This document shows, piece after piece, positions 1 through 64,000 of a stretch of DNA of 64,000 bases (the first letter of the stretch is position 1; each line of letters opens with the position of its first letter). The stretch is taken from contig CAZLEV010000007.1 of assembly GCA_964558645.1 (NCBI GenBank), positions 1 to 64,000 on the forward strand. Reading direction: 5' to 3'. The notes beneath the pieces were generated by a model. The model worked only from the letters and a program-made list of their open reading frames with translations, searched no databases and was not told where the DNA came from. The stretch is from an uncultured archaeon. Its GTDB lineage: Archaea > Asgardarchaeota > Thorarchaeia > Thorarchaeales > Thorarchaeaceae. The translations under genes and the position numbers were made by a program.

Positions 1-103
1 ACAGGAGCGTAGCAGTCAAAACCCTTTTATGCCTCTCGAAGTTCCGAGCCCTCTAGCCAAGCGACGGCCTAGTGTATCTTGCATCAGTAGAGAGTGACAA
101 TGG

Positions 104-2002
104 ATGATTGGATTCAGACGTGGGATTGCATCGATTCTATTGGCTACAGTGCTTCTGAGTATGATAGCTCCCTCTATGTTCATTGGACATGATGGTGCGG
201 AGATTGTCATGTTTGACGGTTTCACCCCGAGTGACACAGATCTGACAATCACCAACAGAACTCTGAACATAGGAAAGAAGTTCAATGATGATGACTTCGA
301 GTTCAGGGTGCTCAACTACTCATCCCCCGTTGACTTGGCAAATGTTAGTCTCTATTTCTCCGGAAACGGTTCTCTATATGATTCCTCACTCACAGATGGG
401 CTTGGTTATGCTATCTTCGAGGACGTTCCACAGGGAATCTATGACTGGGAGGTGACTTGGGATGCTGCGCCAGATGTATCAGAATCTGGAATTGTTGTTT
501 CTGATGGCCCAGAGGCCTTTGTTGACCTCGAAATCGGCAATCTCGATGGTCAGAATGATGACGATGACCTCTACGCCACGATTACTGACATAGAAGGAGA
601 CCCTGCTGAGGGACTCAACTTTACAATACTCTTCGCCGAGAACGTGTCTATCTACTATCAGACGTTGCTCGGTGCTGATGGAGTAGTCAACGTCACTAAC
701 ATCCCGGTGGGTAACTATACATGGCAGTTGATTGTGGCTCAGTATGAATATGCCGGCACTATCCTCGAACAAAGCAATTTCACGGCTGACGGCACGACCA
801 TAAAGGTGCATCAATTCATTGGACCTTTTGCTGGTGATCCAGACTACTACGACCTAGAGGTCTATGTATACTACGAAACAACCAAGGCTCCCTTCTCAGG
901 TGCTCTTGTCAATGTGACGTTCAAGAATGGAACAGAGATCGACTCAAAGACCACAGGTTCAAACGGAACCGTGTTGTTTCTTGACTTGCCAGTTGCTTTC
1001 GTGAACTGGACTGTTACGCATGAGGGAGAGTTCATAGGGGCTGGAACTTACTTCAAAAACCTCACAACCCCTGATACTGATGTGAGAGCACCCTATCTAG
1101 TTTCACCGGGCGACCAAGAGTTCCTTGTTGGCTCAGAGAACATCACTATAAGCTGGTATCTTGAAGACGAATATCCATCAGAGATTGCTCTGTATCTCGA
1201 TGGTGATTTGGATGACGAGGTTGATTGGACAAACACCTCGTACGTGTACACGTATAATGTGACGGGTTTCGAGCTAGGAACATATGAGCTTCGTCTCGTT
1301 GCTACTGATGAGAATGAGAATAGCATTGAGGATGTTATCACCCTTCGAATTTACGAGAATGTCACGCCCTCAATATCAGGACCTGACAATCTTGAATTCT
1401 TCTTCACTGACACAGGCTACTCTCTTCGGTGGAATATCACAGAAGAGAACCCCTCCATGTATGTCATCGAACGGAACGGAACAGAAGTTGAGACTGGTGA
1501 GATCGATTCCTTACAGCCATACATCGAGATATCTCTAGATGGACTCGGTATAGGTCTGCATGTTTACGTACTCAGGGTAAATGACACAAGCGGCAACGAA
1601 GCCACTGATGAGGTGTTAGTTACTGTCCAAAGTGATACCGTTCCACCCCAGATAATATTCAGTCCGGAAACCATCTATTATTATCAGGGTGATTTGAGGG
1701 TGATCCGAAATTGGACAGCAACGGACGAATACAAGGACTACTACACTATCGAAGTCAATGGGTTCATTGTGGAACAAGGTGATTGGACAACTGAGTCCGT
1801 CGAGTTTGACTTCTCGGGTCTGGCTCAAGGTGAGCACTGGGTTGTGTTGACTGTGTATGACATAGGAGGCAACAGTGCCTCTGCAGCTGTGAAGGTTGTC
1901 GTGTCACCGCCCGCATTGTTCATCGTTATGACATTGTTTGGTGGAATCATTGCGCTTGCAATTGTCATCTACTTCGTGCTATGGTATCTCAGACGGCGTT
2001 GA
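104..2002 (+). CDS. Membrane-anchored cell-surface protein with repeated Ig/cadherin-like beta domains
   Basis: N-terminal signal-like hydrophobic segment; acidic, many N-x-S/T sequons; repeated 'W...D.....Y.I..NG' and 'L..G.H...L.V.D..GN' modules; C-terminal TM helix followed by RRR. Confidence 0.75.
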   Translation: MIGFRRGIASILLATVLLSMIAPSMFIGHDGAEIVMFDGFTPSDTDLTITNRTLNIGKKFNDDDFEFRVLNYSSPVDLANVSLYFSGNGSLYDSSLTDGLGYAIFEDVPQGIYDWEVTWDAAPDVSESGIVVSDGPEAFVDLEIGNLDGQNDDDDLYATITDIEGDPAEGLNFTILFAENVSIYYQTLLGADGVVNVTNIPVGNYTWQLIVAQYEYAGTILEQSNFTADGTTIKVHQFIGPFAGDPDYYDLEVYVYYETTKAPFSGALVNVTFKNGTEIDSKTTGSNGTVLFLDLPVAFVNWTVTHEGEFIGAGTYFKNLTTPDTDVRAPYLVSPGDQEFLVGSENITISWYLEDEYPSEIALYLDGDLDDEVDWTNTSYVYTYNVTGFELGTYELRLVATDENENSIEDVITLRIYENVTPSISGPDNLEFFFTDTGYSLRWNITEENPSMYVIERNGTEVETGEIDSLQPYIEISLDGLGIGLHVYVLRVNDTSGNEATDEVLVTVQSDTVPPQIIFSPETIYYYQGDLRVIRNWTATDEYKDYYTIEVNGFIVEQGDWTTESVEFDFSGLAQGEHWVVLTVYDIGGNSASAAVKVVVSPPALFIVMTLFGGIIALAIVIYFVLWYLRRR

Positions 2003-2107
2003 AGGGATACCCTGCAGTCGGAGGCCGTCACCCTTTTATCCTCCCCGGCTCAGTCGAAGACTGGTCTATCGTCCAGGCTTCAGACCGTTCATCTGAGAGT
2101 GAACCCG

Positions 2108-3403
2108 ATGTCATATATTCCCATAGGCAAAATACTGGAAGGCAAACACGAAGGGAAGACAATCAAGGTACGCGGCTGGGTACATCGCATCCGGAAACAG
2201 AAGAAGATGGTGTTTGCGCTCCTGCGTGACCCCTCAGGGGTTGTGCAGACTGTTATCAAAGAGAAGATTGTCAGCGCTGATGAATATGCTGACGCGGAAA
2301 AGATGCTCATTGAATCCTTGGTGTCTGTCAAAGGAGTAGTGAAGGCTGACGAACGCGCTGAGGGTGGATATGAGATACAAGTAGAGGAGCTCGAGGTCTT
2401 GCATTTCGCAGAAGAGTTCCCGATTACTGAGGACCAAAGTATCGAGTTTCTGAACGACAATCGCCATCTGTGGATGCGATCTCGTGCCATGACCAATGTT
2501 CTGAAAGTTCGCGATGAGGTCTTCCGATCTGCAAGAGAATACCTTCGAGAGAATGGCTTCTATGAAACTACTTCTCCTATGTTTGTTGGTACAATGGGCG
2601 AAGAAGGTGCTGAGCTATTCACCGTCGAGTATTTTGGCAAGAAGATGTATCTGACTCAAACTTCACAGATGCATTTGGAACCACAGCTCTTCGCCTTGGA
2701 GCGTGTCTTCACGCTAGCTCCATCTTTCCGTGGAGAGAAATCTAGGACACGTAAGCACCTGACTGAATTCTGGCATCTGGAGGCCGAAGAGGCTTGGTGT
2801 GACCATGAATGTAACATCAAGAGACAGGAAGAGCTCATCTCTCATATCTGCAGAAGCGTGGCCAATAACTGTATCTCGGCACTCAGAGAACTGGAGATCA
2901 GTCCTGACCGTCTTCTAAGAATCGAGCCCCCCTTTGAACGCATGACCTATAGCAAGGCTGTCGAACACTGTCAGTCTGAGGGTCTTGATATCTCTTGGGG
3001 CGAGGATATCCGTACAGAGGCAGAAGAAATACTCACGAAGGATCGTGATGACTTCCTAATAATCGAGTGTTATCCGAAGGAGATCAAGAGCTTTTACATG
3101 AAGCATAACCCTGACGACCCTCGAACATATCTCAACAACGATGTCTTAGCTCCTGAGGGATTTGGAGAGATCATCGGAGGAAGCCAGCGAGAGGATGATG
3201 CCCAAAAGATCCTTGAGAATCTGAACCGGATAGGAGACGATCCCAAGAAATACGAGTGGTACATAGACATTCGCCGCTATGGGAGTGTTGAGCATTCTGG
3301 ATTCGGAGTTGGTTTGGATCGACTCATAACATGGATGCTGAAACTCGAACACATACGCGACTGCGTTCCTTTCCCCAGAACTGTATCGAGGGTATACCCA
3401 TAA
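2108..3403 (+). CDS. asnS: Asparagine--tRNA ligase (class IIb aaRS)
   Basis: OB-fold N-terminus (VRGWVHRIR); RHLWMRS; YLTQTSQMHLE; motif 2 FRGEKSRTRKHLTEFWHLEAE; GEIIGGSQRE; motif 3 HSGFGVGLDR. ATG 2108 preferred over GTG 2099. Confidence 0.92.
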   Translation: MSYIPIGKILEGKHEGKTIKVRGWVHRIRKQKKMVFALLRDPSGVVQTVIKEKIVSADEYADAEKMLIESLVSVKGVVKADERAEGGYEIQVEELEVLHFAEEFPITEDQSIEFLNDNRHLWMRSRAMTNVLKVRDEVFRSAREYLRENGFYETTSPMFVGTMGEEGAELFTVEYFGKKMYLTQTSQMHLEPQLFALERVFTLAPSFRGEKSRTRKHLTEFWHLEAEEAWCDHECNIKRQEELISHICRSVANNCISALRELEISPDRLLRIEPPFERMTYSKAVEHCQSEGLDISWGEDIRTEAEEILTKDRDDFLIIECYPKEIKSFYMKHNPDDPRTYLNNDVLAPEGFGEIIGGSQREDDAQKILENLNRIGDDPKKYEWYIDIRRYGSVEHSGFGVGLDRLITWMLKLEHIRDCVPFPRTVSRVYP

Positions 3404-3714
3404 TTCCATTGGCGAGTCTCAGTTGAATACGTGAGGATTGCGTTTTGATTCACTTGGGCAGCTATCAAACCCGAACGTGGCGTTGTGCGTCCCTCAGCAC
3501 CTTCAGTGTTCTATATTGCAGTGATTCACTGAATGTCATCTTCGAGTCTTGCTTGTCCGCAAAGTCATCGATGTTGGTTCGGGTCTTACAACTCTATTGC
3601 ACCAAGAGAGCTATCTGCGGCCAAGATGCCTTGTAACACGAGTATGCGCTTTCGAAGCATGATCTACTTCTCATATGGCACAGAGAGATGTCATGAAGTG
3701 GCTGGCTGCAATTA

Positions 3715-4602
3715 TCAGTTTCTGGCCTCTGAGTCCTTATCGTCTTCTAAACTTGTTTCAAGTGGCCGCATCAGGAGCCCCTTGTCTGTAATCTCAAGAA
3801 CTACTCTCTTTCCGATGTTTGCGAGTTTCCTGACCGTCTCGGGAATCACAACTCTTCCTTTGGCGTCAACCTCTGTCATCTCTCCGTAGACCATGTGCTT
3901 TTGTCCTTCGATGAGGCCGTCTCTGATGCGGAGTACTCTATCGGCCTTCTCTGCGACGCGGGGATTGTGAGTGACATTGACAACCGTTGTGCCGAACTCG
4001 GAGTTTATCTTCTTGATCGACTGCATGACCATATCTGTTGTCTCTGTATCCAGCTCTCCAGTGATCTCATCCGCAAGAAGGAGTTCTGGGTTGTTTGCAA
4101 GTGCTACACAGATTGCCACCCGTTGGTTCTCACCGCCTGAGAGCTGGTTAGGTTTGTGCTCCATTCTCTTTGAGAGACCCAGCGTTGTGAGAAGCATTTC
4201 GGCTCTCTCTCTTGATTTGTCCTTCGGAGCCCCTGCGAGCTTCATAGGCAACATTACGTTCTTCAGGGCGCTCAGTCCGGGAACAAGGTTTCCACTCTGC
4301 CATACAAAGCCAACCTTCCTTCTTCGATACATCATCGCCCGATAGTCATCCAGCAGGGTAATACTATGGCCATCAAAAAGAACGCTTCCAGCTGTGGGTC
4401 GGTCCAAGGCCCCTAGTAGCTTCAGCAGAGTCGACTTGCCGCTACCTGATGGGCCAACTATGGTGATGAACTCTCCCTCAGATACTTCAAAGTCGATGCC
4501 TCTTAGGGCGATAACCTCTTTCATTCCTCTCTTGTAGACTTTCATGAGGTCTCGTACTACCAGTTTGTACTCCTGTGCGATTTCTTCTAGGTTCTCATTC
4601 AT
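3715..4602 (-). CDS. ABC transporter ATP-binding protein (LolD/MacB-like) with C-terminal AbrB/MazE-like domain
   Basis: Walker A GPSGSGKS, signature LSGGENQR, Walker B LLLADE, VTH; C-terminal 'VDAKGRVVIPETVRKLANIG..VVLE....GLLMRP'. Start moved to ATG 4602 (MNENLEE) to avoid overlapping the permease. Confidence 0.9.
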   Translation of the reverse strand: MNENLEEIAQEYKLVVRDLMKVYKRGMKEVIALRGIDFEVSEGEFITIVGPSGSGKSTLLKLLGALDRPTAGSVLFDGHSITLLDDYRAMMYRRRKVGFVWQSGNLVPGLSALKNVMLPMKLAGAPKDKSRERAEMLLTTLGLSKRMEHKPNQLSGGENQRVAICVALANNPELLLADEITGELDTETTDMVMQSIKKINSEFGTTVVNVTHNPRVAEKADRVLRIRDGLIEGQKHMVYGEMTEVDAKGRVVIPETVRKLANIGKRVVLEITDKGLLMRPLETSLEDDKDSEARN

Positions 4603-4607
4603 GAGGA

Positions 4608-7424
4608 TCACTCCGCATATTGAATCTCTTCCGCGATGTTTGCTTGTAGGCATCTCCATGTTACTATGAGCGCCGCAGCCAGTGAGAAGGCAAAGGCTGT
4701 GATGATGATTCCAATCAGTATCTCTACAGGAATGGTAATCATAACAGGGAGACGACTCCATAGGTATACTGTTGAACTATCCATAAAGACCAGTGGAATC
4801 TGACTGACCAAGCTAGCTAAGACGAGGCCAAAAAGACTACCAATGGCAGTAGCCAATAGAACACTGGAAATCACATCGACTCCTGCTACGAACATGATAT
4901 CTCTAGATTCGCTTCCTAGCGCCCGCATAATTGAGAATTCTCGACGCAGTTTCCTAACACGAATAACCGACACCACAGTCATTCCTGCTGTTAGATAGAC
5001 CAATGCGAAGACCACGTTCAAGGTATAAATGCCGAATACTGACTGTCCTGCCTTCGCATCTAGGGCCTGATCGAGCCGTTGATGTGCGCTCTCAATTGAC
5101 ACAATGTTGTTTGGTGCAGACTCATAGATATCCCGGATGATTTGTGTGTAGTTGGCTTGTTGCTCGATTCTCACAAAGTATCGACTAACTCGACTGGTGT
5201 TAAGTGCCATTTGAACGTAGTCAAGATTTACGAGAACGAAGCTATTCGTGTTGAAGCCAGGAAGGTATAGGGTCCCACCTGCCTCCCCTTGTGTGAGAGT
5301 ATCAATGATGTTACAGTCAAGATAATGTTTGTCGTCAGGTCCGCTAAGCTCCAGTCTGAACTCATCAGCATAGACTGGTCTACGGTTAGGATACTGGCCT
5401 GTGAAGTGACTGAGGGGTCTAAAGGAGCTTAATACATTGGAGTTGGCTAGCTGCATTGCCTGAAGGGCCTGTTGTGGGGTGGACTTGTAAGCGAAATATG
5501 GCAGCCAGAACCCCGTGTTTTCGTACTCCTCTGGTTGTACAGCTATGATGTCAATAGAGACGTTATTGTCATGCGGAATTCCTTGGATGTCCAAAGTGCG
5601 ATACGTGGCGCGACCCTTTGCCTCAAGAACTGCAGATGCTGATGATACCCCTTCAATGGCGGTCAAATTGTCCACAAATGCTGCAGTCATATTTTCAAAT
5701 ACCGGGTTCAGCTCAACCTTGATGTCTGCTCCATTCTCAAACCAGAATAGGTGCTCCATGTGTGTGTATCCACTTGTTGCCGAAACTGACGAGAAGACTC
5801 CTGCGGTAAAGACCAATGCGATGAACATGGTCCCGATGACTTCGCTCTTCTTGAAAACAGTTGATGCCCGTGAGAACACCCTTGAACCCGCAGCCAGTTG
5901 AGGTCTCTTTATCCGTTCAAGAATGGCTGATTTGAATGATGGACTGATTCGCGCTGTACCGCGGATGAATGTGAATAGTGTGATGGCTAGCAGCGGAATC
6001 ACCAGCAACATCACCGATGCAACTGCGACGAGATTGAATCCATAGCCGAGTATCATCAGTAAAGGCACAAGCAAGTAGGCTGAGAACACGAATCCGATTA
6101 TATCGAAGAAAGGATTACCAATGCCTTCTCTCTCAAGGAGGTTCTCACGCTGCACGATGCTGTGTGCCTCCGTCGCTGTGATAGTGAGTGCCTTTATTGC
6201 AGCAGGTAGCGAAAAAAAGGCTCCAACTGCGAAAGAAAAGGCAAAGATGAAAGCAATAGACTGGTGCGTGAAGAAGAACGAGAACTGACCTAACTGGTCT
6301 AGGTTGAAGCCCATGAAGGTTCTCACAGTGCTTGAAAGGACGGCACCCACAATTCCTGTTCCGATTGCTCCAAGACTTCCTATGATGGCCGTGAACATCG
6401 CTGAGCCCATTATCCATCTGAACGCCTGTCGGCCCGATGCACCCCGCGTCTTGAGGGTGCCGACATCACGCCGTTGCTCATCTGCAAGCAGATTGGAGTT
6501 GTAGTACACAAGCAATATTCCCATGAGTATGGTGGGGAGACAGAATGCAACGCCAATCGCCCGGATGACGAATACCCAGCTCACGTACTTCGATACGGCA
6601 TCACGAAGGTCAAATCCGTCATAGGGTACCGCTGCATACGGCAGAAGACGCTGCTCCACTCGTCTGCGGATATTATCAAGTTCGTCAATAGTCTGTGCGG
6701 GGTCTGAAAACACAACGAGTTCACGGTCAATCTTTGTCCAGATACCGTGTCTGGCTTCATTGCTCGGAAAGAGTGGAGATATCCTGTCGATTACTCCTCC
6801 CTTAGTGGTCACCATCCTCAGGGAGGTAAATGTATCCTGTCGCTCCCAGTAGTAGCTCCTCATGAACAGCTTTGAGGTGAAGGTCCCTACAATTGTGAAG
6901 TTCTCTTGTTCTACTGTTTCTTGTCCGTAGTCATCGTATATTCGTATCTGTACGGTATAGTTATCCCCCAGCGCCAGACCGAGTTGATCCAGCGTTTCAG
7001 CCTCAAGCCAGCAGGTCGTGTCATTGAACTGGAGGTTTCCCTCGGTGTTTTGCAGAGCATTTGGAAAGGTCTGGAAGAACGTGGTATCTACGCCGAGATA
7101 AGTATTCTCGAAATATCGAGGGTCTCCTTGGTGCCAGTCATATGATTCAACATAGGTCACCGATTCGGTTGTGAGCACATGGGTTTGATTCTCTATCGTT
7201 TCGACGATATCGGCCAGTGTTGTTTCGTTCTGGTAATGAAAGATCCTTTGGACTTCGACCTTCATGTCAACCGGAACATCCTCTGTGAAGTCTTCGAAGA
7301 CTTGGGGTCCGACTGCATCCATGTAAAGCAAAACCCCTCCCAGTACTCCTGATGAAAGCGAGAACACCACAAGGGTCGCGAGCACTTGAGGTACACGAGA
7401 CATCAGTCTTGCGAACAAGAACAT
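4608..7424 (-). CDS. MacB/FtsX-family ABC transporter permease (duplicated FtsX architecture)
   Basis: Two FtsX-type motifs (RRDVGTLKTRGAS, RREFSIMRALGS), two large extracellular loops, multiple TM helices. Start at ATG 7424 abuts the upstream stop. Confidence 0.85.
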   Translation of the reverse strand: MFLFARLMSRVPQVLATLVVFSLSSGVLGGVLLYMDAVGPQVFEDFTEDVPVDMKVEVQRIFHYQNETTLADIVETIENQTHVLTTESVTYVESYDWHQGDPRYFENTYLGVDTTFFQTFPNALQNTEGNLQFNDTTCWLEAETLDQLGLALGDNYTVQIRIYDDYGQETVEQENFTIVGTFTSKLFMRSYYWERQDTFTSLRMVTTKGGVIDRISPLFPSNEARHGIWTKIDRELVVFSDPAQTIDELDNIRRRVEQRLLPYAAVPYDGFDLRDAVSKYVSWVFVIRAIGVAFCLPTILMGILLVYYNSNLLADEQRRDVGTLKTRGASGRQAFRWIMGSAMFTAIIGSLGAIGTGIVGAVLSSTVRTFMGFNLDQLGQFSFFFTHQSIAFIFAFSFAVGAFFSLPAAIKALTITATEAHSIVQRENLLEREGIGNPFFDIIGFVFSAYLLVPLLMILGYGFNLVAVASVMLLVIPLLAITLFTFIRGTARISPSFKSAILERIKRPQLAAGSRVFSRASTVFKKSEVIGTMFIALVFTAGVFSSVSATSGYTHMEHLFWFENGADIKVELNPVFENMTAAFVDNLTAIEGVSSASAVLEAKGRATYRTLDIQGIPHDNNVSIDIIAVQPEEYENTGFWLPYFAYKSTPQQALQAMQLANSNVLSSFRPLSHFTGQYPNRRPVYADEFRLELSGPDDKHYLDCNIIDTLTQGEAGGTLYLPGFNTNSFVLVNLDYVQMALNTSRVSRYFVRIEQQANYTQIIRDIYESAPNNIVSIESAHQRLDQALDAKAGQSVFGIYTLNVVFALVYLTAGMTVVSVIRVRKLRREFSIMRALGSESRDIMFVAGVDVISSVLLATAIGSLFGLVLASLVSQIPLVFMDSSTVYLWSRLPVMITIPVEILIGIIITAFAFSLAAALIVTWRCLQANIAEEIQYAE

Positions 7425-10210
7425 TAGACATCCCCTCCCATTGGTCCGCCTTCGGACCATGATGCGTTCAATGATTGTGCAAGATGAATCTTCACCGCAA
7501 GTGTGGAGACCCCGACAATGAAGAGTGATACAGAAACGAGGAAGAAGCTCAACACAAGAGCAAGCGTCAGATATGGAATCGAGAAGAACACTCTGATGGG
7601 ATAAACCATATTGCTAGTATGCTGGATTAGCATTGTGATGATGCTGAACAGTGGTGCGAAGGCAAGTAGCAGAAGGACGCTGGTGGCTACTATCACGATG
7701 AGTTCTGCTGCCTGTGTCTTTACAATGATGTTCTTGTCAGCCCCCATTGCTCTCATCAAGGCAATCTCTCTTCTTCGCGCACTCAACCCCTCAGCGGCAT
7801 AAATGGCTATGGCCCCGAAAATGACAAGAGTACTGGCAACTGTCAGCATCGTGTCCACTGCTCGGTCCATGGTGTACTCAGTAGTTTCGACAAATGACCG
7901 GACCTCAGAGTCAACATCGACATAGTCATAGGCACTGATAGGGCCGCTTGGATCGGGGGGCTCATACCTTGCAGCATTAAGAAGCTCCAGAGCTACGTCC
8001 GTTGTATTGCTGTTGTCAGTAACCCGCATCGCGTACATGCTGCGAGATTCTGTGGTAAAGCTCATGAACTGTGACAGGTATCCCCGATTGACCCACACAG
8101 TACGCTGCCCGAACGCGCGGCCGTAGTATCTGTCTGACTGAGTGTCAAATGGAAGAGCATTGGTTAGAGCTTGGTAGACTCCGATGATTGTGAATGTGAA
8201 AACGGAAATATTGCCCATCTCAGTCCCGTAAGAACGCAATGAATCCCCCACTGACAGCTCATAGTCTTGGGCAATGTCTTGAGATATTACGGCTCCGATG
8301 GAGTTCCTGTCAAGTTCCAGCAGCATGCTCTTGAGAGGGGACTCATTGAGTGGATGTCCGGTGTAGTCATATCCTACGTTCAGAAAGTCGGTTGGATCCA
8401 TGGCCACTAAATCTGCAGAGTCATATTGTCCGGTAGAGAGCATCAACTCAGTAATGGTCAACTCCGCGCCAGCCATGTAGGCCTCATGCTGAGTGCAATT
8501 CCTGATGAACTCGGTTCGGTTCACTGAAGCATAATTCTGAAGGAAATCCAAATCGAAACGAATGTCCCCTCCGAACGAGAACTTGGCCTGATTGATCTTT
8601 GTAAGAGGCAGTGAATCACTTACAACTGCGTTGCTCCAGGCTAGACTGATTGTGAGAACAAAGACCATGGCAACTGGGCCGGCAGAAGAGGCTGCCTTTC
8701 CAATGCGTCTAATCCCGACGGATGAAGGAACGACGCCAAAGACCCCCTTGAGTCTAGAAGAAGCTCCACTAGCTCCTGCTCTCAGAGCTTTGATGAAAAG
8801 GCTGGCCGCTCCGAGAAACAGCGCAAAGGGTGCAAAGCTGAGTATGATGTTCGAGAAGAATCTCAAGAAGAGGTTGAGTTGCATGGAGGATCCCATACTC
8901 ACCATGGCAACGATTGCTGCGCCTGTCAACGACACGAGGAGTATATCCCACTTTATGAATACCAGGCCACGAGTTAGTTTCGCGAGCTTGCCTGTGCTGT
9001 CATCAGCTGCGCTTTTGGTCTTGTAGACAAAATCGTAGGCAACTATTGCCCCCAATGGAACGAAAACGCCAATGAGGGCCGACATGACCAGGGACTCGAG
9101 GCTTATCAGTAGAGGTTCACTGAAGAATCTAGCCCAGTCGAGCGTGAAGTAGCCGGTTGATATAATCCCCACACGGCTTAGAACAGTGCCGAGCCCTAGG
9201 CCAACTATCGTCGAGAGAACCGCAAGTACCATGATTTCCTTGTAGACCATGTTATAGACAGTGTTCTTGTCAGCACCTCGTGAGATGAGGATGTTTGACT
9301 CATACCTTCTCTCGTTCATGTTATGTCTCACGGCAAGGAAGAGAGTCAACACCAGTAGAAGAATCGGTCCTCCTGCTCTCATTAGCTGAGTCATCCGTTT
9401 ACCCTGCTGCCACATAGCGTAACGTGTGATTCCGTAGAAGAGTCCATCACTGATCCAGTATCTGCCTCCGCCGTATTGTGGATTGTATGTTGGATCTAAC
9501 TGTCTGATTGACTCTTCAATTCGGGTTAAGTAGTCAAGACTTGCTTGGACGTTGAACGGTGAGATGTGTGATCGGTCCACGTCAACCCAGACATAGACAT
9601 CAGCACTGGCCAGATTTATCCTTGGAGGCATTACGATCGCGATTGACCATCCGTAGTTGGAGTATGCTCCGATTGAACTCTGCTGCTTCCAGAGGCCTAC
9701 AACCTCCATAATGTAAGAACTACCACTTTCGTGGCCTTCCTGTGTGTAGTTGACAAGGTCACCTATACCAACATCGATATTGTCTGCAACTTCGACGTTG
9801 AGGACTATCTGATCGACCTCCTCGGGAAACGAGCCAGAGTCCAAGATGAATAGGTCGCTGAATTCATCAATCAGTGCTTGATTGTACTGTATGAAACCTC
9901 CCCAATAACTACCCTCATGCTGATTCCATGAAACAGGAGAAAGAGCTCCGTGAGCTATCACAAAGGTGGCAGTCTTCAAGACTCCCGGGATTTGGGAGAT
10001 TTCGTCCCGAATATCTTGAACATCCACTCCCCCGACCTCCATCGCGACTGGACCAATATCAAGGAGCTCTTCCCACTTGTGCACAGAATAGGAGTCCACA
10101 TAGACTGTGATTGCTGTTGCAAGAGCGGCCGAGAGCATCAGGCAGATAAATGTAACCGCCCTTCTCCGCGAGCTTCCTGACGCACCGTATCCTACTTGCA
10201 GGGCAGTCAT
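7424..10210 (-). CDS. MacB/FtsX-family ABC transporter permease (duplicated FtsX architecture)
   Basis: FtsX motifs ERRYESNILISRGA and RRREIALMRAMGA; same layout as the neighbouring permease; start at MTALQVG. Confidence 0.85.
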   Translation of the reverse strand: MTALQVGYGASGSSRRRAVTFICLMLSAALATAITVYVDSYSVHKWEELLDIGPVAMEVGGVDVQDIRDEISQIPGVLKTATFVIAHGALSPVSWNQHEGSYWGGFIQYNQALIDEFSDLFILDSGSFPEEVDQIVLNVEVADNIDVGIGDLVNYTQEGHESGSSYIMEVVGLWKQQSSIGAYSNYGWSIAIVMPPRINLASADVYVWVDVDRSHISPFNVQASLDYLTRIEESIRQLDPTYNPQYGGGRYWISDGLFYGITRYAMWQQGKRMTQLMRAGGPILLLVLTLFLAVRHNMNERRYESNILISRGADKNTVYNMVYKEIMVLAVLSTIVGLGLGTVLSRVGIISTGYFTLDWARFFSEPLLISLESLVMSALIGVFVPLGAIVAYDFVYKTKSAADDSTGKLAKLTRGLVFIKWDILLVSLTGAAIVAMVSMGSSMQLNLFLRFFSNIILSFAPFALFLGAASLFIKALRAGASGASSRLKGVFGVVPSSVGIRRIGKAASSAGPVAMVFVLTISLAWSNAVVSDSLPLTKINQAKFSFGGDIRFDLDFLQNYASVNRTEFIRNCTQHEAYMAGAELTITELMLSTGQYDSADLVAMDPTDFLNVGYDYTGHPLNESPLKSMLLELDRNSIGAVISQDIAQDYELSVGDSLRSYGTEMGNISVFTFTIIGVYQALTNALPFDTQSDRYYGRAFGQRTVWVNRGYLSQFMSFTTESRSMYAMRVTDNSNTTDVALELLNAARYEPPDPSGPISAYDYVDVDSEVRSFVETTEYTMDRAVDTMLTVASTLVIFGAIAIYAAEGLSARRREIALMRAMGADKNIIVKTQAAELIVIVATSVLLLLAFAPLFSIITMLIQHTSNMVYPIRVFFSIPYLTLALVLSFFLVSVSLFIVGVSTLAVKIHLAQSLNASWSEGGPMGGDV

Positions 10211-10222
10211 CCACACACCCCT

Positions 10223-10924
10223 CTATGACGTATCTATGATTCTTCCGTCTCTCATAGTGTAGAGCTTCTCCATCTCTTGACCAACGTCGGGATCATGCGT
10301 GACAACGACGAGGGTGCCACCCTCTTTCTTGGTGAGGCTCTTTAGCACTTGCATTATCTCCTCTCCGGTCCTCGTGTCTAAATCCCCGGTGGGTTCGTCT
10401 GCAAGGACAATCACGGAGCTGGACGCGCCTTGTGGTTTGGCCAGAGCCCTGGCAATCGCAACCCGTTGCTGTTCTCCTCCGGACAGCTCATCAGGGCGGT
10501 GTTCAGCTCTCTCTGTGAGGCCCACGAGCTCTAGGAGATGGTCAACACGCTCTTTCCGTTCATGTTCCTCGACTCCCCCGATAAGAAGGGGTAACTCAAC
10601 GTTTTCGTATGCTGAAAGAACCGGCAATAGATTGAAGAATTGAAAGACAAATGAGATCTTGTCTCTGCGGATGGCTGTCAGTTCCCTCTCATTCATCTGA
10701 GTTATATCCCTCCCGTCAATTCTAACAGCACCAGAAGACGGTCTATCGAGGGCCCCTATGAGATTCAAGAGCGTAGTCTTACCTGATCCCGAAGGTCCCA
10801 TAATAGCTATTGCTTCTCCCTTTTCCACGTTGAGAGAAACACCTCGAAGGGCTTCAACACTCACTTCACCAACTCTGTAAACTCTTGAAACTTCATCAAC
10901 CGAGATGAGATAGTTATCGCTCAG
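10223..10924 (-). CDS. ABC transporter ATP-binding protein (LolD/MacB-like)
   Basis: GPSGSGKT, LSGGEQQR, VLADEPTG, VTHD. The frame extends upstream of GTG 10864 through typical 'LISVDEVSRVYRVGEV' to a CTG at 10924 preceded by GGAGTGG; start tentative. Confidence 0.88.
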   Translation of the reverse strand: MSDNYLISVDEVSRVYRVGEVSVEALRGVSLNVEKGEAIAIMGPSGSGKTTLLNLIGALDRPSSGAVRIDGRDITQMNERELTAIRRDKISFVFQFFNLLPVLSAYENVELPLLIGGVEEHERKERVDHLLELVGLTERAEHRPDELSGGEQQRVAIARALAKPQGASSSVIVLADEPTGDLDTRTGEEIMQVLKSLTKKEGGTLVVVTHDPDVGQEMEKLYTMRDGRIIDTS

Positions 10925-11089
10925 GGGTTCCCACTCCAGACTTGCTGAATGTGTGTAGTCCTGTTGTAATAAGATAAGCGCTTTGTCCTCAGCAATACCA
11001 CCCCACGTGTTTTTCCCTATGAAGACGAAGCTTTATCAAAAGAAACTCCTGCTATCCCTACAACGCAACGAGAGAGTTGGTGGGCAGCC

Positions 11090-11737
11090 ATGAACGACAC
11101 CCCAGAAATGAGATATGAGTTCTTCAGCGTGAAGGGGTTTATGGTTGGAGCTGTAATAATCTCGGGACTCCTCGTTTTACAGTCGCTTATATCCTTTCCA
11201 TCAATTTGGTTCGATGAGCCTGTCAGCTTTGGTGTCTTCATACTCGTATCTGCCATCGTTGTGGGATTCGCTTCGGGGGCAGTCCTCGTATACCTTATCC
11301 CTCCGAATCAGGACGTCATCGGATTGGCTGGCCTTGGCAGCGATGACCTACCTCAGAGCATGTCCCTCTTTCTCGTAATACTTGCTCTCATCCAGCCCAT
11401 GTTCTCAGGCTTCATACTCTTCTATCAGTACTTCGGAAGCGACCCTCTTATTCCAGTCTGGATTCTTGCAGGATTTGGTGCGCCAAGTGCGGGTTTTGCT
11501 GCGGCTATGTTCGACCGCCAGAAGAGGATTGCCCACGACCTCCGGATTTACTTTCAGGAGCACGACCGACTCAACATGGTTTCTCTTGAGTGGCTGCACG
11601 GGCTCGGACCGCGCACAGCGACATATCGGATGGGAATGCTCGAGAGCGCAGCCTCAAGGATCGACAATCTTCGTGTTGTCGGCCACGAGATAATCCGGGA
11701 AGGAACGGTGGCAAAACAAGAGAGCATTGAGGGCTAA
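11090..11737 (+). CDS. Hypothetical membrane protein (about 4 TM helices)
   Basis: Four hydrophobic segments plus a soluble C-terminal tail; TATA-like AAGCTTTATC near 11028. Confidence 0.65.
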   Translation: MNDTPEMRYEFFSVKGFMVGAVIISGLLVLQSLISFPSIWFDEPVSFGVFILVSAIVVGFASGAVLVYLIPPNQDVIGLAGLGSDDLPQSMSLFLVILALIQPMFSGFILFYQYFGSDPLIPVWILAGFGAPSAGFAAAMFDRQKRIAHDLRIYFQEHDRLNMVSLEWLHGLGPRTATYRMGMLESAASRIDNLRVVGHEIIREGTVAKQESIEG

Positions 11738-12087
11738 TCGCTGTGCCGCTTCTGCATATGGACCCGAAGTCCTTCTTCTGTCCATGCGTACCAGTTGCAT
11801 TTCAGGCAAGTGAATTTCTTGCTTCCCAAGCCGAATCTTGGTGGAGGCTTCTCTGTGAGTTCGTAGATTGTCCCGCCATATCCGGATCGTTTCTTGGTCT
11901 CAACCTTGAAGCGTTTTTCGAAGCAGTCCTGACAGATGCCTGTTCTCTTCCGTTCGTCATTGATGAACGTCTGTTCGAGAGTCTTCGCTGGGGCATATGG
12001 TTCCATCTCTTTGCCACAGCTTTCGCAACGCTCAGGTATCCTTATCACCCGTGTTGATGTCCAAGACCCAAAGGGGGTAGTTGTCAT
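11734..12087 (-). CDS. Small zinc-finger protein (CxxC..CxxC plus C-terminal C2H2 finger)
   Basis: CESC, CQDC, and FTCLKCNWYAWTEEGLRVHMQKRH (C-x2-C-x12-H-x4-H). Confidence 0.75.
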   Translation of the reverse strand: MTTTPFGSWTSTRVIRIPERCESCGKEMEPYAPAKTLEQTFINDERKRTGICQDCFEKRFKVETKKRSGYGGTIYELTEKPPPRFGLGSKKFTCLKCNWYAWTEEGLRVHMQKRHSD

Positions 12088-12160
12088 TGCAGTATCAGTG
12101 CATTCGACTATTTGACTCTCGTGGTTGGATTAGGACACATCACCCAAATAAGCTAATGTG

Positions 12161-13438
12161 TTATGTGTTTGAAATCTTGGCATCGTAAAGGTCTGCAGCA
12201 GTCTGAAATGCGTCTTCCACACCCTGATTGGTAAGACATGAGGTTTCGATGAACGCCACCGGATGAAGACTGTCTTCATCTCCTAGGCGATGTGCAATTG
12301 CCTCGGCTGCCTTGAAACCTTCTTCGTAAGCGATTGGTGGTTCCTCCCATTCTTCATCAAGGCCTGAGCGTTCATCTATCTTGTTTGCCACAAGAACGAT
12401 TGGCGGAATCTTCTCAGATGTCATAGCGACTTCACGAATCCAGAAGTCAACGCTCTCAAAGCTCCATCTATCTGACGCTGAATAGACAATGAGCAGGACA
12501 TCAGGACTTGAGTAGTAGGTCTTCCGGTCGATTCTGGATTCAACTGCATAGTCGAAGCACCAGACGTGGATACTTACCCTATGATTTGCCGTATCGAAGA
12601 CGCGCTCATAGATGTACTTCGATACTTCGTCCTCATCCTCGTCCATGCAATGAGGACAGAGGTTGGCCTTGGCCATCAGGGACCTTTTGCCAACAGACTT
12701 CTCGCCAAGAATGAGTACCTTCGCCTCAACCAATGGTTTGATTTGATGTGGTGACACTCTTGATACCGCTTCGTCTTCTTCATTCAGCTCCTGCTCAGTG
12801 TAGTCAAGAGAAGTGGCTGGCGTGTGTTCAACCACCTCCGATACTAGGATTTCAGACGCTCTGCTTCCTGACGAAGCCCTGATCTCCATTTCTCCGGTGA
12901 GATTTATCCTGATTTTCGGGCTGCTCTTCTCCTTCTCGTGTCCATGAGGCGACATAAAGGTATCAGACATACGCTCTACAGCAGTGAGTGCTTCTGTTAT
13001 CCCATCATAATCCTCTGGCAGATCGGTTCGAGAGGGTTTTGCTTCCTGCTTAGCGACAAATCTTGCTGCGACCTCTTCCTCGATCTTGGTTACACCTGCA
13101 GATGGTCCGGGCGTTAGCTTGGCACCTTTGCTGTGACTGATAGAAGAAGCCGGCCTCTCTTCTGGTTCCTCTCTCACGGCTTGGTCAGAAGTCGGTTCGA
13201 TTTCTTCCTCCACCATTATTGACTTGGCGACAGGTACTCCTATTTCCTCTAACGTATCCCGAAGAACCCGGTTTGCAATCAGCTTACCGCGAGCTCGAAA
13301 GTAAAGATTCAAGTCATTCAATACATCTTCGAACGACCTATTCTTGATCTTGATTTTCTTCTTGATAATCCCCTTATCCCGGAGCTCAACGTATGTCGAC
13401 AGAAGAGCGACCGAAACTGTTGTTCCAGGGATTATCAT
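12161..13438 (-). CDS. Rab/Ras-like small GTPase domain with long N-terminal extension (degenerate G1/G3)
   Basis: KVLILGEKSVGKRS, LLIVYSASDRWSFESVDFWI, VLVANKID (G4), FIETSCLTNQGVEDAF (G5); DxxG replaced by WCFD. Confidence 0.82.
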   Translation of the reverse strand: MIIPGTTVSVALLSTYVELRDKGIIKKKIKIKNRSFEDVLNDLNLYFRARGKLIANRVLRDTLEEIGVPVAKSIMVEEEIEPTSDQAVREEPEERPASSISHSKGAKLTPGPSAGVTKIEEEVAARFVAKQEAKPSRTDLPEDYDGITEALTAVERMSDTFMSPHGHEKEKSSPKIRINLTGEMEIRASSGSRASEILVSEVVEHTPATSLDYTEQELNEEDEAVSRVSPHQIKPLVEAKVLILGEKSVGKRSLMAKANLCPHCMDEDEDEVSKYIYERVFDTANHRVSIHVWCFDYAVESRIDRKTYYSSPDVLLIVYSASDRWSFESVDFWIREVAMTSEKIPPIVLVANKIDERSGLDEEWEEPPIAYEEGFKAAEAIAHRLGDEDSLHPVAFIETSCLTNQGVEDAFQTAADLYDAKISNT

Positions 13439-13538
13439 GTGTCAGCTACTCCACAACGAGTTCTGTGGTGAGAGTGCCTTTCCAAAGTCTTAACTGTTTC
13501 GCAGAGTAGCATGTAGGGATCTACTGTTCCTCACGTAG

Positions 13539-14168
13539 ATGCTCCCGATAGAAAGAAATATGTCTGATACACACTCTGATTTGCTCTGGGAAAAGACTAT
13601 GACCAACGAAGAAACCGATTTCCGTGACTGGGTTGATGTAATTACCGATTGGCCTGAACCAGGTAAGGCTGTCTGTGACATCAGTCGACTTCTTGAACAC
13701 CCAACAGTTTTCCATCAAGCTGTGGTGGCTCTAGCAAGGCCACTTGTCGAGCTCGCACCTAACAAGGTTTTGGGAATCGAACAGAGAGGTCTCGCACTTG
13801 GAAGCGCAATTGCATACTACTTGGGTTGCGGTATCGTGCCCGCGCGTTCCATTGCCTATGTGCCTGACGACTATAAACGACCGGTTGAATTCCTCCCCTC
13901 CAGTATGTTTGCAGATCGAAGACTTGCCCTCGTATCAGAATCAATCGATAAAGGCGATAGAGTCGCAATTGTCGATGATTGGCTGGTGCAAGGTACAACA
14001 GTACTGGCAGTCAAGAAACTTCTTGAGGAAAAGCTAGGTGCTACAGTCGTTGGCATCTCATGTGTGATTAACAACCTCTCTGAAACAAGGCTGAAGCTAC
14101 TGGGCCGACCAGAGGTATTTGAGTTAATCCGAAATCTCCAGGCTGATATTCTGAACCCTGTCGATTGA
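13539..14168 (+). CDS. Adenine phosphoribosyltransferase-like protein (type I PRTase)
   Basis: DWPEPG..CDISRLL, LGIEQRG, PRPP loop VAIVDDWLVQGTT. True start may be ATG 13560 or 13599. Confidence 0.78.
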   Translation: MLPIERNMSDTHSDLLWEKTMTNEETDFRDWVDVITDWPEPGKAVCDISRLLEHPTVFHQAVVALARPLVELAPNKVLGIEQRGLALGSAIAYYLGCGIVPARSIAYVPDDYKRPVEFLPSSMFADRRLALVSESIDKGDRVAIVDDWLVQGTTVLAVKKLLEEKLGATVVGISCVINNLSETRLKLLGRPEVFELIRNLQADILNPVD

Positions 14169-14386
14169 ATTAATCGGGGATTGGTTAGGATCCTATGCCG
14201 CACCAACTTCGTTCGGATGATTGGTGATTAATGTTGGCCATTAACTGAGCGGTTATAGTCAAACGGTATAGGTTTCCCGTAAGCCGTATGAGAACCAAAC
14301 CCATTCGCACTGCATATTGCCTATCACCCGGGCAAATCAGACAAAGGGGAGAAAGCTTATTGCCGAAGAGATGCGCTTCTTGGACT

Positions 14387-14701
14387 ATGAGCGGGGTGCC
14401 AAAACAGGAGTGGAATGAGGCCGACAGGTCACAGAAGCTGGAGATACTTCGGGAGCTTGCACATCATTCCGAAATCGAGCACGACTTCTTCAGAGATCTA
14501 CTCGCTGATTTTTTGAGAGGGGGAACGCTAGACGTAGAAGCTTGGTCTGAAGCAGCAGTGATGGAAGCACTGATTCTTGCCAGACAGGAGAATGTCACTA
14601 TTACCTTTAGAAATAAGAGACACGAGGTCACTGTGGTCACCTATCCTGAGGGAGTCGCACTGGAGATCCTAGCGCAATCTATTGTCACAGGTGTCTGGTG
14701 A
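14387..14701 (+). CDS. Hypothetical protein
   Basis: Helical, protein-like composition from MSGVPKQEW; TATA-like GAAAGCTTAT at 14351-14360 would fit a leaderless start at 14387. Confidence 0.5.
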   Translation: MSGVPKQEWNEADRSQKLEILRELAHHSEIEHDFFRDLLADFLRGGTLDVEAWSEAAVMEALILARQENVTITFRNKRHEVTVVTYPEGVALEILAQSIVTGVW

Positions 14702-14785
14702 ACTCTCGTGTCTGCTCCGTGTTCTTCAAGTCCAGCCCGAAAGACACTGAACTCTAATGCACCTTCACAACTGGCAACGTGAGAT

Positions 14786-16327
14786 CTAGACCTGTGTACA
14801 AAGACCAAACACCGATGTGTCTGTAGTCAGGGTCACCGGTTTCGCTTGGATATGCTTAGCTGTTCGCTGGTGGTAGGAGCTCTCCATCTTCAACAGAGTT
14901 GTGGGATTGAGAGCACCTACGGTCCGTACATACTCGAACTCGTAGTTTTGTTCGCAGAGCGACTGCTCGAACGCACGAATGAAGTCCAAACTCTGAACAT
15001 CATCGTGATTGAACATCGCGGCTACTTTGTACGATGCTATCCCATCTTCTATCACACCAACAACAGTGTAGTCTTGTACCTCTGCGCCTGTAACCTTACA
15101 CGCATAACCCATGGCCTTTGAGACATGCTTATCGCTGATCTTCTCACCGGCAAGACTCACGACGCGACCTTTGCGGCCGATGGAACTCACCATGTATGGG
15201 TCAGTGCCAGTGACTGTGACCAAGTCCCCGATGCGGTACCGTACATAACCCATGGTGTTTGTGATAACCATTTCATATCTATGGTTCTTCTTCAAGTCGG
15301 CCAGCGGTACAACCTCTGGTTGCTCCTTCTCTGTTTCGGTTTCGGGGATGAATTCTAAGTAGTTGGTGTGTGGTAGCAAGACAACCCCTTCCTCAGGCCA
15401 GAATTGGCAGCCATAGTATCCCTCAGACCCAGCATAGGCCTCCCACATCCAGGTGTTCGGAAGGGTCTTGCGAATCCACTCCCGATAAGGATCGGTGTCG
15501 ATCCCAGTTACAACCAGCTGCCTGAGCCTGGGCCAGAGCACTGAGATGTCCAGTGTGCCATCATCATTGAGAGCCTCACGTACTCGTTGTTCATACTTGG
15601 TTCCCTTATACTCCCGAAGAAGCCACGGGCCGTACTCGTTCTGCATGCGCCTGAAGAACGCCAAGCTCAAGGTCGTGATGCCTGCAAAGACGGTGATGTC
15701 TTGCTCGACTGCCACACGAGCGTACATCCGCATTTTACGCTCTAGGTCAGTTTCATTAAATATATCGGGACCGGGCTTTATCATACGCCTGAACAGGAAA
15801 TTTGCCCCGAGTTTTGGCGCTATTCCCGTCATATACCCAAGCGGAAGGTCGTGGTGCTTCTTCAGCTCTGCAGGGGCTCCGAACATGATGATCGATCCGT
15901 CGAAGATGGATGCATTATCCTCGTGTGCATCGATGAAGGTCATTTGGGTCGCAGTTGAGCCTGCCATCCAGCTACTCATGCCTCGTTTTGTAATTGGCAG
16001 TACTTTTGGATGGCCTGTTGACCCCGATGTCTGGACGTACCAGACCACAGGATCAGGACTCAGGATTTTCCCATCTGGATACTCATATACTCGCTCAAGA
16101 TAGGGCCTGTATGAGTGATAGTCCATGAGGGGAACCTCCTCTGCGAACTCCTCTGGTGTGTTCAATGTTCCAATTCCAAACTCCTTTCCGAGGACTGTAT
16201 CCCGGTGGAGTGTGATTATGTCTTCCAGCAACGCCTCTGTGGCCTCAACAGGATGAGAAATGATGTTGTTCAGCTTCCTCACCTTGCGTGATGCCATGAC
16301 CGAGACGAGCTTAGTCAGAATCGTCAA
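14786..16327 (-). CDS. GH3-family acyl-acid amido synthetase (adenylate-forming)
   Basis: QTSGSTGHPKVLP, YAGSEG and RYRIGD match the three GH3 nucleotide-binding motifs; C-terminal GRK..VSLAGEK. Confidence 0.85.
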   Translation of the reverse strand: MTILTKLVSVMASRKVRKLNNIISHPVEATEALLEDIITLHRDTVLGKEFGIGTLNTPEEFAEEVPLMDYHSYRPYLERVYEYPDGKILSPDPVVWYVQTSGSTGHPKVLPITKRGMSSWMAGSTATQMTFIDAHEDNASIFDGSIIMFGAPAELKKHHDLPLGYMTGIAPKLGANFLFRRMIKPGPDIFNETDLERKMRMYARVAVEQDITVFAGITTLSLAFFRRMQNEYGPWLLREYKGTKYEQRVREALNDDGTLDISVLWPRLRQLVVTGIDTDPYREWIRKTLPNTWMWEAYAGSEGYYGCQFWPEEGVVLLPHTNYLEFIPETETEKEQPEVVPLADLKKNHRYEMVITNTMGYVRYRIGDLVTVTGTDPYMVSSIGRKGRVVSLAGEKISDKHVSKAMGYACKVTGAEVQDYTVVGVIEDGIASYKVAAMFNHDDVQSLDFIRAFEQSLCEQNYEFEYVRTVGALNPTTLLKMESSYHQRTAKHIQAKPVTLTTDTSVFGLCTQV

Positions 16328-16454
16328 CTCTTTTCAACTCCAATGGTCGGAACTCAGAGTCCAACCCATGAGTATGACTGAGTTAGAACTATCATAAGTT
16401 GTACCTCGAACCCACTGGAGCTATTTTGTGTCTGTTTTAGGCCGACGCAGTCGC

Positions 16455-16558
16455 CATAACGCCGTGTTATAACTATAATAATAGCAAAAGTGTGCAAAGC
16501 GTTTGAAATATTACCATAAACCCTCGCAATCAATGACATTGGACAAAAGTATACACAA
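16455..16558 (+). promoter_or_regulatory. Composite motif copy A: core TTGGACAAAAGTATACACAA (16539-16558), with upstream 30-nt-spaced CATAA boxes and TAACTATAA
   Basis: Core matches the reverse complement of 36623-36642 at 18/20 and of 18741-18757 at 16/17; upstream sub-motifs keep the same spacing as copy B. Confidence 0.6.
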
Positions 16559-16604
16559 AAAGTCAAATTCTCCTGAAGAAGATGGGGAGTTAGATGATTC
16601 CGTC

Positions 16605-18578
16605 ATGTTTGAGAAAGAGGTCATCGCCTACAGCTTTGATGACGCAGTAGACGCTATCCTGACCGTATCAGATGTGGGAATTGAGCTCAAGGATCCCCGC
16701 TCAGGAAAAGGACTTGCGGCCGACTATCACAGTTACAATCTTGATACAGCGATATTCAGAACCATGGGTGGAGAATTCTGTGAGGAACGTCTGAATAGGA
16801 AACTCAGAGTCAACAGGGCGGCAGAGGTATTCACTGAGGCATATGAACCAGGTGATATGACCGGAGTCACCAGTCGTTTTTACCCACCATCAAAGTACCC
16901 TTGGTTCTGTCGCTTGCTCGAGGGAAAATCTTTGGGTACCTATCTTTTTCAGAAAACCGCTGGTGAGGACTCACTTCTAACCATCATCCAGAACGGAGAA
17001 GTGCTTCACATGCATGCCATCAAGCCCTACGAGCTGGAGGCTTTTCGACTGATGAAATATGAACGTCTATCAGCAGAAGCGAGTCCATACCTCATGAGAG
17101 GGCCAGAGGATGAAAGAGTCCGTCGACGATTGCTTGATTCGCTCGATGGAGAATCACCGAGCTTCAGGACACTATTTCGGTTGACACGAGGTTATCCGAT
17201 CACGGGTTTTCAGATGGGGAAGACAGCACGTGAGACTATCGATCAGCTTGTACCCAAACACATTCCGGAGCAATGGCGAGAAGAACTCATGGCGTTTCTC
17301 GCCAATATGAACTCTCTGGAGATTCCAAGAATTGAGCCACTGGAATACTATGTAGATAGATACAAGGCTGCACCTCTCTACTGCAGATATGAGATTGAAC
17401 ACCTTGTGCGCAAAGCTCTTGGACGAGAGACCCCGGATTACGTACGTCTTCTTCATGAGGGAAAGGGCAACCCCAACCTCATATCTTCGGAGATGGGAAA
17501 AAGCTACATGCCATACGCACGCCTGCTGGAATCCCCCAACTCACCAGAACTACTCGAACTGTATAAGAAAATGAACAAGTCAGGTCGGGTGTACTCGCGT
17601 ATGCCCATTACTCCTGAAGACGCTCTGAGTGACACAAAGATGTGGGGTCTTCGGGGTGAGATGCTCTGTCTTGATGTTGTAGCAGTTCGGGGCGGCATAC
17701 ACCATCCGAAGATAGGGCTGCGAAAGGTGGTGCATATCGGTCGAGCTCATGGCTGGCCGCATCGTCACCTGATATGGAGCGCGGAGATGAAAGATGTGAG
17801 CCGTCAAGAATATGCATCTACAGCAATTCGCGAACCTAGGCTAAACCTGTTACTGATGCCGCTTGCATCTTGCGAGCAACTAACGCATGTCCTGAGACAG
17901 TCTGCAAGAGTGGTGGACTGGAGCTACCGATTCACCAACCTGCGTAGGAAGACTAACGTCGCGCTCATAAGCAAGGCAATCACTGAGAAGTCATCATTGT
18001 CAGACCTGCGCAAGAAATACGGGCCTCGTGACGACAAGGTCTATAGCTTGTCTGAGAAGGAACTGGAAGTATTGGACGTACTCACATCTACTAGGGGTAT
18101 TGACCTTGAGCTGGGTGTCTTCTTCTCCGATATCACAAGAGCGGAGATCGAAGACATTGGAGCGGACTTGATGGGGAGAGAAATCCTCCATCTCTCCTAT
18201 GGTCCGAATCATAGGGCAGGGTCAGTAGTCCTTCTGTGGATGAGTAATGTGAGCTTGGGCGGCAATGCGGAAAACATACTCTCAGTGACGGCCGCGTTAC
18301 TACGATATGCATACTATGGTACAGTCTACGTATCGCATCCAGAGAGGAATCTATGCGAGGTCTTTGCTGTGATACGGGTTCCTAATCAGGACAAGCTCTT
18401 CCTTGGGGGTGAGCTCCAGAAGGTTGCCAATTGTCATGGGATAGACTTACGACTGTTCGAGTTTGTGAGTAGGTGGAACCAGACTCGTTCTCTCCATCAG
18501 CGGATATATGACCATGAGGCTGGCTGGAGTAGCGATATTAGCGGGTTACTCTCACAGATTCGATCATTTTCTGAGTAG
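16605..18578 (+). CDS. Large hypothetical protein with putative C-terminal wHTH + ferredoxin-like (Lrp/AsnC-type) module
   Basis: Open frame from 16503; ATG 16605 chosen because upstream codons overlap the motif. C-terminal 'LSEKELEVLDVL...ITRAEIEDIGADLMGREIL' followed by a beta/alpha pattern; domain call is inference. Confidence 0.6.
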   Translation: MFEKEVIAYSFDDAVDAILTVSDVGIELKDPRSGKGLAADYHSYNLDTAIFRTMGGEFCEERLNRKLRVNRAAEVFTEAYEPGDMTGVTSRFYPPSKYPWFCRLLEGKSLGTYLFQKTAGEDSLLTIIQNGEVLHMHAIKPYELEAFRLMKYERLSAEASPYLMRGPEDERVRRRLLDSLDGESPSFRTLFRLTRGYPITGFQMGKTARETIDQLVPKHIPEQWREELMAFLANMNSLEIPRIEPLEYYVDRYKAAPLYCRYEIEHLVRKALGRETPDYVRLLHEGKGNPNLISSEMGKSYMPYARLLESPNSPELLELYKKMNKSGRVYSRMPITPEDALSDTKMWGLRGEMLCLDVVAVRGGIHHPKIGLRKVVHIGRAHGWPHRHLIWSAEMKDVSRQEYASTAIREPRLNLLLMPLASCEQLTHVLRQSARVVDWSYRFTNLRRKTNVALISKAITEKSSLSDLRKKYGPRDDKVYSLSEKELEVLDVLTSTRGIDLELGVFFSDITRAEIEDIGADLMGREILHLSYGPNHRAGSVVLLWMSNVSLGGNAENILSVTAALLRYAYYGTVYVSHPERNLCEVFAVIRVPNQDKLFLGGELQKVANCHGIDLRLFEFVSRWNQTRSLHQRIYDHEAGWSSDISGLLSQIRSFSE

Positions 18579-18606
18579 CAGCCCGACCTAAAGGAATTAG
18601 GCTGCT
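18577..18606 (+). terminator. Possible hairpin just after the 16605 gene
   Basis: AGCAGCC (18577-18583) pairs with GGCTGCT (18600-18606); no T-tract. Confidence 0.25.
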
Positions 18607-18735
18607 TGACCTGCCTATCTTTGAGGACATCGGTTGCCTTTGCCAGTTTCAAGAATCCCCTGTCATGTGTTTATCTGGTCGCTGAGATCTCTTTAGTACA
18701 AGCTGCGGCATCCTCTGAATCTCACATTGTATCAC

Positions 18736-18841
18736 TTGTTTGTATACATTTGTCCAAAGAGAAGAATGGAGAGGCATTATAATACCCTCGAAACTCCAGA
18801 GAGCGCTTATGAGCAAATAATAGTAATAAGGAGGCATTATG
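18736..18841 (-). promoter_or_regulatory. Composite motif copy B: core TTGGACAAATGTATACA on the minus strand (18757-18741), plus three 30-nt-periodic repeats
   Basis: Plus-strand GAGGCATTAT (18771), GAGCGCTTAT (18801), GAGGCATTAT (18831); lies about 100-200 nt upstream of the operon's first gene. Confidence 0.6.
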
Positions 18842-18941
18842 AACAGAATAAATGCGCCTATACAGAACGCATAGTCCGTATCGCCATGCGGGCGAAGACT
18901 GAATACTTCTCTGGATAGAATATCTCCATAGGTGAAAATGG

Positions 18942-19607
18942 ATGTTACTTAGTCTACTTCCAGAGATGTGCTCGAGTCAGACGGTTGACTTGCTGAAGTC
19001 CATAAGCAGGTACAATACCGCAGACAGGGTACTCGTAAGCTCATTGAGCCACAGGTCATCTCTTACCATGCTCTGGGGGTTGCGGAGCACTATTCTCAAC
19101 ACGTTCGTTGAGCAGCCGCGGCGTTTCTTCCTTTGTGATATCCCTGCGCTAGTACCTGCTCTTGTTGCTATAACTCAGCCAGGAATACAGGGCGGCGCAA
19201 TTGTGCGGAACGATACCACGAAGGTCTACATGAGTTTCGATGATAGAAGCCCTATACATACGTTACGCACAGCATCACAAGTCCTTGCCATGTGGGATCG
19301 TCATTGTGAGCTGTTCTACGACTGCCTTTTGAAGGAGTCAGAAGACTTGCTTCCGGAAGCTACGCGCAGGCGATGGATGGATTTCCTCTCCTCTGCCTCA
19401 GGCTTGATTGCGGGATCGGCCGGTTGGTCGACGAACACACATAGGTCTACGGCGCTGAGGATTCTAGTGTCGACCGCTGACACGATGCTATGTTCTGCTT
19501 TCAGTCGAGAGCGTCTTCGGGACCCCCTGCTATCTTCAGTAGTCAACTTCCTGCATACTGAGCAGGCTTACCAGGCGCATCAGACTGCAGGGGGTGTTAC
19601 GGCATGA
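18942..19607 (+). CDS. Hypothetical protein, first gene of the recombination operon
   Basis: AGGTGA SD-like sequence at 18930; stop overlaps the next start (ATGA); no recognisable motif. Confidence 0.65.
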   Translation: MLLSLLPEMCSSQTVDLLKSISRYNTADRVLVSSLSHRSSLTMLWGLRSTILNTFVEQPRRFFLCDIPALVPALVAITQPGIQGGAIVRNDTTKVYMSFDDRSPIHTLRTASQVLAMWDRHCELFYDCLLKESEDLLPEATRRRWMDFLSSASGLIAGSAGWSTNTHRSTALRILVSTADTMLCSAFSRERLRDPLLSSVVNFLHTEQAYQAHQTAGGVTA

Positions 19608-20602
19608 CGTCACTTGAGAAGGTCAAAGATATCGGGCCGGTCACAGCCAAGCGCCTCGGGGATGCTGGAATACACAGCGCAGAACACCTTGCCATGATGG
19701 AAACACTACCAGTCCTAGATGAGCCAGGACCTGATAGGCTTGAGGAGCTTCAACGGCATGCTCGTAGGCTCATCTTCCCATCTGAGGTTGTGCCTTCTCA
19801 AGACATTGATTCAGGTCGTCACATTCGAACTGGTATTCGGGATCTTGACAAGATACTACTGGGAGGCCTTCGCACTGGGACAGTGATGCATATCCATGGG
19901 AAGTCGTCATCTGGAAAGACAACACTGTGTTGTCAGCTCGCGGTCCGGGCAAGTGCCCATGGTCGAGTCCTCTGGATAGACAGCGGGGCCACATTCAAGC
20001 CCTATCTGACGAGAACCATAGCCACAAGATGCGGATGGAATCCCGACTCAGTTCTGGACATGATCGACCACGCTTTGGCCATCACACAGTTCGACCTTGA
20101 AGAGATTGTCCAGAAGATGTACTCCCTCCTCTCTGATAGAAGGTCAGGATACGTGCTCTTGGTCATAGACTCGTTGTCCAGCATATTCCAGACGGAGTAC
20201 CTCGGGGTCACTTACAGTCTGGCTGCAAAGCGTGACCTTGGTCGCTTTCTTCGCCTCCTCTTCAAGATAGCGTTGGCCCACGATCTCTGTGTGGTCTTCA
20301 CGAATGGCGTCCATGAGAGCATCGGAAGTTACACCTGCCACGGTCAATACGAGCCGGATGCCGAGTTGGTTGTGAATTCTCTATCCACTACCGTGCTGAG
20401 TATGCGAAGGAGGAGGCGTAACGAGTACCGTATCACCGTCGAGAAGGGAGGAGTGGGGAACGACTCGGTACGCAACGTATCGGCGTACCTGGGCTACGGA
20501 GGATTCTACGACGAATCGAATCAAGCAAGAGACACTGAACTCTGGAGGACCGTCTATGAGTCCTCCGAGAATCTACGACTGATTATGGAGGAATCAAGAT
20601 GA
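19604..20602 (+). CDS. RadA/Rad51 paralog with N-terminal HhH (probably catalytically impaired)
   Basis: LEKVKDIGPVTAKRL (HhH), TGIRDLDKILLGG, Walker A GKSSSGKT, Walker B LLVIDS; DSG in place of DTE and TNG in place of TNQ. Confidence 0.85.
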   Translation: MTSLEKVKDIGPVTAKRLGDAGIHSAEHLAMMETLPVLDEPGPDRLEELQRHARRLIFPSEVVPSQDIDSGRHIRTGIRDLDKILLGGLRTGTVMHIHGKSSSGKTTLCCQLAVRASAHGRVLWIDSGATFKPYLTRTIATRCGWNPDSVLDMIDHALAITQFDLEEIVQKMYSLLSDRRSGYVLLVIDSLSSIFQTEYLGVTYSLAAKRDLGRFLRLLFKIALAHDLCVVFTNGVHESIGSYTCHGQYEPDAELVVNSLSTTVLSMRRRRRNEYRITVEKGGVGNDSVRNVSAYLGYGGFYDESNQARDTELWRTVYESSENLRLIMEESR

Positions 20603-21660
20603 CAGAACTAGAGGCCGTCATGGGCGTGGGCCCCGGTACAGCAAAGCAGCTGGAGAAAATCTTTGTGACCACAGCCGAACTACTGGCTGTTCAGAATCCT
20701 ATGGAACTGCAGAAGAAGACAACTCTCGGCGAAGGCACCGCTATCAAGATCGTCCGTAGTGCGCGAGAGCTGATGGGGATACACGGGTTCCAGAGCGGCA
20801 TAGACTTTGAGAAGAAGATGGCTGCGAAGAAACGATTGAAGTTCGGTATCCCTGATATTGACAAAGGGCTTCTCGGAGGTATCGAGGAGGGATCAATTGT
20901 GGAGATTTATGGCGCGGCACGTGGCGGAAAGACTCAGTGGTGCTCACATCTGGCTGTTCGAGCTCAGCTCCCCGTGGAGGAAGGTGGTCTAGGGGGAAGA
21001 GTCCTGTGGATGGACAGCGAGTCTTCGTTCAAACCATGGATCATTCGTGCCATAGCAATCAGACTTGGTCTTGATCCTGCAGTGGCCTTGGGCAATATCG
21101 GCATCTCGCAGATGATTCTCTCGTCACAGATTGCCGATACATTCGAAACCATTCCCAATCTCTGTGCTAGTCAAGACTACAAGCTAGTGATCATCGACTC
21201 TTTCAGTGGCTTGTTCAGAGCGGAATACACTGCATTGAATGACCTGAGCGTCCGACAGAAAGACATGAACTCCCTTCTGAATTCGATGCGTAGGGCTGGA
21301 ACCGCCACCGGAGCCATCTTCATCTATACCAACCAAGTGCTCAGCAACATAGGCAGCTACGGTTTCAGTGGACCAGGTCCCATAGGGGGACACATCCTTG
21401 CTCATGGCTGTGATTATAGATTCTATACGCGGCTCGGCAAGCCCCCACTACGAAAACTCCGGCTTGTTGACAACGCTGGTGTTCCTGAGTTTGACGCCAC
21501 GACTGTTCTTGGTTGGGGTGGTTTTTACGAGAACCAGAAACAGAGGACTGCTGGGGAGAAGAAAATTGAGGAATACATCGAGAAGAAAGGTTGGAATGCT
21601 CGTCTGATGCCTGATGGATCTGTTGTGGAAACAGGGATGGAGGAGGATGAGAAGGAGTGA
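20599..21660 (+). CDS. radA: Full-length divergent RadA/Rad51-type recombinase
   Basis: HhH N-domain, GFQSG (FxxA-like), EIYGAARGGKTQ, QLPVEEGGLGG, DSE, LVIIDS..LFRAEY, RQ, TNQV, PIGGHILAH. Divergent, so it may not be the housekeeping radA. Confidence 0.88.
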   Translation: MTELEAVMGVGPGTAKQLEKIFVTTAELLAVQNPMELQKKTTLGEGTAIKIVRSARELMGIHGFQSGIDFEKKMAAKKRLKFGIPDIDKGLLGGIEEGSIVEIYGAARGGKTQWCSHLAVRAQLPVEEGGLGGRVLWMDSESSFKPWIIRAIAIRLGLDPAVALGNIGISQMILSSQIADTFETIPNLCASQDYKLVIIDSFSGLFRAEYTALNDLSVRQKDMNSLLNSMRRAGTATGAIFIYTNQVLSNIGSYGFSGPGPIGGHILAHGCDYRFYTRLGKPPLRKLRLVDNAGVPEFDATTVLGWGGFYENQKQRTAGEKKIEEYIEKKGWNARLMPDGSVVETGMEEDEKE

Positions 21661-22058
21661 CAGTGTTCTACGTGTACCGATGTAATGCCTGTCACCAGCT
21701 TGGCTTTCAGCAGCACGAAGGACTTCGTAGCCTGAGCTGCAGTGTTTGTGGTGCGGACATCGAGGAGTACATTCGTGCCCCGAATCTAGAGCAGGCTCGT
21801 CTAGTAATGTCGTCGCTGTCAGCTGAGAGTTCACAGCAAGTACGGCCGATTAGTCGCGGTAGAGGTGTTCAGGCACGCGTGCTGGATATAGTTGAATGCT
21901 TGGTCGATGGAAATCGGGGCCGCCCCGTACGAGTTTCAGCTGTACTTAACGAGTGCAGTGATGCAGATATTCCCACGGAACGCGCATGGCATTTCCTGAA
22001 TCGGTTAGAGGCCATAGAAAGAATCCGTCTGGTAGGGAAGGAGGTTACTTTGCTATGA
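21657..22058 (+). CDS. Zinc-ribbon + winged-helix protein
   Basis: CNAC...CSVC; C-terminal 'RVLDIVECL...VSAVLNEC..ADIPTERAWHFLNRLEAIERI' wHTH pattern; GTGA and ATGA overlaps. Confidence 0.72.
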   Translation: MTVFYVYRCNACHQLGFQQHEGLRSLSCSVCGADIEEYIRAPNLEQARLVMSSLSAESSQQVRPISRGRGVQARVLDIVECLVDGNRGRPVRVSAVLNECSDADIPTERAWHFLNRLEAIERIRLVGKEVTLL

Positions 22059-22645
22059 CAGCTGTCTCAGATGCCTCTCCTGCACATAACCTAATCCGCC
22101 TCGTGAACTTCTCACGCCGTAGTGGTAAGGAACGACTTGCGCTGGTCAGACTTCCAGGATATGTGGAGCTCAACCCGGAGATCTATCTCATTACTCGGGT
22201 GAACTGGCGATCTGAAGATTTCGAATCCCCGATACTGCCGTATCTCCCCCGGCTCCTTGCTATCATCGAGAGTGCTCGTGGTTCTGACGCAGTGCCCACT
22301 GAAGTAAACCTCGAGTCACTAGAGGGCGTCATGGTTCATATCCCCACGGGTGTCCGTTTCTCGGATATCCCGGAAGAACGGGGAAAGAGCATTAGTTTTC
22401 TGGTGAGGCTGATGCAGGACACCGCCCAGTTCTTCTATGACACTGTGGATGAAGTGGTCGCTTACTTCTGGAAGGCCGCAAGGCAACGCGGGTTCAGCCG
22501 ACGCATTGTCGAAAGAATGGGTAGGAAGGAACAGGGCTTTACTTCCCCATTTCAGCTGAGGCAATTCGAGGAGTTGCTACATGCATACTTCTCTGTGAAG
22601 TTCATGGTTCAGAAATCCGAGTCAAAGCTCAGGTGGGAGCGATAA
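22055..22645 (+). CDS. Hypothetical protein
   Basis: ATG 22055 overlaps the upstream TGA, with GGAGG SD upstream; no recognisable motif. Confidence 0.7.
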   Translation: MTAVSDASPAHNLIRLVNFSRRSGKERLALVRLPGYVELNPEIYLITRVNWRSEDFESPILPYLPRLLAIIESARGSDAVPTEVNLESLEGVMVHIPTGVRFSDIPEERGKSISFLVRLMQDTAQFFYDTVDEVVAYFWKAARQRGFSRRIVERMGRKEQGFTSPFQLRQFEELLHAYFSVKFMVQKSESKLRWER

Positions 22646-22646
22646 G

Positions 22647-24599
22647 ATGATTTCAGGAACGTATCTCGACCCGGTTCACGATGTGTTTCCGTATAGATTA
22701 CGAGATGGGCAGCAGACCGCCATAGAGTACGCCGCAGATATTTTCAGGAGTGGCAAGATCGGGTTGCTCTCTGCAGACTGTGGAGTGGGAAAGACAATAG
22801 CAGTACTCAGTGCCTTTGTGGGGGCAAGGTTGAATCACGAGAAGGCTCGACTGGTGGTACTCACCCGGACTCATAGTCAATCGAGCGTGTTCGAAGAGGA
22901 GTGTCTTACACTTGCCGACCGATTCCCGATAATCGGCACTAGTATGGTGAGCAGAGTTCATGTCTGTCCCAATGTCGGAGAGATTAACAAGATGAGCGAT
23001 CTCGGCTTTATCCGAGGGTGTGCTTATCTTGTCAGGACCGGGAAGTGTTCATACTATCATAGTTTCTACGATGCACGAGGTGATAGAGGCCAACTGCGAG
23101 AGAACGCCCACGCGGCAATAGAAGAAGCAGTGGCACGGTCAGTTGTTGACCGCAGCACAGCAGAGGGTGTTTCTAGGGATTGGGGAATATGCCCCTACGA
23201 ACTCTTGCGGTGGTGTGCGAAGAGAAGCAATGTGATCATAGGACCGTACGCCTACTTGTTGAAGAGTCGTGTGCGAGAGGCATTCCTCTCATCATTGGAC
23301 CTTTCAATCGATGAGATTGACCTGTTAGTAGATGAGGCCCATAACCTTCCCGAGCAGATGGCCGAATCTGAGTCTGCTTCAATCACCGGGCAAGACATCC
23401 AATGGCTGAGAGAGCACAAACACGACCTCTCACGAGAAACCGGCTACGAATGGTTAGAGGACGTCATAGAGTTCCTTTGGGACACATTCACCTTGAACAC
23501 GGGTCGACTGCATCATGGCGGCGAGCAAGAGCTCAACATCTGGGAGGTACTTCCAAGGTTTGCAGTTGAGGCGGACATATCATTGCTGCTTACTAAGACT
23601 GGATATGTGCAGAGTGGTGATGATGTAATCGCGGCCGAAACACCTGCTGACCGTCTCTTGGACTTCTTGTATACGGCAATCTTAGCTTCAGAGTCTAGCG
23701 ACCAAGATGACTGGCACATAACTTTTGAGACAGGCAGAACGTGGGACGAGAATCCTCGCCTTTCCCATACGAGGCTGTGTATCCGCCCCCTGAACACCGC
23801 AGGATTATGCTCCTATCTCGTACACAGTACGCGATCTGCTGTCCTGATGAGCGGGACGCTTCGGCCAACCAGTCACTATGCAACAATCCTTGGCATGCGG
23901 GACGCTGAAGTCTGTGACATAGCCAGTCCCTATCCGGTCGGGTCGCGACTCGTGCTGATAGACAAGAATCTGAACACGGCCTACAAGAACCGTTCTCCTT
24001 CACTGTATGGGGCTCTTGCTAAGAATCTCTCACTAGTACTCACACATAGTCCTGCAAACAAGAGTGCCGTTGTTGCTTTCTCCAGCTATGCCATCATGAA
24101 TGATGTCTTGAGCTACGGCGTTGAAGACGGTTTTCGGAGGCGAGTAGTGGAAGAGCGCCATGCGCGAGTTGACGATATACGGGAGATGCTCTTGGAAGAG
24201 CCTTCTGTGCTATACTCTGTCTATGGCGGCAAGTTCTCGGAAGGAGTCGACCTAGTAGATGGGGGTGCGAGTCTCCTGGACCTTGTTGTTGGTGTTGGAA
24301 TCCCGTTTGCCCCACCAACCTCGTATCATCTAGCGCTGCAATCATGGTACAACCGAAGGCTTGGTGAGGGTCGAGGTTACTATTACGCAGCGGTGATGCC
24401 CGCCCTTCGGAGGGTGGTCCAACTAGTGGGGCGTTTGAGACGTTCTCCTGCAGACCTTGGTGTGGTGGTATTGCTTGACAACAGGTTTCTGCGGCATGTT
24501 TCCATGCTGGGTCCGCGTGCAGCAGCTGATACTTGGCCCTATTCCACAGAGGACGAGCTTATTGAGGCAATCGAGATGTTCTGGAGGAATGCTACTTGA
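22647..24599 (+). CDS. XPD/Rad3/DinG-family Fe-S cluster DNA helicase
   Basis: Q motif RDGQ, ADCGVGKT, four Fe-S cysteines (HVCPN, RGCA, GKCSY, ICPYE), DEAHNL, MSGTL, SEGVD, GIPF, QLVGRLRR, LLDNRF. Confidence 0.92.
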   Translation: MISGTYLDPVHDVFPYRLRDGQQTAIEYAADIFRSGKIGLLSADCGVGKTIAVLSAFVGARLNHEKARLVVLTRTHSQSSVFEEECLTLADRFPIIGTSMVSRVHVCPNVGEINKMSDLGFIRGCAYLVRTGKCSYYHSFYDARGDRGQLRENAHAAIEEAVARSVVDRSTAEGVSRDWGICPYELLRWCAKRSNVIIGPYAYLLKSRVREAFLSSLDLSIDEIDLLVDEAHNLPEQMAESESASITGQDIQWLREHKHDLSRETGYEWLEDVIEFLWDTFTLNTGRLHHGGEQELNIWEVLPRFAVEADISLLLTKTGYVQSGDDVIAAETPADRLLDFLYTAILASESSDQDDWHITFETGRTWDENPRLSHTRLCIRPLNTAGLCSYLVHSTRSAVLMSGTLRPTSHYATILGMRDAEVCDIASPYPVGSRLVLIDKNLNTAYKNRSPSLYGALAKNLSLVLTHSPANKSAVVAFSSYAIMNDVLSYGVEDGFRRRVVEERHARVDDIREMLLEEPSVLYSVYGGKFSEGVDLVDGGASLLDLVVGVGIPFAPPTSYHLALQSWYNRRLGEGRGYYYAAVMPALRRVVQLVGRLRRSPADLGVVVLLDNRFLRHVSMLGPRAAADTWPYSTEDELIEAIEMFWRNAT

Positions 24600-25189
24600 G
24601 AGAGCAACTGAGCTGGTTGGCTACTATTGGCGTACCGATTGCACTGGCATCGGGCTGGGTGTTACGTTTGGTCTTCGATAGATCGTTGCATTCAGTGCTT
24701 CTATCTCTTGCTGGATTAGGCATCGTAGTGATAGCCATCATTCTCATGCTGATCTCTACCAAGTATGTGCGATACTGGGATGAGGAGAATAACATACTTG
24801 TAGATACGGGGCCCTTTACAGTCGAAGTATCAATTCTAGTGCTATTCGATAGGATTCCTATCGGAATCACCCTGTCTCACTCAGCCAAGCGTGTTCTACT
24901 GGCTATGCATGATCATTATCATCATTCGAGGGGGGGAGCGGTCACATTCATTCTCGCACGACCGGTGGGCAACTCGCGGACTCGACTGGGGTTCAAAGTG
25001 ACTCGGCGGGGCCTTCGTATTCCACTTGCTGACACTTTCGAGCGTTTGAGGGATCGGGTAGTCGAGGATGCTCATGTCCTGCGTGCTGCCATGAATGCAG
25101 CTTACCCTCATGTCGCCATTGCCATGGGTAACTTGGCCGACTCGGTTCTAGCAGATTCAGGAGGTATTGAAGAGATTGAAGCAGTTTGA
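24596..25189 (+). CDS. Hypothetical membrane protein (2 N-terminal TM helices + soluble domain)
   Basis: TTGA overlap with the helicase stop and GGAGG upstream; two hydrophobic helices in aa ~5-55. Confidence 0.7.
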   Translation: MREQLSWLATIGVPIALASGWVLRLVFDRSLHSVLLSLAGLGIVVIAIILMLISTKYVRYWDEENNILVDTGPFTVEVSILVLFDRIPIGITLSHSAKRVLLAMHDHYHHSRGGAVTFILARPVGNSRTRLGFKVTRRGLRIPLADTFERLRDRVVEDAHVLRAAMNAAYPHVAIAMGNLADSVLADSGGIEEIEAV

Positions 25190-25454
25190 AAGCATTGAGA
25201 TTCCTGTTGGTGTAGACTCCGAAGATGTGATGGACGCCATGAAAGGACTGTCCTACTCATGGACCGTTTTACTGAATGACCCACTCAATGCAGTGGGACG
25301 TTCCAAGATTTACCCGCCTGTAGCTCTGATGCATGACCGTGTACTCATCGAACAGGACGAAACCCGCACCATTCAACGCGTGAGAGGACTTCTTCGTGCT
25401 ATGAGCTCACTCTCTACGGAGGGAATGCACGGTAAGCGCGGTGTGTCGCCATGA
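25167..25454 (+). CDS. Small hypothetical protein
   Basis: GGAGG SD before TTG; stop overlaps the next ATG; fills the operon gap. Confidence 0.55.
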   Translation: MKRLKQFESIEIPVGVDSEDVMDAMKGLSYSWTVLLNDPLNAVGRSKIYPPVALMHDRVLIEQDETRTIQRVRGLLRAMSSLSTEGMHGKRGVSP

Positions 25455-27781
25455 GTCATGTTCTTGGATCGAAGCCCACGAAGGACCCTCTTGAAGAAGT
25501 CAAAGGTGCAAGATATGCAGTACAAGAAAGCGTTGACATAAAGTGGGTTGACCGCAAGGCGAGTAGACCGTGGGAGATTGTAGCACTCTGTAGCCTGGCT
25601 TCACTCCTGGCCAGCATGATTGCACCATATTTGGTTATTGCAGGTTCAGGAGTCGTCCTATTGCTTCTGGTCTACTTCCACTCATTCAGACCTATCGAGA
25701 TGTATGAACGGGCTGGACTCGTGAAGGTCAAGGAGAGCAACCTGGAGTTTTCCAGACCTGATACAAGAAACGGTTCTGTCAGATATCTTCGAAAGACCCA
25801 CAACAATCCCTCAGTGTACTTGACCGGACTAAGGCTGGACGCCCCAGGTGCTTTCCTTAGTGGCGATATGAGCCGGCTCGTCAGAGGCGTACCGACATCT
25901 GCCGGACTCTTTGTAAGTGTACGAATGGTTCCGGCTAAGCTACGTGCGATTGTCAACGAGAACACGATATCTGGTGCTCACGAAGCATATCTGGATCATC
26001 TGGAACACGACGCTTTGTGTGGTTATTTCCAGAAACGTGGCGGGCTCTGGCAGAGTTCCGTGCAGGTGATTCTGCAATCCAATGAACTATCGACACTTGC
26101 TAGGTGTCGTAACGCAGTCAAGGGTGCGATTCCATCGCGAAACTGGAAGGATCTGACATGGGTTCAGAAGAAGAGTCTCGAGTCGCTACGATCAGCACCT
26201 AGTATGGAAGCGTTTTATGCTCTGGGAATTGAACTCAGTGAATGGCTTGTCCAGATGAGGACCGAGCTAGCAGCTGAAGTAGGTGAGTCGGTACCAGGGC
26301 AGTTTGTTGCACCTATTAGAGAACAATCCGACCAATACTATCTTGGAAGAATACTCAATCCTGACACCTTGGAGTTAGGTCCTCGAACAGGGCCGACTTA
26401 CCAAAACATCAGGACTGGGATGATCATCTGCGGAGGTGATTATTCTCTACGCAGGCGTATACAAGCCTTAACGATGCAGGCTCTTGTGCAGGACGGGAAG
26501 CGATTAGTTCTGATAAGCACAAATCCCATGGCTGACGAGCTGGTTGCACTCAGCGACAGCGGAGTAATACTACGCCTCGGTTCGGACTTGATACTGAACC
26601 CGGTTGACTCAGACGGAATAGACCGTACCACATACTTACCCCGACTCATCACAGCTCTAGAGATTGTTGCAGGAAAAGACTTGAGTAATGCTCCGATGTT
26701 CGAGGGGGCGCTTTCGCGAGCCGTAGCTCTGAATGATACGACCATTGCAGATGTAAGAATTCAGAGCGACGACCCCATGGGTGGAGACCCCTCGGTCAGC
26801 AGTCGTGAGGACAGGGAGCAGAACGATGCTTCACGGGCCGGGATGGCTGCTATCCAGACGCTCCTAGAGGGCAGTGCCGCTCGAGCCTTCTACGGACATC
26901 AGACCGTACCAATATCTGCTCTAGGCGAGCATGAACTGACCATCGTGAAGGTTGGACTCGGTTCAGAACCTTTGGACATCTTTGCACTTGACCTGCTTGC
27001 GTTGAAGCTTCTCACACTGGAAGATGAGAATCTCGTCGTAGTCTTCGACGACGCCGAGAACTTCCTTGTTGATAATGTAAAGTACAGGAAACGGAGTCTC
27101 TTTGCCCAACGACTGGTTCGGGAACTACTCCAACGTTTCGGGGTGGTACTTTCAGTTGAACACCCATTCGAGATCCCTGCGCGTATCACCAACAGCATTG
27201 AGACTGTTATTGCCGGGCGGACAAAGGGTGGCGACAACGTGGCAGTTGTATCAGAACTGCTCGGGTTGAAGGTGATTGAGACTGGTATGCATAGCAAGGC
27301 ACGGTGGTCTGCTAGAGAGAGTTCGTTCCTACGAGTGATGGATGATGACATTGTGCTCATAGTGAACGGCTCTGAGACCTGCAGACCCATGCGTCTCTTC
27401 GAAGAGCCCGACCTCATTGTGGACGATCTGGCATCTTTGAGGGAACGGAGCAGGTCTCTCACCAAGTCGAGAAGATCTCATGCTTCCCATTCTGGGAGGT
27501 TGGTGGACCAACTCGGCGATGACGTCGGTATCAACATGAGAGTGCTTGAGCTCTTGGATCAGTATGAGCCCCTTACAGAGGAGGCAATTGGGAAGTTCAT
27601 TTCGGCGCAAGATGAGGAGGATGTGGATGTCAAGGCTGTGTTGATGCGTCTTGAGGAAGGTAATATGATTCTCCCAGGCCATGAACAGCATGCGGGAGTG
27701 TCCTACAAGAACTTCAGGCTGACCATGAAGGGACGGATGGCTCTGAAACAGAGTGAACACTCAGGAGATGATGTGTCCTGA
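25451..27781 (+). CDS. Membrane-anchored HerA/VirB4/TrwB-like protein with degenerate Walker A and C-terminal wHTH
   Basis: 2 TM helices (aa ~42-78); 'YYLGRI', 'GMIICGGDYSLRRR' at the Walker A position, 'LILNP', Walker B-like VVVFDDAENF, 'RELLQRFGVVLSVEHP..IPARITNSIETVI'; C-terminal 'FRLTMKGR' wHTH. Confidence 0.68.
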   Translation: MSHVLGSKPTKDPLEEVKGARYAVQESVDIKWVDRKASRPWEIVALCSLASLLASMIAPYLVIAGSGVVLLLLVYFHSFRPIEMYERAGLVKVKESNLEFSRPDTRNGSVRYLRKTHNNPSVYLTGLRLDAPGAFLSGDMSRLVRGVPTSAGLFVSVRMVPAKLRAIVNENTISGAHEAYLDHLEHDALCGYFQKRGGLWQSSVQVILQSNELSTLARCRNAVKGAIPSRNWKDLTWVQKKSLESLRSAPSMEAFYALGIELSEWLVQMRTELAAEVGESVPGQFVAPIREQSDQYYLGRILNPDTLELGPRTGPTYQNIRTGMIICGGDYSLRRRIQALTMQALVQDGKRLVLISTNPMADELVALSDSGVILRLGSDLILNPVDSDGIDRTTYLPRLITALEIVAGKDLSNAPMFEGALSRAVALNDTTIADVRIQSDDPMGGDPSVSSREDREQNDASRAGMAAIQTLLEGSAARAFYGHQTVPISALGEHELTIVKVGLGSEPLDIFALDLLALKLLTLEDENLVVVFDDAENFLVDNVKYRKRSLFAQRLVRELLQRFGVVLSVEHPFEIPARITNSIETVIAGRTKGGDNVAVVSELLGLKVIETGMHSKARWSARESSFLRVMDDDIVLIVNGSETCRPMRLFEEPDLIVDDLASLRERSRSLTKSRRSHASHSGRLVDQLGDDVGINMRVLELLDQYEPLTEEAIGKFISAQDEEDVDVKAVLMRLEEGNMILPGHEQHAGVSYKNFRLTMKGRMALKQSEHSGDDVS

Positions 27782-29991
27782 CAGCAACGAGTTCCTCTGA
27801 GGATACTATACGCGCCGATGTGCAGGCTCTCTTGACGCGTGTGGGATTGAAGCCCAAGGGTGTCCAGGTTGATGCGATTGAGAATGGTCTGTTGGATGGA
27901 ACAAGTATCATGGTTTCTTCCCCAACAGGGTCGGGAAAGACACTGATAGGAGAAATGGCTTTGCTGCGCGCAGTCTTTGAGGGCCGTAAGGGGCTCTATA
28001 TCGTACCCCTGCGTGCACTCGCTCGACAGGTCGCAACCACTCTGCGAGAACGATATCAGACTCTCACTGGCCTGACGGTGGGTCTCAGTACTGGTGATTA
28101 CCAGCAGGGCGGGGACGAGCTAAGCGAGAACGACATCATCGTCACTACCTACGAACGTGCTGATTCTCTCTTGCGTCATCGCACAGATTGGCTCGATGAT
28201 ATCGGAACACTGGTCATCGATGAGATACAGAACTTGGACGACGTGAACCGCGGCCCTCGCCTCGAGACTGTGATCATGCGTATGCGACGGAGCATTCCTG
28301 ACAACCTACAGATTGTTGCTCTCTCCGCCACCGTGGGTGCACCTGATGAGTTGGCTGAGTGGCTTGGATGCAGGCTTGTAGAGTCGAACGAACGCCCTGT
28401 GCCGCTCCAATGTGCCGTTCTAGAGACTGCTGACCGTCAGGAAACCATCACAAGAGTGGTGATGTCAACCGTGAGGAGCAATGGGCAGGTGCTTGTGTTC
28501 GTGAGGACACGGGCATCAACAGAGTCCATGGCAGAAAGGCTAGCACCAAGTGTGACCAGGCAGCTCACCTCACGGGAGAGGGATTCGATAGTGAGTGAAC
28601 TTCAGAGCATTGAGCATTTTGGAACCACCGTTCCATTAACACTCCAGACGCTTCTCGAGTCTGGTGTTGCCTACCATCACGCTGGGTTAGACGCTCTAAC
28701 AAGGCGTCTTGTTGAAACTATGTTCCAGAAAGGGATGGTGAGATTGGTATGTTCTACTACAACTTTGGGCTCTGGCATGAATCTCCCTGCTCGTACGGTG
28801 ATAGTAAGCAGTGTGCGCAGTCCTGGTAATCATAGCGACTACATCGATACGAACAGGTTACACCAAATGCTCGGACGTGCAGGGCGGCCAGGAAAGGATA
28901 CGAAAGGCTTCGGTGTGGTGATAACTGAGAGCCGTGGAGAGGCAGAAATGGTGAAGTCTAGATACTTCATTGAGGGTGCTGGTGGCCTCGAGCCGAAGTT
29001 CTCAAGGATAGACAGTGCACTGAATAAGCCTGCTGCGCTAACCGAACAGCTCCTTGTTGCCCTCGACTTTCTTGGGGGGGCGGACTTGGAAACAATTGAA
29101 CATGATTACTTTGCTGATAGCTACCTGCAATTTCTAGCCGTTCGAGATACCATGGCTCCCATGAGGAGCTTCATCTTCGAAGAGGTCTCAGCAGTCGCCG
29201 TAATCGAGAAGCACGCACTTAGTGGAACCGTGCGAGCTGCTCGGCAATCTGTATTGGGTGCCGTGGACATACGAGAGGTTTCTGACTCCGTGATCGGTGG
29301 TCTCGTATCAGATGGTGGCAGCAATGCGTCCTGCCGATTCTCGATCAGACGAGACGAGAACGGCATGTCCGAGGGGGCGATGTGTAGTTGTGGCCGGCCT
29401 CTTGACGAATCGAGGGTTCTCTGCCCACATCTTGTGAATCTCGGTTTCTATGCTGCCCAGAAGTATCAAGAGATTGCCGACTACGTTATCCCCTTGTCAC
29501 TAAGTGAGTCAAGTCCTGTTCGGATCCTCGTTCGGATGGGGCTGATTGAAGGCGGGCAAAAGGGTCTGCGAGCGACACATCTTGGAAAGATAGTTTCGAG
29601 GCTTTACTTGAGCCCGGGGACAGTACGAGAGATACTGCCGCTGCTTCCGCTTACAGAAAGCAATATCGACCTGCTTGACCTATTGAAGATAGCCGCAAGG
29701 TGTGAGGGTGGGCAAACAGGCGTTGACCTAGAATTCATTGTGGGCACAGTGGTTTCCACTTCTATGCCCGTGGAAGAGATAGCTGAAACATGTGGCTTGC
29801 ATATCGGGGATGTCTATGCACTTCTGGACCTAACTGTTTGGCTGCTCTATGGCATCGCGGCTATTGCCGAGGCCGGGAACATGAAGCGAGTCGCAGAGAT
29901 GGCATGGGATGTCTACCGGCGAATAGAGGAACGACGAGGAGGAAAGTATGATGGAGGCGACAGAGAAGAGAGCGATAGAAGAACCGACTGA
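27778..29991 (+). CDS. Hel308/Ski2-family SF2 helicase with inserted SWIM zinc finger
   Basis: SPTGSGKT, YIVPLRALA, TGD, DEIQ, LSAT, YHHAGL, TTTLGSGMNLPA, QMLGRAGRPG; CSC-x10-CPH at 29383-29430. Start tentatively CTG 27778 (track start GTG 27820). Confidence 0.9.
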   Translation: MTATSSSEDTIRADVQALLTRVGLKPKGVQVDAIENGLLDGTSIMVSSPTGSGKTLIGEMALLRAVFEGRKGLYIVPLRALARQVATTLRERYQTLTGLTVGLSTGDYQQGGDELSENDIIVTTYERADSLLRHRTDWLDDIGTLVIDEIQNLDDVNRGPRLETVIMRMRRSIPDNLQIVALSATVGAPDELAEWLGCRLVESNERPVPLQCAVLETADRQETITRVVMSTVRSNGQVLVFVRTRASTESMAERLAPSVTRQLTSRERDSIVSELQSIEHFGTTVPLTLQTLLESGVAYHHAGLDALTRRLVETMFQKGMVRLVCSTTTLGSGMNLPARTVIVSSVRSPGNHSDYIDTNRLHQMLGRAGRPGKDTKGFGVVITESRGEAEMVKSRYFIEGAGGLEPKFSRIDSALNKPAALTEQLLVALDFLGGADLETIEHDYFADSYLQFLAVRDTMAPMRSFIFEEVSAVAVIEKHALSGTVRAARQSVLGAVDIREVSDSVIGGLVSDGGSNASCRFSIRRDENGMSEGAMCSCGRPLDESRVLCPHLVNLGFYAAQKYQEIADYVIPLSLSESSPVRILVRMGLIEGGQKGLRATHLGKIVSRLYLSPGTVREILPLLPLTESNIDLLDLLKIAARCEGGQTGVDLEFIVGTVVSTSMPVEEIAETCGLHIGDVYALLDLTVWLLYGIAAIAEAGNMKRVAEMAWDVYRRIEERRGGKYDGGDREESDRRTD

Positions 29992-31570
29992 GGAACATCC
30001 TGAAACAGAGTCTGAGGAAACTCCTGCAGAGACTGACAGTGACGTAGCGTGTATAATGAATAAGATGGGTTACACCACCCACCAGTTTGCGAATGGACTC
30101 TTGGCTGGTACTGATTACATCGGAATCAAAGGTACAAACTCAGTCTTGGTTGACACATTGATTGTTCTCGACCTTCGTAGTAGCAAGTTTGGTAGAAGTC
30201 CCCTTGCCATGAAGAGTGAGGTTTTGGAGGTTGCAACTCAGCCACTGGAACGGTTGTTGAACACTGTGAACTCAGGCGAACGTCTACAGCTACGAAAAGT
30301 TCCCACTGTCTGCGGGACACTGGAAATTCCTATGCTATTATCTGAGAGTGGCGATAACGGGTCGGAGGTTTTCGAGTCGAGATCTGCATATGTCATTGTT
30401 GATGGTGTTCGCCCTTCATCGGACTTCGATTGGTTTGCCGATGAGAGTCGAATCATAGGCTTGGATGAGTTCTCCCTCTGTGTGAATAGCAGCCGACGAA
30501 CGCGTGTCACTGAACTGTCCAAGAGTATAGACTCGAAGAAATGGGACCATATGAAAAAGAGCGTGCGGGGGTGGTATCTGGTCGCAGCACTGATCTTCGC
30601 AGCTGCAAACATTCTCGCTCTGCTCTCCGTGGCGTCACTCTTCTCTCTGCTTCTTCTCGTGGGCGACATACTGTTTATGATGTTCTTCTTTGCGGTGACA
30701 CGAAAGGCTGTCAATGATTTTCGTTCCACATGCCAGGTTGAACGGCAGGCTACGAAGAACATCGGTGATATGACCCGGTTCAAGAGAGGCTTGGAAGAGA
30801 ATAAGCAAGATCTGGAAATGATGGCCGAGCTGAATTTCGTCATATCTCCAATGGTATCTCTTGCTGCGCGCTCTCTCGCTAAGGACGACCTGGATAGTGC
30901 TGTGGAGATCATCGACCAAATCTTTACTGAATGCATTCTCAGATCGAGTTCTGTTGACAATGACTATTCTGGAGATAAGGGTCTTGCCAAGTTCATCGGC
31001 CTATTCGAGGGACTGGGAGTTCCAGGTATCAAAAAACAGAAAGAAGGAATTGCCCTCTCATACGTCGCACTGACAGGACACGTAACGAATCCTCTCTCAG
31101 AAGAGGAATTCATCAAGCATATCACCCTCCTCAATGATGTTCTGTTCCAAGCTGGACTTCTGCGTGCAGAGGCCAAGAGCACAGTCGATGACACAATCAA
31201 CTATCACTGTCTTGGCAAGGCTGTTCAAACTCTTGACGAGGAAATCGTTGACACCGATCCCGAACTAACCGGGAGAACGGCGGAGGAGAATCTTGTTTCT
31301 GACATTGAGGAGAGCGGTGAGGCGGCTGCCAAACAAGACGCCATCTCCGTTGAGGAGACAACGGTGAAAGAACCACCTTGTTCTGTGGATGACAGATCCG
31401 ATGAAGAAGGGCCAGAATATGCCAGCTCTGAGACCCCGCAAGACGCGGTTGATAGTGTTGCACCCGAGCCGATTGTCACGGGCCCCGAAGTTGTGAGTCG
31501 TCGCAGGAATAGCCTTGCGGAGGCTGACGGGCCAACAACAAGTGCTGCACTGAAGACGGAGGACGAATAA
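29948..31570 (+). CDS. Hypothetical membrane protein (central TM hairpin, acidic disordered termini)
   Basis: Two adjacent hydrophobic helices (aa ~208-251) followed by a helical region; E/T/S/P-rich N- and C-termini. Confidence 0.7.
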   Translation: MMEATEKRAIEEPTEEHPETESEETPAETDSDVACIMNKMGYTTHQFANGLLAGTDYIGIKGTNSVLVDTLIVLDLRSSKFGRSPLAMKSEVLEVATQPLERLLNTVNSGERLQLRKVPTVCGTLEIPMLLSESGDNGSEVFESRSAYVIVDGVRPSSDFDWFADESRIIGLDEFSLCVNSSRRTRVTELSKSIDSKKWDHMKKSVRGWYLVAALIFAAANILALLSVASLFSLLLLVGDILFMMFFFAVTRKAVNDFRSTCQVERQATKNIGDMTRFKRGLEENKQDLEMMAELNFVISPMVSLAARSLAKDDLDSAVEIIDQIFTECILRSSSVDNDYSGDKGLAKFIGLFEGLGVPGIKKQKEGIALSYVALTGHVTNPLSEEEFIKHITLLNDVLFQAGLLRAEAKSTVDDTINYHCLGKAVQTLDEEIVDTDPELTGRTAEENLVSDIEESGEAAAKQDAISVEETTVKEPPCSVDDRSDEEGPEYASSETPQDAVDSVAPEPIVTGPEVVSRRRNSLAEADGPTTSAALKTEDE

Positions 31571-32194
31571 GTGTCCGACGCGGGTATCCTGAAAGGGTTC
31601 GTGCACATTTCCGGGATTGGAGGTTCTGGAAAGACACTCTTGTGCTCCGCGATTGCCGCAAAACGGTCTCTTGAGGGTCATGTCCTCTGGTTCTGCCTTG
31701 ACGGAAAATACGCCTTCATCAAGACTCTGAAAAATATGTTTGATGCATATGCCGGTTTCAAGGACAATCTGACCATCCTCGTGACGCAGGATGGAGCGGA
31801 CGCAACTGAGACTCTCCTGACACTACGGGAGAGACTGCGTGATAACACGAAAACCATTGTCATTGATCCTATTACGAGAGTGCTTCATATGGGTCAGCGA
31901 GATGGTTCCCCTTGGGGACGTGAGCTCATCGAGGAGGTGCTACCTACCATTGCAGCTTTATCACTGTCAAGAGGTATTATGGTAGTTGTCACCAATCAAA
32001 TTCGGGAACTGAATGGAAACCAGGTGCCAGTATATCATGCGGCGATTAAGAAATGGGCTGATGTTGACCTGCAGCTTGAGACTGATGGTTCCACAGACGT
32101 CTTCTCTCTCCTCGACAATGAAAGCGATAGATGCTGGAGATTCAGAATTGCGAACAACAGGGTGAGTTTTGAGGAGGAGGGCGTAGTTCTGTGA
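31571..32194 (+). CDS. RadB/Rad51-paralog-like short RecA-fold ATPase
   Basis: VHISGIGGSGKT, IVIDPIT, VVVTNQIR; no N-terminal HhH domain. Confidence 0.8.
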   Translation: MSDAGILKGFVHISGIGGSGKTLLCSAIAAKRSLEGHVLWFCLDGKYAFIKTLKNMFDAYAGFKDNLTILVTQDGADATETLLTLRERLRDNTKTIVIDPITRVLHMGQRDGSPWGRELIEEVLPTIAALSLSRGIMVVVTNQIRELNGNQVPVYHAAIKKWADVDLQLETDGSTDVFSLLDNESDRCWRFRIANNRVSFEEEGVVL

Positions 32195-33066
32195 TCGGCA
32201 TACTTCGCATTGCCAAGCACGTTGTTGCAGCAGCTGTAGTCTTGGCACTGGGCGCTGAATTGCTGGCCTTGACAACTTCTATTGTCGTTCTGGTTAGACT
32301 CGGAAACATAACCCCACTAATCGTGTTGGCTGTCCTAACGTTTGGGATAATCTACCAGTCCGGACGGATGAAGACAGAGGAGGGTAAGAAGTTGAACCTC
32401 GCAAAGACGGTACTTGATGCGATGTCTCTTGTTCTCGGAGGAATGCTCTGTCTAACAATTTTCTTTATTGCACTGCCCTCCGGGATAGTTATGCTGCTCG
32501 GCTCGATAGGAGGCACCTGTGTCCTGATGGCTCTAGTCCGGAATCCCGGGAAGATCTCCATGGTCGTGTCAATGCCCTATGCCTCAGTACTTCGACATGA
32601 TATCTCTTCTCTGAACCTTCGGGTTTTCGAGCTTGAGAAGGGTCAGCGTGAGGGCGTCCTTCGAATGCTGGATGAGAGAAGTCTTCTTCGAGTCAGTATC
32701 TGGATACTTCAAGACCTTGACACCATAATATTCCCAACGCGTCACTCAGAGAGTGTTCGTGGGGTGCTAGATGAGTATGGTCTCCAATATAGTCGAATGG
32801 ATATGCTGCTCGAATCTGCTGTGTTAGCCCTTCCACTCAGCGATAGCGTTCGGCCTGAAGAATATGTGAGTCTTGTTCCGTCATTGAGAGAGAGAGTTAT
32901 CGAGAGATGGCCTGTGCGTATGATGCTTTTCCCCTCTCCAGAAGGAGTTTCAGTTCTTGTTCCTCGCAGTATTGTTCGAGGGATGCCTACTGAACCACTC
33001 TCGTCTGGTCAGGCATACCGTGCAGTGGTCTGCCATGAGCTGGTAACAGGTGATAACCTTGCCTAG
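32191..33066 (+). CDS. Hypothetical membrane protein (4 N-terminal TM helices + soluble domain)
   Basis: Four hydrophobic segments in aa 1-118; GTGA overlap and GGAGG SD. Confidence 0.7.
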   Translation: MIGILRIAKHVVAAAVVLALGAELLALTTSIVVLVRLGNITPLIVLAVLTFGIIYQSGRMKTEEGKKLNLAKTVLDAMSLVLGGMLCLTIFFIALPSGIVMLLGSIGGTCVLMALVRNPGKISMVVSMPYASVLRHDISSLNLRVFELEKGQREGVLRMLDERSLLRVSIWILQDLDTIIFPTRHSESVRGVLDEYGLQYSRMDMLLESAVLALPLSDSVRPEEYVSLVPSLRERVIERWPVRMMLFPSPEGVSVLVPRSIVRGMPTEPLSSGQAYRAVVCHELVTGDNLA

Positions 33067-33778
33067 AGAAGTTCCATTAGACGACGGCTATTCAAGTGCA
33101 GAGATACAGGTACGGCCTGACGTACTGCATACAGTGCTAGGGTCCTCGCTTCAGCCTCGCCTCATGTCAGTGGTATACAGCGAAGAGCGAGCCCCCCTGA
33201 CATGGTTTGCCCATCTTCTGGCAGTTTCAGCCGCCCACTCTGATACAGAAGTCGCCTTTATCGACTCCGGGACCAACTACTCCTCTGCTTCAGTTCGTGC
33301 ACTCTGCGCGGGGTCGGAGCTGGAAGTACTGAGGAGAATCCATGTTGGAAAGATTCTCGGGCTGGAAGCATTAGTAGACCTCATCGACGAGATGGCTGTT
33401 CTAGGACCGAGGCTTGTGATAATTGACAGTCTCACCGGCGCCCTGAATCTTAGTGGTGGCCCTTATAGCAAGGAATCAAACCGAAGATTCTTCTCAGCGC
33501 TTGATGCGCTGCGTCGCTTTGTAAACGAAAACCATTCGACCGTAGTCTTCACTGACCGTTCGACTAGACGTTGGAGTGATGGGACTCGTCGACCTGCAGG
33601 CGGGAATATCTTGGCCCATGCAGTGGATAGCGTGATCTACATTGCCAGTCTTGAGGGTGAGAAGAGGAACGAATATGTTAAGGTGAATATCGAACGGGCA
33701 CCATCCGGGGTCGAATATGATGCAGTAATCATACGACTAGGTTCGGGGGGCGTGAGATCGATAAGGAGCGATACGTGA
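33050..33778 (+). CDS. Rad51/RadB-paralog-like RecA-fold protein lacking Walker A
   Basis: VAFIDSGTNY, LVIIDSLT, VVFTD, RPAGGNILAHAVD; P-loop position reads YSEERAPLT. Confidence 0.78.
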   Translation: MITLPREVPLDDGYSSAEIQVRPDVLHTVLGSSLQPRLMSVVYSEERAPLTWFAHLLAVSAAHSDTEVAFIDSGTNYSSASVRALCAGSELEVLRRIHVGKILGLEALVDLIDEMAVLGPRLVIIDSLTGALNLSGGPYSKESNRRFFSALDALRRFVNENHSTVVFTDRSTRRWSDGTRRPAGGNILAHAVDSVIYIASLEGEKRNEYVKVNIERAPSGVEYDAVIIRLGSGGVRSIRSDT

Positions 33779-34771
33779 ATGGGCGTTCGTAACTGGAAGG
33801 GTCTGTTGCACTGGAGCTGGCAGTCCTTGGAGGAGATTAGCGTCCCGATACTAGCTATCGACTTTCCCAACTACATGTCAAGGAGGCTCAGTGTGTATTC
33901 GAACCGGAGGAATCCCGAGCGGATTCCCACAGAGCATGTGTCTATCCTTGTTGGCATCGTACGTGCCTCACTTCGAGCCAATGTTCTTCCAATGTTCGTA
34001 TTTGACGGGCCACCTGAGGCCTTGAAGCGCCGTTCTAACCCTGAGCTTGTCTTGAATGCACATCGTTTGTATCGCCGATTCTGTGGCAATGGGAATGCGT
34101 ACGACGAAGATATTGCCTATGAACTACGGACCAGCCCTGCCCTTCGACTATACTTTGCTGCTGAACATGTCAAGGAGTTATCTAGTCTTTGTGGCATTCC
34201 TGGGGTCACTGCGCCATCAGAGGCAGAGCTCTTTGCTGCGGTGTTATGTCGTGAGAGAAAGGTGGGCACAGTGGTCAGCAACGATGCCGATACGATTCTC
34301 TTCGGCTCGCCCCACGCAAGCAGAGCTATGAAACTCACACAGGGCCGTATCGAGAGTACCACATTGGCGTCATTGATTAGTGAGACAACTCTGACCCTCT
34401 CACAGTTGCGTGATCTTGCAGTCCTATCCGGGTGTGATTTCCACTCCGGAGTGAAAGGTGTCGGCCCGAGAAAGGGTACTGTCTTGCTACGCAGGCATGG
34501 TGACCTACCATCGGTTCTAAGGCATCTTGGTGTTTCTTTTGAAGAGAGGGATGGGTTGATGCGCGCACGAGAGGTCTTTGATGAGGGAGAGATATCAATT
34601 CACGTCGGAAACACCAACTTCACGTTATCTCCACCTCTACCATCTCGCCTGATGAAGACGCTTAGTCTGACAATGAGTGAAGCTAGAGCCGAGAAGATAA
34701 CACGTGACATCGTTCGGTCTTGGAAGGACTTCGGAAACACACAATCTACGCTTGAGAGCTTTGTTCGATGA
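33779..34771 (+). CDS. fen: FEN1/XPG/GEN1-superfamily 5' nuclease with PCNA-interacting motif
   Basis: MGV N-terminus, LAID, VFDG..P..K, APSEAE, SNDAD..LFG, H3TH GCDFHSGVKGVGPRK, C-terminal PIP box QSTLESF. Divergent, possibly a paralog. Confidence 0.88.
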   Translation: MGVRNWKGLLHWSWQSLEEISVPILAIDFPNYMSRRLSVYSNRRNPERIPTEHVSILVGIVRASLRANVLPMFVFDGPPEALKRRSNPELVLNAHRLYRRFCGNGNAYDEDIAYELRTSPALRLYFAAEHVKELSSLCGIPGVTAPSEAELFAAVLCRERKVGTVVSNDADTILFGSPHASRAMKLTQGRIESTTLASLISETTLTLSQLRDLAVLSGCDFHSGVKGVGPRKGTVLLRRHGDLPSVLRHLGVSFEERDGLMRAREVFDEGEISIHVGNTNFTLSPPLPSRLMKTLSLTMSEARAEKITRDIVRSWKDFGNTQSTLESFVR

Positions 34772-34856
34772 GAGACATACCGTGACGAACCCTCCTCAAG
34801 GTCCTTGACCTAGCAACCACTTCGCTTAGATTGCTGAAAATGAGAATGATGAATAG

Positions 34857-36593
34857 TCACTTCCACGGACTAGAGGGTGTTCTGTCACCACCATAGAGCG
34901 ACTTAAGGACACTGAACCAGTACGATTTTTCGGACCTCACAGTTCCTATCGCGAAGTCGTCCCGATGAAATTCATCACTCAAGCGTTCCGATATAAAAGC
35001 GGCAGATAAAGGACCACGATAGAGCGGCACATTCAGTCGTGCAAAGAGGCACGAATTGGTATTATCCCGCGCTATTCGGGCAAAGGGCACGACGTTGAGG
35101 AGCCACGAGTTCAAGTCTTCAAGATTGCCTGCTGAATTGCAGCGAACTGCAAGCATGACTCGATCTCCAAGATAGCAGTATTCAGGGGCAGGATGCAGAA
35201 ACTGGGTTACATACTGATATTCTTCTATGTTCCTCAGTGACTGGTAAATACTGCTATTGGGCATTCCTGAACGATTCATGAGTTCGTATCTACTCCGTGA
35301 ACAGCCATTGTGCCCGACAAGGAGTCCGAGAAGGGTCAGGTCAGTCTGAGACGGCATGCGACCCGCAGGCTTCTTTGGAGTTTTCTTACGGATCCAGAGT
35401 GGGCTTGAGATTGCACCTTCAGATTCCCATGGGCTGAAGTCCCAGACGCCGCCTTCGTTTCCCTCTGAGGCTTGGGGCTTGAACATATCCATATGTATAG
35501 AACCTACTTCTTCTTGACCAGTAACAGTGAAGGTACTGTCTGGCAGGTCAGGAGGGTGACAGTCCATAGTTTCCAGATAGAGCTGTGCGATGAGGTAGTC
35601 ACTGTCAGCAAGCTCGATGATCTCAGCAAGGCCTGTGTTCCATATGATTGGCCGTGCTGCCTCCGAGAACACGATGCGATATCTGAGTCCGAGCGTTTGC
35701 AGGTTCAGCATAAAGGTCTCAGAGATGAAGGTCTCCATTTCTCGCAAGTTTCGATGTGCCATAGAGCGGCTCTTGTTTAGGGCTTCTTCTACCAAACCAG
35801 TGGTCAGGTTGACAACCCCTTTGATTCTATTGACATATGCGCAGAGCTTGACAAGTTCCTGGTTCAGAAGTCCCTTCAACGAGCGAGAGGCAATGCCCAC
35901 CGCAAAGTCATTCTCCCAGTCCATTAATCCTGACAAAGGATAGAAGGCTACAGGCTCTCTTACAGCCCAGCTATTGGCATTTCTCGCGGACGTTAACAGC
36001 GAAGTCCAGCTAATGCGCCTACCAGTCGCACGGGCCATGAGAGCAACATTGATCAACGAGCGGGTCAGAGGATCAAGGCCATGGGCATCGATTATCTTCT
36101 GAACGTAGTAGGGAAGTCCCATGACAGTTCTTGCCATTGTGTAGCAGAGAGACCTTCTGAGTCTAGTCTCATCCAAGACGAGTGAGTCCTCGTCATCTGG
36201 GATTGACGCGGCTGAATCAATGGACTGGAGGTACATATGTACTGTCGGCAGCAAGCTCTCCTTTGCCTCTCTCAGGGTCCTATCCACATAGAGTATCCGC
36301 GATTCTACGAGGCGTGGATCCAAGACGAAACGGTCCAAAGGAAGAATGCCACACATCTGAAGCCATAGATTCGGCGCTGTAAGGACTCTCTCATACTCCT
36401 CGGTCTGTCCAAGATGTCGCACTATAGTATCCCATTCTACAGGTTCATCTGGGAGGGTTTCCAATCCTGCTGAGGCTTCAAACCTCTCGTAGGTGAATGA
36501 TGGGTCGGTACGCTCGGCAAGCTGAGCAACCACTCTGTAGTCGGGAATCTCTCTCCGCATATTCTCGGTCCATCGCACGCTTGTAAGGTCCAT
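34857..36593 (-). CDS. Large hypothetical protein with putative tandem wHTH + ferredoxin-like (Lrp/AsnC-type) modules
   Basis: HTH-like 'LVEEALNKSRSMAHRNLREM...LNLQTLGLRYRIVF' and 'SQTDLTLLGLL...YELMNRSGMPNSSIYQSLRNI'; C-terminus organised like the 16605 protein. Confidence 0.62.
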   Translation of the reverse strand: MDLTSVRWTENMRREIPDYRVVAQLAERTDPSFTYERFEASAGLETLPDEPVEWDTIVRHLGQTEEYERVLTAPNLWLQMCGILPLDRFVLDPRLVESRILYVDRTLREAKESLLPTVHMYLQSIDSAASIPDDEDSLVLDETRLRRSLCYTMARTVMGLPYYVQKIIDAHGLDPLTRSLINVALMARATGRRISWTSLLTSARNANSWAVREPVAFYPLSGLMDWENDFAVGIASRSLKGLLNQELVKLCAYVNRIKGVVNLTTGLVEEALNKSRSMAHRNLREMETFISETFMLNLQTLGLRYRIVFSEAARPIIWNTGLAEIIELADSDYLIAQLYLETMDCHPPDLPDSTFTVTGQEEVGSIHMDMFKPQASEGNEGGVWDFSPWESEGAISSPLWIRKKTPKKPAGRMPSQTDLTLLGLLVGHNGCSRSRYELMNRSGMPNSSIYQSLRNIEEYQYVTQFLHPAPEYCYLGDRVMLAVRCNSAGNLEDLNSWLLNVVPFARIARDNTNSCLFARLNVPLYRGPLSAAFISERLSDEFHRDDFAIGTVRSEKSYWFSVLKSLYGGDRTPSSPWK

Positions 36594-36622
36594 TCTCTCA
36601 CACCCGTCTTAATCGCTCCCTC

Positions 36623-36711
36623 TTGTATATACATTTGTCCAATCCGTGATCATAGGGGGTGCTGATAATAGTTATTGTGCATTGTAGGAATGTGTCATGG
36701 CTTAACAGTTA
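36623..36711 (-). promoter_or_regulatory. Composite motif copy C: core TTGGACAAATGTATATACAA on the minus strand (36642-36623), with TAACTGTTA at the conserved distance
   Basis: Core ends about 30 nt upstream of ATG 36593; 18/20 identical to copy A. Confidence 0.6.
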
Positions 36712-36751
36712 CCATAACGTTTTCTACATTCCCATAATAACCAGAGAAGCC

Positions 36752-36776
36752 GTCAGATGCTCGCTTTACATCTGAC
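36752..36776. repeat. Perfect 8-bp inverted repeat GTCAGATG-N9-CATCTGAC
   Basis: Read directly in the divergent intergenic region, about 50 nt upstream of 36827; operator or hairpin. Confidence 0.4.
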
Positions 36777-36826
36777 CGATATCTTATCTATTTTGCAGCT
36801 CTATTCATACCGTACACTGACATAGG

Positions 36827-37438
36827 ATGGCGAACAAAGAAATGGATGACCTAACATCGCTCATCGTTGGTAATCTCCTATTCTCGGTGATGATTACTCC
36901 CACCGTAGTATTGATAGTTGGCATCTTGCGAGGTCTGGTGCTTCTGACGGGACAGAAACGGGAATTCGAGGATTGGACCCGAAATCCTCTGCTCACAATC
37001 TTGAGCATAGTATTTCTGCCAGGCAGTGTCGTGTTTGTGACCCTCAGATACATCATTGCCAAGATCGGAGGAATCGATGTGGAGGATGTGAGCGGATCCG
37101 CCACGTATGGGGAACTGGATCTTTTTCTTCGGATTGAAAAACCACCACGAGTGGGTGTTGTATTAACCGCCTTGTATGTGACAATCGTTGCCAGTGTCTT
37201 CACAGCCATGGCACTCATCACCATCCCGGTCTTGTATCTACTCTCAGAACCCCCGCTTGTCATCATCTGTTGGTATGTGGCCGTCAGCATCTTGTTCAAT
37301 ACGAGTGTTCGAAGTGGGGATATATCCATAGTAGTAGCATCACTCAAGCGCCATCCCCGTTCAGGTACGGTGGAACTCATTGTTGTTCTGAGTGTGCTCG
37401 TCATACTATACACACAGGTATTTGGGGTGATTGTGTGA
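36827..37438 (+). CDS. Hypothetical polytopic membrane protein
   Basis: About 5 hydrophobic helices; translationally coupled (GTGA) to the giant surface protein. Confidence 0.72.
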   Translation: MANKEMDDLTSLIVGNLLFSVMITPTVVLIVGILRGLVLLTGQKREFEDWTRNPLLTILSIVFLPGSVVFVTLRYIIAKIGGIDVEDVSGSATYGELDLFLRIEKPPRVGVVLTALYVTIVASVFTAMALITIPVLYLLSEPPLVIICWYVAVSILFNTSVRSGDISIVVASLKRHPRSGTVELIVVLSVLVILYTQVFGVIV

Positions 37439-40400
37439 AACGCATAGTACTCTGCCTGGTTCTTCTGCTGTTCTTGGTTCCGATTTCCAACCCAGATGAA
37501 GGAGTGAGTCGAGAGGGCTTCTCTCCTCGGTTGAGGGAGACCTCCTTATCGGAGAGCAGTGGGAGTCTGGGAATCATCCTTGTGATATCTCTTGACGGGG
37601 GTGCAATACCGAATTATGGTAATGAGGTTGCGCAGTTACTTAGAGAACGTGGCATTATGGCGGCTGAGTCCACTGTCTCTGACGTCATCACCGACCCGAC
37701 CCTTCTTAGCGGATCCCTTGTCATTCTTGATGGTTCTCTTGGATCAGAGAACGGAACACTGGTTACGGACACATTCGTCACCCTCCTCCGTAGGCTCCAC
37801 GTCCCCTGTGTCACCCTCGGAAGAGCTGCATGGCTTCATTCTCGTATCAGAGAGTCCGAAAGCGCGTCTGTGACAGCACTACTCCATACGACTCTTGAGG
37901 CATCTTCCGATCATAGCAGCGCGGTCTTCCTATCAAGCCCTGACTCGCTCTCTCTTGGAGCGACCTTGACTTGGGAGAGCGTGACTCTTCCGGTTCTTGA
38001 CGTGCAAGCAGCACAAGGACGTGTGGTCAACCTGACTGCAGGGACTAGCTCCGGCATCGCCCCCCTTCGATACGAGTCATATCCCTTAGACCTGTTTCTG
38101 TTCGGACCTGAGAACCCCGACCACTGGACAGAGGACGGTATTGGTCTACTCGTTAACACTGTTGCCTATGCGCTCTCCTTAGGAGAGTCTGAAGTAGCCT
38201 TGGCTTTGGCGTCCATGCAGGTGCTGGATGAACCTGTCACTGGAGGTTTTTGGTATCCCCACGAGCCCACCGTTTCTGGTGTCTACTATGCTGTGAGATC
38301 TGCATCTAGACTAAACACCACTTTTGGGGATTGGGCCTCAGAGAGAGCAGCCAAGGTGACATCTATTCTGGAACGCTTCAGAGAGAACTATGACCTCGAG
38401 ACAGGGTTCCGCGACTCGTACGACAAGACGGTATCGCTCAGTGCAACTAGCATGGCATTGTGGGTCATCTCAATCATGGGTATCGAGTCACAGTTCGACC
38501 TGCCTGAGATTGTGACATATATCACTAGTAGACAGGATGTTGGTGGCGGATTCCAAGACAGTGTGCTCAAAACGCATCTTGCAGTTGAAGCATTGAACTG
38601 GTCTGGCCACCTATCCAGCATCAATACTGTAGCACTTGGGACCTGGCTCCGCGCCTGTGTGGTATCAGGCTCTGACACATCTAATCCTGACTATTGGGGC
38701 GGGGTGGCCCTGAACCCCGATAGCGCTGTACCTAAGACTGAATATGCAAGAGCATACCTGCTCTCATTGGCATGTTTGGGTGGGGTTCATGATGATCCGG
38801 TGAAACTCACTTACTGGATTCAGACACGGGTGAGTCGAGGTGATGGGTCGTACAGCAACGTCGTTGGGGGCGATGTCGAGATACTAAAGGGAACAACATC
38901 TGCCCTGACAACAATGGCAATCCTGGACACACTGGACACTGAGAACAAGACCGAAGGGCTTGGTTGGTTAGCCGCCAATCAGCTGGATTGTGGCGGTTTT
39001 GGAATATCTGATGCCGCCTCCGACATCATCGGAAAGTCCGCAGAAACCGCTATGGTAGCTAGCTGTCTGTACCAGCTTGAAGAAGAGACTTCCGGCACAG
39101 CATCAAGAATCCCTGGCTACCTAAAGACCATTGAAACTGAGAACGGTTTCGAACTTCTCGATCGCGTTCCCAGCGGCATGTGGTCTTATTGGACGAGCCG
39201 TGGTCTTATGCACATTGACTCAGGGATATCAAGCATCTCAGCACTATATGACTACGCATCGTTGCTCTCAGGGCAAATATATCCTGGTTGGAACAACATC
39301 ACAGCCATCTCATCGCCGGAGTATGACTTCTATCAATATCGCCAACAGAGCGTCTGGACCCACTACTTCAAGGCCGGAACGGCACAAGCCATCGGCTATC
39401 CGCTTTTGGGTTCCGAGAAGTCGGAGATTGCCAACTACATTGTGAACTGCCAGCACTTCTCAGGTCACTTTCGGCCAACAAGCTTCTCGGGAACGGCACA
39501 CATGGAACACTCTGTTGCCGCAGTTGAAACTTTGGATATCATCGGCGCTCTCGATTCTGTCACATATCTTACGGCCCTTGAAAATGCCATCATGGATGAG
39601 TACGAATCCGGCTCATGGGCAACAACAGGATGGAGTCTTCGCCCCTTCGCGATGCAACAGGAGGCTATCGATTATCTCTCAACTCGAGCCGCACTGCGAC
39701 TGCAGCTTGTTGATGAGGCCATGGCCTCCGAGATTCATTCTACCATTAGCGCTCGAGTACAGTACGAAGACCTTTGGGCTCTCAGTAGAGATGTCGCAAG
39801 TGTTTCTCTCCTAGTCGCATCTGGACTCCTCTCTTTCTCCGACTTCAGTGTTTTTGACACTGATCTGGTGCTGGGAGCCCTCTCGTCGAACTTCGAAAGC
39901 GGATGGTTGAATGCCACAACTGAATGGCAACCGGCATTTACTGCAGACGTTCTGGAGATGGTCAGTATACTCGGTCTTGAGAGCCGCTGGCTGCAACCCG
40001 CTGGGGGGTCCTTTAGTGTTTCTTGTCCTTCAACAGTCGAGTTGGGGGAGCATCTGGAGATTACGCTGTCCATCTCGCCAACGGCCTCTGAGCACACAGT
40101 CATTGTCGATGCCTTCGGTAGCATGAATCAGTATCTTGTGGAAAGCGTCGATACCCTTTCTATCAATGTGCCATCTGACGCTGGTTCTCTCGGCATCTGG
40201 AACATCTCATTGGCTCTGTGGGATCAATTTGTTACACGCGATTTTGCTCGGCTGGCGGTGAATGTCACGAGTTCTCTATCGGGGCAGTTGACCTTACCGG
40301 AAACAAACTACTTAGTCGGCGACTCAATCAATGGAACAGTTTCGTGGACATTGGTTACCGGTGCTGATGCTGGCCAGTGTGATGTAATAATCAGACTTGG

Positions 40401-43400
40401 AGATCCACCTGTTTACGAGCAGTGGACTCACACGCGCGAGAGTCCCATGGATTTCTCGATTCCCACCACAGGTATCGGGGCTGGCGATCACAACCTTACA
40501 GTGACCGTGAGAAGAGAGTTCTGTACTGACCTTGTATTTCAGAGGGTCGTTTCAGTTGCAGAGGGTATTGAGACTTATATCGACCATTTGGACCATAAGA
40601 CCGGCGAGGTTGGCACACAGCTCTCCATTTCATTCGACCTCCGTTTCTCTTCTAATGACACCGAGATTGTAGGCCAGCTGGTTACGATCGAAATTACCGA
40701 CTCAGAGGACGGAGTTGTCCACACAGACGGTCTTACCACTGCTGCTGGTACAGAGCAGTTCTTGTGGACACCTGATGAAAGGGGCAATTATTCCTATGTG
40801 CTAAGCTTCGAAAGAAACGGCACTCTGATGTCCTCTTCATCACAAGGTGAGATTCGTGTCGAACAGGCCACAGAGCTCTACTGGATTGGTTCTGACACCC
40901 AGACTCAATACGAAACTGCTACTTTCATTCTTCTTCTCACCACTGACAACGGAGAACCTCTCACAGGAATGGATCTGGACATCACAATCGATGACCCCCT
41001 TGGAAGTCGAGTCATGGACATCATGCTGACCACAAACGCCACTGGGCATGCAGAGGTTCAACTGAGCCTCGATCTAAATGGGAATTACACGCTCTGTGCG
41101 TTATTCTCAGGTTCATCCCTTCTGCAGCCCACCTCTGCCCTGACAGAGGTCATCTCCTTCAGCCTCACACGCCTCTCTCTGGATGGTATACCCTCAGCGA
41201 GTCTTGTGGAGGAACCCATGCAGATCGACCTGCTTCTGTGCGACTCCAATGGGACTCCAATACAGGGAGAAAACGTCGTCCTGCGAATCGTCTTGTTACC
41301 GTCGACTACACTGCTGGAGGAGATTCTGGTGACTGATACCAGTGGTCAGGTATCGTGGTATTGGTCACCACCTTCACCAGGAACCTACGAGGTATCGGCT
41401 GAGTATGCTGGAACGCAGAGCCTTGCTCCCTCTTACAACGTGACCTCGACAGATGCTTACATCTCTGTGAGCTTGGCGGTTGATGTGCCGTATGCGGAAG
41501 TTGGAGAGTCAAGCACTGTGACCGTGACTGCGGTAGACCATCAGGGCCAACCCATATCGGGACTCGCAATTCGTATCGCCCTCTATGATCCCCTAGGGTC
41601 ACCAGAACTAGTGGTCGAAGACGTCACAGAGGACGGCGCCTTCGCAGTAGTCTGGACTCCTCTGTCGCGAGGCCAATATCAGATTCATGTCAATAGCTCT
41701 CGACAGGATGTATACGAAGCTGCAACGGTCTCAGAACCAATCAGCGTGTTCGAACAGACGACCCTGACGCTGAGTTGGGCATCTGACTTGCTTGCGATAG
41801 CCCCCAACATCCTCACTGTGACTATATCTGACACCCGCAACATTGGAGTATCTGGAGTCCAGTTCCAGGTTCTTGTCAGTATTGCATCGAATACCCTCCT
41901 TGACAGCACAAACACCACGGACATCAATGGACAGGTAATCTTTGACATTGTTCTTGATAATGTCGGTGATATCTCCATAGTTGTTATTGTCGATGACCAA
42001 GGCTTTGTGCTTGGTCTGAATTATGAAAACCACAGCACTGTTCTGGGACTGACAGACCTGACCCTAGCCACAAGTCCGACACCGATAACGCAGTGTTCGA
42101 GTCTTGGCATTCAGGCAACACTGCTTGACTGGAATGGTCAGCCAATCCTAGGTGCAGCAGTCCGTTTCACTGTTACCCACCCCAACGGCACAATCGTTAG
42201 GAACACCACACGAACCACAGGTACCGGTGGTGCTTGCAGCATTGCCCACACCTTCGAATCGGTGGGCGACTATCTTGTCGGCGCCTCCTATGCCGGAGAG
42301 GGACTAAATGCAGGGGACGCAGTAACCAACGTTCAGCGTGTGCGCGTAACTCCAGACCTTCTACTGCTCCATGACACAACAGCCCATCTCGGAGAAGCCT
42401 TTGCCATCCATGTCGGTCTTCTGGATGCCTCTGGGGCTTATATCGCCGGGAGGGACCTAGCAATCAGTATCTCATTGGCCGGAGAGGTTGTCTTTGAGGC
42501 CGGTCGAGTTTCGAGCGATGGGCTGTTGACCTTATCTTGGACTCCTGATTTCAGAGGCAGTGCAATCGTCGCACTCACTCATGCAGGTGATGTCTACTAC
42601 CTCTACAACTCCACCAGCTCTACTACATCTGTGATGGAGACCGTGTCAGGTTCCCTTGGTACATCAAGATCGACGATGAACCTCTTCGACACCATCACAC
42701 TGCATTACTTCCTTTCTGCTCAGGCCCCGGAGGGTATCACTATCACTTTCGAAGTCCTTGGTACAGACCTTGTGCCCGTCTGGTCGGAAACTGCAACAAC
42801 AAATGCCACGGGCTATACTGAAGTGTCGTATACAGCGCAAGAGAATCATGGATTCTTCACAGTTCGCGCTACCCCCTCTGACGATTTCATGCTCGGCGGA
42901 GCAAGCCAATCTTCCATCGCTGTGATGACAGAGGGTGTTCTATCCGTTGATACCGTGAGCCCACCTCCGGTTGTGACGAGCGAAGTCAACATGACCATAT
43001 CTATTGAGAACAAACTTGGTTTGCCAGTTTCGGATATCAGTGTAAGAGTCACAGTTACAGATCCCTATGGTGTATTGTTGAAGTTGGGGTCCTATTACAA
43101 CTGGATTTCAGTACCAATAGGTGAGGGAGGCGGCACTTTTGTGTTCAGTCCCCAGCACGCTGGTCTCCACGAGATAGGGATTTCTTATGAAGGCTCGAAT
43201 ACTGTCTATGAGTTCGACGAGAGCAGGGACCTGATAGTCTATGCTGCAACGCAACTCACTGTTGTTGAACACTCGGCAGAACTTGAGGTAGGCGAGGTCT
43301 TTGACACAATTCTCCAGCTTGTTGACTATGCTGGACATCCACTTGTGGGCAAGGAGGTGGCAGCCGAACTACACGGATTAGAAAGGAGCTACTTCGTGGT

Positions 43401-45174
43401 TCTCACGACAAACGAGACTGGCCATGTTACGTGGAGCAAGCAATTGACCAGCCAGGGGGTCTGGACCCTCGATGCCACCTTTGCGGGACTCGGTGTGTAT
43501 CTTTCTTCAGATGTCGAGGCCGATGTGAATGTCCGTTACGGTACTGAGATAACCGTAACCTGGGACGGGGCAGAGGTTGTCGCGGGTCTCGTTCCACTCA
43601 ACGTATCCGTCCTTCTTTCCGATTCTGGCGGCAATCCACTTGAGGGACGCACTATTCGATACGAAGTATATCATGTGACCGGCGGCCTTGTGGACTCGGG
43701 ATCTGTGATCCAGCATTCAGTTGAAGCCGAAACCATAATCATCTTAATTGAGAGGATTGGCCTCTACACGGTCATTTTTCACTTCGCAGGAACAGAGCAC
43801 TATCATCCGAGTAGCACCGGAATAGATGACCTGTTTGTGCTAGGTCAGGCCAATCCCCATTGCGAAGCACCGCAGACGATTGACCGTGCTGAGAATGAGA
43901 ACATCTCCATTACGATCATGGACGAGGTAGGCGAGGAGCTCAATGCCTCACTCCTCGATTCCAGCATAGAACTGATTGGACCAGATGGCGAATTGAGCCT
44001 GCAGGAGCGTTTATCCTGTAATGGCTCATTCCTTATCACCCTCCAAGGGCTTCCTGTTGGCAACTACACATTGAGTGTGATTGTCCATAACTCCTTGACT
44101 CGAGTTGGTAACAGCGCTTCACTGACTCTTGCAATCACTTCGGAATCGCTCTTGCAACTTATTGATACGGATGCGAATGGAATAGTGAACAACCAGCAGA
44201 TGCTTAGGATCCTCCTGGAAGATTCCATGCATGAGGCAATCAATGGACCTGTCTGGATCAGCGTGTACGACCCAGATGGTGATGAGGTCTATGGTGGGTT
44301 CATGCGCACAAGGACACGGATTGAGCTGAACGATGGTCAGGCCACCCTATCATTCACACCTCGCTCAGTCGGAAACTACTCCATTTTGTTGGAGTACGAA
44401 GGTGAGTTGTTTGTCAGCGGAGCATTGCTCTCTTTTGACTTGCTCATACGCCATGAAAGCTCCCTTGATGTTGTTTTGCCGCAGCGTGTAACGTACATAC
44501 AGGGCGGGACTATTTCTGTGCACGTCCGAGCAGGATTGAAGGATGTTGCCAACGAACTGGTGACAGTCAGGTTCCTGTGTGATAGTTCGCTAGTGAGGAG
44601 CAATTCGTTCGAGACGAACAGGAGGGGGCAGATACAGGTTCCCATTGAACTCCTTCCTGCAGCAGCATACTCCGTAGAGATTCTGTACGGCGGTTCCGAC
44701 CGCAACGCTCCTGTCCAGTTCAACGGAAGCGTTGTGATAGAACCCGTTGTCACCATGGCTCTGCAAAACACCAATCCTCCTGATGTTGGATACAATTGGA
44801 GTGGAGAAGTGGTTACTCTCGTCGAAGGAACAACACCTGACTGGAAGGGAACCCTCAGAGTGACCCTCTATGGCCCAGATGGGGGATGCCTGAAAGACTG
44901 GACTGCCTTAGTGAGCTCATCATCAACACTCGACCTATGGTTTCAGTTTGAGTCGGAGGGTCCGCACATCTTGAATATCACATTGCAGGGGGTGCCGGTT
45001 CTTTTCAATATCAGCAGGGCTTTCGTTGTTGCTGTGAGCTCTCCTTCCTTCAAAATTCCAATGGATGCCTCTACAATGCCTGTCATAGGTGGTGGAGCAA
45101 TAATGGGTCTTGTAGCCCTTATAGTCAAGAAACGGCTTGCGTCTCTATCTCTGCCTGGAGAATGGGATGGGTAG
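37435..45174 (+). CDS. Giant cell-surface protein: prenyltransferase/squalene-cyclase-like alpha/alpha repeats, long Ig-like stalk, C-terminal TM anchor
   Basis: Signal-like MKRIVLCLVLLLFLVP from GTG 37435 (GGGGTGA SD); QW-like repeats (YITSRQDVGGGF, WLAANQLDCGGFG, YIVNCQHFSGHF); about 100-aa 'T(N/D)..G.......G.Y...A.(Y/F).G' repeats; TM + KKR. Confidence 0.8.
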   Translation: MKRIVLCLVLLLFLVPISNPDEGVSREGFSPRLRETSLSESSGSLGIILVISLDGGAIPNYGNEVAQLLRERGIMAAESTVSDVITDPTLLSGSLVILDGSLGSENGTLVTDTFVTLLRRLHVPCVTLGRAAWLHSRIRESESASVTALLHTTLEASSDHSSAVFLSSPDSLSLGATLTWESVTLPVLDVQAAQGRVVNLTAGTSSGIAPLRYESYPLDLFLFGPENPDHWTEDGIGLLVNTVAYALSLGESEVALALASMQVLDEPVTGGFWYPHEPTVSGVYYAVRSASRLNTTFGDWASERAAKVTSILERFRENYDLETGFRDSYDKTVSLSATSMALWVISIMGIESQFDLPEIVTYITSRQDVGGGFQDSVLKTHLAVEALNWSGHLSSINTVALGTWLRACVVSGSDTSNPDYWGGVALNPDSAVPKTEYARAYLLSLACLGGVHDDPVKLTYWIQTRVSRGDGSYSNVVGGDVEILKGTTSALTTMAILDTLDTENKTEGLGWLAANQLDCGGFGISDAASDIIGKSAETAMVASCLYQLEEETSGTASRIPGYLKTIETENGFELLDRVPSGMWSYWTSRGLMHIDSGISSISALYDYASLLSGQIYPGWNNITAISSPEYDFYQYRQQSVWTHYFKAGTAQAIGYPLLGSEKSEIANYIVNCQHFSGHFRPTSFSGTAHMEHSVAAVETLDIIGALDSVTYLTALENAIMDEYESGSWATTGWSLRPFAMQQEAIDYLSTRAALRLQLVDEAMASEIHSTISARVQYEDLWALSRDVASVSLLVASGLLSFSDFSVFDTDLVLGALSSNFESGWLNATTEWQPAFTADVLEMVSILGLESRWLQPAGGSFSVSCPSTVELGEHLEITLSISPTASEHTVIVDAFGSMNQYLVESVDTLSINVPSDAGSLGIWNISLALWDQFVTRDFARLAVNVTSSLSGQLTLPETNYLVGDSINGTVSWTLVTGADAGQCDVIIRLGDPPVYEQWTHTRESPMDFSIPTTGIGAGDHNLTVTVRREFCTDLVFQRVVSVAEGIETYIDHLDHKTGEVGTQLSISFDLRFSSNDTEIVGQLVTIEITDSEDGVVHTDGLTTAAGTEQFLWTPDERGNYSYVLSFERNGTLMSSSSQGEIRVEQATELYWIGSDTQTQYETATFILLLTTDNGEPLTGMDLDITIDDPLGSRVMDIMLTTNATGHAEVQLSLDLNGNYTLCALFSGSSLLQPTSALTEVISFSLTRLSLDGIPSASLVEEPMQIDLLLCDSNGTPIQGENVVLRIVLLPSTTLLEEILVTDTSGQVSWYWSPPSPGTYEVSAEYAGTQSLAPSYNVTSTDAYISVSLAVDVPYAEVGESSTVTVTAVDHQGQPISGLAIRIALYDPLGSPELVVEDVTEDGAFAVVWTPLSRGQYQIHVNSSRQDVYEAATVSEPISVFEQTTLTLSWASDLLAIAPNILTVTISDTRNIGVSGVQFQVLVSIASNTLLDSTNTTDINGQVIFDIVLDNVGDISIVVIVDDQGFVLGLNYENHSTVLGLTDLTLATSPTPITQCSSLGIQATLLDWNGQPILGAAVRFTVTHPNGTIVRNTTRTTGTGGACSIAHTFESVGDYLVGASYAGEGLNAGDAVTNVQRVRVTPDLLLLHDTTAHLGEAFAIHVGLLDASGAYIAGRDLAISISLAGEVVFEAGRVSSDGLLTLSWTPDFRGSAIVALTHAGDVYYLYNSTSSTTSVMETVSGSLGTSRSTMNLFDTITLHYFLSAQAPEGITITFEVLGTDLVPVWSETATTNATGYTEVSYTAQENHGFFTVRATPSDDFMLGGASQSSIAVMTEGVLSVDTVSPPPVVTSEVNMTISIENKLGLPVSDISVRVTVTDPYGVLLKLGSYYNWISVPIGEGGGTFVFSPQHAGLHEIGISYEGSNTVYEFDESRDLIVYAATQLTVVEHSAELEVGEVFDTILQLVDYAGHPLVGKEVAAELHGLERSYFVVLTTNETGHVTWSKQLTSQGVWTLDATFAGLGVYLSSDVEADVNVRYGTEITVTWDGAEVVAGLVPLNVSVLLSDSGGNPLEGRTIRYEVYHVTGGLVDSGSVIQHSVEAETIIILIERIGLYTVIFHFAGTEHYHPSSTGIDDLFVLGQANPHCEAPQTIDRAENENISITIMDEVGEELNASLLDSSIELIGPDGELSLQERLSCNGSFLITLQGLPVGNYTLSVIVHNSLTRVGNSASLTLAITSESLLQLIDTDANGIVNNQQMLRILLEDSMHEAINGPVWISVYDPDGDEVYGGFMRTRTRIELNDGQATLSFTPRSVGNYSILLEYEGELFVSGALLSFDLLIRHESSLDVVLPQRVTYIQGGTISVHVRAGLKDVANELVTVRFLCDSSLVRSNSFETNRRGQIQVPIELLPAAAYSVEILYGGSDRNAPVQFNGSVVIEPVVTMALQNTNPPDVGYNWSGEVVTLVEGTTPDWKGTLRVTLYGPDGGCLKDWTALVSSSSTLDLWFQFESEGPHILNITLQGVPVLFNISRAFVVAVSSPSFKIPMDASTMPVIGGGAIMGLVALIVKKRLASLSLPGEWDG

Positions 45175-45343
45175 CATAGAAAACTCTGCATGACTTGGAT
45201 GTGAGCATTTGTCTGCTGCAGCGTAGTCGTGGAGATGAACGCCCAAGAAAAGAAAATGGGATGGGCACCTCTCTCTGACGGAGGATACCCATCTTTGACC
45301 CTGTGAAACGATTTTGTGATTCACTGGTCATTCCTATAGTGGA

Positions 45344-47020
45344 TTAGTCCTCTTGTTCTCTGAGTTCTCTTCTGAGCACCTTGCCCACAGAAGTCTTCGG
45401 TAGGGTATCAACTATCTCGAGATCCGTGGGAACCTTGTAAACCGCCATCTTCTCCTTGCAGAAAGATCTGAGATCTTCAAGGGTCAGGTCTTGTCCCTCA
45501 TCGAGAACCACAAACGCCTTGACAGTTTCTCCTCTCACTTCGTCTGGAACCCCAACAACAGCAGCCTCTCTGATCTTCGGATGTTCGAAGAGCACTTCTT
45601 CGACATCTCTTGGCCAAACCTTGTAACCGCTCGCATTGATTAGATCCTTCTTCCGATCGACTATGTACGTCCATCCGTCCTCATCCATTTTTGCGATGTC
45701 ACCGGTGAACAGCCAGCCATCCTTGGTCAGAACATCGGCAGTCTCATCGGGACGGTTGTGATATCCTTGCATGACCTGTGGACCCTTAACCGAAAGCTCG
45801 CCTACTTCACCGGGGGGGAGCACCTTGCTTCGGTCGTCAAGGTCAACAATCCTACTGTCTGTGCTCGGAAAAGGTAGCCCGATTGAACCTATCTTTCTCA
45901 ATTCCTTGTCAAGCGGATTGGCGTGTGTTACTGGTGAAGCTTCGGACAGTCCATATCCTTCAACAATCATTGAATTCGTCGCCGCTTCGAACTTTCGTGT
46001 TACCTCTGCAGGTAGGGCCATCGCCCCGGCAATTGACAGCTTCAACGATGTGATATCATACTTCTCCACATGTTCGCTAGAGTAGATTGCGATAGCAAGT
46101 GTGGCAACGATGGGGAAGAAGGTCGGCTTGAGCTTGTCAATAAGCTCCAGCAGATGCTTGATATTACGAGGGTCGGGAACAAGAATCATCCCGCAACCCC
46201 AGGACATGGCCAGATTCATGGAAACGGTCTGTCCGAAGATGTGCTGAAGCGGCAGAGCCGCAACAAACAGCTCCTTTCCTCGCTCCGCCATCCAATCCAT
46301 CCACGCACCGCACTGCGCGCAGTTCGCTTTCAAGTTATCATGCGTCAGCATTGCAGCCTTTGGAATTCCTGTTGTACCTCCCGTGAACTGATAGACTGCA
46401 ATATGCTTGGACGGGTCAATCTCCACTTTTGGCGGGATGGGCTCTGTGTTCTCAAGGAAGTCAAGCCATTCAATATCTCCCTCAACAAGGGGTGGCACGT
46501 CCTTCATTTGCTTTCGGTATACTAGCTTTGCTGCTAGGAATCTCTTGATAGCGCTCATGTGATCCCATGCAGCAGTGACTATGACGTTGTCCAGATTGCT
46601 CTCTTCTCTTACCGCATTAACAACCTTGTAGAAGTAGTTGAGCGTGACAATCGTCTTTGCGGCCGTGTCCTGGAGGTATATCCTAAGCTCCTTGGGCATA
46701 CTCAAAGGGTTCACCGGTGTCACCGTTGCCCCCGTTTTCAGGGCACCGAAGTACGCAATGACGAACTGGGGGCAGTTAGGAAGCATGATCGCGACGACAT
46801 CTCCTTTCTTGACCCCAAGTTTGGTGAAGCCATTTGCGGCTCGATCAACGAGTTCACCTACTTCGCGGTAGGTTATCTCCAGTCCTTCATAATAAAGCGC
46901 CACATTCTCCGGAAAGTCGCGTATTGCGTCATCAAGCTGACTCCAGAGTGGTCTTTCATCAATTTCAATCTCCGCTGGAGTTCCTCCAACGTAGTGTTTG
47001 TGCCATGGTCTTTCTTCCAT
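45344..47020 (-). CDS. Long-chain-fatty-acid--CoA ligase (FadD/LcfA family)
   Basis: YQFTGGTTGIPKAA, EGYGLSEASP, GPQVMQGY, WLFTGD, DRKKDLI, LPKTSVGKVLRR. Confidence 0.92.
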   Translation of the reverse strand: MEERPWHKHYVGGTPAEIEIDERPLWSQLDDAIRDFPENVALYYEGLEITYREVGELVDRAANGFTKLGVKKGDVVAIMLPNCPQFVIAYFGALKTGATVTPVNPLSMPKELRIYLQDTAAKTIVTLNYFYKVVNAVREESNLDNVIVTAAWDHMSAIKRFLAAKLVYRKQMKDVPPLVEGDIEWLDFLENTEPIPPKVEIDPSKHIAVYQFTGGTTGIPKAAMLTHDNLKANCAQCGAWMDWMAERGKELFVAALPLQHIFGQTVSMNLAMSWGCGMILVPDPRNIKHLLELIDKLKPTFFPIVATLAIAIYSSEHVEKYDITSLKLSIAGAMALPAEVTRKFEAATNSMIVEGYGLSEASPVTHANPLDKELRKIGSIGLPFPSTDSRIVDLDDRSKVLPPGEVGELSVKGPQVMQGYHNRPDETADVLTKDGWLFTGDIAKMDEDGWTYIVDRKKDLINASGYKVWPRDVEEVLFEHPKIREAAVVGVPDEVRGETVKAFVVLDEGQDLTLEDLRSFCKEKMAVYKVPTDLEIVDTLPKTSVGKVLRRELREQED

Positions 47021-47193
47021 TGTATGTCTCTCCTCATCCTAGAGGTTGTGAACCTTAATAGCCGACCATTGGTTGCAGCTTGTTTTATTCCTTTTGGATG
47101 AGAGTGATGGGAGAATCGGGTAGGATTTGAGGGTCACTTACTGGACCCAAAAACCCCCTTCTATGTGACCCCGTCAGTTAGATTTGACAGACA

Positions 47194-48393
47194 CTAGCAC
47201 GTTAGTGCTTCTCGTAGACAGACCCAGAGGATCCGTGCAACAAGGCGTTTCGCGTCAGGTGCTGAATCTTTGGATTCAGCCATGGATAGTGCCACAATCT
47301 CTTGGATCTTCTCGTCGCGCTTACCTATCTCAAAGAGAAGGTCTGTATACGGGCTCGTTAGAATCTTTTGGATTTTGACCATTTGATTCATCGATCTACC
47401 GAAGTCCTTCCACCACAGGTCCTGATATTCTGATAACATGTCAGCTGACAGATCATTTGACTCGAGAGCATTGCAAATAACCTGGGCACCATATCTTGCT
47501 GCATGCATCGCATAGGAGATTCCTCCGCCGGTGATGGGGTTGACAAAACCTGCGGAGTCCCCTATGAGGATGCATCTATCTGTATATGTCCTCTCAAGAG
47601 TACCGCCAGTTGGCACAAGTGCCCCTTTGGCACCAGACAGATTGGGGGCGCTTCCCACCATGCCTTGACTCACTAGATATCTAACAAAACGATTGAATTG
47701 CGAACGAAGGCCTGAAGCATGCGTAGCGACAACACCCAGTCCAATATTCACTGTGCTTCTCTTTGGAAATACCCACGCATATCCTGGCCGCCCTTCTAGG
47801 TTCGCGTAGAAATGGTATTCTCTTTCGCTTCCATAGATGCTGTCGATTTGATTTGCTGCCATGGGTATCTCTGCTACGCGACATGGTGTGACCGCATTAT
47901 GTGCCCATTTCCTATGTAATCCCGTGGTTCTTGCAGTTACGCTGTTAATTCCGTCTGCACCAACCACCACTCTGGATTTGACTGTATTTCCTGGCGATAA
48001 CTTGATTGTTGCACCATCGTGATTAATGTCCACAGCTTTGGCCCGCGTTCTGAATGTTAGTTCCGTCCCAGCAGCTATTGCTTCCTCTACCAGAGCATTG
48101 TCGAAGACAGTACGGCGCGTAACAGCCATCTCGACGTTGCCACGGAGCATGACTCTCCGATTTGGTGAGTGGATCACACCAACCTTGCAGATCTCCTCAA
48201 TGATATCTTGTTCGTGCTTCTTCAAGTACGGGAACTCATCCAGGAGATTGTACGAGAACCCGCCCCCACAAGGCTTGTCTCGGGGAAATTCGTGACGATC
48301 TAAGAGTAGGACTGAGCAACCTTTCTCAGCCAAGTAGCGAGCACAGGTTGAGCCTGCGGGTCCAGCTCCGATAATAGCACAATCATAGATCAT
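47194..48393 (-). CDS. Geranylgeranyl reductase-family FAD oxidoreductase
   Basis: GAGPAG, PRDKPCGG, GADG, GYAWVFPK, GDSAGFVNPITGGGI; start at MIYDCA. Confidence 0.88.
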   Translation of the reverse strand: MIYDCAIIGAGPAGSTCARYLAEKGCSVLLLDRHEFPRDKPCGGGFSYNLLDEFPYLKKHEQDIIEEICKVGVIHSPNRRVMLRGNVEMAVTRRTVFDNALVEEAIAAGTELTFRTRAKAVDINHDGATIKLSPGNTVKSRVVVGADGINSVTARTTGLHRKWAHNAVTPCRVAEIPMAANQIDSIYGSEREYHFYANLEGRPGYAWVFPKRSTVNIGLGVVATHASGLRSQFNRFVRYLVSQGMVGSAPNLSGAKGALVPTGGTLERTYTDRCILIGDSAGFVNPITGGGISYAMHAARYGAQVICNALESNDLSADMLSEYQDLWWKDFGRSMNQMVKIQKILTSPYTDLLFEIGKRDEKIQEIVALSMAESKDSAPDAKRLVARILWVCLREALTC

Positions 48394-48495
48394 TGTACTC
48401 CTCAGGGTCGATAGTCCTACCAACTTGTTCTTATCGGTTCAAGCGAAGAACCGACAAGCAAAAGCCATTAAGCAGGCAATAGGGGCTGAGAGAAC

Positions 48496-50148
48496 ATGAA
48501 AGAGGATTCACAAGAGGGCGATGAGCCAGGTGGCATTGTAGCAAGCCTTCGGACATCGATAGCCCGCTGTAGTAGAAAACATGTGAGTCTACAGAAGTTC
48601 ATAAGGAGTGAGCCCAACCTCTCTGCTATCCTCAAGATTCTTGTCTGCTCGGTCATGTTCGCTGATATAGTTCTCATGACCTATGCTCTTCTAGCTGTTA
48701 CGTATAGAGCCACCAGCCTTGGCTTGTCACTTATAGACTCACTCCCCTTGGCATTCTATGCTTTGCCGTTACTCGTGTTTCTCCCTTCGATGCTGAAGGC
48801 ATACTATAATTCCCGTAGCGGCATCGTACCTCTTGTTATCTTCACGATCGCAGGAGTCATATTCATTCTGATTGCGCCTATCCAGTCTGTGTTCTATTTG
48901 ATGTCAGCACTGAATATGATTGCCATTGTAGTCGTCTTTATGGATGGACGCCTTCGACCCCAGGGAAGCGTCCGTTCACTGGGAAAGAGAACAGTGGGTT
49001 ATATCGTATTGCTCAATCTTATCGGATTGGTCTTTCCCGCTTCAGTGTATATTATGGGTCAGACACCGATTGCCACCGGATCGTTGGATCAGATGCCTGA
49101 AGTATACATGACCGTGCCAACGGCCTCTATAGAGTACACATCCGAATCCATTCTCCCGAGCGGTGACTTGCTCCAAGCTTTGCAGGATACGGGGTTTGGA
49201 GTCGATATTCAATACCTTATTGGTAACAACGATTCGCTTCAACAAGCAACAGCATGGCTGGTCGAGGTTAGCAACGCCACCATACCTCTAAGGGTGTCCC
49301 TACACAGCAACAGAACATCGTATCTCGTCGATAGCAGCAGTCTTGGCGATCAAAATATACACTCTCAGGTATATTCCAATTTGAGACAGGGTGCACAGAC
49401 AGTTCTAGAACTTATCTCGACTCTTGGAATAGAGAATTCATCGATTCAACTTCTGGCGGATCTGCGGATGTCAGAGTCAGAGTGGGCTACTTTCTTTGAT
49501 CCGATACGCTCGCTGAATCTCGGAGAATTCAGTCACCTGGTAGAACATGCAATAAGTGGTATCAACCAGAGTGCTCTTGAAGTCTACTTCTTAGGTCTCA
49601 AGGAGGTTGTTTCTGGCGCTGGATTGTCATTTGGGCTTCTTGTGGATTCATTTGTGATTGATGACTTCTCGGACAACGATGCAACCTTGATGCTGACTGA
49701 TGGAGTGACTCCCTCCATCCTCAGAGATGTAGACTTTCTTGAGATCGACATCATGAGAAGCAAGTTCTCACTGGAGATGGACGGAGATGTTGGTGAGTAT
49801 CTGGTACACTCATACTCAAGGTCTGCAAGAGCTCTCACAGAATCCGGAATAGAATGTGGCTGCAGGCTGGGTCTTGTCGGGGCAGTTCTAGACATCCAAG
49901 AACGTGCTAATCCTGTCTATCAGACAGTTGAGGCTATCGCCCGCGACGTGGTGATATGTTCCGGCAACGTAGCTACCAGTGTAGCCATCGCTTCCCTTGA
50001 GTCACTTATGAGAAACGAGGGTGTTGATTCAGTGGCGAATCTCAGAGATGCAATTCTTGACGTAGGCGAGCAATCGGTGACATACACATTCAGGATATAT
50101 GCCTTCCGCGCAGTAGTCTTTGCAATCGATTCATTTCGGATTACTTAG
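48496..50148 (+). CDS. Hypothetical membrane protein with large soluble domain
   Basis: About 5 TM helices in the first ~190 aa, then an alpha/beta soluble domain. Confidence 0.65.
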   Translation: MKEDSQEGDEPGGIVASLRTSIARCSRKHVSLQKFIRSEPNLSAILKILVCSVMFADIVLMTYALLAVTYRATSLGLSLIDSLPLAFYALPLLVFLPSMLKAYYNSRSGIVPLVIFTIAGVIFILIAPIQSVFYLMSALNMIAIVVVFMDGRLRPQGSVRSLGKRTVGYIVLLNLIGLVFPASVYIMGQTPIATGSLDQMPEVYMTVPTASIEYTSESILPSGDLLQALQDTGFGVDIQYLIGNNDSLQQATAWLVEVSNATIPLRVSLHSNRTSYLVDSSSLGDQNIHSQVYSNLRQGAQTVLELISTLGIENSSIQLLADLRMSESEWATFFDPIRSLNLGEFSHLVEHAISGINQSALEVYFLGLKEVVSGAGLSFGLLVDSFVIDDFSDNDATLMLTDGVTPSILRDVDFLEIDIMRSKFSLEMDGDVGEYLVHSYSRSARALTESGIECGCRLGLVGAVLDIQERANPVYQTVEAIARDVVICSGNVATSVAIASLESLMRNEGVDSVANLRDAILDVGEQSVTYTFRIYAFRAVVFAIDSFRIT

Positions 50149-51055
50149 GCGGTCTTACGTAGACCTCAAACACTCCGGACCAAATCTCGCTGCCAGGCGC
50201 AATCTTGATCAGAAGGTCGTTTCCCACATTGATGCCAAGCGGCTTTGCGTCACTGCGTTTCCAGATGTCTGAGAAGATGACCGAGTGTATCCTATTCTGG
50301 AAGTCTTCACCTATACGCGACATCATTTCATCCATGAATGCCTCATCGATTCCGAGGCTCTCCATGTTGATACCTACCTTGAACAGCCTCTCTTCGCTTA
50401 CAGCTCCGATCTTCTTGTCAAACGTGTAACCGATACCACCAGTGAGATGAAACACGCCGTGTTGAACTCGCGGTTCTTCATCTACAATCAGGAGGTCTCC
50501 GCCAGTGAGGATAACATATTCAGGTTCTGCCATAAGGAAAGGTATCGATGCGGCTTCAATTGAAACTTCGTCCATTCTTAGAGTCTTGGTAAGAAAGTCG
50601 TTCAGTGTGGTCATCTTCCTGTCAAATCTGAAGGCGGAGAAGTCTCCGAAATGAACGACATTTCGTGCTTTCCTGATGAAAACATCGAGGATTCTCTGGG
50701 CTTTCCTCATGAATCTCCTTCGCTCCTCAACTGTTTCACAAAGTTCGCCTGCAGAGATGACAACTCTAAGGTACTGCAGACCCTTGACGTTCGAGATGAT
50801 TGTACGGCTGAGATAGGTCTTCTGCTGTGCCTCAAGTAGACCCTCATGCTTCGATATCTCAGGATTAATAGGGTCACTGATATGCACTTGCTTTGGATTT
50901 TTCTCCCTGCGAGACTTGAAGAATACTCCGATGTCTAGACCCAAGTCTGGAATATCGGTGAATTGACGGACAAATGACCCCTCTGGTACGATCTCCTTTG
51001 CTTGGGCCTTTCGATAAATCTCCGTATACTTTGAGAACAAGTCGGACCTTGACAT
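50141..51055 (-). CDS. Hypothetical protein
   Basis: 304-aa ORF with globular composition; no motif recognised. Confidence 0.6.
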   Translation of the reverse strand: MSRSDLFSKYTEIYRKAQAKEIVPEGSFVRQFTDIPDLGLDIGVFFKSRREKNPKQVHISDPINPEISKHEGLLEAQQKTYLSRTIISNVKGLQYLRVVISAGELCETVEERRRFMRKAQRILDVFIRKARNVVHFGDFSAFRFDRKMTTLNDFLTKTLRMDEVSIEAASIPFLMAEPEYVILTGGDLLIVDEEPRVQHGVFHLTGGIGYTFDKKIGAVSEERLFKVGINMESLGIDEAFMDEMMSRIGEDFQNRIHSVIFSDIWKRSDAKPLGINVGNDLLIKIAPGSEIWSGVFEVYVRPPK

Positions 51056-51221
51056 GGAATTCGCCTACCTTGCTCTGATGTATTCTGTTTCTATTATCTC
51101 TTAGGGTGCTAGGCTTGAAGGATTGATTTGATCCTGTACCTTGTCATAGATGAGCACAGTCCACAATTTATAAAGGACACAGAGGTGTCAAAAGTATCTG
51201 CTACCAAGGGAGTGCATAGGA

Positions 51222-51518
51222 TTGGAACGTAGAAGCAAAGGTTCGGTACTGCTAATAGCAGGTGTGGTCGTCTTCATATTGTCAGTCTTCTTTCTTCTCC
51301 CATTACCTGGACTATACCTTCCCGCTCTGACTACAATGTTTCTCGGCGTTGTCTTGATTGGAATCGGCAGCGCGATGGTCAAGGAATTTGACAGTACTCT
51401 TGATCAACCGGAAGAGGATTGCTATTACTGTGGAGGTCTGGGTAAGATTGAAGGTCCTGATGGATATCAGACCTGTCCAAGATGTGGTGGCACCGGTTTG
51501 GCTCGACCGGATGACTGA
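51222..51518 (+). CDS. Small membrane protein with DnaJ-type CxxCxGxG zinc finger
   Basis: Two TM helices, then CYYCGGLG...CPRCGGTG; TATA-like TTTATAAA near 51167. Confidence 0.75.
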   Translation: MERRSKGSVLLIAGVVVFILSVFFLLPLPGLYLPALTTMFLGVVLIGIGSAMVKEFDSTLDQPEEDCYYCGGLGKIEGPDGYQTCPRCGGTGLARPDD

Positions 51519-51548
51519 CCATAAGAGCAAGCAGATCAGGCATGTCTA

Positions 51549-52274
51549 GTGGATGAGGGTATGATGTGGGAAAAGAAACTAGTCATTGGACATCGAGGAG
51601 CGGCAGCATACGCCCCGGAGAACACGCTTCTCTCCTTTCAAACTGCGGTAGACATGGGTGCTGACATGGTCGAACTTGATGTTCAAAGAACCGCTGACGG
51701 GCAGTTAGTATGCGTCCACGATTACGATTTGACTCGACTCTGCAAGTGTGAGGACCTCATTTCGGAGATGGACTACGACGATCTTGTTTCCTGTGACCTT
51801 GGAGATGGGCAGCACATACCTCTGCTGAGAAATGTACTGGAAACCATGAGAGGCAGGGCCGGAGTGAACATTGAGATCAAGGTCCCCGAGATAGAATCGG
51901 AGGTTGCTATTCTTCTAGATGATTCTGACATGTCTTCGCACGTTGTCGTTTCTTCGTTTCTTCATGAGGTCTTGGCAACATTTCGAGAGATCGATGATAT
52001 AACACGAACTGGGGTGCTGTTCAAAGAACCTATGAATGACGCAGCATCTTATGCCAAAGAGCTCGGAGCTAATTGTCTTCACCCTTTGTTCTTCACAATC
52101 GAGCAGGATCTTGTCCACGAGGCGCACGAGGAGGGTCTCTTGGTTTTCCCCTGGACAGTGAATGATGCTGACATGATGCTCGGATTGTGGGAAATGGGCG
52201 TTGATGGGCTGATTACTGACTACCCCGACCTAGGGGTTGAATCTCGGAAGCAGTTTCTGGCTAAGAGGGGCTAG
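51549..52274 (+). CDS. Glycerophosphodiester phosphodiesterase (GlpQ/UgpQ family)
   Basis: IGHRGA..APENT, VELDV..TADG..VCVHD, NIEIK, WTVND, GVDGLITDYP. Confidence 0.92.
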   Translation: MDEGMMWEKKLVIGHRGAAAYAPENTLLSFQTAVDMGADMVELDVQRTADGQLVCVHDYDLTRLCKCEDLISEMDYDDLVSCDLGDGQHIPLLRNVLETMRGRAGVNIEIKVPEIESEVAILLDDSDMSSHVVVSSFLHEVLATFREIDDITRTGVLFKEPMNDAASYAKELGANCLHPLFFTIEQDLVHEAHEEGLLVFPWTVNDADMMLGLWEMGVDGLITDYPDLGVESRKQFLAKRG

Positions 52275-53019
52275 TTGTTCCAACAACCTCTCTCACAAAA
52301 TCGAGAATCATTGGGTATGCCTGATGTCGAGTTCGATGGCATGTAAGCACATGCTCAGCCCCAGCAACAAGCCTGAGTTTCTTGTAGTCTGATGATATTC
52401 CATTGAATACGAGTTCAGCTCCACGTGGGTCTACTGTCTTATCTTCTCCTGACTGCAGAATCAGAGCCGGACAGTCAACTTCACTCAGTTCTTCTCTCAC
52501 TTCCTTGGCAAGGACAAGAAGCTCTTCGATTGAAACCAACGGGTCTCGATCATACTTGAACCTCATAACAGCATACATCTCGGGCATCTTTGTGAGATCC
52601 ACTTTGCGATACGGTATGAAGTGTTTCAGAACCGGTATTAGTCTTGCCAAGAAACCTCCAAATTTGATTGCAGGCGAGATAGGAATGATACCATCGATTC
52701 CTTCTTCTCTTGCCGCTAATGCAAGTGTCAGAAGTCCTCCCATAGAGAGTCCTGAAACAAAGGTGGCTTCATTCTTCCAGCTTAGAACATATTCAAGTCC
52801 TTCTCTTGCCGAATCATACCAGTTATGCCGATTTGTCTCGGCCAGATCCTCAGGGCTGGTGCCATGTCCTGCAATACCCACAGAGAAAGAAGCAAGGTTG
52901 TTTTCCTCTAGGTATTCTCCCAGTGTTTCAAGCTCGTCGACGTGTGCAGCAAAGCCATGAATGAGAAGGAAGGCAATGCGGGCTCCGTTCGGTCTTCTTT
53001 CGAAGCCCGAGGGAACCAC
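52261..53019 (-). CDS. Alpha/beta-hydrolase carboxylesterase / monoacylglycerol lipase-like
   Basis: LLIHGF, GHGT, nucleophile motif GLSMGG, D (EDKTV) and H (AEHV) completing the triad. Confidence 0.88.
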   Translation of the reverse strand: MVPSGFERRPNGARIAFLLIHGFAAHVDELETLGEYLEENNLASFSVGIAGHGTSPEDLAETNRHNWYDSAREGLEYVLSWKNEATFVSGLSMGGLLTLALAAREEGIDGIIPISPAIKFGGFLARLIPVLKHFIPYRKVDLTKMPEMYAVMRFKYDRDPLVSIEELLVLAKEVREELSEVDCPALILQSGEDKTVDPRGAELVFNGISSDYKKLRLVAGAEHVLTCHRTRHQAYPMILDFVREVVGTTSPS

Positions 53020-53048
53020 GCTTTTTCCGCCGCCTCTTTGTAAGGATG

Positions 53049-55037
53049 CTACTCCACCATTTCAGTTGGTTTCGTGTACTTGAAACCACCCTTTATCATG
53101 CCTAATCTTATACCTGCAGAGAACCAGGCCAACGTAAGGCATATCTCAAGGCCAACAATCAATGTGACCAGTATGGTGATGACATTGGCCACAACAGTCG
53201 CGGGTGGAAATCCTGAGAATACGATGAACGATACAAGGGCAACAGCCGCGCCAAATACCAGTCCGGCACTAGCAGATACCCTGATGAAGTTGCCTTCCAG
53301 CTCGTGGCCTTCCTGCAAAATCCGATTGCCCAGGTTCAGGTTAAGCGATATGACCAGTACGAAGCTAATCGTATAGAGCGCGAAAGTGATTGCTGCAGCC
53401 GTCAGTGCTTGATGGGTCACATCAAAGTTCCCTGCGATGATTACCAACAGAAGCGCAAAGAGGGTGGTGATTCCTCTGATTACTCCCGCGCTTGAGGATT
53501 TCTCCCCGTAGCTATAACCGACAACCGCGAAGTTCCTCACTAGGAGTGTGAGGACGACTATCGCCATGATGCTAGGTGCTTGAGCTGTAATCGATATGCC
53601 TTGGAACAGTGTTACATTGAACCAGCGATTCGCAGGCCAAATGGCTGCGGGTCCACTGCCGAACCCTCCCAGCATGAACAGGACGAAAGCTAGTGATGAT
53701 CCTATCGTGACCAAAACAGTGAGAAGTGTTTGCGAGAAGGCAGTCTGTCCCCGAACCTTGGTTTCAATCGTAAGGGCTGTCTGCGTGATAATTACAAGAA
53801 TCCACGGTATCGTCACCATGAATGCCAAGGAGTGTGGCGTAAGAACCATAAAGACACCAGCGATGACCATCGGCAGACCGGTAATAATATCGTTAGCGCC
53901 CATATAGACAGCTCCCATGAGAATTACAACTGCAGCCGGGCAGATAGTGAGGAAGATAGTATATCCTGCAGCACCACTCGTGAGGGTGCTAGCCTGCGAG
54001 GCCGCCCAGACGCCGAAGATGGCAAGAAACAGCATAAAGTATTTCTCACCACCAGCGACGATGTCCTCTCGTACCACTGCTTCCTTGAGTTCTTTGGAGC
54101 CGAGTCTCGGACCGAGCATCACCCAAATGATCATCATGGATAGTAAAGCCTGTACAGCCCAAGGTGGAGTATCCAGAACCATCGTATTACGGAGTGTATT
54201 GACCACGGAAGTATTCCATGGGTACCAGACTGCTGTTCCTTCAATCGTCCCGATGGGACCGAAGAAGACTGCAACGGTCCCAATGAGAAATGTGAGCAGC
54301 CCTGTGAGGCCGAAGGCAAACTTGCCGGCATCACTGCTTCTAGCGAACTCTCTGACATGGCCAACGGGTGCTCTCCAGAACAGTATCACCCCTATCTGTC
54401 CAAGTAGTAGAAGAACAAATGCCAGGACGATACCTATACCGTAGAAACCCGGAAGAGCGAAAGATATCGCCATAATTGGAAGAAAGAGTCCATTGCCAAG
54501 GCCGGCCAGTACGCCTAGGTATGACTTGGTTGAATCCATGTAGACCGAGCTAGCCAATTGCCACGTAATCACAAAAATCGGTCCGGCAACAGCAAAGCCA
54601 GCAGCGTAGATTCTGACTTGAGATGCAGATTCAGGATTGACGGTGAATCCTGCGCCGTACGTATACGCGGCAAACGCAGCGCCAAAAATGGCAAGATACA
54701 TCAGATTAGGAAGGGCAGACTCAAGTCTGGTCCCGAGTTCTCTTATGCCTCGTGTCTGGATAAGTACACTGACTGCGAGGAGAGCGACGAAGAGCGTCGA
54801 AAGCACATAAGACGGCGGATTGTTCATGATCTGTACTCCTTGGAATGGCAGCTGCAAAGCAGAACCGAGAGGAAGCAAATCGGTAGCCAAGAATGCCCCA
54901 AGACCCAAGAGAGCAGCTATTACTCCTAAGAACCCACCCAGAGATGCCTTAGTGCTCAAGGGCTGAAAGCTTTGCCCCTCAGCTGTTTCTTGGGTGAGTG
55001 CAGACTTCATAGTTGACATTGTTTCTGCCATAAGCAA
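53049..55037 (-). CDS. Hypothetical polytopic membrane protein (over 15 TM helices)
   Basis: Almost entirely hydrophobic helices over 662 aa; no family motif recognised. Confidence 0.7.
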   Translation of the reverse strand: MLMAETMSTMKSALTQETAEGQSFQPLSTKASLGGFLGVIAALLGLGAFLATDLLPLGSALQLPFQGVQIMNNPPSYVLSTLFVALLAVSVLIQTRGIRELGTRLESALPNLMYLAIFGAAFAAYTYGAGFTVNPESASQVRIYAAGFAVAGPIFVITWQLASSVYMDSTKSYLGVLAGLGNGLFLPIMAISFALPGFYGIGIVLAFVLLLLGQIGVILFWRAPVGHVREFARSSDAGKFAFGLTGLLTFLIGTVAVFFGPIGTIEGTAVWYPWNTSVVNTLRNTMVLDTPPWAVQALLSMMIIWVMLGPRLGSKELKEAVVREDIVAGGEKYFMLFLAIFGVWAASQASTLTSGAAGYTIFLTICPAAVVILMGAVYMGANDIITGLPMVIAGVFMVLTPHSLAFMVTIPWILVIITQTALTIETKVRGQTAFSQTLLTVLVTIGSSLAFVLFMLGGFGSGPAAIWPANRWFNVTLFQGISITAQAPSIMAIVVLTLLVRNFAVVGYSYGEKSSSAGVIRGITTLFALLLVIIAGNFDVTHQALTAAAITFALYTISFVLVISLNLNLGNRILQEGHELEGNFIRVSASAGLVFGAAVALVSFIVFSGFPPATVVANVITILVTLIVGLEICLTLAWFSAGIRLGMIKGGFKYTKPTEMVE

Positions 55038-55180
55038 ATCCTCACTAGAATGGTCTCACAACGAGTTCGCATGAAATCAGGCACTATAAAACCGTATCGG
55101 AGTACGCGGGACCTGTTGTGTCCTCAAGTGTACTTCTGACTCTTTGAAGTCACCAAAGCGTTCAATTCGCTGAATGAGAT

Positions 55181-56011
55181 CTATAGCTGCTCACGATTCA
55201 GAAGTGGTGTATCGATGCGTAATCCTGGTCGAGGAAGCGAACAGGTATAGACTTGGTCCACAACAATGCACGCTGTGCTGTTGTCTATTGGCTTGAATTC
55301 TCCCTTGACTTGGAAAGCGGCAGGTTCTTGCGTCACTAAAGAAACGGCGACTCTTTGACCGTCAGGTAGGTTGATTCTTCGATTCCTCTCTTCACTCCTA
55401 TCTACGACGAGGAGGTTCTCAGAAACTGGGAGCATGCCAAAGGCAGGAATTGCCCTAGGAAATCCAGATTCATCGACATATGCAAGAGTCTTCACAGAGG
55501 TCATCGTATCAAAACGGTTTAAGACAGGCGGTGGCATCTTCGCTTTGCCTGTGGAGAAGTCATCCACCTTCCTCCTTGCAAGCCGAGCCTTAAGGTACGT
55601 CTTCAAGACAGACAACTTAGAGATGTGCCTCTTCTCACTTGCCCAGACAGCCTCAGCAAGCCCTGCTCCACGAACGTTCGTATACTGGTTGTATCGAAAT
55701 AAAGGGGTCATTGCCATGAACTCATAGATCTCGTCACCAACATGGTACGAATCAAACTTGGCATCAATGTTCCAGTAATCAAGGTTCATCTTGAGAACTA
55801 ACAGCCCAATCTGCCCATGGCCTGCCTCCAAGTTCCTTCTTGTCTTGTGACCCATGAAATCACCGTAGACCAGCTGATTCCCTTCGTATGCAGTCCATGT
55901 CATAACTAAGGCAGAGTTTGGTTCTTCCTCTTTGTTCTTTGTTATCATGAATTTCGGAGTTTCAAACACGCAAAGTGCTTCTTCGAGTTCAGTGCTGAGT
56001 GTCTTATCCAC
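55181..56011 (-). CDS. Tandem pyridoxamine-5'-phosphate-oxidase-like (split-barrel) protein
   Basis: Two related modules 'KFMITKNKEEEPNSAL...KTRRNL' and 'KTLAYVDESGFPRAI...FQVKG'; coupled to the activating-enzyme gene. Confidence 0.6.
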   Translation of the reverse strand: MDKTLSTELEEALCVFETPKFMITKNKEEEPNSALVMTWTAYEGNQLVYGDFMGHKTRRNLEAGHGQIGLLVLKMNLDYWNIDAKFDSYHVGDEIYEFMAMTPLFRYNQYTNVRGAGLAEAVWASEKRHISKLSVLKTYLKARLARRKVDDFSTGKAKMPPPVLNRFDTMTSVKTLAYVDESGFPRAIPAFGMLPVSENLLVVDRSEERNRRINLPDGQRVAVSLVTQEPAAFQVKGEFKPIDNSTACIVVDQVYTCSLPRPGLRIDTPLLNREQL

Positions 56012-56984
56012 AGTGGGCGGTTCTCCTTTCCATTTTCACTTCTTGAAGCTCAGCTGATTCACGAGCCGTCATGCCTGACCAAGTTACCTGCTTAAGTCCC
56101 TCTCTCCTCGCTGTCTGCACGAGTCTAAGCATTGCTTCTTTCTTCATCAACGGAGAATCCTTGAGAGGATACTCAAGTCCGTATAGCTTGTATTTGTCTT
56201 GACACATCTTGTTGAAAGCCAACAAGTCGTATCTAAGAACATTGGGCATGTATTCCGCAACAAAGGCGGCAATTGCTTGAATGTTCTCTACACTGTCAGT
56301 ATGACCCGGAATCACCGGGGTACGAATCCATGTCGGTATGTCCAAATCTGCGAGAGTCTTTGCATTTCGCAGTATCTTTTCCAGCCCGATACCTGTGTAC
56401 TGTCGGTGTCTAGCATCATCCATTAGCTTGATGTCTAGGAGAACCAGATCTGTCATACTGACAGTTTCCTTCCATACAGCTTCGCTGGCATAGCCTGTCG
56501 TGTCAAGAGCCACATGTATCCCGCGTTGCCTCAATCCACTTGCGATGGCCACAGTGAAATCGTGCTGCAGGAGTGGTTCTCCTCCAGATATTGTAACTCC
56601 TCCCTCAGAGGTTTCAAAGAATGGGGCGTCTCGGGCGAGCTCATCGACAAGGTCTTCGACACTGCGAAGCTTGCCTATGATTTCCATTGCACCTGTGGGG
56701 CAGACATCTTCGCAGCTCCCACAGAGGTTGCAGGCCTTGCAATCTATGAGCATTCCTTCGTCTGCAAACTTTAATGCCTCCTGTGAGCATGCTCGGATGC
56801 AGGCACGATCTCCAATACACCTGGTTGCATTCCATACCACTCGAGGGGTGCTGTCAATCGTTTCTATGTTGTGGCACCAGATGCAGTGAAGTGGACATCC
56901 CTTGAGAAACAGTGTAGTTCTAATGCCTGGCCCGTCCTCTGTAGAGCATCTCTGAATATTGGTGATATAACCTGTTGGCGTCAT
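56004..56984 (-). CDS. Glycyl-radical enzyme activating enzyme (radical SAM) with ferredoxin-like insert
   Basis: DGPGIRTTLFLKGCPLHCIWCHN (CxxxCxxC), CIGDRACIRAC and CNLCGSCEDVCP, SGGEP. Confidence 0.92.
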   Translation of the reverse strand: MTPTGYITNIQRCSTEDGPGIRTTLFLKGCPLHCIWCHNIETIDSTPRVVWNATRCIGDRACIRACSQEALKFADEGMLIDCKACNLCGSCEDVCPTGAMEIIGKLRSVEDLVDELARDAPFFETSEGGVTISGGEPLLQHDFTVAIASGLRQRGIHVALDTTGYASEAVWKETVSMTDLVLLDIKLMDDARHRQYTGIGLEKILRNAKTLADLDIPTWIRTPVIPGHTDSVENIQAIAAFVAEYMPNVLRYDLLAFNKMCQDKYKLYGLEYPLKDSPLMKKEAMLRLVQTARREGLKQVTWSGMTARESAELQEVKMERRTAHCG

Positions 56985-59383
56985 CAGATGCTATGCTCCG
57001 TTCTTGCTATGATTTCTTCTTGCAATTCTCTGCCAATCTGTGTGAAGTATGCATTATACCCTGTCACTCGGACAAGCAAGTTGGAGTACTTCTCTGGATT
57101 CTTCTGTGCATCTCGCAATGTCTGTGAGTCAACGATGTTCACCTGCAAGGCGGTTCCGCCCACTTCATTGTATGCCCTTAAGAGGGCGGCCAGTTTCTCT
57201 ATGTGTTCCGGTGACCGTACCATAGATGGACTCAGAGTTATCGTGTGCGATGCACCGTTTGGAACGGTTTCCAGGTTCAGTTTCCCTACCGAACGAATTG
57301 AGGCTGTTGGCCCCTCGGAATCCATCCCTTGGACAGCTCCCACTCCTCCTGAGAGGAACTCACCCCTCCGTCTACCGTCAGGAGTAGCTGCTGTCAACGG
57401 TGCAAGAGGGATGTAGTAGTTCCAACTCAGATAGCCTGCCCTGTACCGCCGCCCGGTGAATGGGTTTTGACGCTTGAACGCCTCGTTGGCCCAGAAGACT
57501 GACAAATCTCGAGCGATGTCATCAACATAGTCATCATCGTTCCCGAATTTGGGTGCTTTTGAACGCAGAAGCTGGCGAATGTCCTCATACCCTTCGAAGT
57601 TTGTCTTTATGGCTTCGACCAGCTCATTCATCGTTAGTCTTTGCCTCTCAAAGACCATCTTCCTCACCGCGGCTACAGAATCCGCAAGTGTAGCAATTCC
57701 CATCCCCTCTAGGGTATTGAAGTTCCAGTCTGTACCACCTTGATTTACATCCTTCCCTCGTTCTGCGCAGCCGTCCAGGAGAGCACTGAGATATGGAGTT
57801 GGTTGATACTTGGACCGTATCGTGTCTGCCATATTTCCACACTCTGTGAGGAGTTCGATGAGTCTGACTAGCTGCACCTTGACCGCCTCCAAGAACTCTT
57901 CATAGTCTGTAAAGGTGGCTGGATTCGCTGTCTTCTGCCCTATTCTCTTGCCTGTTCTCATATCTCTCCCTTGATTCAGGGCTAACTCAACAGCTTTTGC
58001 TAGGTTGATATTGACGTCTACGGTATCAGATCGGTCATTTCCCTGCATAGTGTTTTCAAGGCATCCCACAATACCGTAGTTCCAAGCCTCTTCTCTCGGC
58101 ACGCCTTGCCATACCATTCCCTCAATACTGTGCTCATCAAAATTCATGAGGAATGGAGAGCCTTGTGCCTGAGAGAGAATCTCTGCTATTCTGTACATGA
58201 AGTCATCAGGTGTGTTCCTGTGAATCCTCACATTTGGCTTGGGCTCAAGAAGGTTGATTTCTTCGATTACCTCCAGTGCTAACCAAGTCAAGTCATTGGT
58301 AAGATCTTCACCTCTAGGGCCGCACCCACTCAGAGTCATTAGCTGACCGAAACTTGAGTTGATTCCTTGATTGATACCCAGCCTACCTTGATAGTCATAT
58401 ACGTAGTTGTGCTTTATCCAATAGCAGTGTAGCAGTTCCTTGGCCCAATCTCGAGTAATGCTGCCGGATTCTATATCCCTCTTGTAGAAGGGGTACATGT
58501 ATTGATCCCACCGACCGAAAGAAAGCCCTGCTCCAGGATAGGATTCTGCAGCCATCACCAGCATGTGTGTGAACCAGAGTGATTGCAGCGCCTCCCAGAA
58601 CGTTTCAGGAGGTTCCCATGGCACCTTTCTGCATATCTGTGCAATCTCTTCCAACTCCCTTCTTCTTTGAGGATTCTGTTCATCATCTGCTAAATCAGAA
58701 GCCTTCTGTGAATAACGCTGAGCGAGGTTTCTTGCCGTCTTGCAGTTCAGAATGAGAGCATCTATGAACTCCCTGTGCTCGTCGGAGAGAATCGTGTCTT
58801 TGAGACCCTCATACTCCTGAACTAATCCCTTGAATCCTTTCACAAGGACCTTTTCATAGTTGGGAATCACATGCCCTGGTACTGAGGCTGCGGTGCCAGC
58901 TCCTACATTGTTTAGCCTGCTGGCCTCTTCGAACCACCTTGCCATCTCTTTGTTCCTTTGCTTGGTTTCAGTCTTATTGAGGCAGCGGGAAAGGGCAGTA
59001 TTGAAATTGAATCCGACAATGAGCTCCCCGTCAATAATGCTCACCGGCATGTATCTCGTCATGACCTCGTCGAAGAAAACCGCTCTGCGCATCTGAAGGG
59101 TCTGTTCCCAGAATTCGCTGGGGAGTTCAACCTCCACTGCCATTGCCTTGAGTGTTGCATCAATCGATGGGAAGAAGGGGTAGATGGCAGGTTCATTTGC
59201 CCAGTCATGATACGAGTAGACTTCATCCCACTCAGAACCAGTAGTGAAAGAGTATGGTTCATTGGTGAGGTCTCTTTCATGGAAAGAGTAGAAATGGTCT
59301 CTGAGTTTTGTGACACGGTCTGAGAGACTCGGCGAGGGCGACCAGATTTCAACTCGTTCTTCAGGGCCTTCTTCCACTGTCAT
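56984..59383 (-). CDS. Glycyl-radical enzyme (PFL2/eliminase-like, substrate unknown)
   Basis: C-terminal LLVRVTGY glycyl loop; single-Cys loop IVGCLE; GRWDQY; PKFGNDD; TPDGRR. Confidence 0.9.
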   Translation of the reverse strand: MTVEEGPEERVEIWSPSPSLSDRVTKLRDHFYSFHERDLTNEPYSFTTGSEWDEVYSYHDWANEPAIYPFFPSIDATLKAMAVEVELPSEFWEQTLQMRRAVFFDEVMTRYMPVSIIDGELIVGFNFNTALSRCLNKTETKQRNKEMARWFEEASRLNNVGAGTAASVPGHVIPNYEKVLVKGFKGLVQEYEGLKDTILSDEHREFIDALILNCKTARNLAQRYSQKASDLADDEQNPQRRRELEEIAQICRKVPWEPPETFWEALQSLWFTHMLVMAAESYPGAGLSFGRWDQYMYPFYKRDIESGSITRDWAKELLHCYWIKHNYVYDYQGRLGINQGINSSFGQLMTLSGCGPRGEDLTNDLTWLALEVIEEINLLEPKPNVRIHRNTPDDFMYRIAEILSQAQGSPFLMNFDEHSIEGMVWQGVPREEAWNYGIVGCLENTMQGNDRSDTVDVNINLAKAVELALNQGRDMRTGKRIGQKTANPATFTDYEEFLEAVKVQLVRLIELLTECGNMADTIRSKYQPTPYLSALLDGCAERGKDVNQGGTDWNFNTLEGMGIATLADSVAAVRKMVFERQRLTMNELVEAIKTNFEGYEDIRQLLRSKAPKFGNDDDYVDDIARDLSVFWANEAFKRQNPFTGRRYRAGYLSWNYYIPLAPLTAATPDGRRRGEFLSGGVGAVQGMDSEGPTASIRSVGKLNLETVPNGASHTITLSPSMVRSPEHIEKLAALLRAYNEVGGTALQVNIVDSQTLRDAQKNPEKYSNLLVRVTGYNAYFTQIGRELQEEIIARTEHSI

Positions 59384-59555
59384 CGTTCTAACACCGACTG
59401 AACGTAGGCCTTCATGTCAAAGAGAGTAATAAGGATGGCTCCACGACACTTGCTGTGAAGACATTGACGACTAGGTTGGCCGATTTCTGGATATTGATGG
59501 GCGGAGCGTCATTCTGATAAGCGCCTTTGTCTTTGCTTTTCTTGTGTGAACACCA

Positions 59556-59702
59556 ATGGCTGATTTGAAACTAATTGTGAAAGGCGAGAACATTCCGATG
59601 AACGAGTTCGTGAGTAACATACTCAATGACTTGATGATGTCTTTTCTTACCAATCTCAGGAACGTAGACATGGACAAGATAGACACGATTGAAGTGTCCT
59701 GA
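59556..59702 (+). CDS. 48-aa protein resembling the MobB C-terminal-like small module (missing from the ORF track)
   Basis: Translates to MADLKLIVKGENIPMNEFVSNILNDLMMSFLTNLRNVDMDKIDTIEVS; directly upstream of AOR in the same direction. Confidence 0.55.
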   Translation: MADLKLIVKGENIPMNEFVSNILNDLMMSFLTNLRNVDMDKIDTIEVS

Positions 59703-59728
59703 GCTGGTCATTACGGAGCTGTAGGATA

Positions 59729-61561
59729 GTGATTCATCATTGTTGGAACGGTAGAGTACTCCAGATAGACCTCACTGACGAAAAGATATCCGAGAAGAAG
59801 ATACAGCCAGATGTGTACGAACGCTTTATCGGCGGGAAAGGTCTGGGAACGTATCTGCTCTATACCCTTGTCGGCGAGGGCATCGACCCTCTCGGTCCCG
59901 AGAACTCTCTGTTCTTCATGACTGGGCCGTTACAGGGTCTGAGAGCTCCGAACGTTGGGCGATGGAGTCTTCTTACCAAGTCGCCCCTTACCGGACTGTA
60001 TCTTGACAGTCACTGTGGAGGAGCTCTTGGTCGTGAGATTAAGAACGCAGGATACGACGCTGTGCAAATCACCGGCAAAGCGCAGAAACCTGTTGTTCTC
60101 AAGATCAAGGATGACCAAGTGGACTTTCGGAATGCTGGGGACCTGTGGGGCAAGGGCACGGTAAAGACCACCCGCATACTTGCTGACGAATCTGATGCTC
60201 GCGGCTCGGTATATGCTATCGGTCCAGCCGGAGAGAAGCTGGTGAAGTTTGCAACAGGATGCTGTGAACTGGCTCATCAGACAGGCAGAGGGGGTGCAGG
60301 TGCTGTGATGGGTTCCAAGAACCTGAAGGGCGTAGTCGCAAGAGGAACAGGAGAGGTTGATGCAGCAGATCCAGATGCTCTAAGAGATGTAAACCGAGAA
60401 GTAGCAAAGACATGGTCCGACAAAGAGAATTACGGTTTCAAGGATTTGGGTACAGGTTTCTTACCTGAAGTGGCTAATGGCTTGGGCCAGTTTCCTTCTC
60501 GAAATTGGCGGAGTGGATACTTCGAGCATGTAGAGGGTCTTGACATGTACGATGCTGAGAAGAAGTATGGGACGGGTGCACATCATTCTTGCCCGCACTG
60601 CATTATGCGTTGCACAAATGCATACAATACCGAGGACCCCTTTGGTTCTGGTGACCAAGTGGAATCAATGGTTGAGTATGAAACCCTTGGACTAATGGGA
60701 GGAAACTTGGGAATTGATGACATCCAGGCTGTCTTAAAGCTGAACTACATCTCAGACGACTACGGTGTTGACACAATCAGTGCCGGCGGTGTCATAGGGT
60801 TTGCAATGGAGGCCTACGAACGGGGTCTTATAACGGAAGAAGAGCTGGGATTTGAACTGACATTCGGTGATGGAAACGCTGCAATGGAGGCCCTCCGTCT
60901 TATTGTTTCAAGAGAAGGGTTCGGAGATGTTCTTGCCGAAGGTGTCAAGGCTGCAGCAGAGAGTATAGGGGATCCTGCTCAGGACCTGGCTGTTCATGTC
61001 AAGGGATTGGACTGCGCTGCATGGGATCCGAGGGGTCGAAGAGGCATGGGTCTATCATATGCAACTGCTGATGTTGGTGCAAGCCACCTAAGAGGCTGGC
61101 CAGCCACAACAGAACCCCCTAATGCTTCAGCTGTGGATCTTGTCGAGTCAATGGTGAGGGCTCGCAACGAAAAAGTCTTCACTGATTCTCTTGTGGTCTG
61201 CCACTTCACATATCATCTGCCTATGTCCTTTGAGCAGAAAATCCGTCTCCTGAATGGCGCAAGTGGTTTGAGCTATGATGAACATAGCATCATGGAGTTT
61301 GCAGAACGCGTTGCTACTCTTAGTCGCCTCTTCAACTACCGTGAAGGAATCACGCGACAAGATGATAGACTGCCTAAAAAATTCTGGACTCCGCAAGACC
61401 AAGGCCCACGAGAGGGTCTCAAGTCCTTTGTCGACAAAGAAGACTTCGAGAAAAGCCTTGACCGATTCTACGAGCTCCGCGGATGGAACGAGAATGGGGT
61501 GCCTGAGCATGACAGGATTCGCCAACTCGGACTATCCGATATCGTTGAAAAACGGGAATAG
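59729..61561 (+). CDS. aor: Tungsten-containing aldehyde:ferredoxin oxidoreductase family protein
   Basis: FIGGKGLG, KSPLTG, IGPAGE, GRGGAGAVMGSKNLK, CPHCIMRC, EYET, DDYGVDTIS, DPRG. Confidence 0.92.
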   Translation: MIHHCWNGRVLQIDLTDEKISEKKIQPDVYERFIGGKGLGTYLLYTLVGEGIDPLGPENSLFFMTGPLQGLRAPNVGRWSLLTKSPLTGLYLDSHCGGALGREIKNAGYDAVQITGKAQKPVVLKIKDDQVDFRNAGDLWGKGTVKTTRILADESDARGSVYAIGPAGEKLVKFATGCCELAHQTGRGGAGAVMGSKNLKGVVARGTGEVDAADPDALRDVNREVAKTWSDKENYGFKDLGTGFLPEVANGLGQFPSRNWRSGYFEHVEGLDMYDAEKKYGTGAHHSCPHCIMRCTNAYNTEDPFGSGDQVESMVEYETLGLMGGNLGIDDIQAVLKLNYISDDYGVDTISAGGVIGFAMEAYERGLITEEELGFELTFGDGNAAMEALRLIVSREGFGDVLAEGVKAAAESIGDPAQDLAVHVKGLDCAAWDPRGRRGMGLSYATADVGASHLRGWPATTEPPNASAVDLVESMVRARNEKVFTDSLVVCHFTYHLPMSFEQKIRLLNGASGLSYDEHSIMEFAERVATLSRLFNYREGITRQDDRLPKKFWTPQDQGPREGLKSFVDKEDFEKSLDRFYELRGWNENGVPEHDRIRQLGLSDIVEKRE

Positions 61562-61569
61562 TGGCCGTG

Positions 61570-62007
61570 TTAGCCGAAGAGACGTGCTTTGAAGTCTTTT
61601 CGCAGTAACACCTCATGTCCTTCCTCAGTAAACCCTGCGTCTGTGTAGAGCTGGACCACATCAGCTCGCTCTGTATTAACGGCAGTTTGGAGGGCTCGTA
61701 GTCCCCTCTCTTCTGCAAGGGAAACGGCCTTCTGAAGAAGTGCGGGACCAACAGTCGAAGATTCAAGGGGGTCATCTATCTCGAAGTTACGGATGACTCC
61801 AACCTTCCCTAATCTGGAATCACTCTGAATGTCCAACTTCAGAGCAGCTACCACAACGTTATCAGCTGCAGCGATGATGAACATGGTTTCGCTAACTGAG
61901 CCGGTCCTTGCAAGCGAGAGTCCCTGAAAGTCAAGTCCCTCTCGATTGTAGAACTGCTCCAGTGCAGACCTGTCTCTTGCGGTTGCGAGTCGAATGTCGA
62001 ACTTCAT
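61570..62007 (-). CDS. GNAT-family acetyltransferase
   Basis: IRLATARD, VGPALL..AV..AEERG, LYTDAGF; start at MKFDIR. Confidence 0.7.
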   Translation of the reverse strand: MKFDIRLATARDRSALEQFYNREGLDFQGLSLARTGSVSETMFIIAAADNVVVAALKLDIQSDSRLGKVGVIRNFEIDDPLESSTVGPALLQKAVSLAEERGLRALQTAVNTERADVVQLYTDAGFTEEGHEVLLRKDFKARLFG

Positions 62008-62091
62008 AGCAATGAAACCCCAAAGGATTGAAACCTTTAGTCCGCTCACTCATCGATAAAGCTTCTGAATTAGGTTAGAATGGGCAGAGCA

Positions 62092-62850
62092 CTATCGGAT
62101 TACATCGTATATCTTGTCCATGCATTGGGCGAACTCGCTGTCTGGGTGTCTTAGGATAACAACGTATCTGCTGCCTGCCTCGATGAGAATGGGAAGCAGG
62201 GGTATTATCGTTGCGACTTTAGTTTTGAATTTCTGTTGGACCTCTTTGATGATGGCTTCATCCTCGTAGATTTTTGGCTTCTTGTTGACTATGATCTTGA
62301 TATCGGGGACCTGCAGCTTTCTGGCAACGCTCAGTGTTGCTGCTGTGCCTAGAAGGTCCTGTTCATCGATTCGTGCGACCACAAATAGGAAGTCAGCTGT
62401 TGCCATTGAAAGGAGAGTTTCTCTATCAAGCCCAGGATGAGTATCAATGATCAGGTAGTCGAGATCCTTCTTCTCTATTACCTCATTGAAACCGTTTCTC
62501 AAATCACTGACTTCGTAGCCTTCGCGAAGGATTCGAGTTATATCTGAGGCGGTCATCGAACTCGGAATGAGGAAGAGCTTGCCGTTCTTGATGCGCTGTT
62601 GTTTTGTGATATCCAGACATGCATCGGTAATGTCACACTCGCCCCGTAGGTAGTCATTCAGAGTGTACTTCTGTTTCTGTCTGCCTAGACCAAAAATGAC
62701 GTGGATCCCTGGAGATGCCATGTCCGTATCCATTACTGCGACCCGCTTTCCATCAAGGGCTGCGGCTGCGGCAAGATTTGCGGCAATGTTACTCTTGCCC
62801 GTACCTCCTCTAAAGGAATGGATGCTGACTATCTGTCCAACCATCTTCAT
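62092..62850 (-). CDS. MinD/ParA-family ATPase
   Basis: Deviant Walker A SFRGGTGKS, VAVMDTD..SPG, YLIIDTHPG, IIVNK. Confidence 0.9.
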   Translation of the reverse strand: MKMVGQIVSIHSFRGGTGKSNIAANLAAAAALDGKRVAVMDTDMASPGIHVIFGLGRQKQKYTLNDYLRGECDITDACLDITKQQRIKNGKLFLIPSSMTASDITRILREGYEVSDLRNGFNEVIEKKDLDYLIIDTHPGLDRETLLSMATADFLFVVARIDEQDLLGTAATLSVARKLQVPDIKIIVNKKPKIYEDEAIIKEVQQKFKTKVATIIPLLPILIEAGSRYVVILRHPDSEFAQCMDKIYDVIR

Positions 62851-62853
62851 TCA

Positions 62854-64000
62854 TCACCTTATGTATCGAAGTGCCCTGGTTGTTTCCCAAGTCACGTGTT
62901 TCCCGAGCTTGCGAAGAACCTCAATGATTCTGTTGACCGGGATAGAAGTCCGTGATGATATTTCGCTGAGCGACAGGCTACCATCACAGTACTTCCATAT
63001 CGAATCAATGATGTCGTAGTCTCTCTTAGGGATTCCTATGACCTCTAGGTATGCAGCAAATCTGTCGTCTCGTTCGTCCATAACAGGAAAGAGCTTGGCT
63101 ATATGAGCCACACCTCTGGAGATGAGAGTTGCCAAAGCCTCAGTGAGGTTGCCTTTTGGAATTGAGTTTTCTTCGGCTATCTCACCTACCGTCTTCTTAC
63201 CATCTGCAGTCTTTAGAATCTTGATAGCTGCAGATTGTGAAGCTTCAGACATATTATCAAACAAGGCTCTTGAACGCGAAAGTGCTTCATCAGTCGGGAC
63301 AAGAAGCTCAATGGTATCGTGAGGATAGAATGAGCCGGGCTCGTCTATCTGTTCCTTGTGAATCAGACGCATCTTGCAGAAATCGACTCTGGAGATCAGT
63401 TTCATGAAGGGTTCAGTAAGCTTCCGGTAGACCTCAATTTCTTGACCTGCCCTGACAACAAATGTGCAGACTCCGACATCACACTTAGCGATGAAGAAAG
63501 AAGAAACTGGATCTAGGCTGGTGTGGACTACCATCAGGTTCTTCTCAACCCCTTTCTCATTCAGGCTGTGAAGCAAATCAAGAATCGCCTCCAGTTCATA
63601 TGCTCGGAGATTGGATACAACGATATGCCCATCCCATGTCAAGAGTCCGCCTCGTAAGATGCTGTCATGGGCTTCAATTTCAGATAAGACAACTTTCATC
63701 TGTCGAAGCTCTTCAGGAGGAAGCAGAGCTGTGTCATATCTCCGTGCTAGACTTGGGATTCCATCGAACTTCTGCAGTGTCATCTCGACAGAATCAGTGA
63801 ACATTCTGAAGTTCTTGAAGAAGACATCTTCGTTCTTGAGTTGAGCATAGAACTTACTCACAAACTGCTCTGCCAACTCTTCAAGAATAACACGATAAAT
63901 CTCTGCACTGTCGTCCTGAGAAACGAGCGCAATGAAGAACAAGTCTCCTTTCTTGACCCACACAAACTTGCTCTCTGCAAATGACATCATAGTCAGTTGC
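62854..64000 (-). CDS. Longin-like + roadblock-like + tandem winged-helix protein (5' end probably outside the window)
   Basis: 'KFVWVKKGDLFFIAL...ILEELAEQFVSKF' (longin-like), 'ILRGGLLTWDGHIVVSNL' (roadblock-like), two 'DG..(T/S)..EI......I' wHTH modules; frame open to the window edge. Confidence 0.65.
   Translation of the reverse strand, partial: QLTMMSFAESKFVWVKKGDLFFIALVSQDDSAEIYRVILEELAEQFVSKFYAQLKNEDVFFKNFRMFTDSVEMTLQKFDGIPSLARRYDTALLPPEELRQMKVVLSEIEAHDSILRGGLLTWDGHIVVSNLRAYELEAILDLLHSLNEKGVEKNLMVVHTSLDPVSSFFIAKCDVGVCTFVVRAGQEIEVYRKLTEPFMKLISRVDFCKMRLIHKEQIDEPGSFYPHDTIELLVPTDEALSRSRALFDNMSEASQSAAIKILKTADGKKTVGEIAEENSIPKGNLTEALATLISRGVAHIAKLFPVMDERDDRFAAYLEVIGIPKRDYDIIDSIWKYCDGSLSLSEISSRTSIPVNRIIEVLRKLGKHVTWETTRALRYIR

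Follow-up and report, generated by a model that had tools for sequence, protein, structure and literature searches.

Do fifteen genes packed at 18942-34771 of a Thorarchaeaceae contig encode a single machine, and on which DNA would it act? The stretch analysed (the window) comprises 64,000 nucleotides. An earlier note on it had proposed that the block encodes a second recombination machine tethered to the membrane. We find that the operon points to an undescribed machine handling DNA at the cell membrane. In agreement with the earlier note, no published description of it was found in a literature search, and in PADLOC, PHROG and Pfam searches it matched no defence or phage family.

Layout and conservation of the operon

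All fifteen + strand open reading frames are present and tightly packed, as first reported, and 13 of the 14 junctions overlap or abut (Table 1). Overlaps of four nucleotides (NTGA) occur at 19604, 20599, 21657, 22055, 24596, 25451 and 32191, gaps of 0-1 nt at 22647, 31571 and 33779, and longer overlaps at 25167 (-23), 29948 (-44) and 33050 (-17). An eighth NTGA overlap had been listed at 27778 and does not stand: the codon there is CTG, which is not a standard start, and the first ATG, GTG or TTG of the helicase g10 frame is the GTG at 27820, leaving a 38-nt gap. The enzymes and their relatives comprise two RadA copies and two RadB-like proteins, one of which lacks a P-loop, two helicases (an Fe-S XPD and a Hel308-type enzyme bearing a CxC..CxH zinc motif) and a PIP-box FEN1. 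The remaining genes specify a Zn-ribbon protein, four membrane proteins and three proteins without assignment. Genes for soluble proteins are interspersed with those for membrane proteins (g12-g13-g14; g06-g07-g08-g09-g10). Because eight of the 15 proteins lack a recognisable family, key activities may be missed among them. The upstream intergenic region, presumed to be the promoter, is 92% identical to that of the sister species.

Table 1. Features of the operon and its surroundings, with positions in the window.
Feature	Description	Coordinates	Strand	Basis
up_691	upstream neighbour protein	16503..18578	+	sequence/locus comparison
upstream region	intergenic, presumed promoter	18579..18941	+	AT-rich boxes, GAGGCATTAT repeats, read directly
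g01	soluble protein, 221 aa, first operon gene	18942..19607	+	orthologues at same position in 22 loci
g02	eroded extra RadA copy with HhH	19604..20602	+	Pfam Rad51, 106 bits
g03	full-length RadA paralogue, conserved operon recombinase	20599..21660	+	Pfam Rad51, 159 bits
g04	Zn-ribbon protein (CxxC..CxxC), conserved C-terminal domain	21657..22058	+	alignment, 13 orthologues
g05	soluble protein just upstream of XPD	22055..22645	+	alignment, 13 orthologues
g06	XPD-family Fe-S helicase paralogue	22647..24599	+	DEAD_2 + Helicase_C_2
g07	TM-hairpin protein, ~140-aa C-terminal domain	24596..25189	+	two predicted TM segments; 40 orthologues
g08	small soluble protein, 95 aa	25167..25454	+	orthologues in 40 loci
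g09	TM hairpin, N-domain, VirB4/HerA-fold domain, C-terminal winged helix, 776 aa	25451..27781	+	AF2 model
g10	Hel308/Ski2-like helicase, inserted CxC..CxH zinc motif	27820..29991	+	DEAD, Helicase_C, Helicase_dom4_arc
g11	hairpin-anchored, N-terminal alpha/beta and C-terminal helical domain	29948..31570	+	TM 208-250
g12	RadB-like RecA fold, intact Walker A/B	31571..32194	+	NCBIfam RadB, 31 bits; weak RadB/AAA_25
g13	4-TM membrane protein, ~180-aa C-terminal soluble domain	32191..33066	+	hydropathy; alignment of 27 orthologues
g14	RadB/RadA-like RecA fold without Walker A	33050..33778	+	Pfam Rad51 29 bits, NCBIfam RadB 44 bits; weak
g15	FEN1 paralogue with C-terminal PIP box	33779..34771	+	XPG_N + XPG_I
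dn_578	soluble protein, convergent neighbour	34857..36593	-	beside operon end in 26 loci
5-TM protein	conserved membrane protein, 203 aa	36827..37438	+	five predicted TM segments
giant surface protein	~2600 aa, true start uncertain	37270..45174	+	Pfam, TM prediction

Synteny in relatives, on which the earlier proposal depended, is kept: about 45 Thorarchaeota species-level genomes share the gene order, with proteins at 22-62% identity. This recurrence is far beyond chance. All 12 core genes occur in 18 of the 21 loci of at least 20 kb, and 52 of the 76 genomes sampled from the family carry full-length g09. Most genomes of the whole family have one copy of the operon, at a fixed locus, and its divergence looks vertical. 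At least two of five apparent absences are assembly gaps. Three family genomes (completeness 90-92%) show none of g05, g09 and g11, and L070, a complete chromosome, lacks the RadA paralogue at the operon locus; thus, the system is dispensable, or at least variable. Other Asgard families carry reduced modules, in which a split g09 adjoins RadA-like or RecA-like and Hel308-like genes.

The block always runs on into the 5-TM protein and the giant surface protein, and synteny stops beyond. The former is adjacent in 4/4 other genera examined (34-56% identity), and the latter keeps its position downstream in 5/5 genera. The giant protein has an N-terminal signal/TM, Ig-like, MG2 and alpha-alpha-toroid domains and a C-terminal TM anchor. 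No family match was identified for dn_578 in profile searches including PADLOC and PHROG. In other genera the homologue of up_691 is encoded on the opposite strand, beyond the giant protein; up_691 and dn_578 show no similarity to each other (E 0.63).

Recombination enzymes and their housekeeping counterparts

The g03 protein joins a Rad51 domain to an N-terminal HhH (Pfam HHH_5), the architecture of a RadA/Rad51 recombinase; all 33 orthologues keep Walker A/B, DSE, TNQ and L2 unchanged, and among solved structures P. furiosus RadA is the closest. We rejected g03 as the housekeeping RadA orthologue. Its NCBIfam RadA score (219.9 bits) is below the equivalog cut-off of 259, and a canonical radA is encoded elsewhere in the genome (C1:147782), with a Pfam score of 314 bits versus 160 and 107 for the operon copies. 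The g02 protein is nearest to g03 (29% identity, 134 bits) rather than to canonical RadA (63 bits). It was identified only in G000 and G001, both of this genus, where it replaces gX, a 150-aa protein of other genera that occupies the position in 28 other loci. Four RecA-fold proteins are thus encoded, as claimed earlier, but g02 is a genus-specific duplicate outside the conserved system. In g12, residues G15, G20, K21, T22 and D99 are conserved across 33 orthologues. GK[ST] is found in none of 31 orthologues of g14, which keeps an L2-like GGN..H.

The four Fe-S cysteines, Walker A, DEAH and motif VI of g06 are invariant in 40 orthologues, as in XPD/Rad3 helicases, and a TIGR00604 score of 148.8 bits versus a cut-off of 246.95 marks it as a paralogue. 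Also invariant (41 orthologues) are motifs I, II (DEIQ) and VI of g10, together with C522, C524, C535 and H537 of its zinc motif. This protein scores 296-381 bits against NCBIfam Hel308 models with cut-offs of 887-1200, and its best PDB matches are Brr2 and Hel308, Brr2 slightly higher. In g15 the acidic active-site residues of FEN1 are invariant (30 orthologues), the PIP box QxTLEQW[LIV] closes the C-terminus in 27 of 29 orthologues, and the TIGR03674 score (112 bits versus a cut-off of 352) again indicates a paralogue. With catalytic motifs invariant in 30-41 orthologues, the RadA paralogue, g12, XPD, Hel308 and FEN1 look active.

Better-scoring xpd, fen and Ski2/Hel308 genes are present elsewhere in the genome, including two other fen genes and several of Ski2/Hel308 type. 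Operon RadA is 51-62% identical between genomes versus 87-90% for the canonical protein, and operon XPD 45-50% versus 60-61%. The operon copies are a spare second enzyme set that evolves faster than the housekeeping copies, in line with the second recombination set proposed earlier.

Eukaryotic RAD51-paralogue complexes, with HELQ, combine a recombinase with ATP-binding and non-binding RecA-fold mediators. The operon likewise places a recombinase and such a pair of mediators beside a Hel308/HELQ-type helicase. However, its components are nearest archaeal RadA, RadB and Hel308, not specific eukaryotic paralogues, and its membrane anchoring has no eukaryotic counterpart. The closer parallels drawn in the earlier note are not supported. 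By sequence, the recombinase is nearest archaeal RadA rather than the eukaryotic RAD51 paralogues, g06 is nearest archaeal XPD (110 bits versus 57 for FANCJ), and g15 is nearest FEN1 (75 bits versus 36 for GEN1). The Hel308-like domains of the helicase described as SWIM-containing hold up and its CxC..CxH motif is real, but g10 has no Pfam SWIM match at E 0.01 or better. The parallel with SWS1 is not supported either.

The ring protein and other membrane proteins

The AF2 model of g09 (pLDDT 68) matches VirB4 (4ag5; Z 27.0, 2.9 Å, 326 aligned) and HerA (4d2i; Z 23.2), with TrwK aligned over residues 94-666, so the suggestion that one membrane protein is HerA/VirB4-like is upheld. At the sequence level there is no Pfam DUF87 match and no match to VirB4 families. 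GGxxxxR stands where GxxGxGK[ST] is expected in all orthologues and distant homologues, and Walker A is missing in every homologue. Lacking a P-loop, g09 would therefore be unable to pump DNA as VirB4, CedB or HerA do. The protein is part of a large family without a P-loop, and among sequences with an intact P-loop its nearest relatives are HerA (Pfam DUF87/HerA_C); seven other DUF87-type genes are present in the genome.

The count of four membrane proteins is borne out by TM segments predicted, with positive-inside topology, in g07, g09, g11 and g13. They are predicted to be anchors of hairpin or 4-TM type, with hardly any loop exposed outside. Both domains of g11 are predicted to be cytoplasmic, and its AF2 model (pLDDT 77) has no informative structural match. 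No family match was identified for g07 (Pfam, PADLOC, PHROG) or g08. The soluble g01 has no Pfam, PADLOC or PHROG match and, at most, weak helical-repeat look-alikes among protein-atlas features. The g05 protein (mean column identity 59% in 13 orthologues) has no Pfam, PDB-profile or atlas match. Residues C9, C12, C28 and C31 of g04 are invariant in 13 orthologues, and the protein has no Pfam match.

Proposed function and alternatives

We propose, with a probability of about 0.55, that the fifteen genes specify a single accessory system for homologous recombination and DNA processing, inherited vertically and anchored at the cytoplasmic face of the membrane. Counted in favour are the coupled junctions and gene order, the distribution in the family, the motifs, the ring fold, the anchors, the link to PCNA, the spare copies, the core that recurs in Asgard archaea, the envelope neighbours and the precedent of Ted. 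We infer a single complex of these proteins, its location at the membrane and the kind of DNA on which it acts. In such a complex g09, which also carries a winged helix, would form a ring of VirB4/HerA type that is fixed in the membrane by its N-terminal hairpin. Because Walker A is missing, it would be a DNA-holding scaffold, not a motor. The g07, g11 and g13 proteins would be further hairpin or 4-TM anchors, with soluble domains facing the cytoplasm. ATP-driven work would fall to the helicases XPD (5'-3') and Hel308 (3'-5'), whose polarities are opposite. The RadA paralogue would build the strand-exchange filament, assisted by the RadB-like pair (one ATP-binding, one not) in the manner of Rad51-paralogue mediators, and the PIP-box FEN1 paralogue, with PCNA, would trim flaps after invasion and synthesis.

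As substrate we tentatively favour, at rather less than even odds, DNA that reaches the envelope from a different cell or from the surroundings, so that recombination would be coupled to exchange; repair of the chromosome of the cell itself comes close in likelihood. Import of DNA by the system is plausible. No pilin, VirB6-like channel or external-domain protein was recognised among the encoded proteins.

One comparison is with Ced (Sulfolobales) and Ted (Thermoproteales), DNA-import systems that are domesticated type IV secretion machines (PMC9905601; PMC11868833; PMC11823120). Like these, the operon is chromosomal, vertically kept and combines a VirB4-fold protein with membrane partners. 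Recombination genes (HerA, Rad50) also neighbour Ted loci (PMC9905601), and the split of g09 into N and C parts in other Asgard families recalls CedD and CedB, which share the VirB4 N-domain. Unlike Ced and Ted, the operon belongs to another phylum, has far more recombination enzymes and no VirB4-family sequence match, and its ring, despite the VirB4 fold, lacks Walker A. Neither a VirB2-like pilin (CedA1/TedC) nor a 7-TM VirB6-like channel (CedA/TedA) was recognised in the operon: the g07 TM hairpin has no family or profile match and, by TM counts only, g13 has 4-5 segments and the neighbour at 36827 has five, versus ~7. The HerA-NurA-Mre11-Rad50 operon also encodes a HerA-superfamily ring together with homologous-recombination functions. 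We rejected this identity, as Pfam families for NurA, Mre11 and Rad50 are missing among the 15 proteins and g09, membrane-anchored and ATP-dead, has neither P-loop nor DUF87.

Bacterial competence uses a ComEC channel, the ComFA SF2 helicase, DprA and RecA. The likeness is by analogy only: a membrane apparatus, an SF2 helicase rather than a ring pump to pull DNA, and a dedicated mediator that loads the recombinase. No homology to any of its components was found, and no channel protein was identified in the operon.

The accessory system must be weighed first against an internal module for repair or replication restart, acting where the chromosome of the cell itself is damaged or stalled, in which the membrane proteins merely sequester, regulate or localise the enzymes, for example by nucleoid tethering. 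We consider this somewhat unlikely. It accords with recognisable enzymes that are all of repair or recombination types and nearest archaeal housekeeping families, with a FEN1 PIP box that implies PCNA-coupled synthesis, and with an ATP-dead ring and membrane proteins that expose almost nothing outside. However, the genome already has a full housekeeping set, the fast evolution of the operon copies is unusual for core repair, and such a module gives no account of four strictly conserved anchors with a VirB4-like ring or of the constant envelope neighbours.

Defence against mobile elements, with a HerA-like ring, helicases and nuclease sensing and destroying foreign DNA as in Sir2-HerA, DUF4297-HerA, TdpAB or Hachiman, is very unlikely. 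Structural neighbours of g09 do include defence HerA proteins, the ring-domain fold being common to Sir2-HerA, DUF4297-HerA, TdpAB and DndFGH (Z 19-25), but in these systems the ring is an active ATPase and has an effector nuclease or NADase as its partner, and the operon has no HamA, Sir2, DUF4297 or other effector partner. Hel308-like helicases match the HamB profiles of Hachiman, and the components evolve fast. The PADLOC 2.0 matches are generic XPD and Ski2 helicase models, with no system-specific component, and canonical XPD scores 334 versus 260 bits on the same 'type IV DinG' model. A single-copy, vertical-looking locus at a fixed position in most genomes of the family is unlike patchy defence islands, and the presence of a recombinase, its mediators and a FEN1 that binds PCNA suits repair rather than killing.

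It is highly improbable that functionally unrelated genes were joined by chance or shared regulation alone. Eight proteins lack an assigned function, which would suit this reading, but translational coupling persists between species whose proteins share 22-62% identity, genes for soluble and membrane proteins are intermixed, and the association of g09 with RecA-like and Hel308-like genes recurs independently in other Asgard families. Least credible is the replication-recombination module of a domesticated or resident conjugative or viral element: the VirB4-like fold of g09 and the origin of Ced and Ted in conjugation machines (PMC9905601) would suit it, but there is no integrase, relaxase, tRNA target, PHROG match or intact ATPase, searches with PADLOC, PHROG and Pfam gave no defence or phage family match or mobile-element signal for the operon, chromosomal neighbours are the same across genera, and operon GC (0.50-0.53) is close to that of the flanks (0.47-0.52).

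The boldest form of the accessory-system reading is fairly improbable in our judgement. In it, Thorarchaeota, and other Asgard archaea with a reduced version, would possess a dedicated membrane-docked machine that receives and integrates chromosomal DNA of other cells, with translocation driven by XPD and Hel308 through the ATP-dead VirB4/HerA-like ring and a link to the giant, species-variable surface protein. If true, archaea of the lineage nearest to eukaryotes would exchange DNA by a new route, independent of type IV secretion.

Layout, neighbourhood and conservation of the operon

Plus-strand ORFs, as read in the window, fill the whole of the operon interval, in agreement with the 15 same-strand genes (g01 to g15) claimed by the earlier note. 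Its description of tight junctions holds for seven 4-nt overlaps, three gaps of 0-1 nt and three longer overlaps. Only the g09/g10 junction deviates: position 27778 is a CTG and the first standard start in the helicase frame is a GTG at 27820, leaving a 38-nt gap. Rfam and tRNA scans identified no RNA genes in the window. Within the presumed promoter region, the second and third of three repeat copies are mostly retained and conserved, respectively, in the sister species, and the first is changed. The sister species also retains the ATG, length and a stop of the mini-ORF that precedes g01. This may encode a leader peptide, but the evidence is weak because the DNA of the two species is 92% identical across the region.

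The source genome comprises 3.6 Mb in 37 contigs and is 92.8% complete. The synteny that the earlier note proposed to check is conserved across the family. The order g01-gX-g03-...-g15, where gX is a 150-aa gene at the g02 position, is the same in 12 fetched regions and 47 species-collection loci, with orthologue identities of 22-62%. BLAST located all 12 core genes in 18 of the 21 loci that span 20 kb or more. The exceptions are a reduced form in the sister family (RadA-Zn-g05-XPD-..-g09-Hel308-g11), one locus in which g13 has diverged beyond BLAST match, and a complete chromosome (L070, CP070761.1) in which the operon begins at g04; there, the RadA paralogue, g01 and gX were not found within 10 kb upstream of g04. 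Among 24 genomes sampled from the same family, 19 contain the VirB4/HerA-fold protein g09, and matches elsewhere in the phylum are weak. When 300 genomes of the phylum were searched with a profile, full-length g09 was recovered in 52/76 family genomes and in the single sampled genome of the sister family. Two of five apparently g09-negative genomes encode other operon genes on other contigs, and thus reflect assembly gaps. No g05, g09 or g11 was found in three family genomes of 90-92% completeness.

In four other genera the operon is part of a larger block: GH3 (minus strand), operon, dn_578 (minus), a 5-TM protein, a surface protein of ~2600 aa and a homologue of up_691 (minus), past which synteny ends. 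In the source genus, up_691 has been relocated to the upstream side of the operon. We found no support for up_691 and dn_578 as paired regulators bracketing the operon, as comparison of these ~600-aa proteins detects no similarity (E 0.63). For the giant surface protein, the longest ORF begins with a TTG and overlaps the 5-TM gene by 169 nt; its true start is probably later, because a hydrophobic signal lies at residues 55-73.

Coordinates of the operon and of other features in the window
Feature	Position	Strand	Description
ABC transporter cluster	3715-10864	-	MacB/FtsX-type; a pair of ATPases, one with an MraZ-like tail, and two permeases of very large size (950 and 930 aa)
GTPase-domain protein	12161-13438	-	425 aa; C-terminal Ras/Roc small-GTPase domain, typical for Asgard genomes; unassigned 240-aa N-terminus
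GH3-family adenylating enzyme	14786-16327	-	Its place upstream of the operon is conserved in two or more other genera
up_691	16503-18578	+	Flanks the operon
Presumed promoter region	18771-18840		GAGGCATTAT at 18771 and 18831 (spacing 60 nt); GAGCGCTTAT between them at 18801
Mini-ORF	18839-18874		11 codons behind a strong AAGGAGG, ~70 nt 5' of g01
Operon g01-g15	18942-34771	+	15 genes
dn_578	34857-36593	-	Flanks the operon
5-TM protein	36827-37438		
Giant surface protein	37270-45174		N-terminal signal/TM, Ig-like, MG2 and alpha-alpha-toroid domains, C-terminal TM anchor

A second set of recombination enzymes

Pfam and NCBIfam matches identify g02 and g03 as RadA/Rad51 proteins with HhH, g06 as XPD (DEAD_2 and Helicase_C_2), g10 as a Ski2/Hel308-like helicase with the archaeal domain 4 and g15 as FEN1; matches of g12 and g14 to RadB/RadA are weak. 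All of the recognised enzymes fall below the NCBIfam equivalog cut-offs, and are therefore paralogues. Among sequences of solved structures, g03 is closest to Pyrococcus furiosus RadA (188 bits), followed by RAD51 (150 bits), and the top matches of g10 are Brr2 (261 bits) and Hel308 (238 bits). Parallels drawn earlier with eukaryotic FANCJ and GEN1 were not borne out: g06 is nearest to archaeal XPD (110 bits versus 57 for FANCJ) and g15 to FEN1 (75 versus 36 for GEN1).

Motif conservation was scored over 30-41 orthologues per enzyme. Invariant or nearly so are Walker A/B, DSE, TNQ and L2 of the RadA g03, Walker A/B of g12, the Walker A, four Fe-S cysteines, DEAH and motif VI of the XPD, motifs I, II (DEIQ) and VI and a CxC..CxH insert of the Hel308-like helicase, and the acidic residues of FEN1. 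The four cysteines of the Zn-ribbon in g04 are all invariant, and Walker A is absent from every g14 orthologue. A PIP box, QxTLEQW[LIV], ends the FEN1 protein in 27/29 orthologues. In one Thorarchaeota genome the operon FEN1 gene is present as two ORFs of 152 and 178 aa (L039 16514-17565 / L058), which suggests a frameshift or sequencing error.

The operon enzymes are spare copies. A canonical radA elsewhere in the genome scores 314 bits, versus 160 and 107 for the operon copies; also present are a better-scoring xpd, two additional fen genes, several Ski2/Hel308 genes, two RadB-like genes and one further RecA-like gene. Identity across five genera is 87-90% for canonical RadA and 51-62% for the operon copy, 60-61% for canonical XPD and 45-50% for the operon copy, and 22-40% for the operon membrane proteins. 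The g02 gene is limited to the source genus, where it takes the place of gX. It is most similar to g03 (29% identity) rather than to canonical RadA, and thus is an eroded local duplicate. A RadB-like gene lies ~2 kb downstream of a housekeeping XPD (G000:C6:151765-154946; loci L010 and L004), so XPD and RadB are associated outside the operon too.

Membrane proteins and a predicted ring protein without a P-loop

Eight proteins (g01, g04, g05, g07, g08, g09, g11 and g13) match no family in Pfam, PADLOC or PHROG. From hydropathy, g07, g09 and g11 are each predicted to contain a TM hairpin and g13 to contain 4-5 TM segments, with almost no exposure of the operon membrane proteins to the outside. 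The soluble domains are predicted to face the cytoplasm, given the basic residues on either side of the hairpins. The model of g11 is confident (pLDDT 77), and Foldseek-PDB, VIA-wide and Atlas searches matched only its long helical hairpin or gave TM <0.5, so that it received no fold assignment. Profile searches against PDB sequences gave no match for g01 or g05. Protein-atlas feature searches gave low-recognition helical-repeat look-alikes for g01 and nothing usable for g05 and g11. Complex prediction for g12, g14 and the C-terminal domain of g13 scored 0.00, which counts neither way.

The HerA/VirB4-like membrane protein noticed earlier is g09 (776 aa). Its AlphaFold model (pLDDT 68, and >85 through much of residues 310-560) comprises a TM hairpin, an alpha/beta N-domain, a RecA-like core and a C-terminal winged helix. 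Foldseek matches TrwK/VirB4 at 1e-11 and HerA at 3e-11. VIA-align gives Z 27.0 with VirB4 (4ag5; 2.9 A over 326 residues), 24.6 with DndH-C, 23.2 with HerA and 20 with TrwB, and aligns full-length TrwK with residues 94-666. Profile comparison with PDB sequences yields weak HerA tails only (E 0.006). At the Walker A position, every Thorarchaeota orthologue and the distant Asgard homologues have GGxxxxR. Profile searching across 1.84 billion representatives identified 123 clusters with E of 1e-30 or lower, and 1359 when the threshold was 1e-10. GK[ST] is absent from 140 of the best 150, which have GGTxxxR or NGTxxxRE there, and among relatives with an intact P-loop, Pfam DUF87/HerA_C proteins come first. 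This places g09 in a large offshoot of the HerA/VirB4 superfamily that lacks the P-loop. Seven other DUF87 genes are present in the genome, and no member of the VirB4 N-domain family was found in it.

Proteins of 1230-1340 aa with the same P-loop-less core ('NGTxxxRE') after an unassigned N-terminus of ~540 aa (P0049-P0139; L104) are common in another Asgard family (26/68 genomes); one is located after a 690-aa HhH protein. At L105 (8001-12931), a P-loop-less homologue of 847 aa is encoded immediately before a 794-aa protein that weakly matches HerA_C, and the two could form a dead-plus-live ring pair.

Other families of the phylum encode g09 as two pieces, an N part (TM and N-domain) and a C part. 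In one family (6 of 6 genomes positive) the split genes adjoin a RadA-like gene and one for a large protein resembling M28 peptidases; in an alternative setting they adjoin a Hel308-like helicase with a RecA-like gene. The pairing with RecA-family or Hel308-type genes therefore predates the 15-gene form and extends beyond it. Profiles of g07 and g08 showed no similarity (hhalign) to the pair of small ORFs found ahead of split g09 in another Asgard family. A NifH/frxC-family gene lies directly 3' of split g09 in two other Asgard families (L093 6299-7186; L040 7803-8729).

Alternative readings and significance

Three components define Ced and Ted: a pilin resembling VirB2, a VirB6-like channel with 7 TM segments and an ATPase of the VirB4 type. 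Ted loci additionally carry HerA and Rad50 (PMC9905601). The Thorarchaeota operon differs from both in lacking the VirB4-like ATPase feature, and it is not a HerA-NurA-Mre11-Rad50 system. We found no description of this operon in the literature. A 2025 preprint on Asgard RadA paralogues makes no mention of Thorarchaeota (no word in its text begins with 'Thor'), and highly divergent sequences were dropped ahead of tree building.

A serious alternative to exchange-coupled recombination, compatible with the same evidence, is that the operon serves internal repair. A role in defence against mobile elements would draw on matches to generic helicase profiles only, but the canonical XPD matches the same PADLOC model more strongly, the distribution of the operon is vertical and the locus is fixed. 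The PADLOC assignment of g06 as a 'type IV CRISPR DinG' was likewise rejected as generic, because the canonical XPD outscores it on that model. Origin as a mobile element is countered by the lack of an integrase, tRNA or PHROG match and by an operon GC near that of the flanks.

Eukaryotes have their closest known relatives in the Asgard archaea, and we know of no account of how these archaea exchange and recombine DNA. This family-wide, strictly ordered operon duplicates a whole recombination toolkit predicted to comprise a recombinase with two mediators, a pair of helicases that differ in polarity and a flap nuclease that would bind PCNA, and joins it to membrane proteins of novel types and to a predicted ring protein of the VirB4/HerA fold that lacks the P-loop. 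It includes eight conserved proteins without known fold or family, and work on g09 uncovers a large family of HerA-like proteins that lack Walker A and are so far uncharacterised. The operon is thus a concrete, testable candidate for DNA exchange or recombination in Asgard archaea, or for a hitherto undescribed form of repair tethered to the membrane.

Follow-up and report, generated by a model that had tools for sequence, protein, structure and literature searches.

Canonical RadA, as represented by Pyrococcus furiosus RadA/Rad51 (1pzn), and the RAD51 and DMC1 proteins are composed of an N-terminal helical/HhH domain, a linker with a polymerisation Phe and a RecA core. RadB, aRadC and the Sulfolobus RadA paralogues are extra RecA folds found beside RadA, and they are thought to modulate recombination. 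These proteins are core-only and have no N-terminal domain. The RadB from Haloferax is proposed as a mediator (PMC5480776). Rad55-Rad57, RAD51B/C/D and XRCC2/3 are duplicates of the recombinase, some of them with a degenerate ATPase, and they form heteromers that, going by the titles of the structures 9svx, 9q29 and 9zzr, bind or cap filaments. An interaction of HELQ with the BCDX2 complex has also been described (PMC13623763). In eukaryotic recombination a central part is played by paralogues of this kind, which have lost catalysis and mediate or cap filaments; they arose long ago, and how they did so is difficult to trace. Besides, second RadA clades have been reported in Heimdall-, Gerd-, Njord- and Lokiarchaeia (PMC12722695), in a paper whose main text makes no mention of Thorarchaeia; in a literature search, neither a second RadA of Thorarchaeia nor its operon was found to be described.

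The window analysed here (the whole stretch of 64,000 nucleotides, from a member of the Thorarchaeia) contains two adjacent genes of this family, P1 and P2, which are listed in the table with the rest of their operon. The overlap between both genes is preceded, 7-12 nt upstream, by the sequence GGAGGA, and these two elements suggest that the translation of P1 and P2 is coupled. RadA2, the family to which P2 belongs, is the third gene in a conserved operon of ~16 genes, which also encodes membrane proteins. Eight further genomes of the Thorarchaeia (L037-L043, L045) share the gene order, and L044 shares part of it. Neither tRNA genes nor Rfam families were found in the window. P1 and P2 gave no matches with the known anti-phage defence models of PADLOC, and the operon gave just generic DinG-like and HamB-like matches for its two helicases; a reading of the pair or the operon as a defence system was dropped, as nothing specific to it was found in PADLOC.

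Features of the P1/P2 locus, in order along the window
Feature	Position	Strand	Description
Conserved operon around P1/P2	18942..34771	+	gene order shared with other Thorarchaeia genomes
221-aa gene		+	operon gene 1, before P1
P1	19604..20602	+	332 aa, full-length RadA2-derived paralogue
ATGA, P1 stop/P2 start overlap (4 nt)	20599..20602	+	read directly from the sequence
P2	20599..21660	+	353 aa, Thorarchaeia RadA2 protein
133-aa gene		+	directly after P2
219-aa gene		+	after the 133-aa gene
XPD/DinG-like helicase		+	after the 219-aa gene
197-aa gene		+	after the XPD/DinG-like helicase
776-aa gene		+	after the 197-aa gene
Hel308-like helicase		+	after the 776-aa gene
540-aa gene		+	after the Hel308-like helicase
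Small RecA fold	31571-32194	+	after the 540-aa gene
291-aa gene		+	between the small RecA fold and the P-loop-less Rad51 fold
P-loop-less Rad51 fold	33050-33778	+	after the 291-aa gene
XPG/FEN1-like nuclease		+	last listed, after the P-loop-less Rad51 fold

Both proteins are members of the Rad51/RadA superfamily (Pfam Rad51 PF08423: 106 bits for P1 and 159 bits for P2, cut-off 22). They can be aligned with each other over their full length (29% identity, E 5e-41) and with RadA/RAD51 models from residue 2-8 onward, which bears out the original prediction of two adjacent full-length RadA-type genes; the matches with Pfam HHH_5 are weak, 20.4 and 19.8 bits, under the cut-off of 27. RadA2 is defined here as a clade with 100/100 support in the maximum likelihood tree, characterised by a C-terminal GWGGFY-type motif and the signature RVLWxD(S/T)..FKP, and these features are found in both P1 and P2. 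GWGGFY, RVLWxDS and FKP are common to P1 and RadA2 and missing from RadA. In an exhaustive HMMER search against 1.84 billion representatives, the best non-self matches of P1 were all RadA2 proteins (130, then 95-104 bits). The grouping of P1 and P2 in one private family is supported. The motifs proposed as shared are also present (DSGATFKP and LGYGGFYDE in P1, DSESSFKP and LGWGGFYEN in P2). Among them, IGSY does occur in both proteins, but other P1 sequences have VGGF, IGGL or YGHY in its place and it is not a family character. Many RadA2 proteins are labelled simply 'RadA' in public sources, an automatic annotation that can now be corrected.

The canonical RadA of this genome is encoded on another contig (C1:147782-148495; Pfam 314 bits). 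It passes the equivalog test for RadA proper, which P1 and P2 fail: with NCBIfam NF003301 (cut-off 259) the C1 gene, P2 and P1 score 477.1, 219.9 and 115.1 bits, respectively, and with TIGR02236 (cut-off 361) 462.0, 202.9 and 95.8 bits. Neither P1 nor P2 is the housekeeping recombinase. They are not RadB or core-only proteins either: P1 and P2 reach 89.8 and 58.8 bits with the RadB model TIGR02237 (cut-off 172) and have 332 and 353 aa with an N-domain, instead of about 210-240 aa without it. Separate RadB-like and core-only paralogues are also present in this genome (L004, L005).

As in canonical RadA, the Walker A and B motifs, the catalytic Glu (E141), the L1 Arg, the L2 Gln (Q246), the GGH His (H265) and the ATP-cap Asp (D291) are all kept in P2, including the previously noted DSE, TNQ and GFQSG motifs and the Walker A sequence GAARGGKT. 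The polymerisation Phe is F64 (FQSG), and the C-terminus carries the GWGGFY motif of the family and an acidic tail. The catalytic residues show no variation in 117-120 of 120 relatives, dN/dS is 0.10 and the best solved match is 1pzn (188 bits). With the residue set of an active RadA-type recombinase complete, P2 is predicted from its sequence to be active. About 50 of 71 Thorarchaeia genomes carry RadA2; orthologues of P2 are present in most genomes of the class, with 50-64% identity, and the best matches outside it reach 33-38%. Of the 70 genomes with a completeness of 80% or more, about 20 gave no match to RadA2 or the operon; one of these is a single contig, and canonical RadA is kept in all of them. 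RadA2 is a Thorarchaeia-specific family of full-length RadA paralogues that exists alongside the ordinary RadA, and it constitutes a class-wide second recombinase tied to an operon of Hel308/XPD/FEN1 type. A position of RadA2 as the closest archaeal kin of the eukaryotic recombinases was rejected. Such a link had 82/85 support with one DMC1-like sequence and collapsed to a polytomy with seven, and it is therefore treated as long-branch attraction; in the tree with seven DMC1-type sequences, the Asgard RadA backbone is unresolved and gives rise to RadA2 and to the eukaryotes as separate branches.

P1 retains the N-terminal helical/HhH domain, Walker A (GKSSSGKT) and Walker B (LLVIDS), and at its C-terminus a long helix comes after GYGGFY. 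The polymerisation Phe had been reported as missing from P1, which proved wrong: after a 4-residue deletion, F58 (LIFPSE) aligns with F64 of P2 in both BLAST and MAFFT alignments, and it is invariant in the four P1-type sequences. P1 has lost the catalytic Glu (DSG) and the L2 Gln (TNG), as originally read, and also GGH (now DAE), the ATP-cap Asp, the L1 Arg (FQTEY) and seven residues of the QLPxxxGGL loop. The Glu and the Gln are missing in all four sequences with variable replacements (DSG/DSS, TNG/TNA), and from the residue set of an active recombinase only Walker A/B and the Phe are kept, again in four of four. In P0123 the Walker A motif has GKM in place of GKT, so even nucleotide binding may be dispensable for P1. 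Its dN/dS of 0.35 is the highest within the operon, which indicates relaxed constraint; P1 is nevertheless under purifying selection. The ORF is intact (331-332 aa) in four lineages, with 175 invariant columns down to 56% identity, and therefore the term 'eroded' suits the catalytic residues of P1 but not the gene, which is conserved. The fold is predicted with pLDDT 87 and pTM 0.85 from a 95-sequence alignment (the four P1 sequences alone gave an unusable pLDDT of 44), and the model matches filament-form RAD51 as a full protomer, N-domain included (TM 0.80, rmsd 3.0 over 325 columns). A foreign origin of P1 was rejected on composition, its GC and GC3 being like those of the neighbouring genes.

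Orthologues of P1 were found only in G074 (86% identity), P0121 (90%) and P0123 (56%), and most RadA2-bearing genomes lack it; in G073, of the same genus and 87% complete, neither P1 nor P2 was found. In other genera the second position of the operon is occupied by an unrelated ORF of ~150 aa. A profile of this ORF found nothing in this genome (G000) or in G074, and it did find the gene in the control G053. The ORF has no Pfam match, and the possibility that it is a remnant or relative of P1 was rejected (hhalign probability 0.3%). P1 is a recent addition, found only in close relatives, in place of an unrelated ~150-aa gene. On the contig with the 56% orthologue (L115) the similarity to the operon ends 20 codons into P2, for which reason this contig is uninformative on the adjacency of both genes; the break may be real or may come from a chimera in a short assembly. 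The P1-bearing operons and those with the 150-aa gene form a tractable pair for a comparison of what a mediator needs.

Taking these data together, P2 is probably the complete RadA2 and P1 a young offshoot that acts as a non-catalytic partner of a RadA-type assembly. P2 would be an ATP-binding and ATP-hydrolysing protein that assembles on DNA into filaments like those of RadA, serving the DNA transaction of the helicase/nuclease operon. Most simply, P1 would stem from P2 by tandem duplication and would then have gone through a burst of change, displacing the ~150-aa second gene. The parts expected to allow docking on a RadA assembly (N-domain, polymerisation Phe, core fold, P-loop and RadA2 C-terminal motif) are retained, and those expected to hydrolyse ATP in cis (Glu, Gln), to act in trans on the site of the neighbour (GGH His, cap Asp) and to contact DNA in L1/L2 are lost. 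This combination makes P1 most likely a non-catalytic subunit, which as an inert protein would most probably serve RadA2 as structural partner or as cap. Produced together with P2 by way of the ATGA overlap, P1 would attach to an oligomer of P2 (or RadA) at one end or on one face, and could nucleate, stabilise or cap it. It is also possible, if somewhat doubtful, that P1 and P2 pair obligately into a heteromer, a fresh ATPase-dead copy having assumed the function of an unrelated accessory subunit of ~150 aa. If that were true, the locus would repeat, recently and in an archaeon, the route to the Rad55-57/RAD51-paralogue caps, with the 'before' (other genera) and the 'after' (this lineage) both extant in the same operon.

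With regard to the origin of P1, its recruitment by recombination or transfer from an older divergent RadA2 lineage outside the operon, with no local tandem duplication, seems unlikely. The maximum likelihood tree does place P1 not beside P2 but with other divergent, partly degenerate RadA2 copies (96/95; L098, L099, L102, L082/L084, P0125, P0127), which in other genera sit outside the operon next to TPR, ThiF and GH3-like genes, and several of which also lack Glu, Gln or GGH. Nevertheless, this group is made of long branches with convergently relaxed sites, the stem of P1 alone having 2.0-2.5 substitutions per site, and long-branch attraction is a likely cause of the placement. A tree constrained to have P1 and P2 as sisters is 9.07 lnL units worse, and the AU test does not reject it (p 0.146). 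Furthermore, no such extra RadA2 copy was found in this genome and the GC3 of P1 matches the operon. Recent gene conversion between P1 and P2 was considered as well and rejected: the sole nucleotide match is a stretch of 37 nt in register, with 78% identity, over the conserved RVLWxDS..F, and IGSY is not conserved among P1 orthologues.

With regard to function, the pair had been interpreted as an active recombinase with a mediator. The pattern of losses in P1 does fit a non-catalytic partner, but P2 is not the main recombinase and P1 is a late arrival. That P2 should be the working recombinase of the organism and P1 its Rad55/57-like mediator is very unlikely: all catalytic motifs are kept by P2 and lost by P1, and translation of both appears coupled, but it is the C1 gene that passes the equivalog cut-off, the genomes in which RadA2 and its operon were not found all have canonical RadA, and P1 is absent from most genomes with RadA2. 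It is just as improbable that P1 is a copy without function that is decaying into a pseudogene. The loss of catalytic and DNA-loop residues, the very long stem branch, the highest dN/dS of the operon and the missing Walker A Thr in P0123 would agree with decay; against it, the frame is intact in four lineages with many invariant columns, dN/dS is well under 1, the start/stop coupling with P2 is preserved, the fold is confidently predicted, and P1 took the place of another gene instead of being inserted and then falling into decay. Rather unlikely, finally, is an action of P1 on canonical RadA instead of P2, as filament cap or anti-recombinase. The whole family has the polymerisation Phe and the core fold in common, and RAD51-paralogue complexes cap RAD51 filaments according to the titles of the solved structures mentioned above, but the C-terminal motif and helix of P1 are specific to RadA2 and its translation appears coupled to P2, not to RadA. 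The non-catalytic partner of RadA2 is the reading retained, and with it an Asgard lineage would display at shallow depth the trajectory of the eukaryotic paralogues: a putative duplicate has shed the residues for hydrolysis and trans-activation and is still under selection.

Compared with the known systems, P1 and P2 have the layout of canonical RadA, RAD51 and DMC1. P2 differs from canonical RadA in sequence (about 35% identity to the RadA of its own genome), in the GWGGFY motif and acidic C-terminal tail, and in being confined to Thorarchaeia and to one operon; P1 differs also in the absence of catalytic and trans residues. Like RadB, aRadC and the Sulfolobus paralogues, they are extra RecA folds beside RadA, but both are full length. 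The second RadA proteins of other Asgard archaea are likewise full-length duplicates; in the trees built here the duplicate RadA copies of non-Thor Asgard genomes sit inside the canonical RadA clade, and RadA2 forms a clade of its own with a long stem. As with HELQ and BCDX2, a Hel308-like helicase and several RecA folds are combined, here within one operon. The eukaryotic RAD51 paralogues are of independent origin, and P1-P2 is a putative counterpart of the heteromers that they form.

The sequence under study comes from a 3.63-Mb Thorarchaeota-type Asgard genome of 37 contigs, and the two adjacent RadA-type genes found on its contig C7, P1 and P2, constitute a real feature. An ATGA is common to the stop codon of P1 and the start codon of P2, with GGAGGA a short distance 5' of it. 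Both proteins match the Pfam Rad51 model (106 bits for P1 and 159 bits for P2), and they can be aligned with each other end to end (29% identity, E 5e-41). The motifs quoted in the original prediction are all present, with the exception of the Phe that P1 was supposed to lack: F58 (LIFPSE) occupies the polymerisation position once a 4-residue deletion is allowed for, and does not vary among the four P1-type sequences (P1 and its three orthologues).

Coordinates of the P1/P2 pair, its operon and related loci (window positions unless a locus is named)
Feature	Position	Strand	Description
P1	19604-20602	+	ORF, 332 aa
P2	20599-21660	+	ORF, 353 aa
RadA2 operon	18942-34771		In order: first gene (~220-320 aa), second-slot gene, RadA2, two small genes; XPD/DinG-like helicase, 776-aa protein, Hel308-like helicase; small RecA folds alternating with unannotated proteins, then XPG/FEN1-like nuclease
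Small RecA fold	31571-32194		Same operon as P1/P2; carries GIGGSGKT
P-loop-less Rad51 fold	33050-33778		Same operon as P1/P2; Pfam Rad51, 29 bits
GH3-like gene	14786-16327		Next to the operon
P2 counterpart in G074	L037:14902-15960		Genome of the same genus
~150-aa ORF, other genera	L038:2545-3009, L040:2601-3041, L042:2554-3018		Second slot; alignment A1
Contig with the 56% P1 orthologue	L115:1532-2503		2.5-kb Logan contig
Divergent RadA2 copies, other Thorarchaeia genera	L116:2401-3411, L117:490-1533, L118:8589-9629, L119:8046-9086, L120:371-1393		Outside the operon
Canonical RadA	L001:1210-2217		Contig C1; frame of 336 aa

The Rad51 model detects six RecA-fold genes in this genome, the top match being a gene on contig C1 (314 bits). 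Against the NCBIfam RadA equivalog, whose cut-off is 259 bits, the C1 gene scores 477 bits, P2 220 bits and P1 115 bits; the housekeeping RadA is neither P1 nor P2. The remaining RecA-fold genes are the RadB-like L004, the core-only paralogue L005 and the P-loop-less Rad51 fold of the P1/P2 operon. In the canonical RadA frame a highly acidic stretch of ~25 residues precedes the HhH domain, which would be truncated if translation started at the first ATG/GTG/TTG of the frame.

P2 is a predicted class-specific second recombinase, and its family is here named RadA2. Among 301 Asgard genomes, the matches of P2 at 37-64% identity are restricted to the Thorarchaeia, and the best ones outside the class (33-38%) are comparable to the canonical RadA of its own genome (34-35%). 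More than 120 cluster representatives show 52-84% identity to P2; those with a name are nearly all from Thorarchaeota, and many are annotated as 'RadA'. Of 71 Thorarchaeia genomes with a completeness of 80% or more, about 50 carry the family; it is considered accessory because about 20 of 70 such genomes, among them the single-contig G010, gave no match to it and retain canonical RadA. In 120 P2 relatives the Walker A G/K/T, the catalytic Glu, the Walker B Asp and the L1 Arg are invariant, and the Gln (117), the GGH His (118), the cap Asp (119) and the polymerisation Phe (119) are almost so. RadA2 proteins can be recognised by a GWGGFY-type motif near the C-terminus with a charged tail behind it, a signature absent from canonical RadA. 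Some genomes, namely G055 (contigs C20, C144 and C188), G040 and G043, each contain at least three RadA2-type genes on separate contigs. Besides, the dS of P2 between the source genome and G074 is 1.54, compared with 0.27-0.52 for the flanking operon genes and 0.21 for P1; P2 seems to have had a different history in one of these genomes, for instance allelic replacement by recombination.

The gene order of the operon is common to eight of nine relatives compared over 20 kb and is partly kept in the ninth, G001; a literature search did not find the RadA2 family or its operon described. The GH3-like gene is conserved next to the operon wherever the latter is present, and the operon contains four RecA folds in the window versus three in other genera. 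In these genera an ORF of ~150 aa lies between the first gene and RadA2. It matches no Pfam family and does not resemble P1 in a profile comparison (hhalign probability 0.3%), and its profile finds no match in the source genome or G074, the control genome G053 being positive; therefore P1 took the place of that gene. Near its N-terminus there is an invariant W-x-x-G-A-x-x-G, loosely resembling the F-x-x-G/A polymerisation motif of RadA2/Rad51, and the protein could be a candidate binder of the RadA2 core.

P1 is a young offshoot of RadA2 restricted to close relatives. A search of 87 genomes of the class yielded a single orthologue, in G074 (86%), the remaining matches (27-33%) being the RadA2 of each genome; a collection of 5.8 billion proteins yielded only three P1-type proteins, at 90%, 86% and 56% identity. 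When 1.84 billion representatives were searched exhaustively with HMMER, the top match was P0123, the 56% orthologue, followed by RadA2 proteins (P0029 at 130 bits and six more at 94.7-104.3 bits), with P0130 (94.9 bits) as the lone canonical-type RadA among them; generic RadA/Rad51 proteins rank lower, all below 95 bits. On the Logan contig of the 56% orthologue, operon similarity stops 20 codons into P2, possibly because the contig is chimeric or P2 is disrupted there.

Retained throughout the four P1 sequences are the N-domain, F58, Walker A as GxxxxGK (which reads GKT in three of them and GKM in the 56% relative), Walker B, RVLWxDS..F(K/N)P and (L/M)GY(G/C)G(F/L)Y. None of the four has the catalytic Glu (the motif reads DSG or DSS), the L2 Gln (here TNG or TNA), GGH (replaced by DAE or DAK), the ATP-cap Asp or the first L1 Arg (FQTEY), and 7 residues of the QLPxxxGGL loop are missing. 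In the AlphaFold model (95-sequence alignment; pLDDT 87, pTM 0.85) a helical domain at the N-terminus precedes a RecA core whose L2 is disordered, and a long helix lies at the C-terminus; the model superposes on filament-form RAD51 with a TM of 0.80 (rmsd 3.0 over 325 columns). Purifying selection acts on P1: its Nei-Gojobori dN/dS between the source genome and G074 is 0.35, compared with 0.10 for P2 and 0.05-0.22 for other operon genes. Judged from these sequences, P1 appears to be a recent, catalytically dead yet selected duplicate.

RadA2 and P1 form a clade with 100/100 support, within which the operon-borne RadA2 genes, P2 included, constitute a 99/95 group. P1 itself joins (96/95) the long-branched RadA2 copies L098, L099, L102, L082/L084, P0125 and P0127, which lie in other genomic contexts and several of which have independently lost Glu, Gln or GGH. 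This placement is what would be expected if P1 had been recruited from a pre-existing divergent RadA2 copy, which is possible. However, the P1 stem measures 2.0-2.5 substitutions per site, the tree tool warns of long-branch joins, and a tree constrained to unite P1 with the neighbouring P2 is 9.07 lnL units worse and is not rejected (p-AU 0.146). The tandem position, the common orientation and the common composition (GC3 of P1 agrees with the operon) favour an origin by local duplication, after which a burst of change took place. The divergent RadA2 copies of other genera lie outside the operon, next to TPR, ThiF and GH3-like genes, and RadA2 seems to have given rise to degenerate paralogues on several occasions. 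A special link between RadA2 and eukaryotes was discarded, since in a tree with seven DMC1-type sequences RadA2 (98/100) and the eukaryotes (100/100) branch separately off an unresolved Asgard RadA backbone.

In RadA/Rad51 the ATP site sits at the interface between protomers: Glu and Gln work in cis, the following protomer supplies the GGH His and cap Asp in trans, and the linker Phe docks into the adjacent core. P1 retains the docking elements and lacks the cis and trans catalytic elements and the DNA-loop residues, so it could enter a RadA2 (or RadA) assembly but would be unable to propagate an active interface. These features fit, by analogy, a nucleating, stabilising or capping partner, which the ATGA overlap would deliver together with P2. 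The first proposal, a recombinase and its mediator, is too simple a description of the pair, which combines a predicted class-specific second recombinase and a probable recent duplicate.

The known archaeal RadA paralogues RadB and aRadC are core-only, whereas both proteins of the pair have the full RadA length and score below the RadB model cut-off. Second RadA clades have been described in Heimdall-, Gerd-, Njord- and Lokiarchaeia in a 2025 paper whose main text does not mention Thorarchaeia (PMC12722695). The proposed role of P1 resembles that of the RAD51-paralogue complexes of solved structure, which according to their PDB titles cap RAD51 filaments. P1/P2 represent a further case of a known theme, that of recombinase paralogues.
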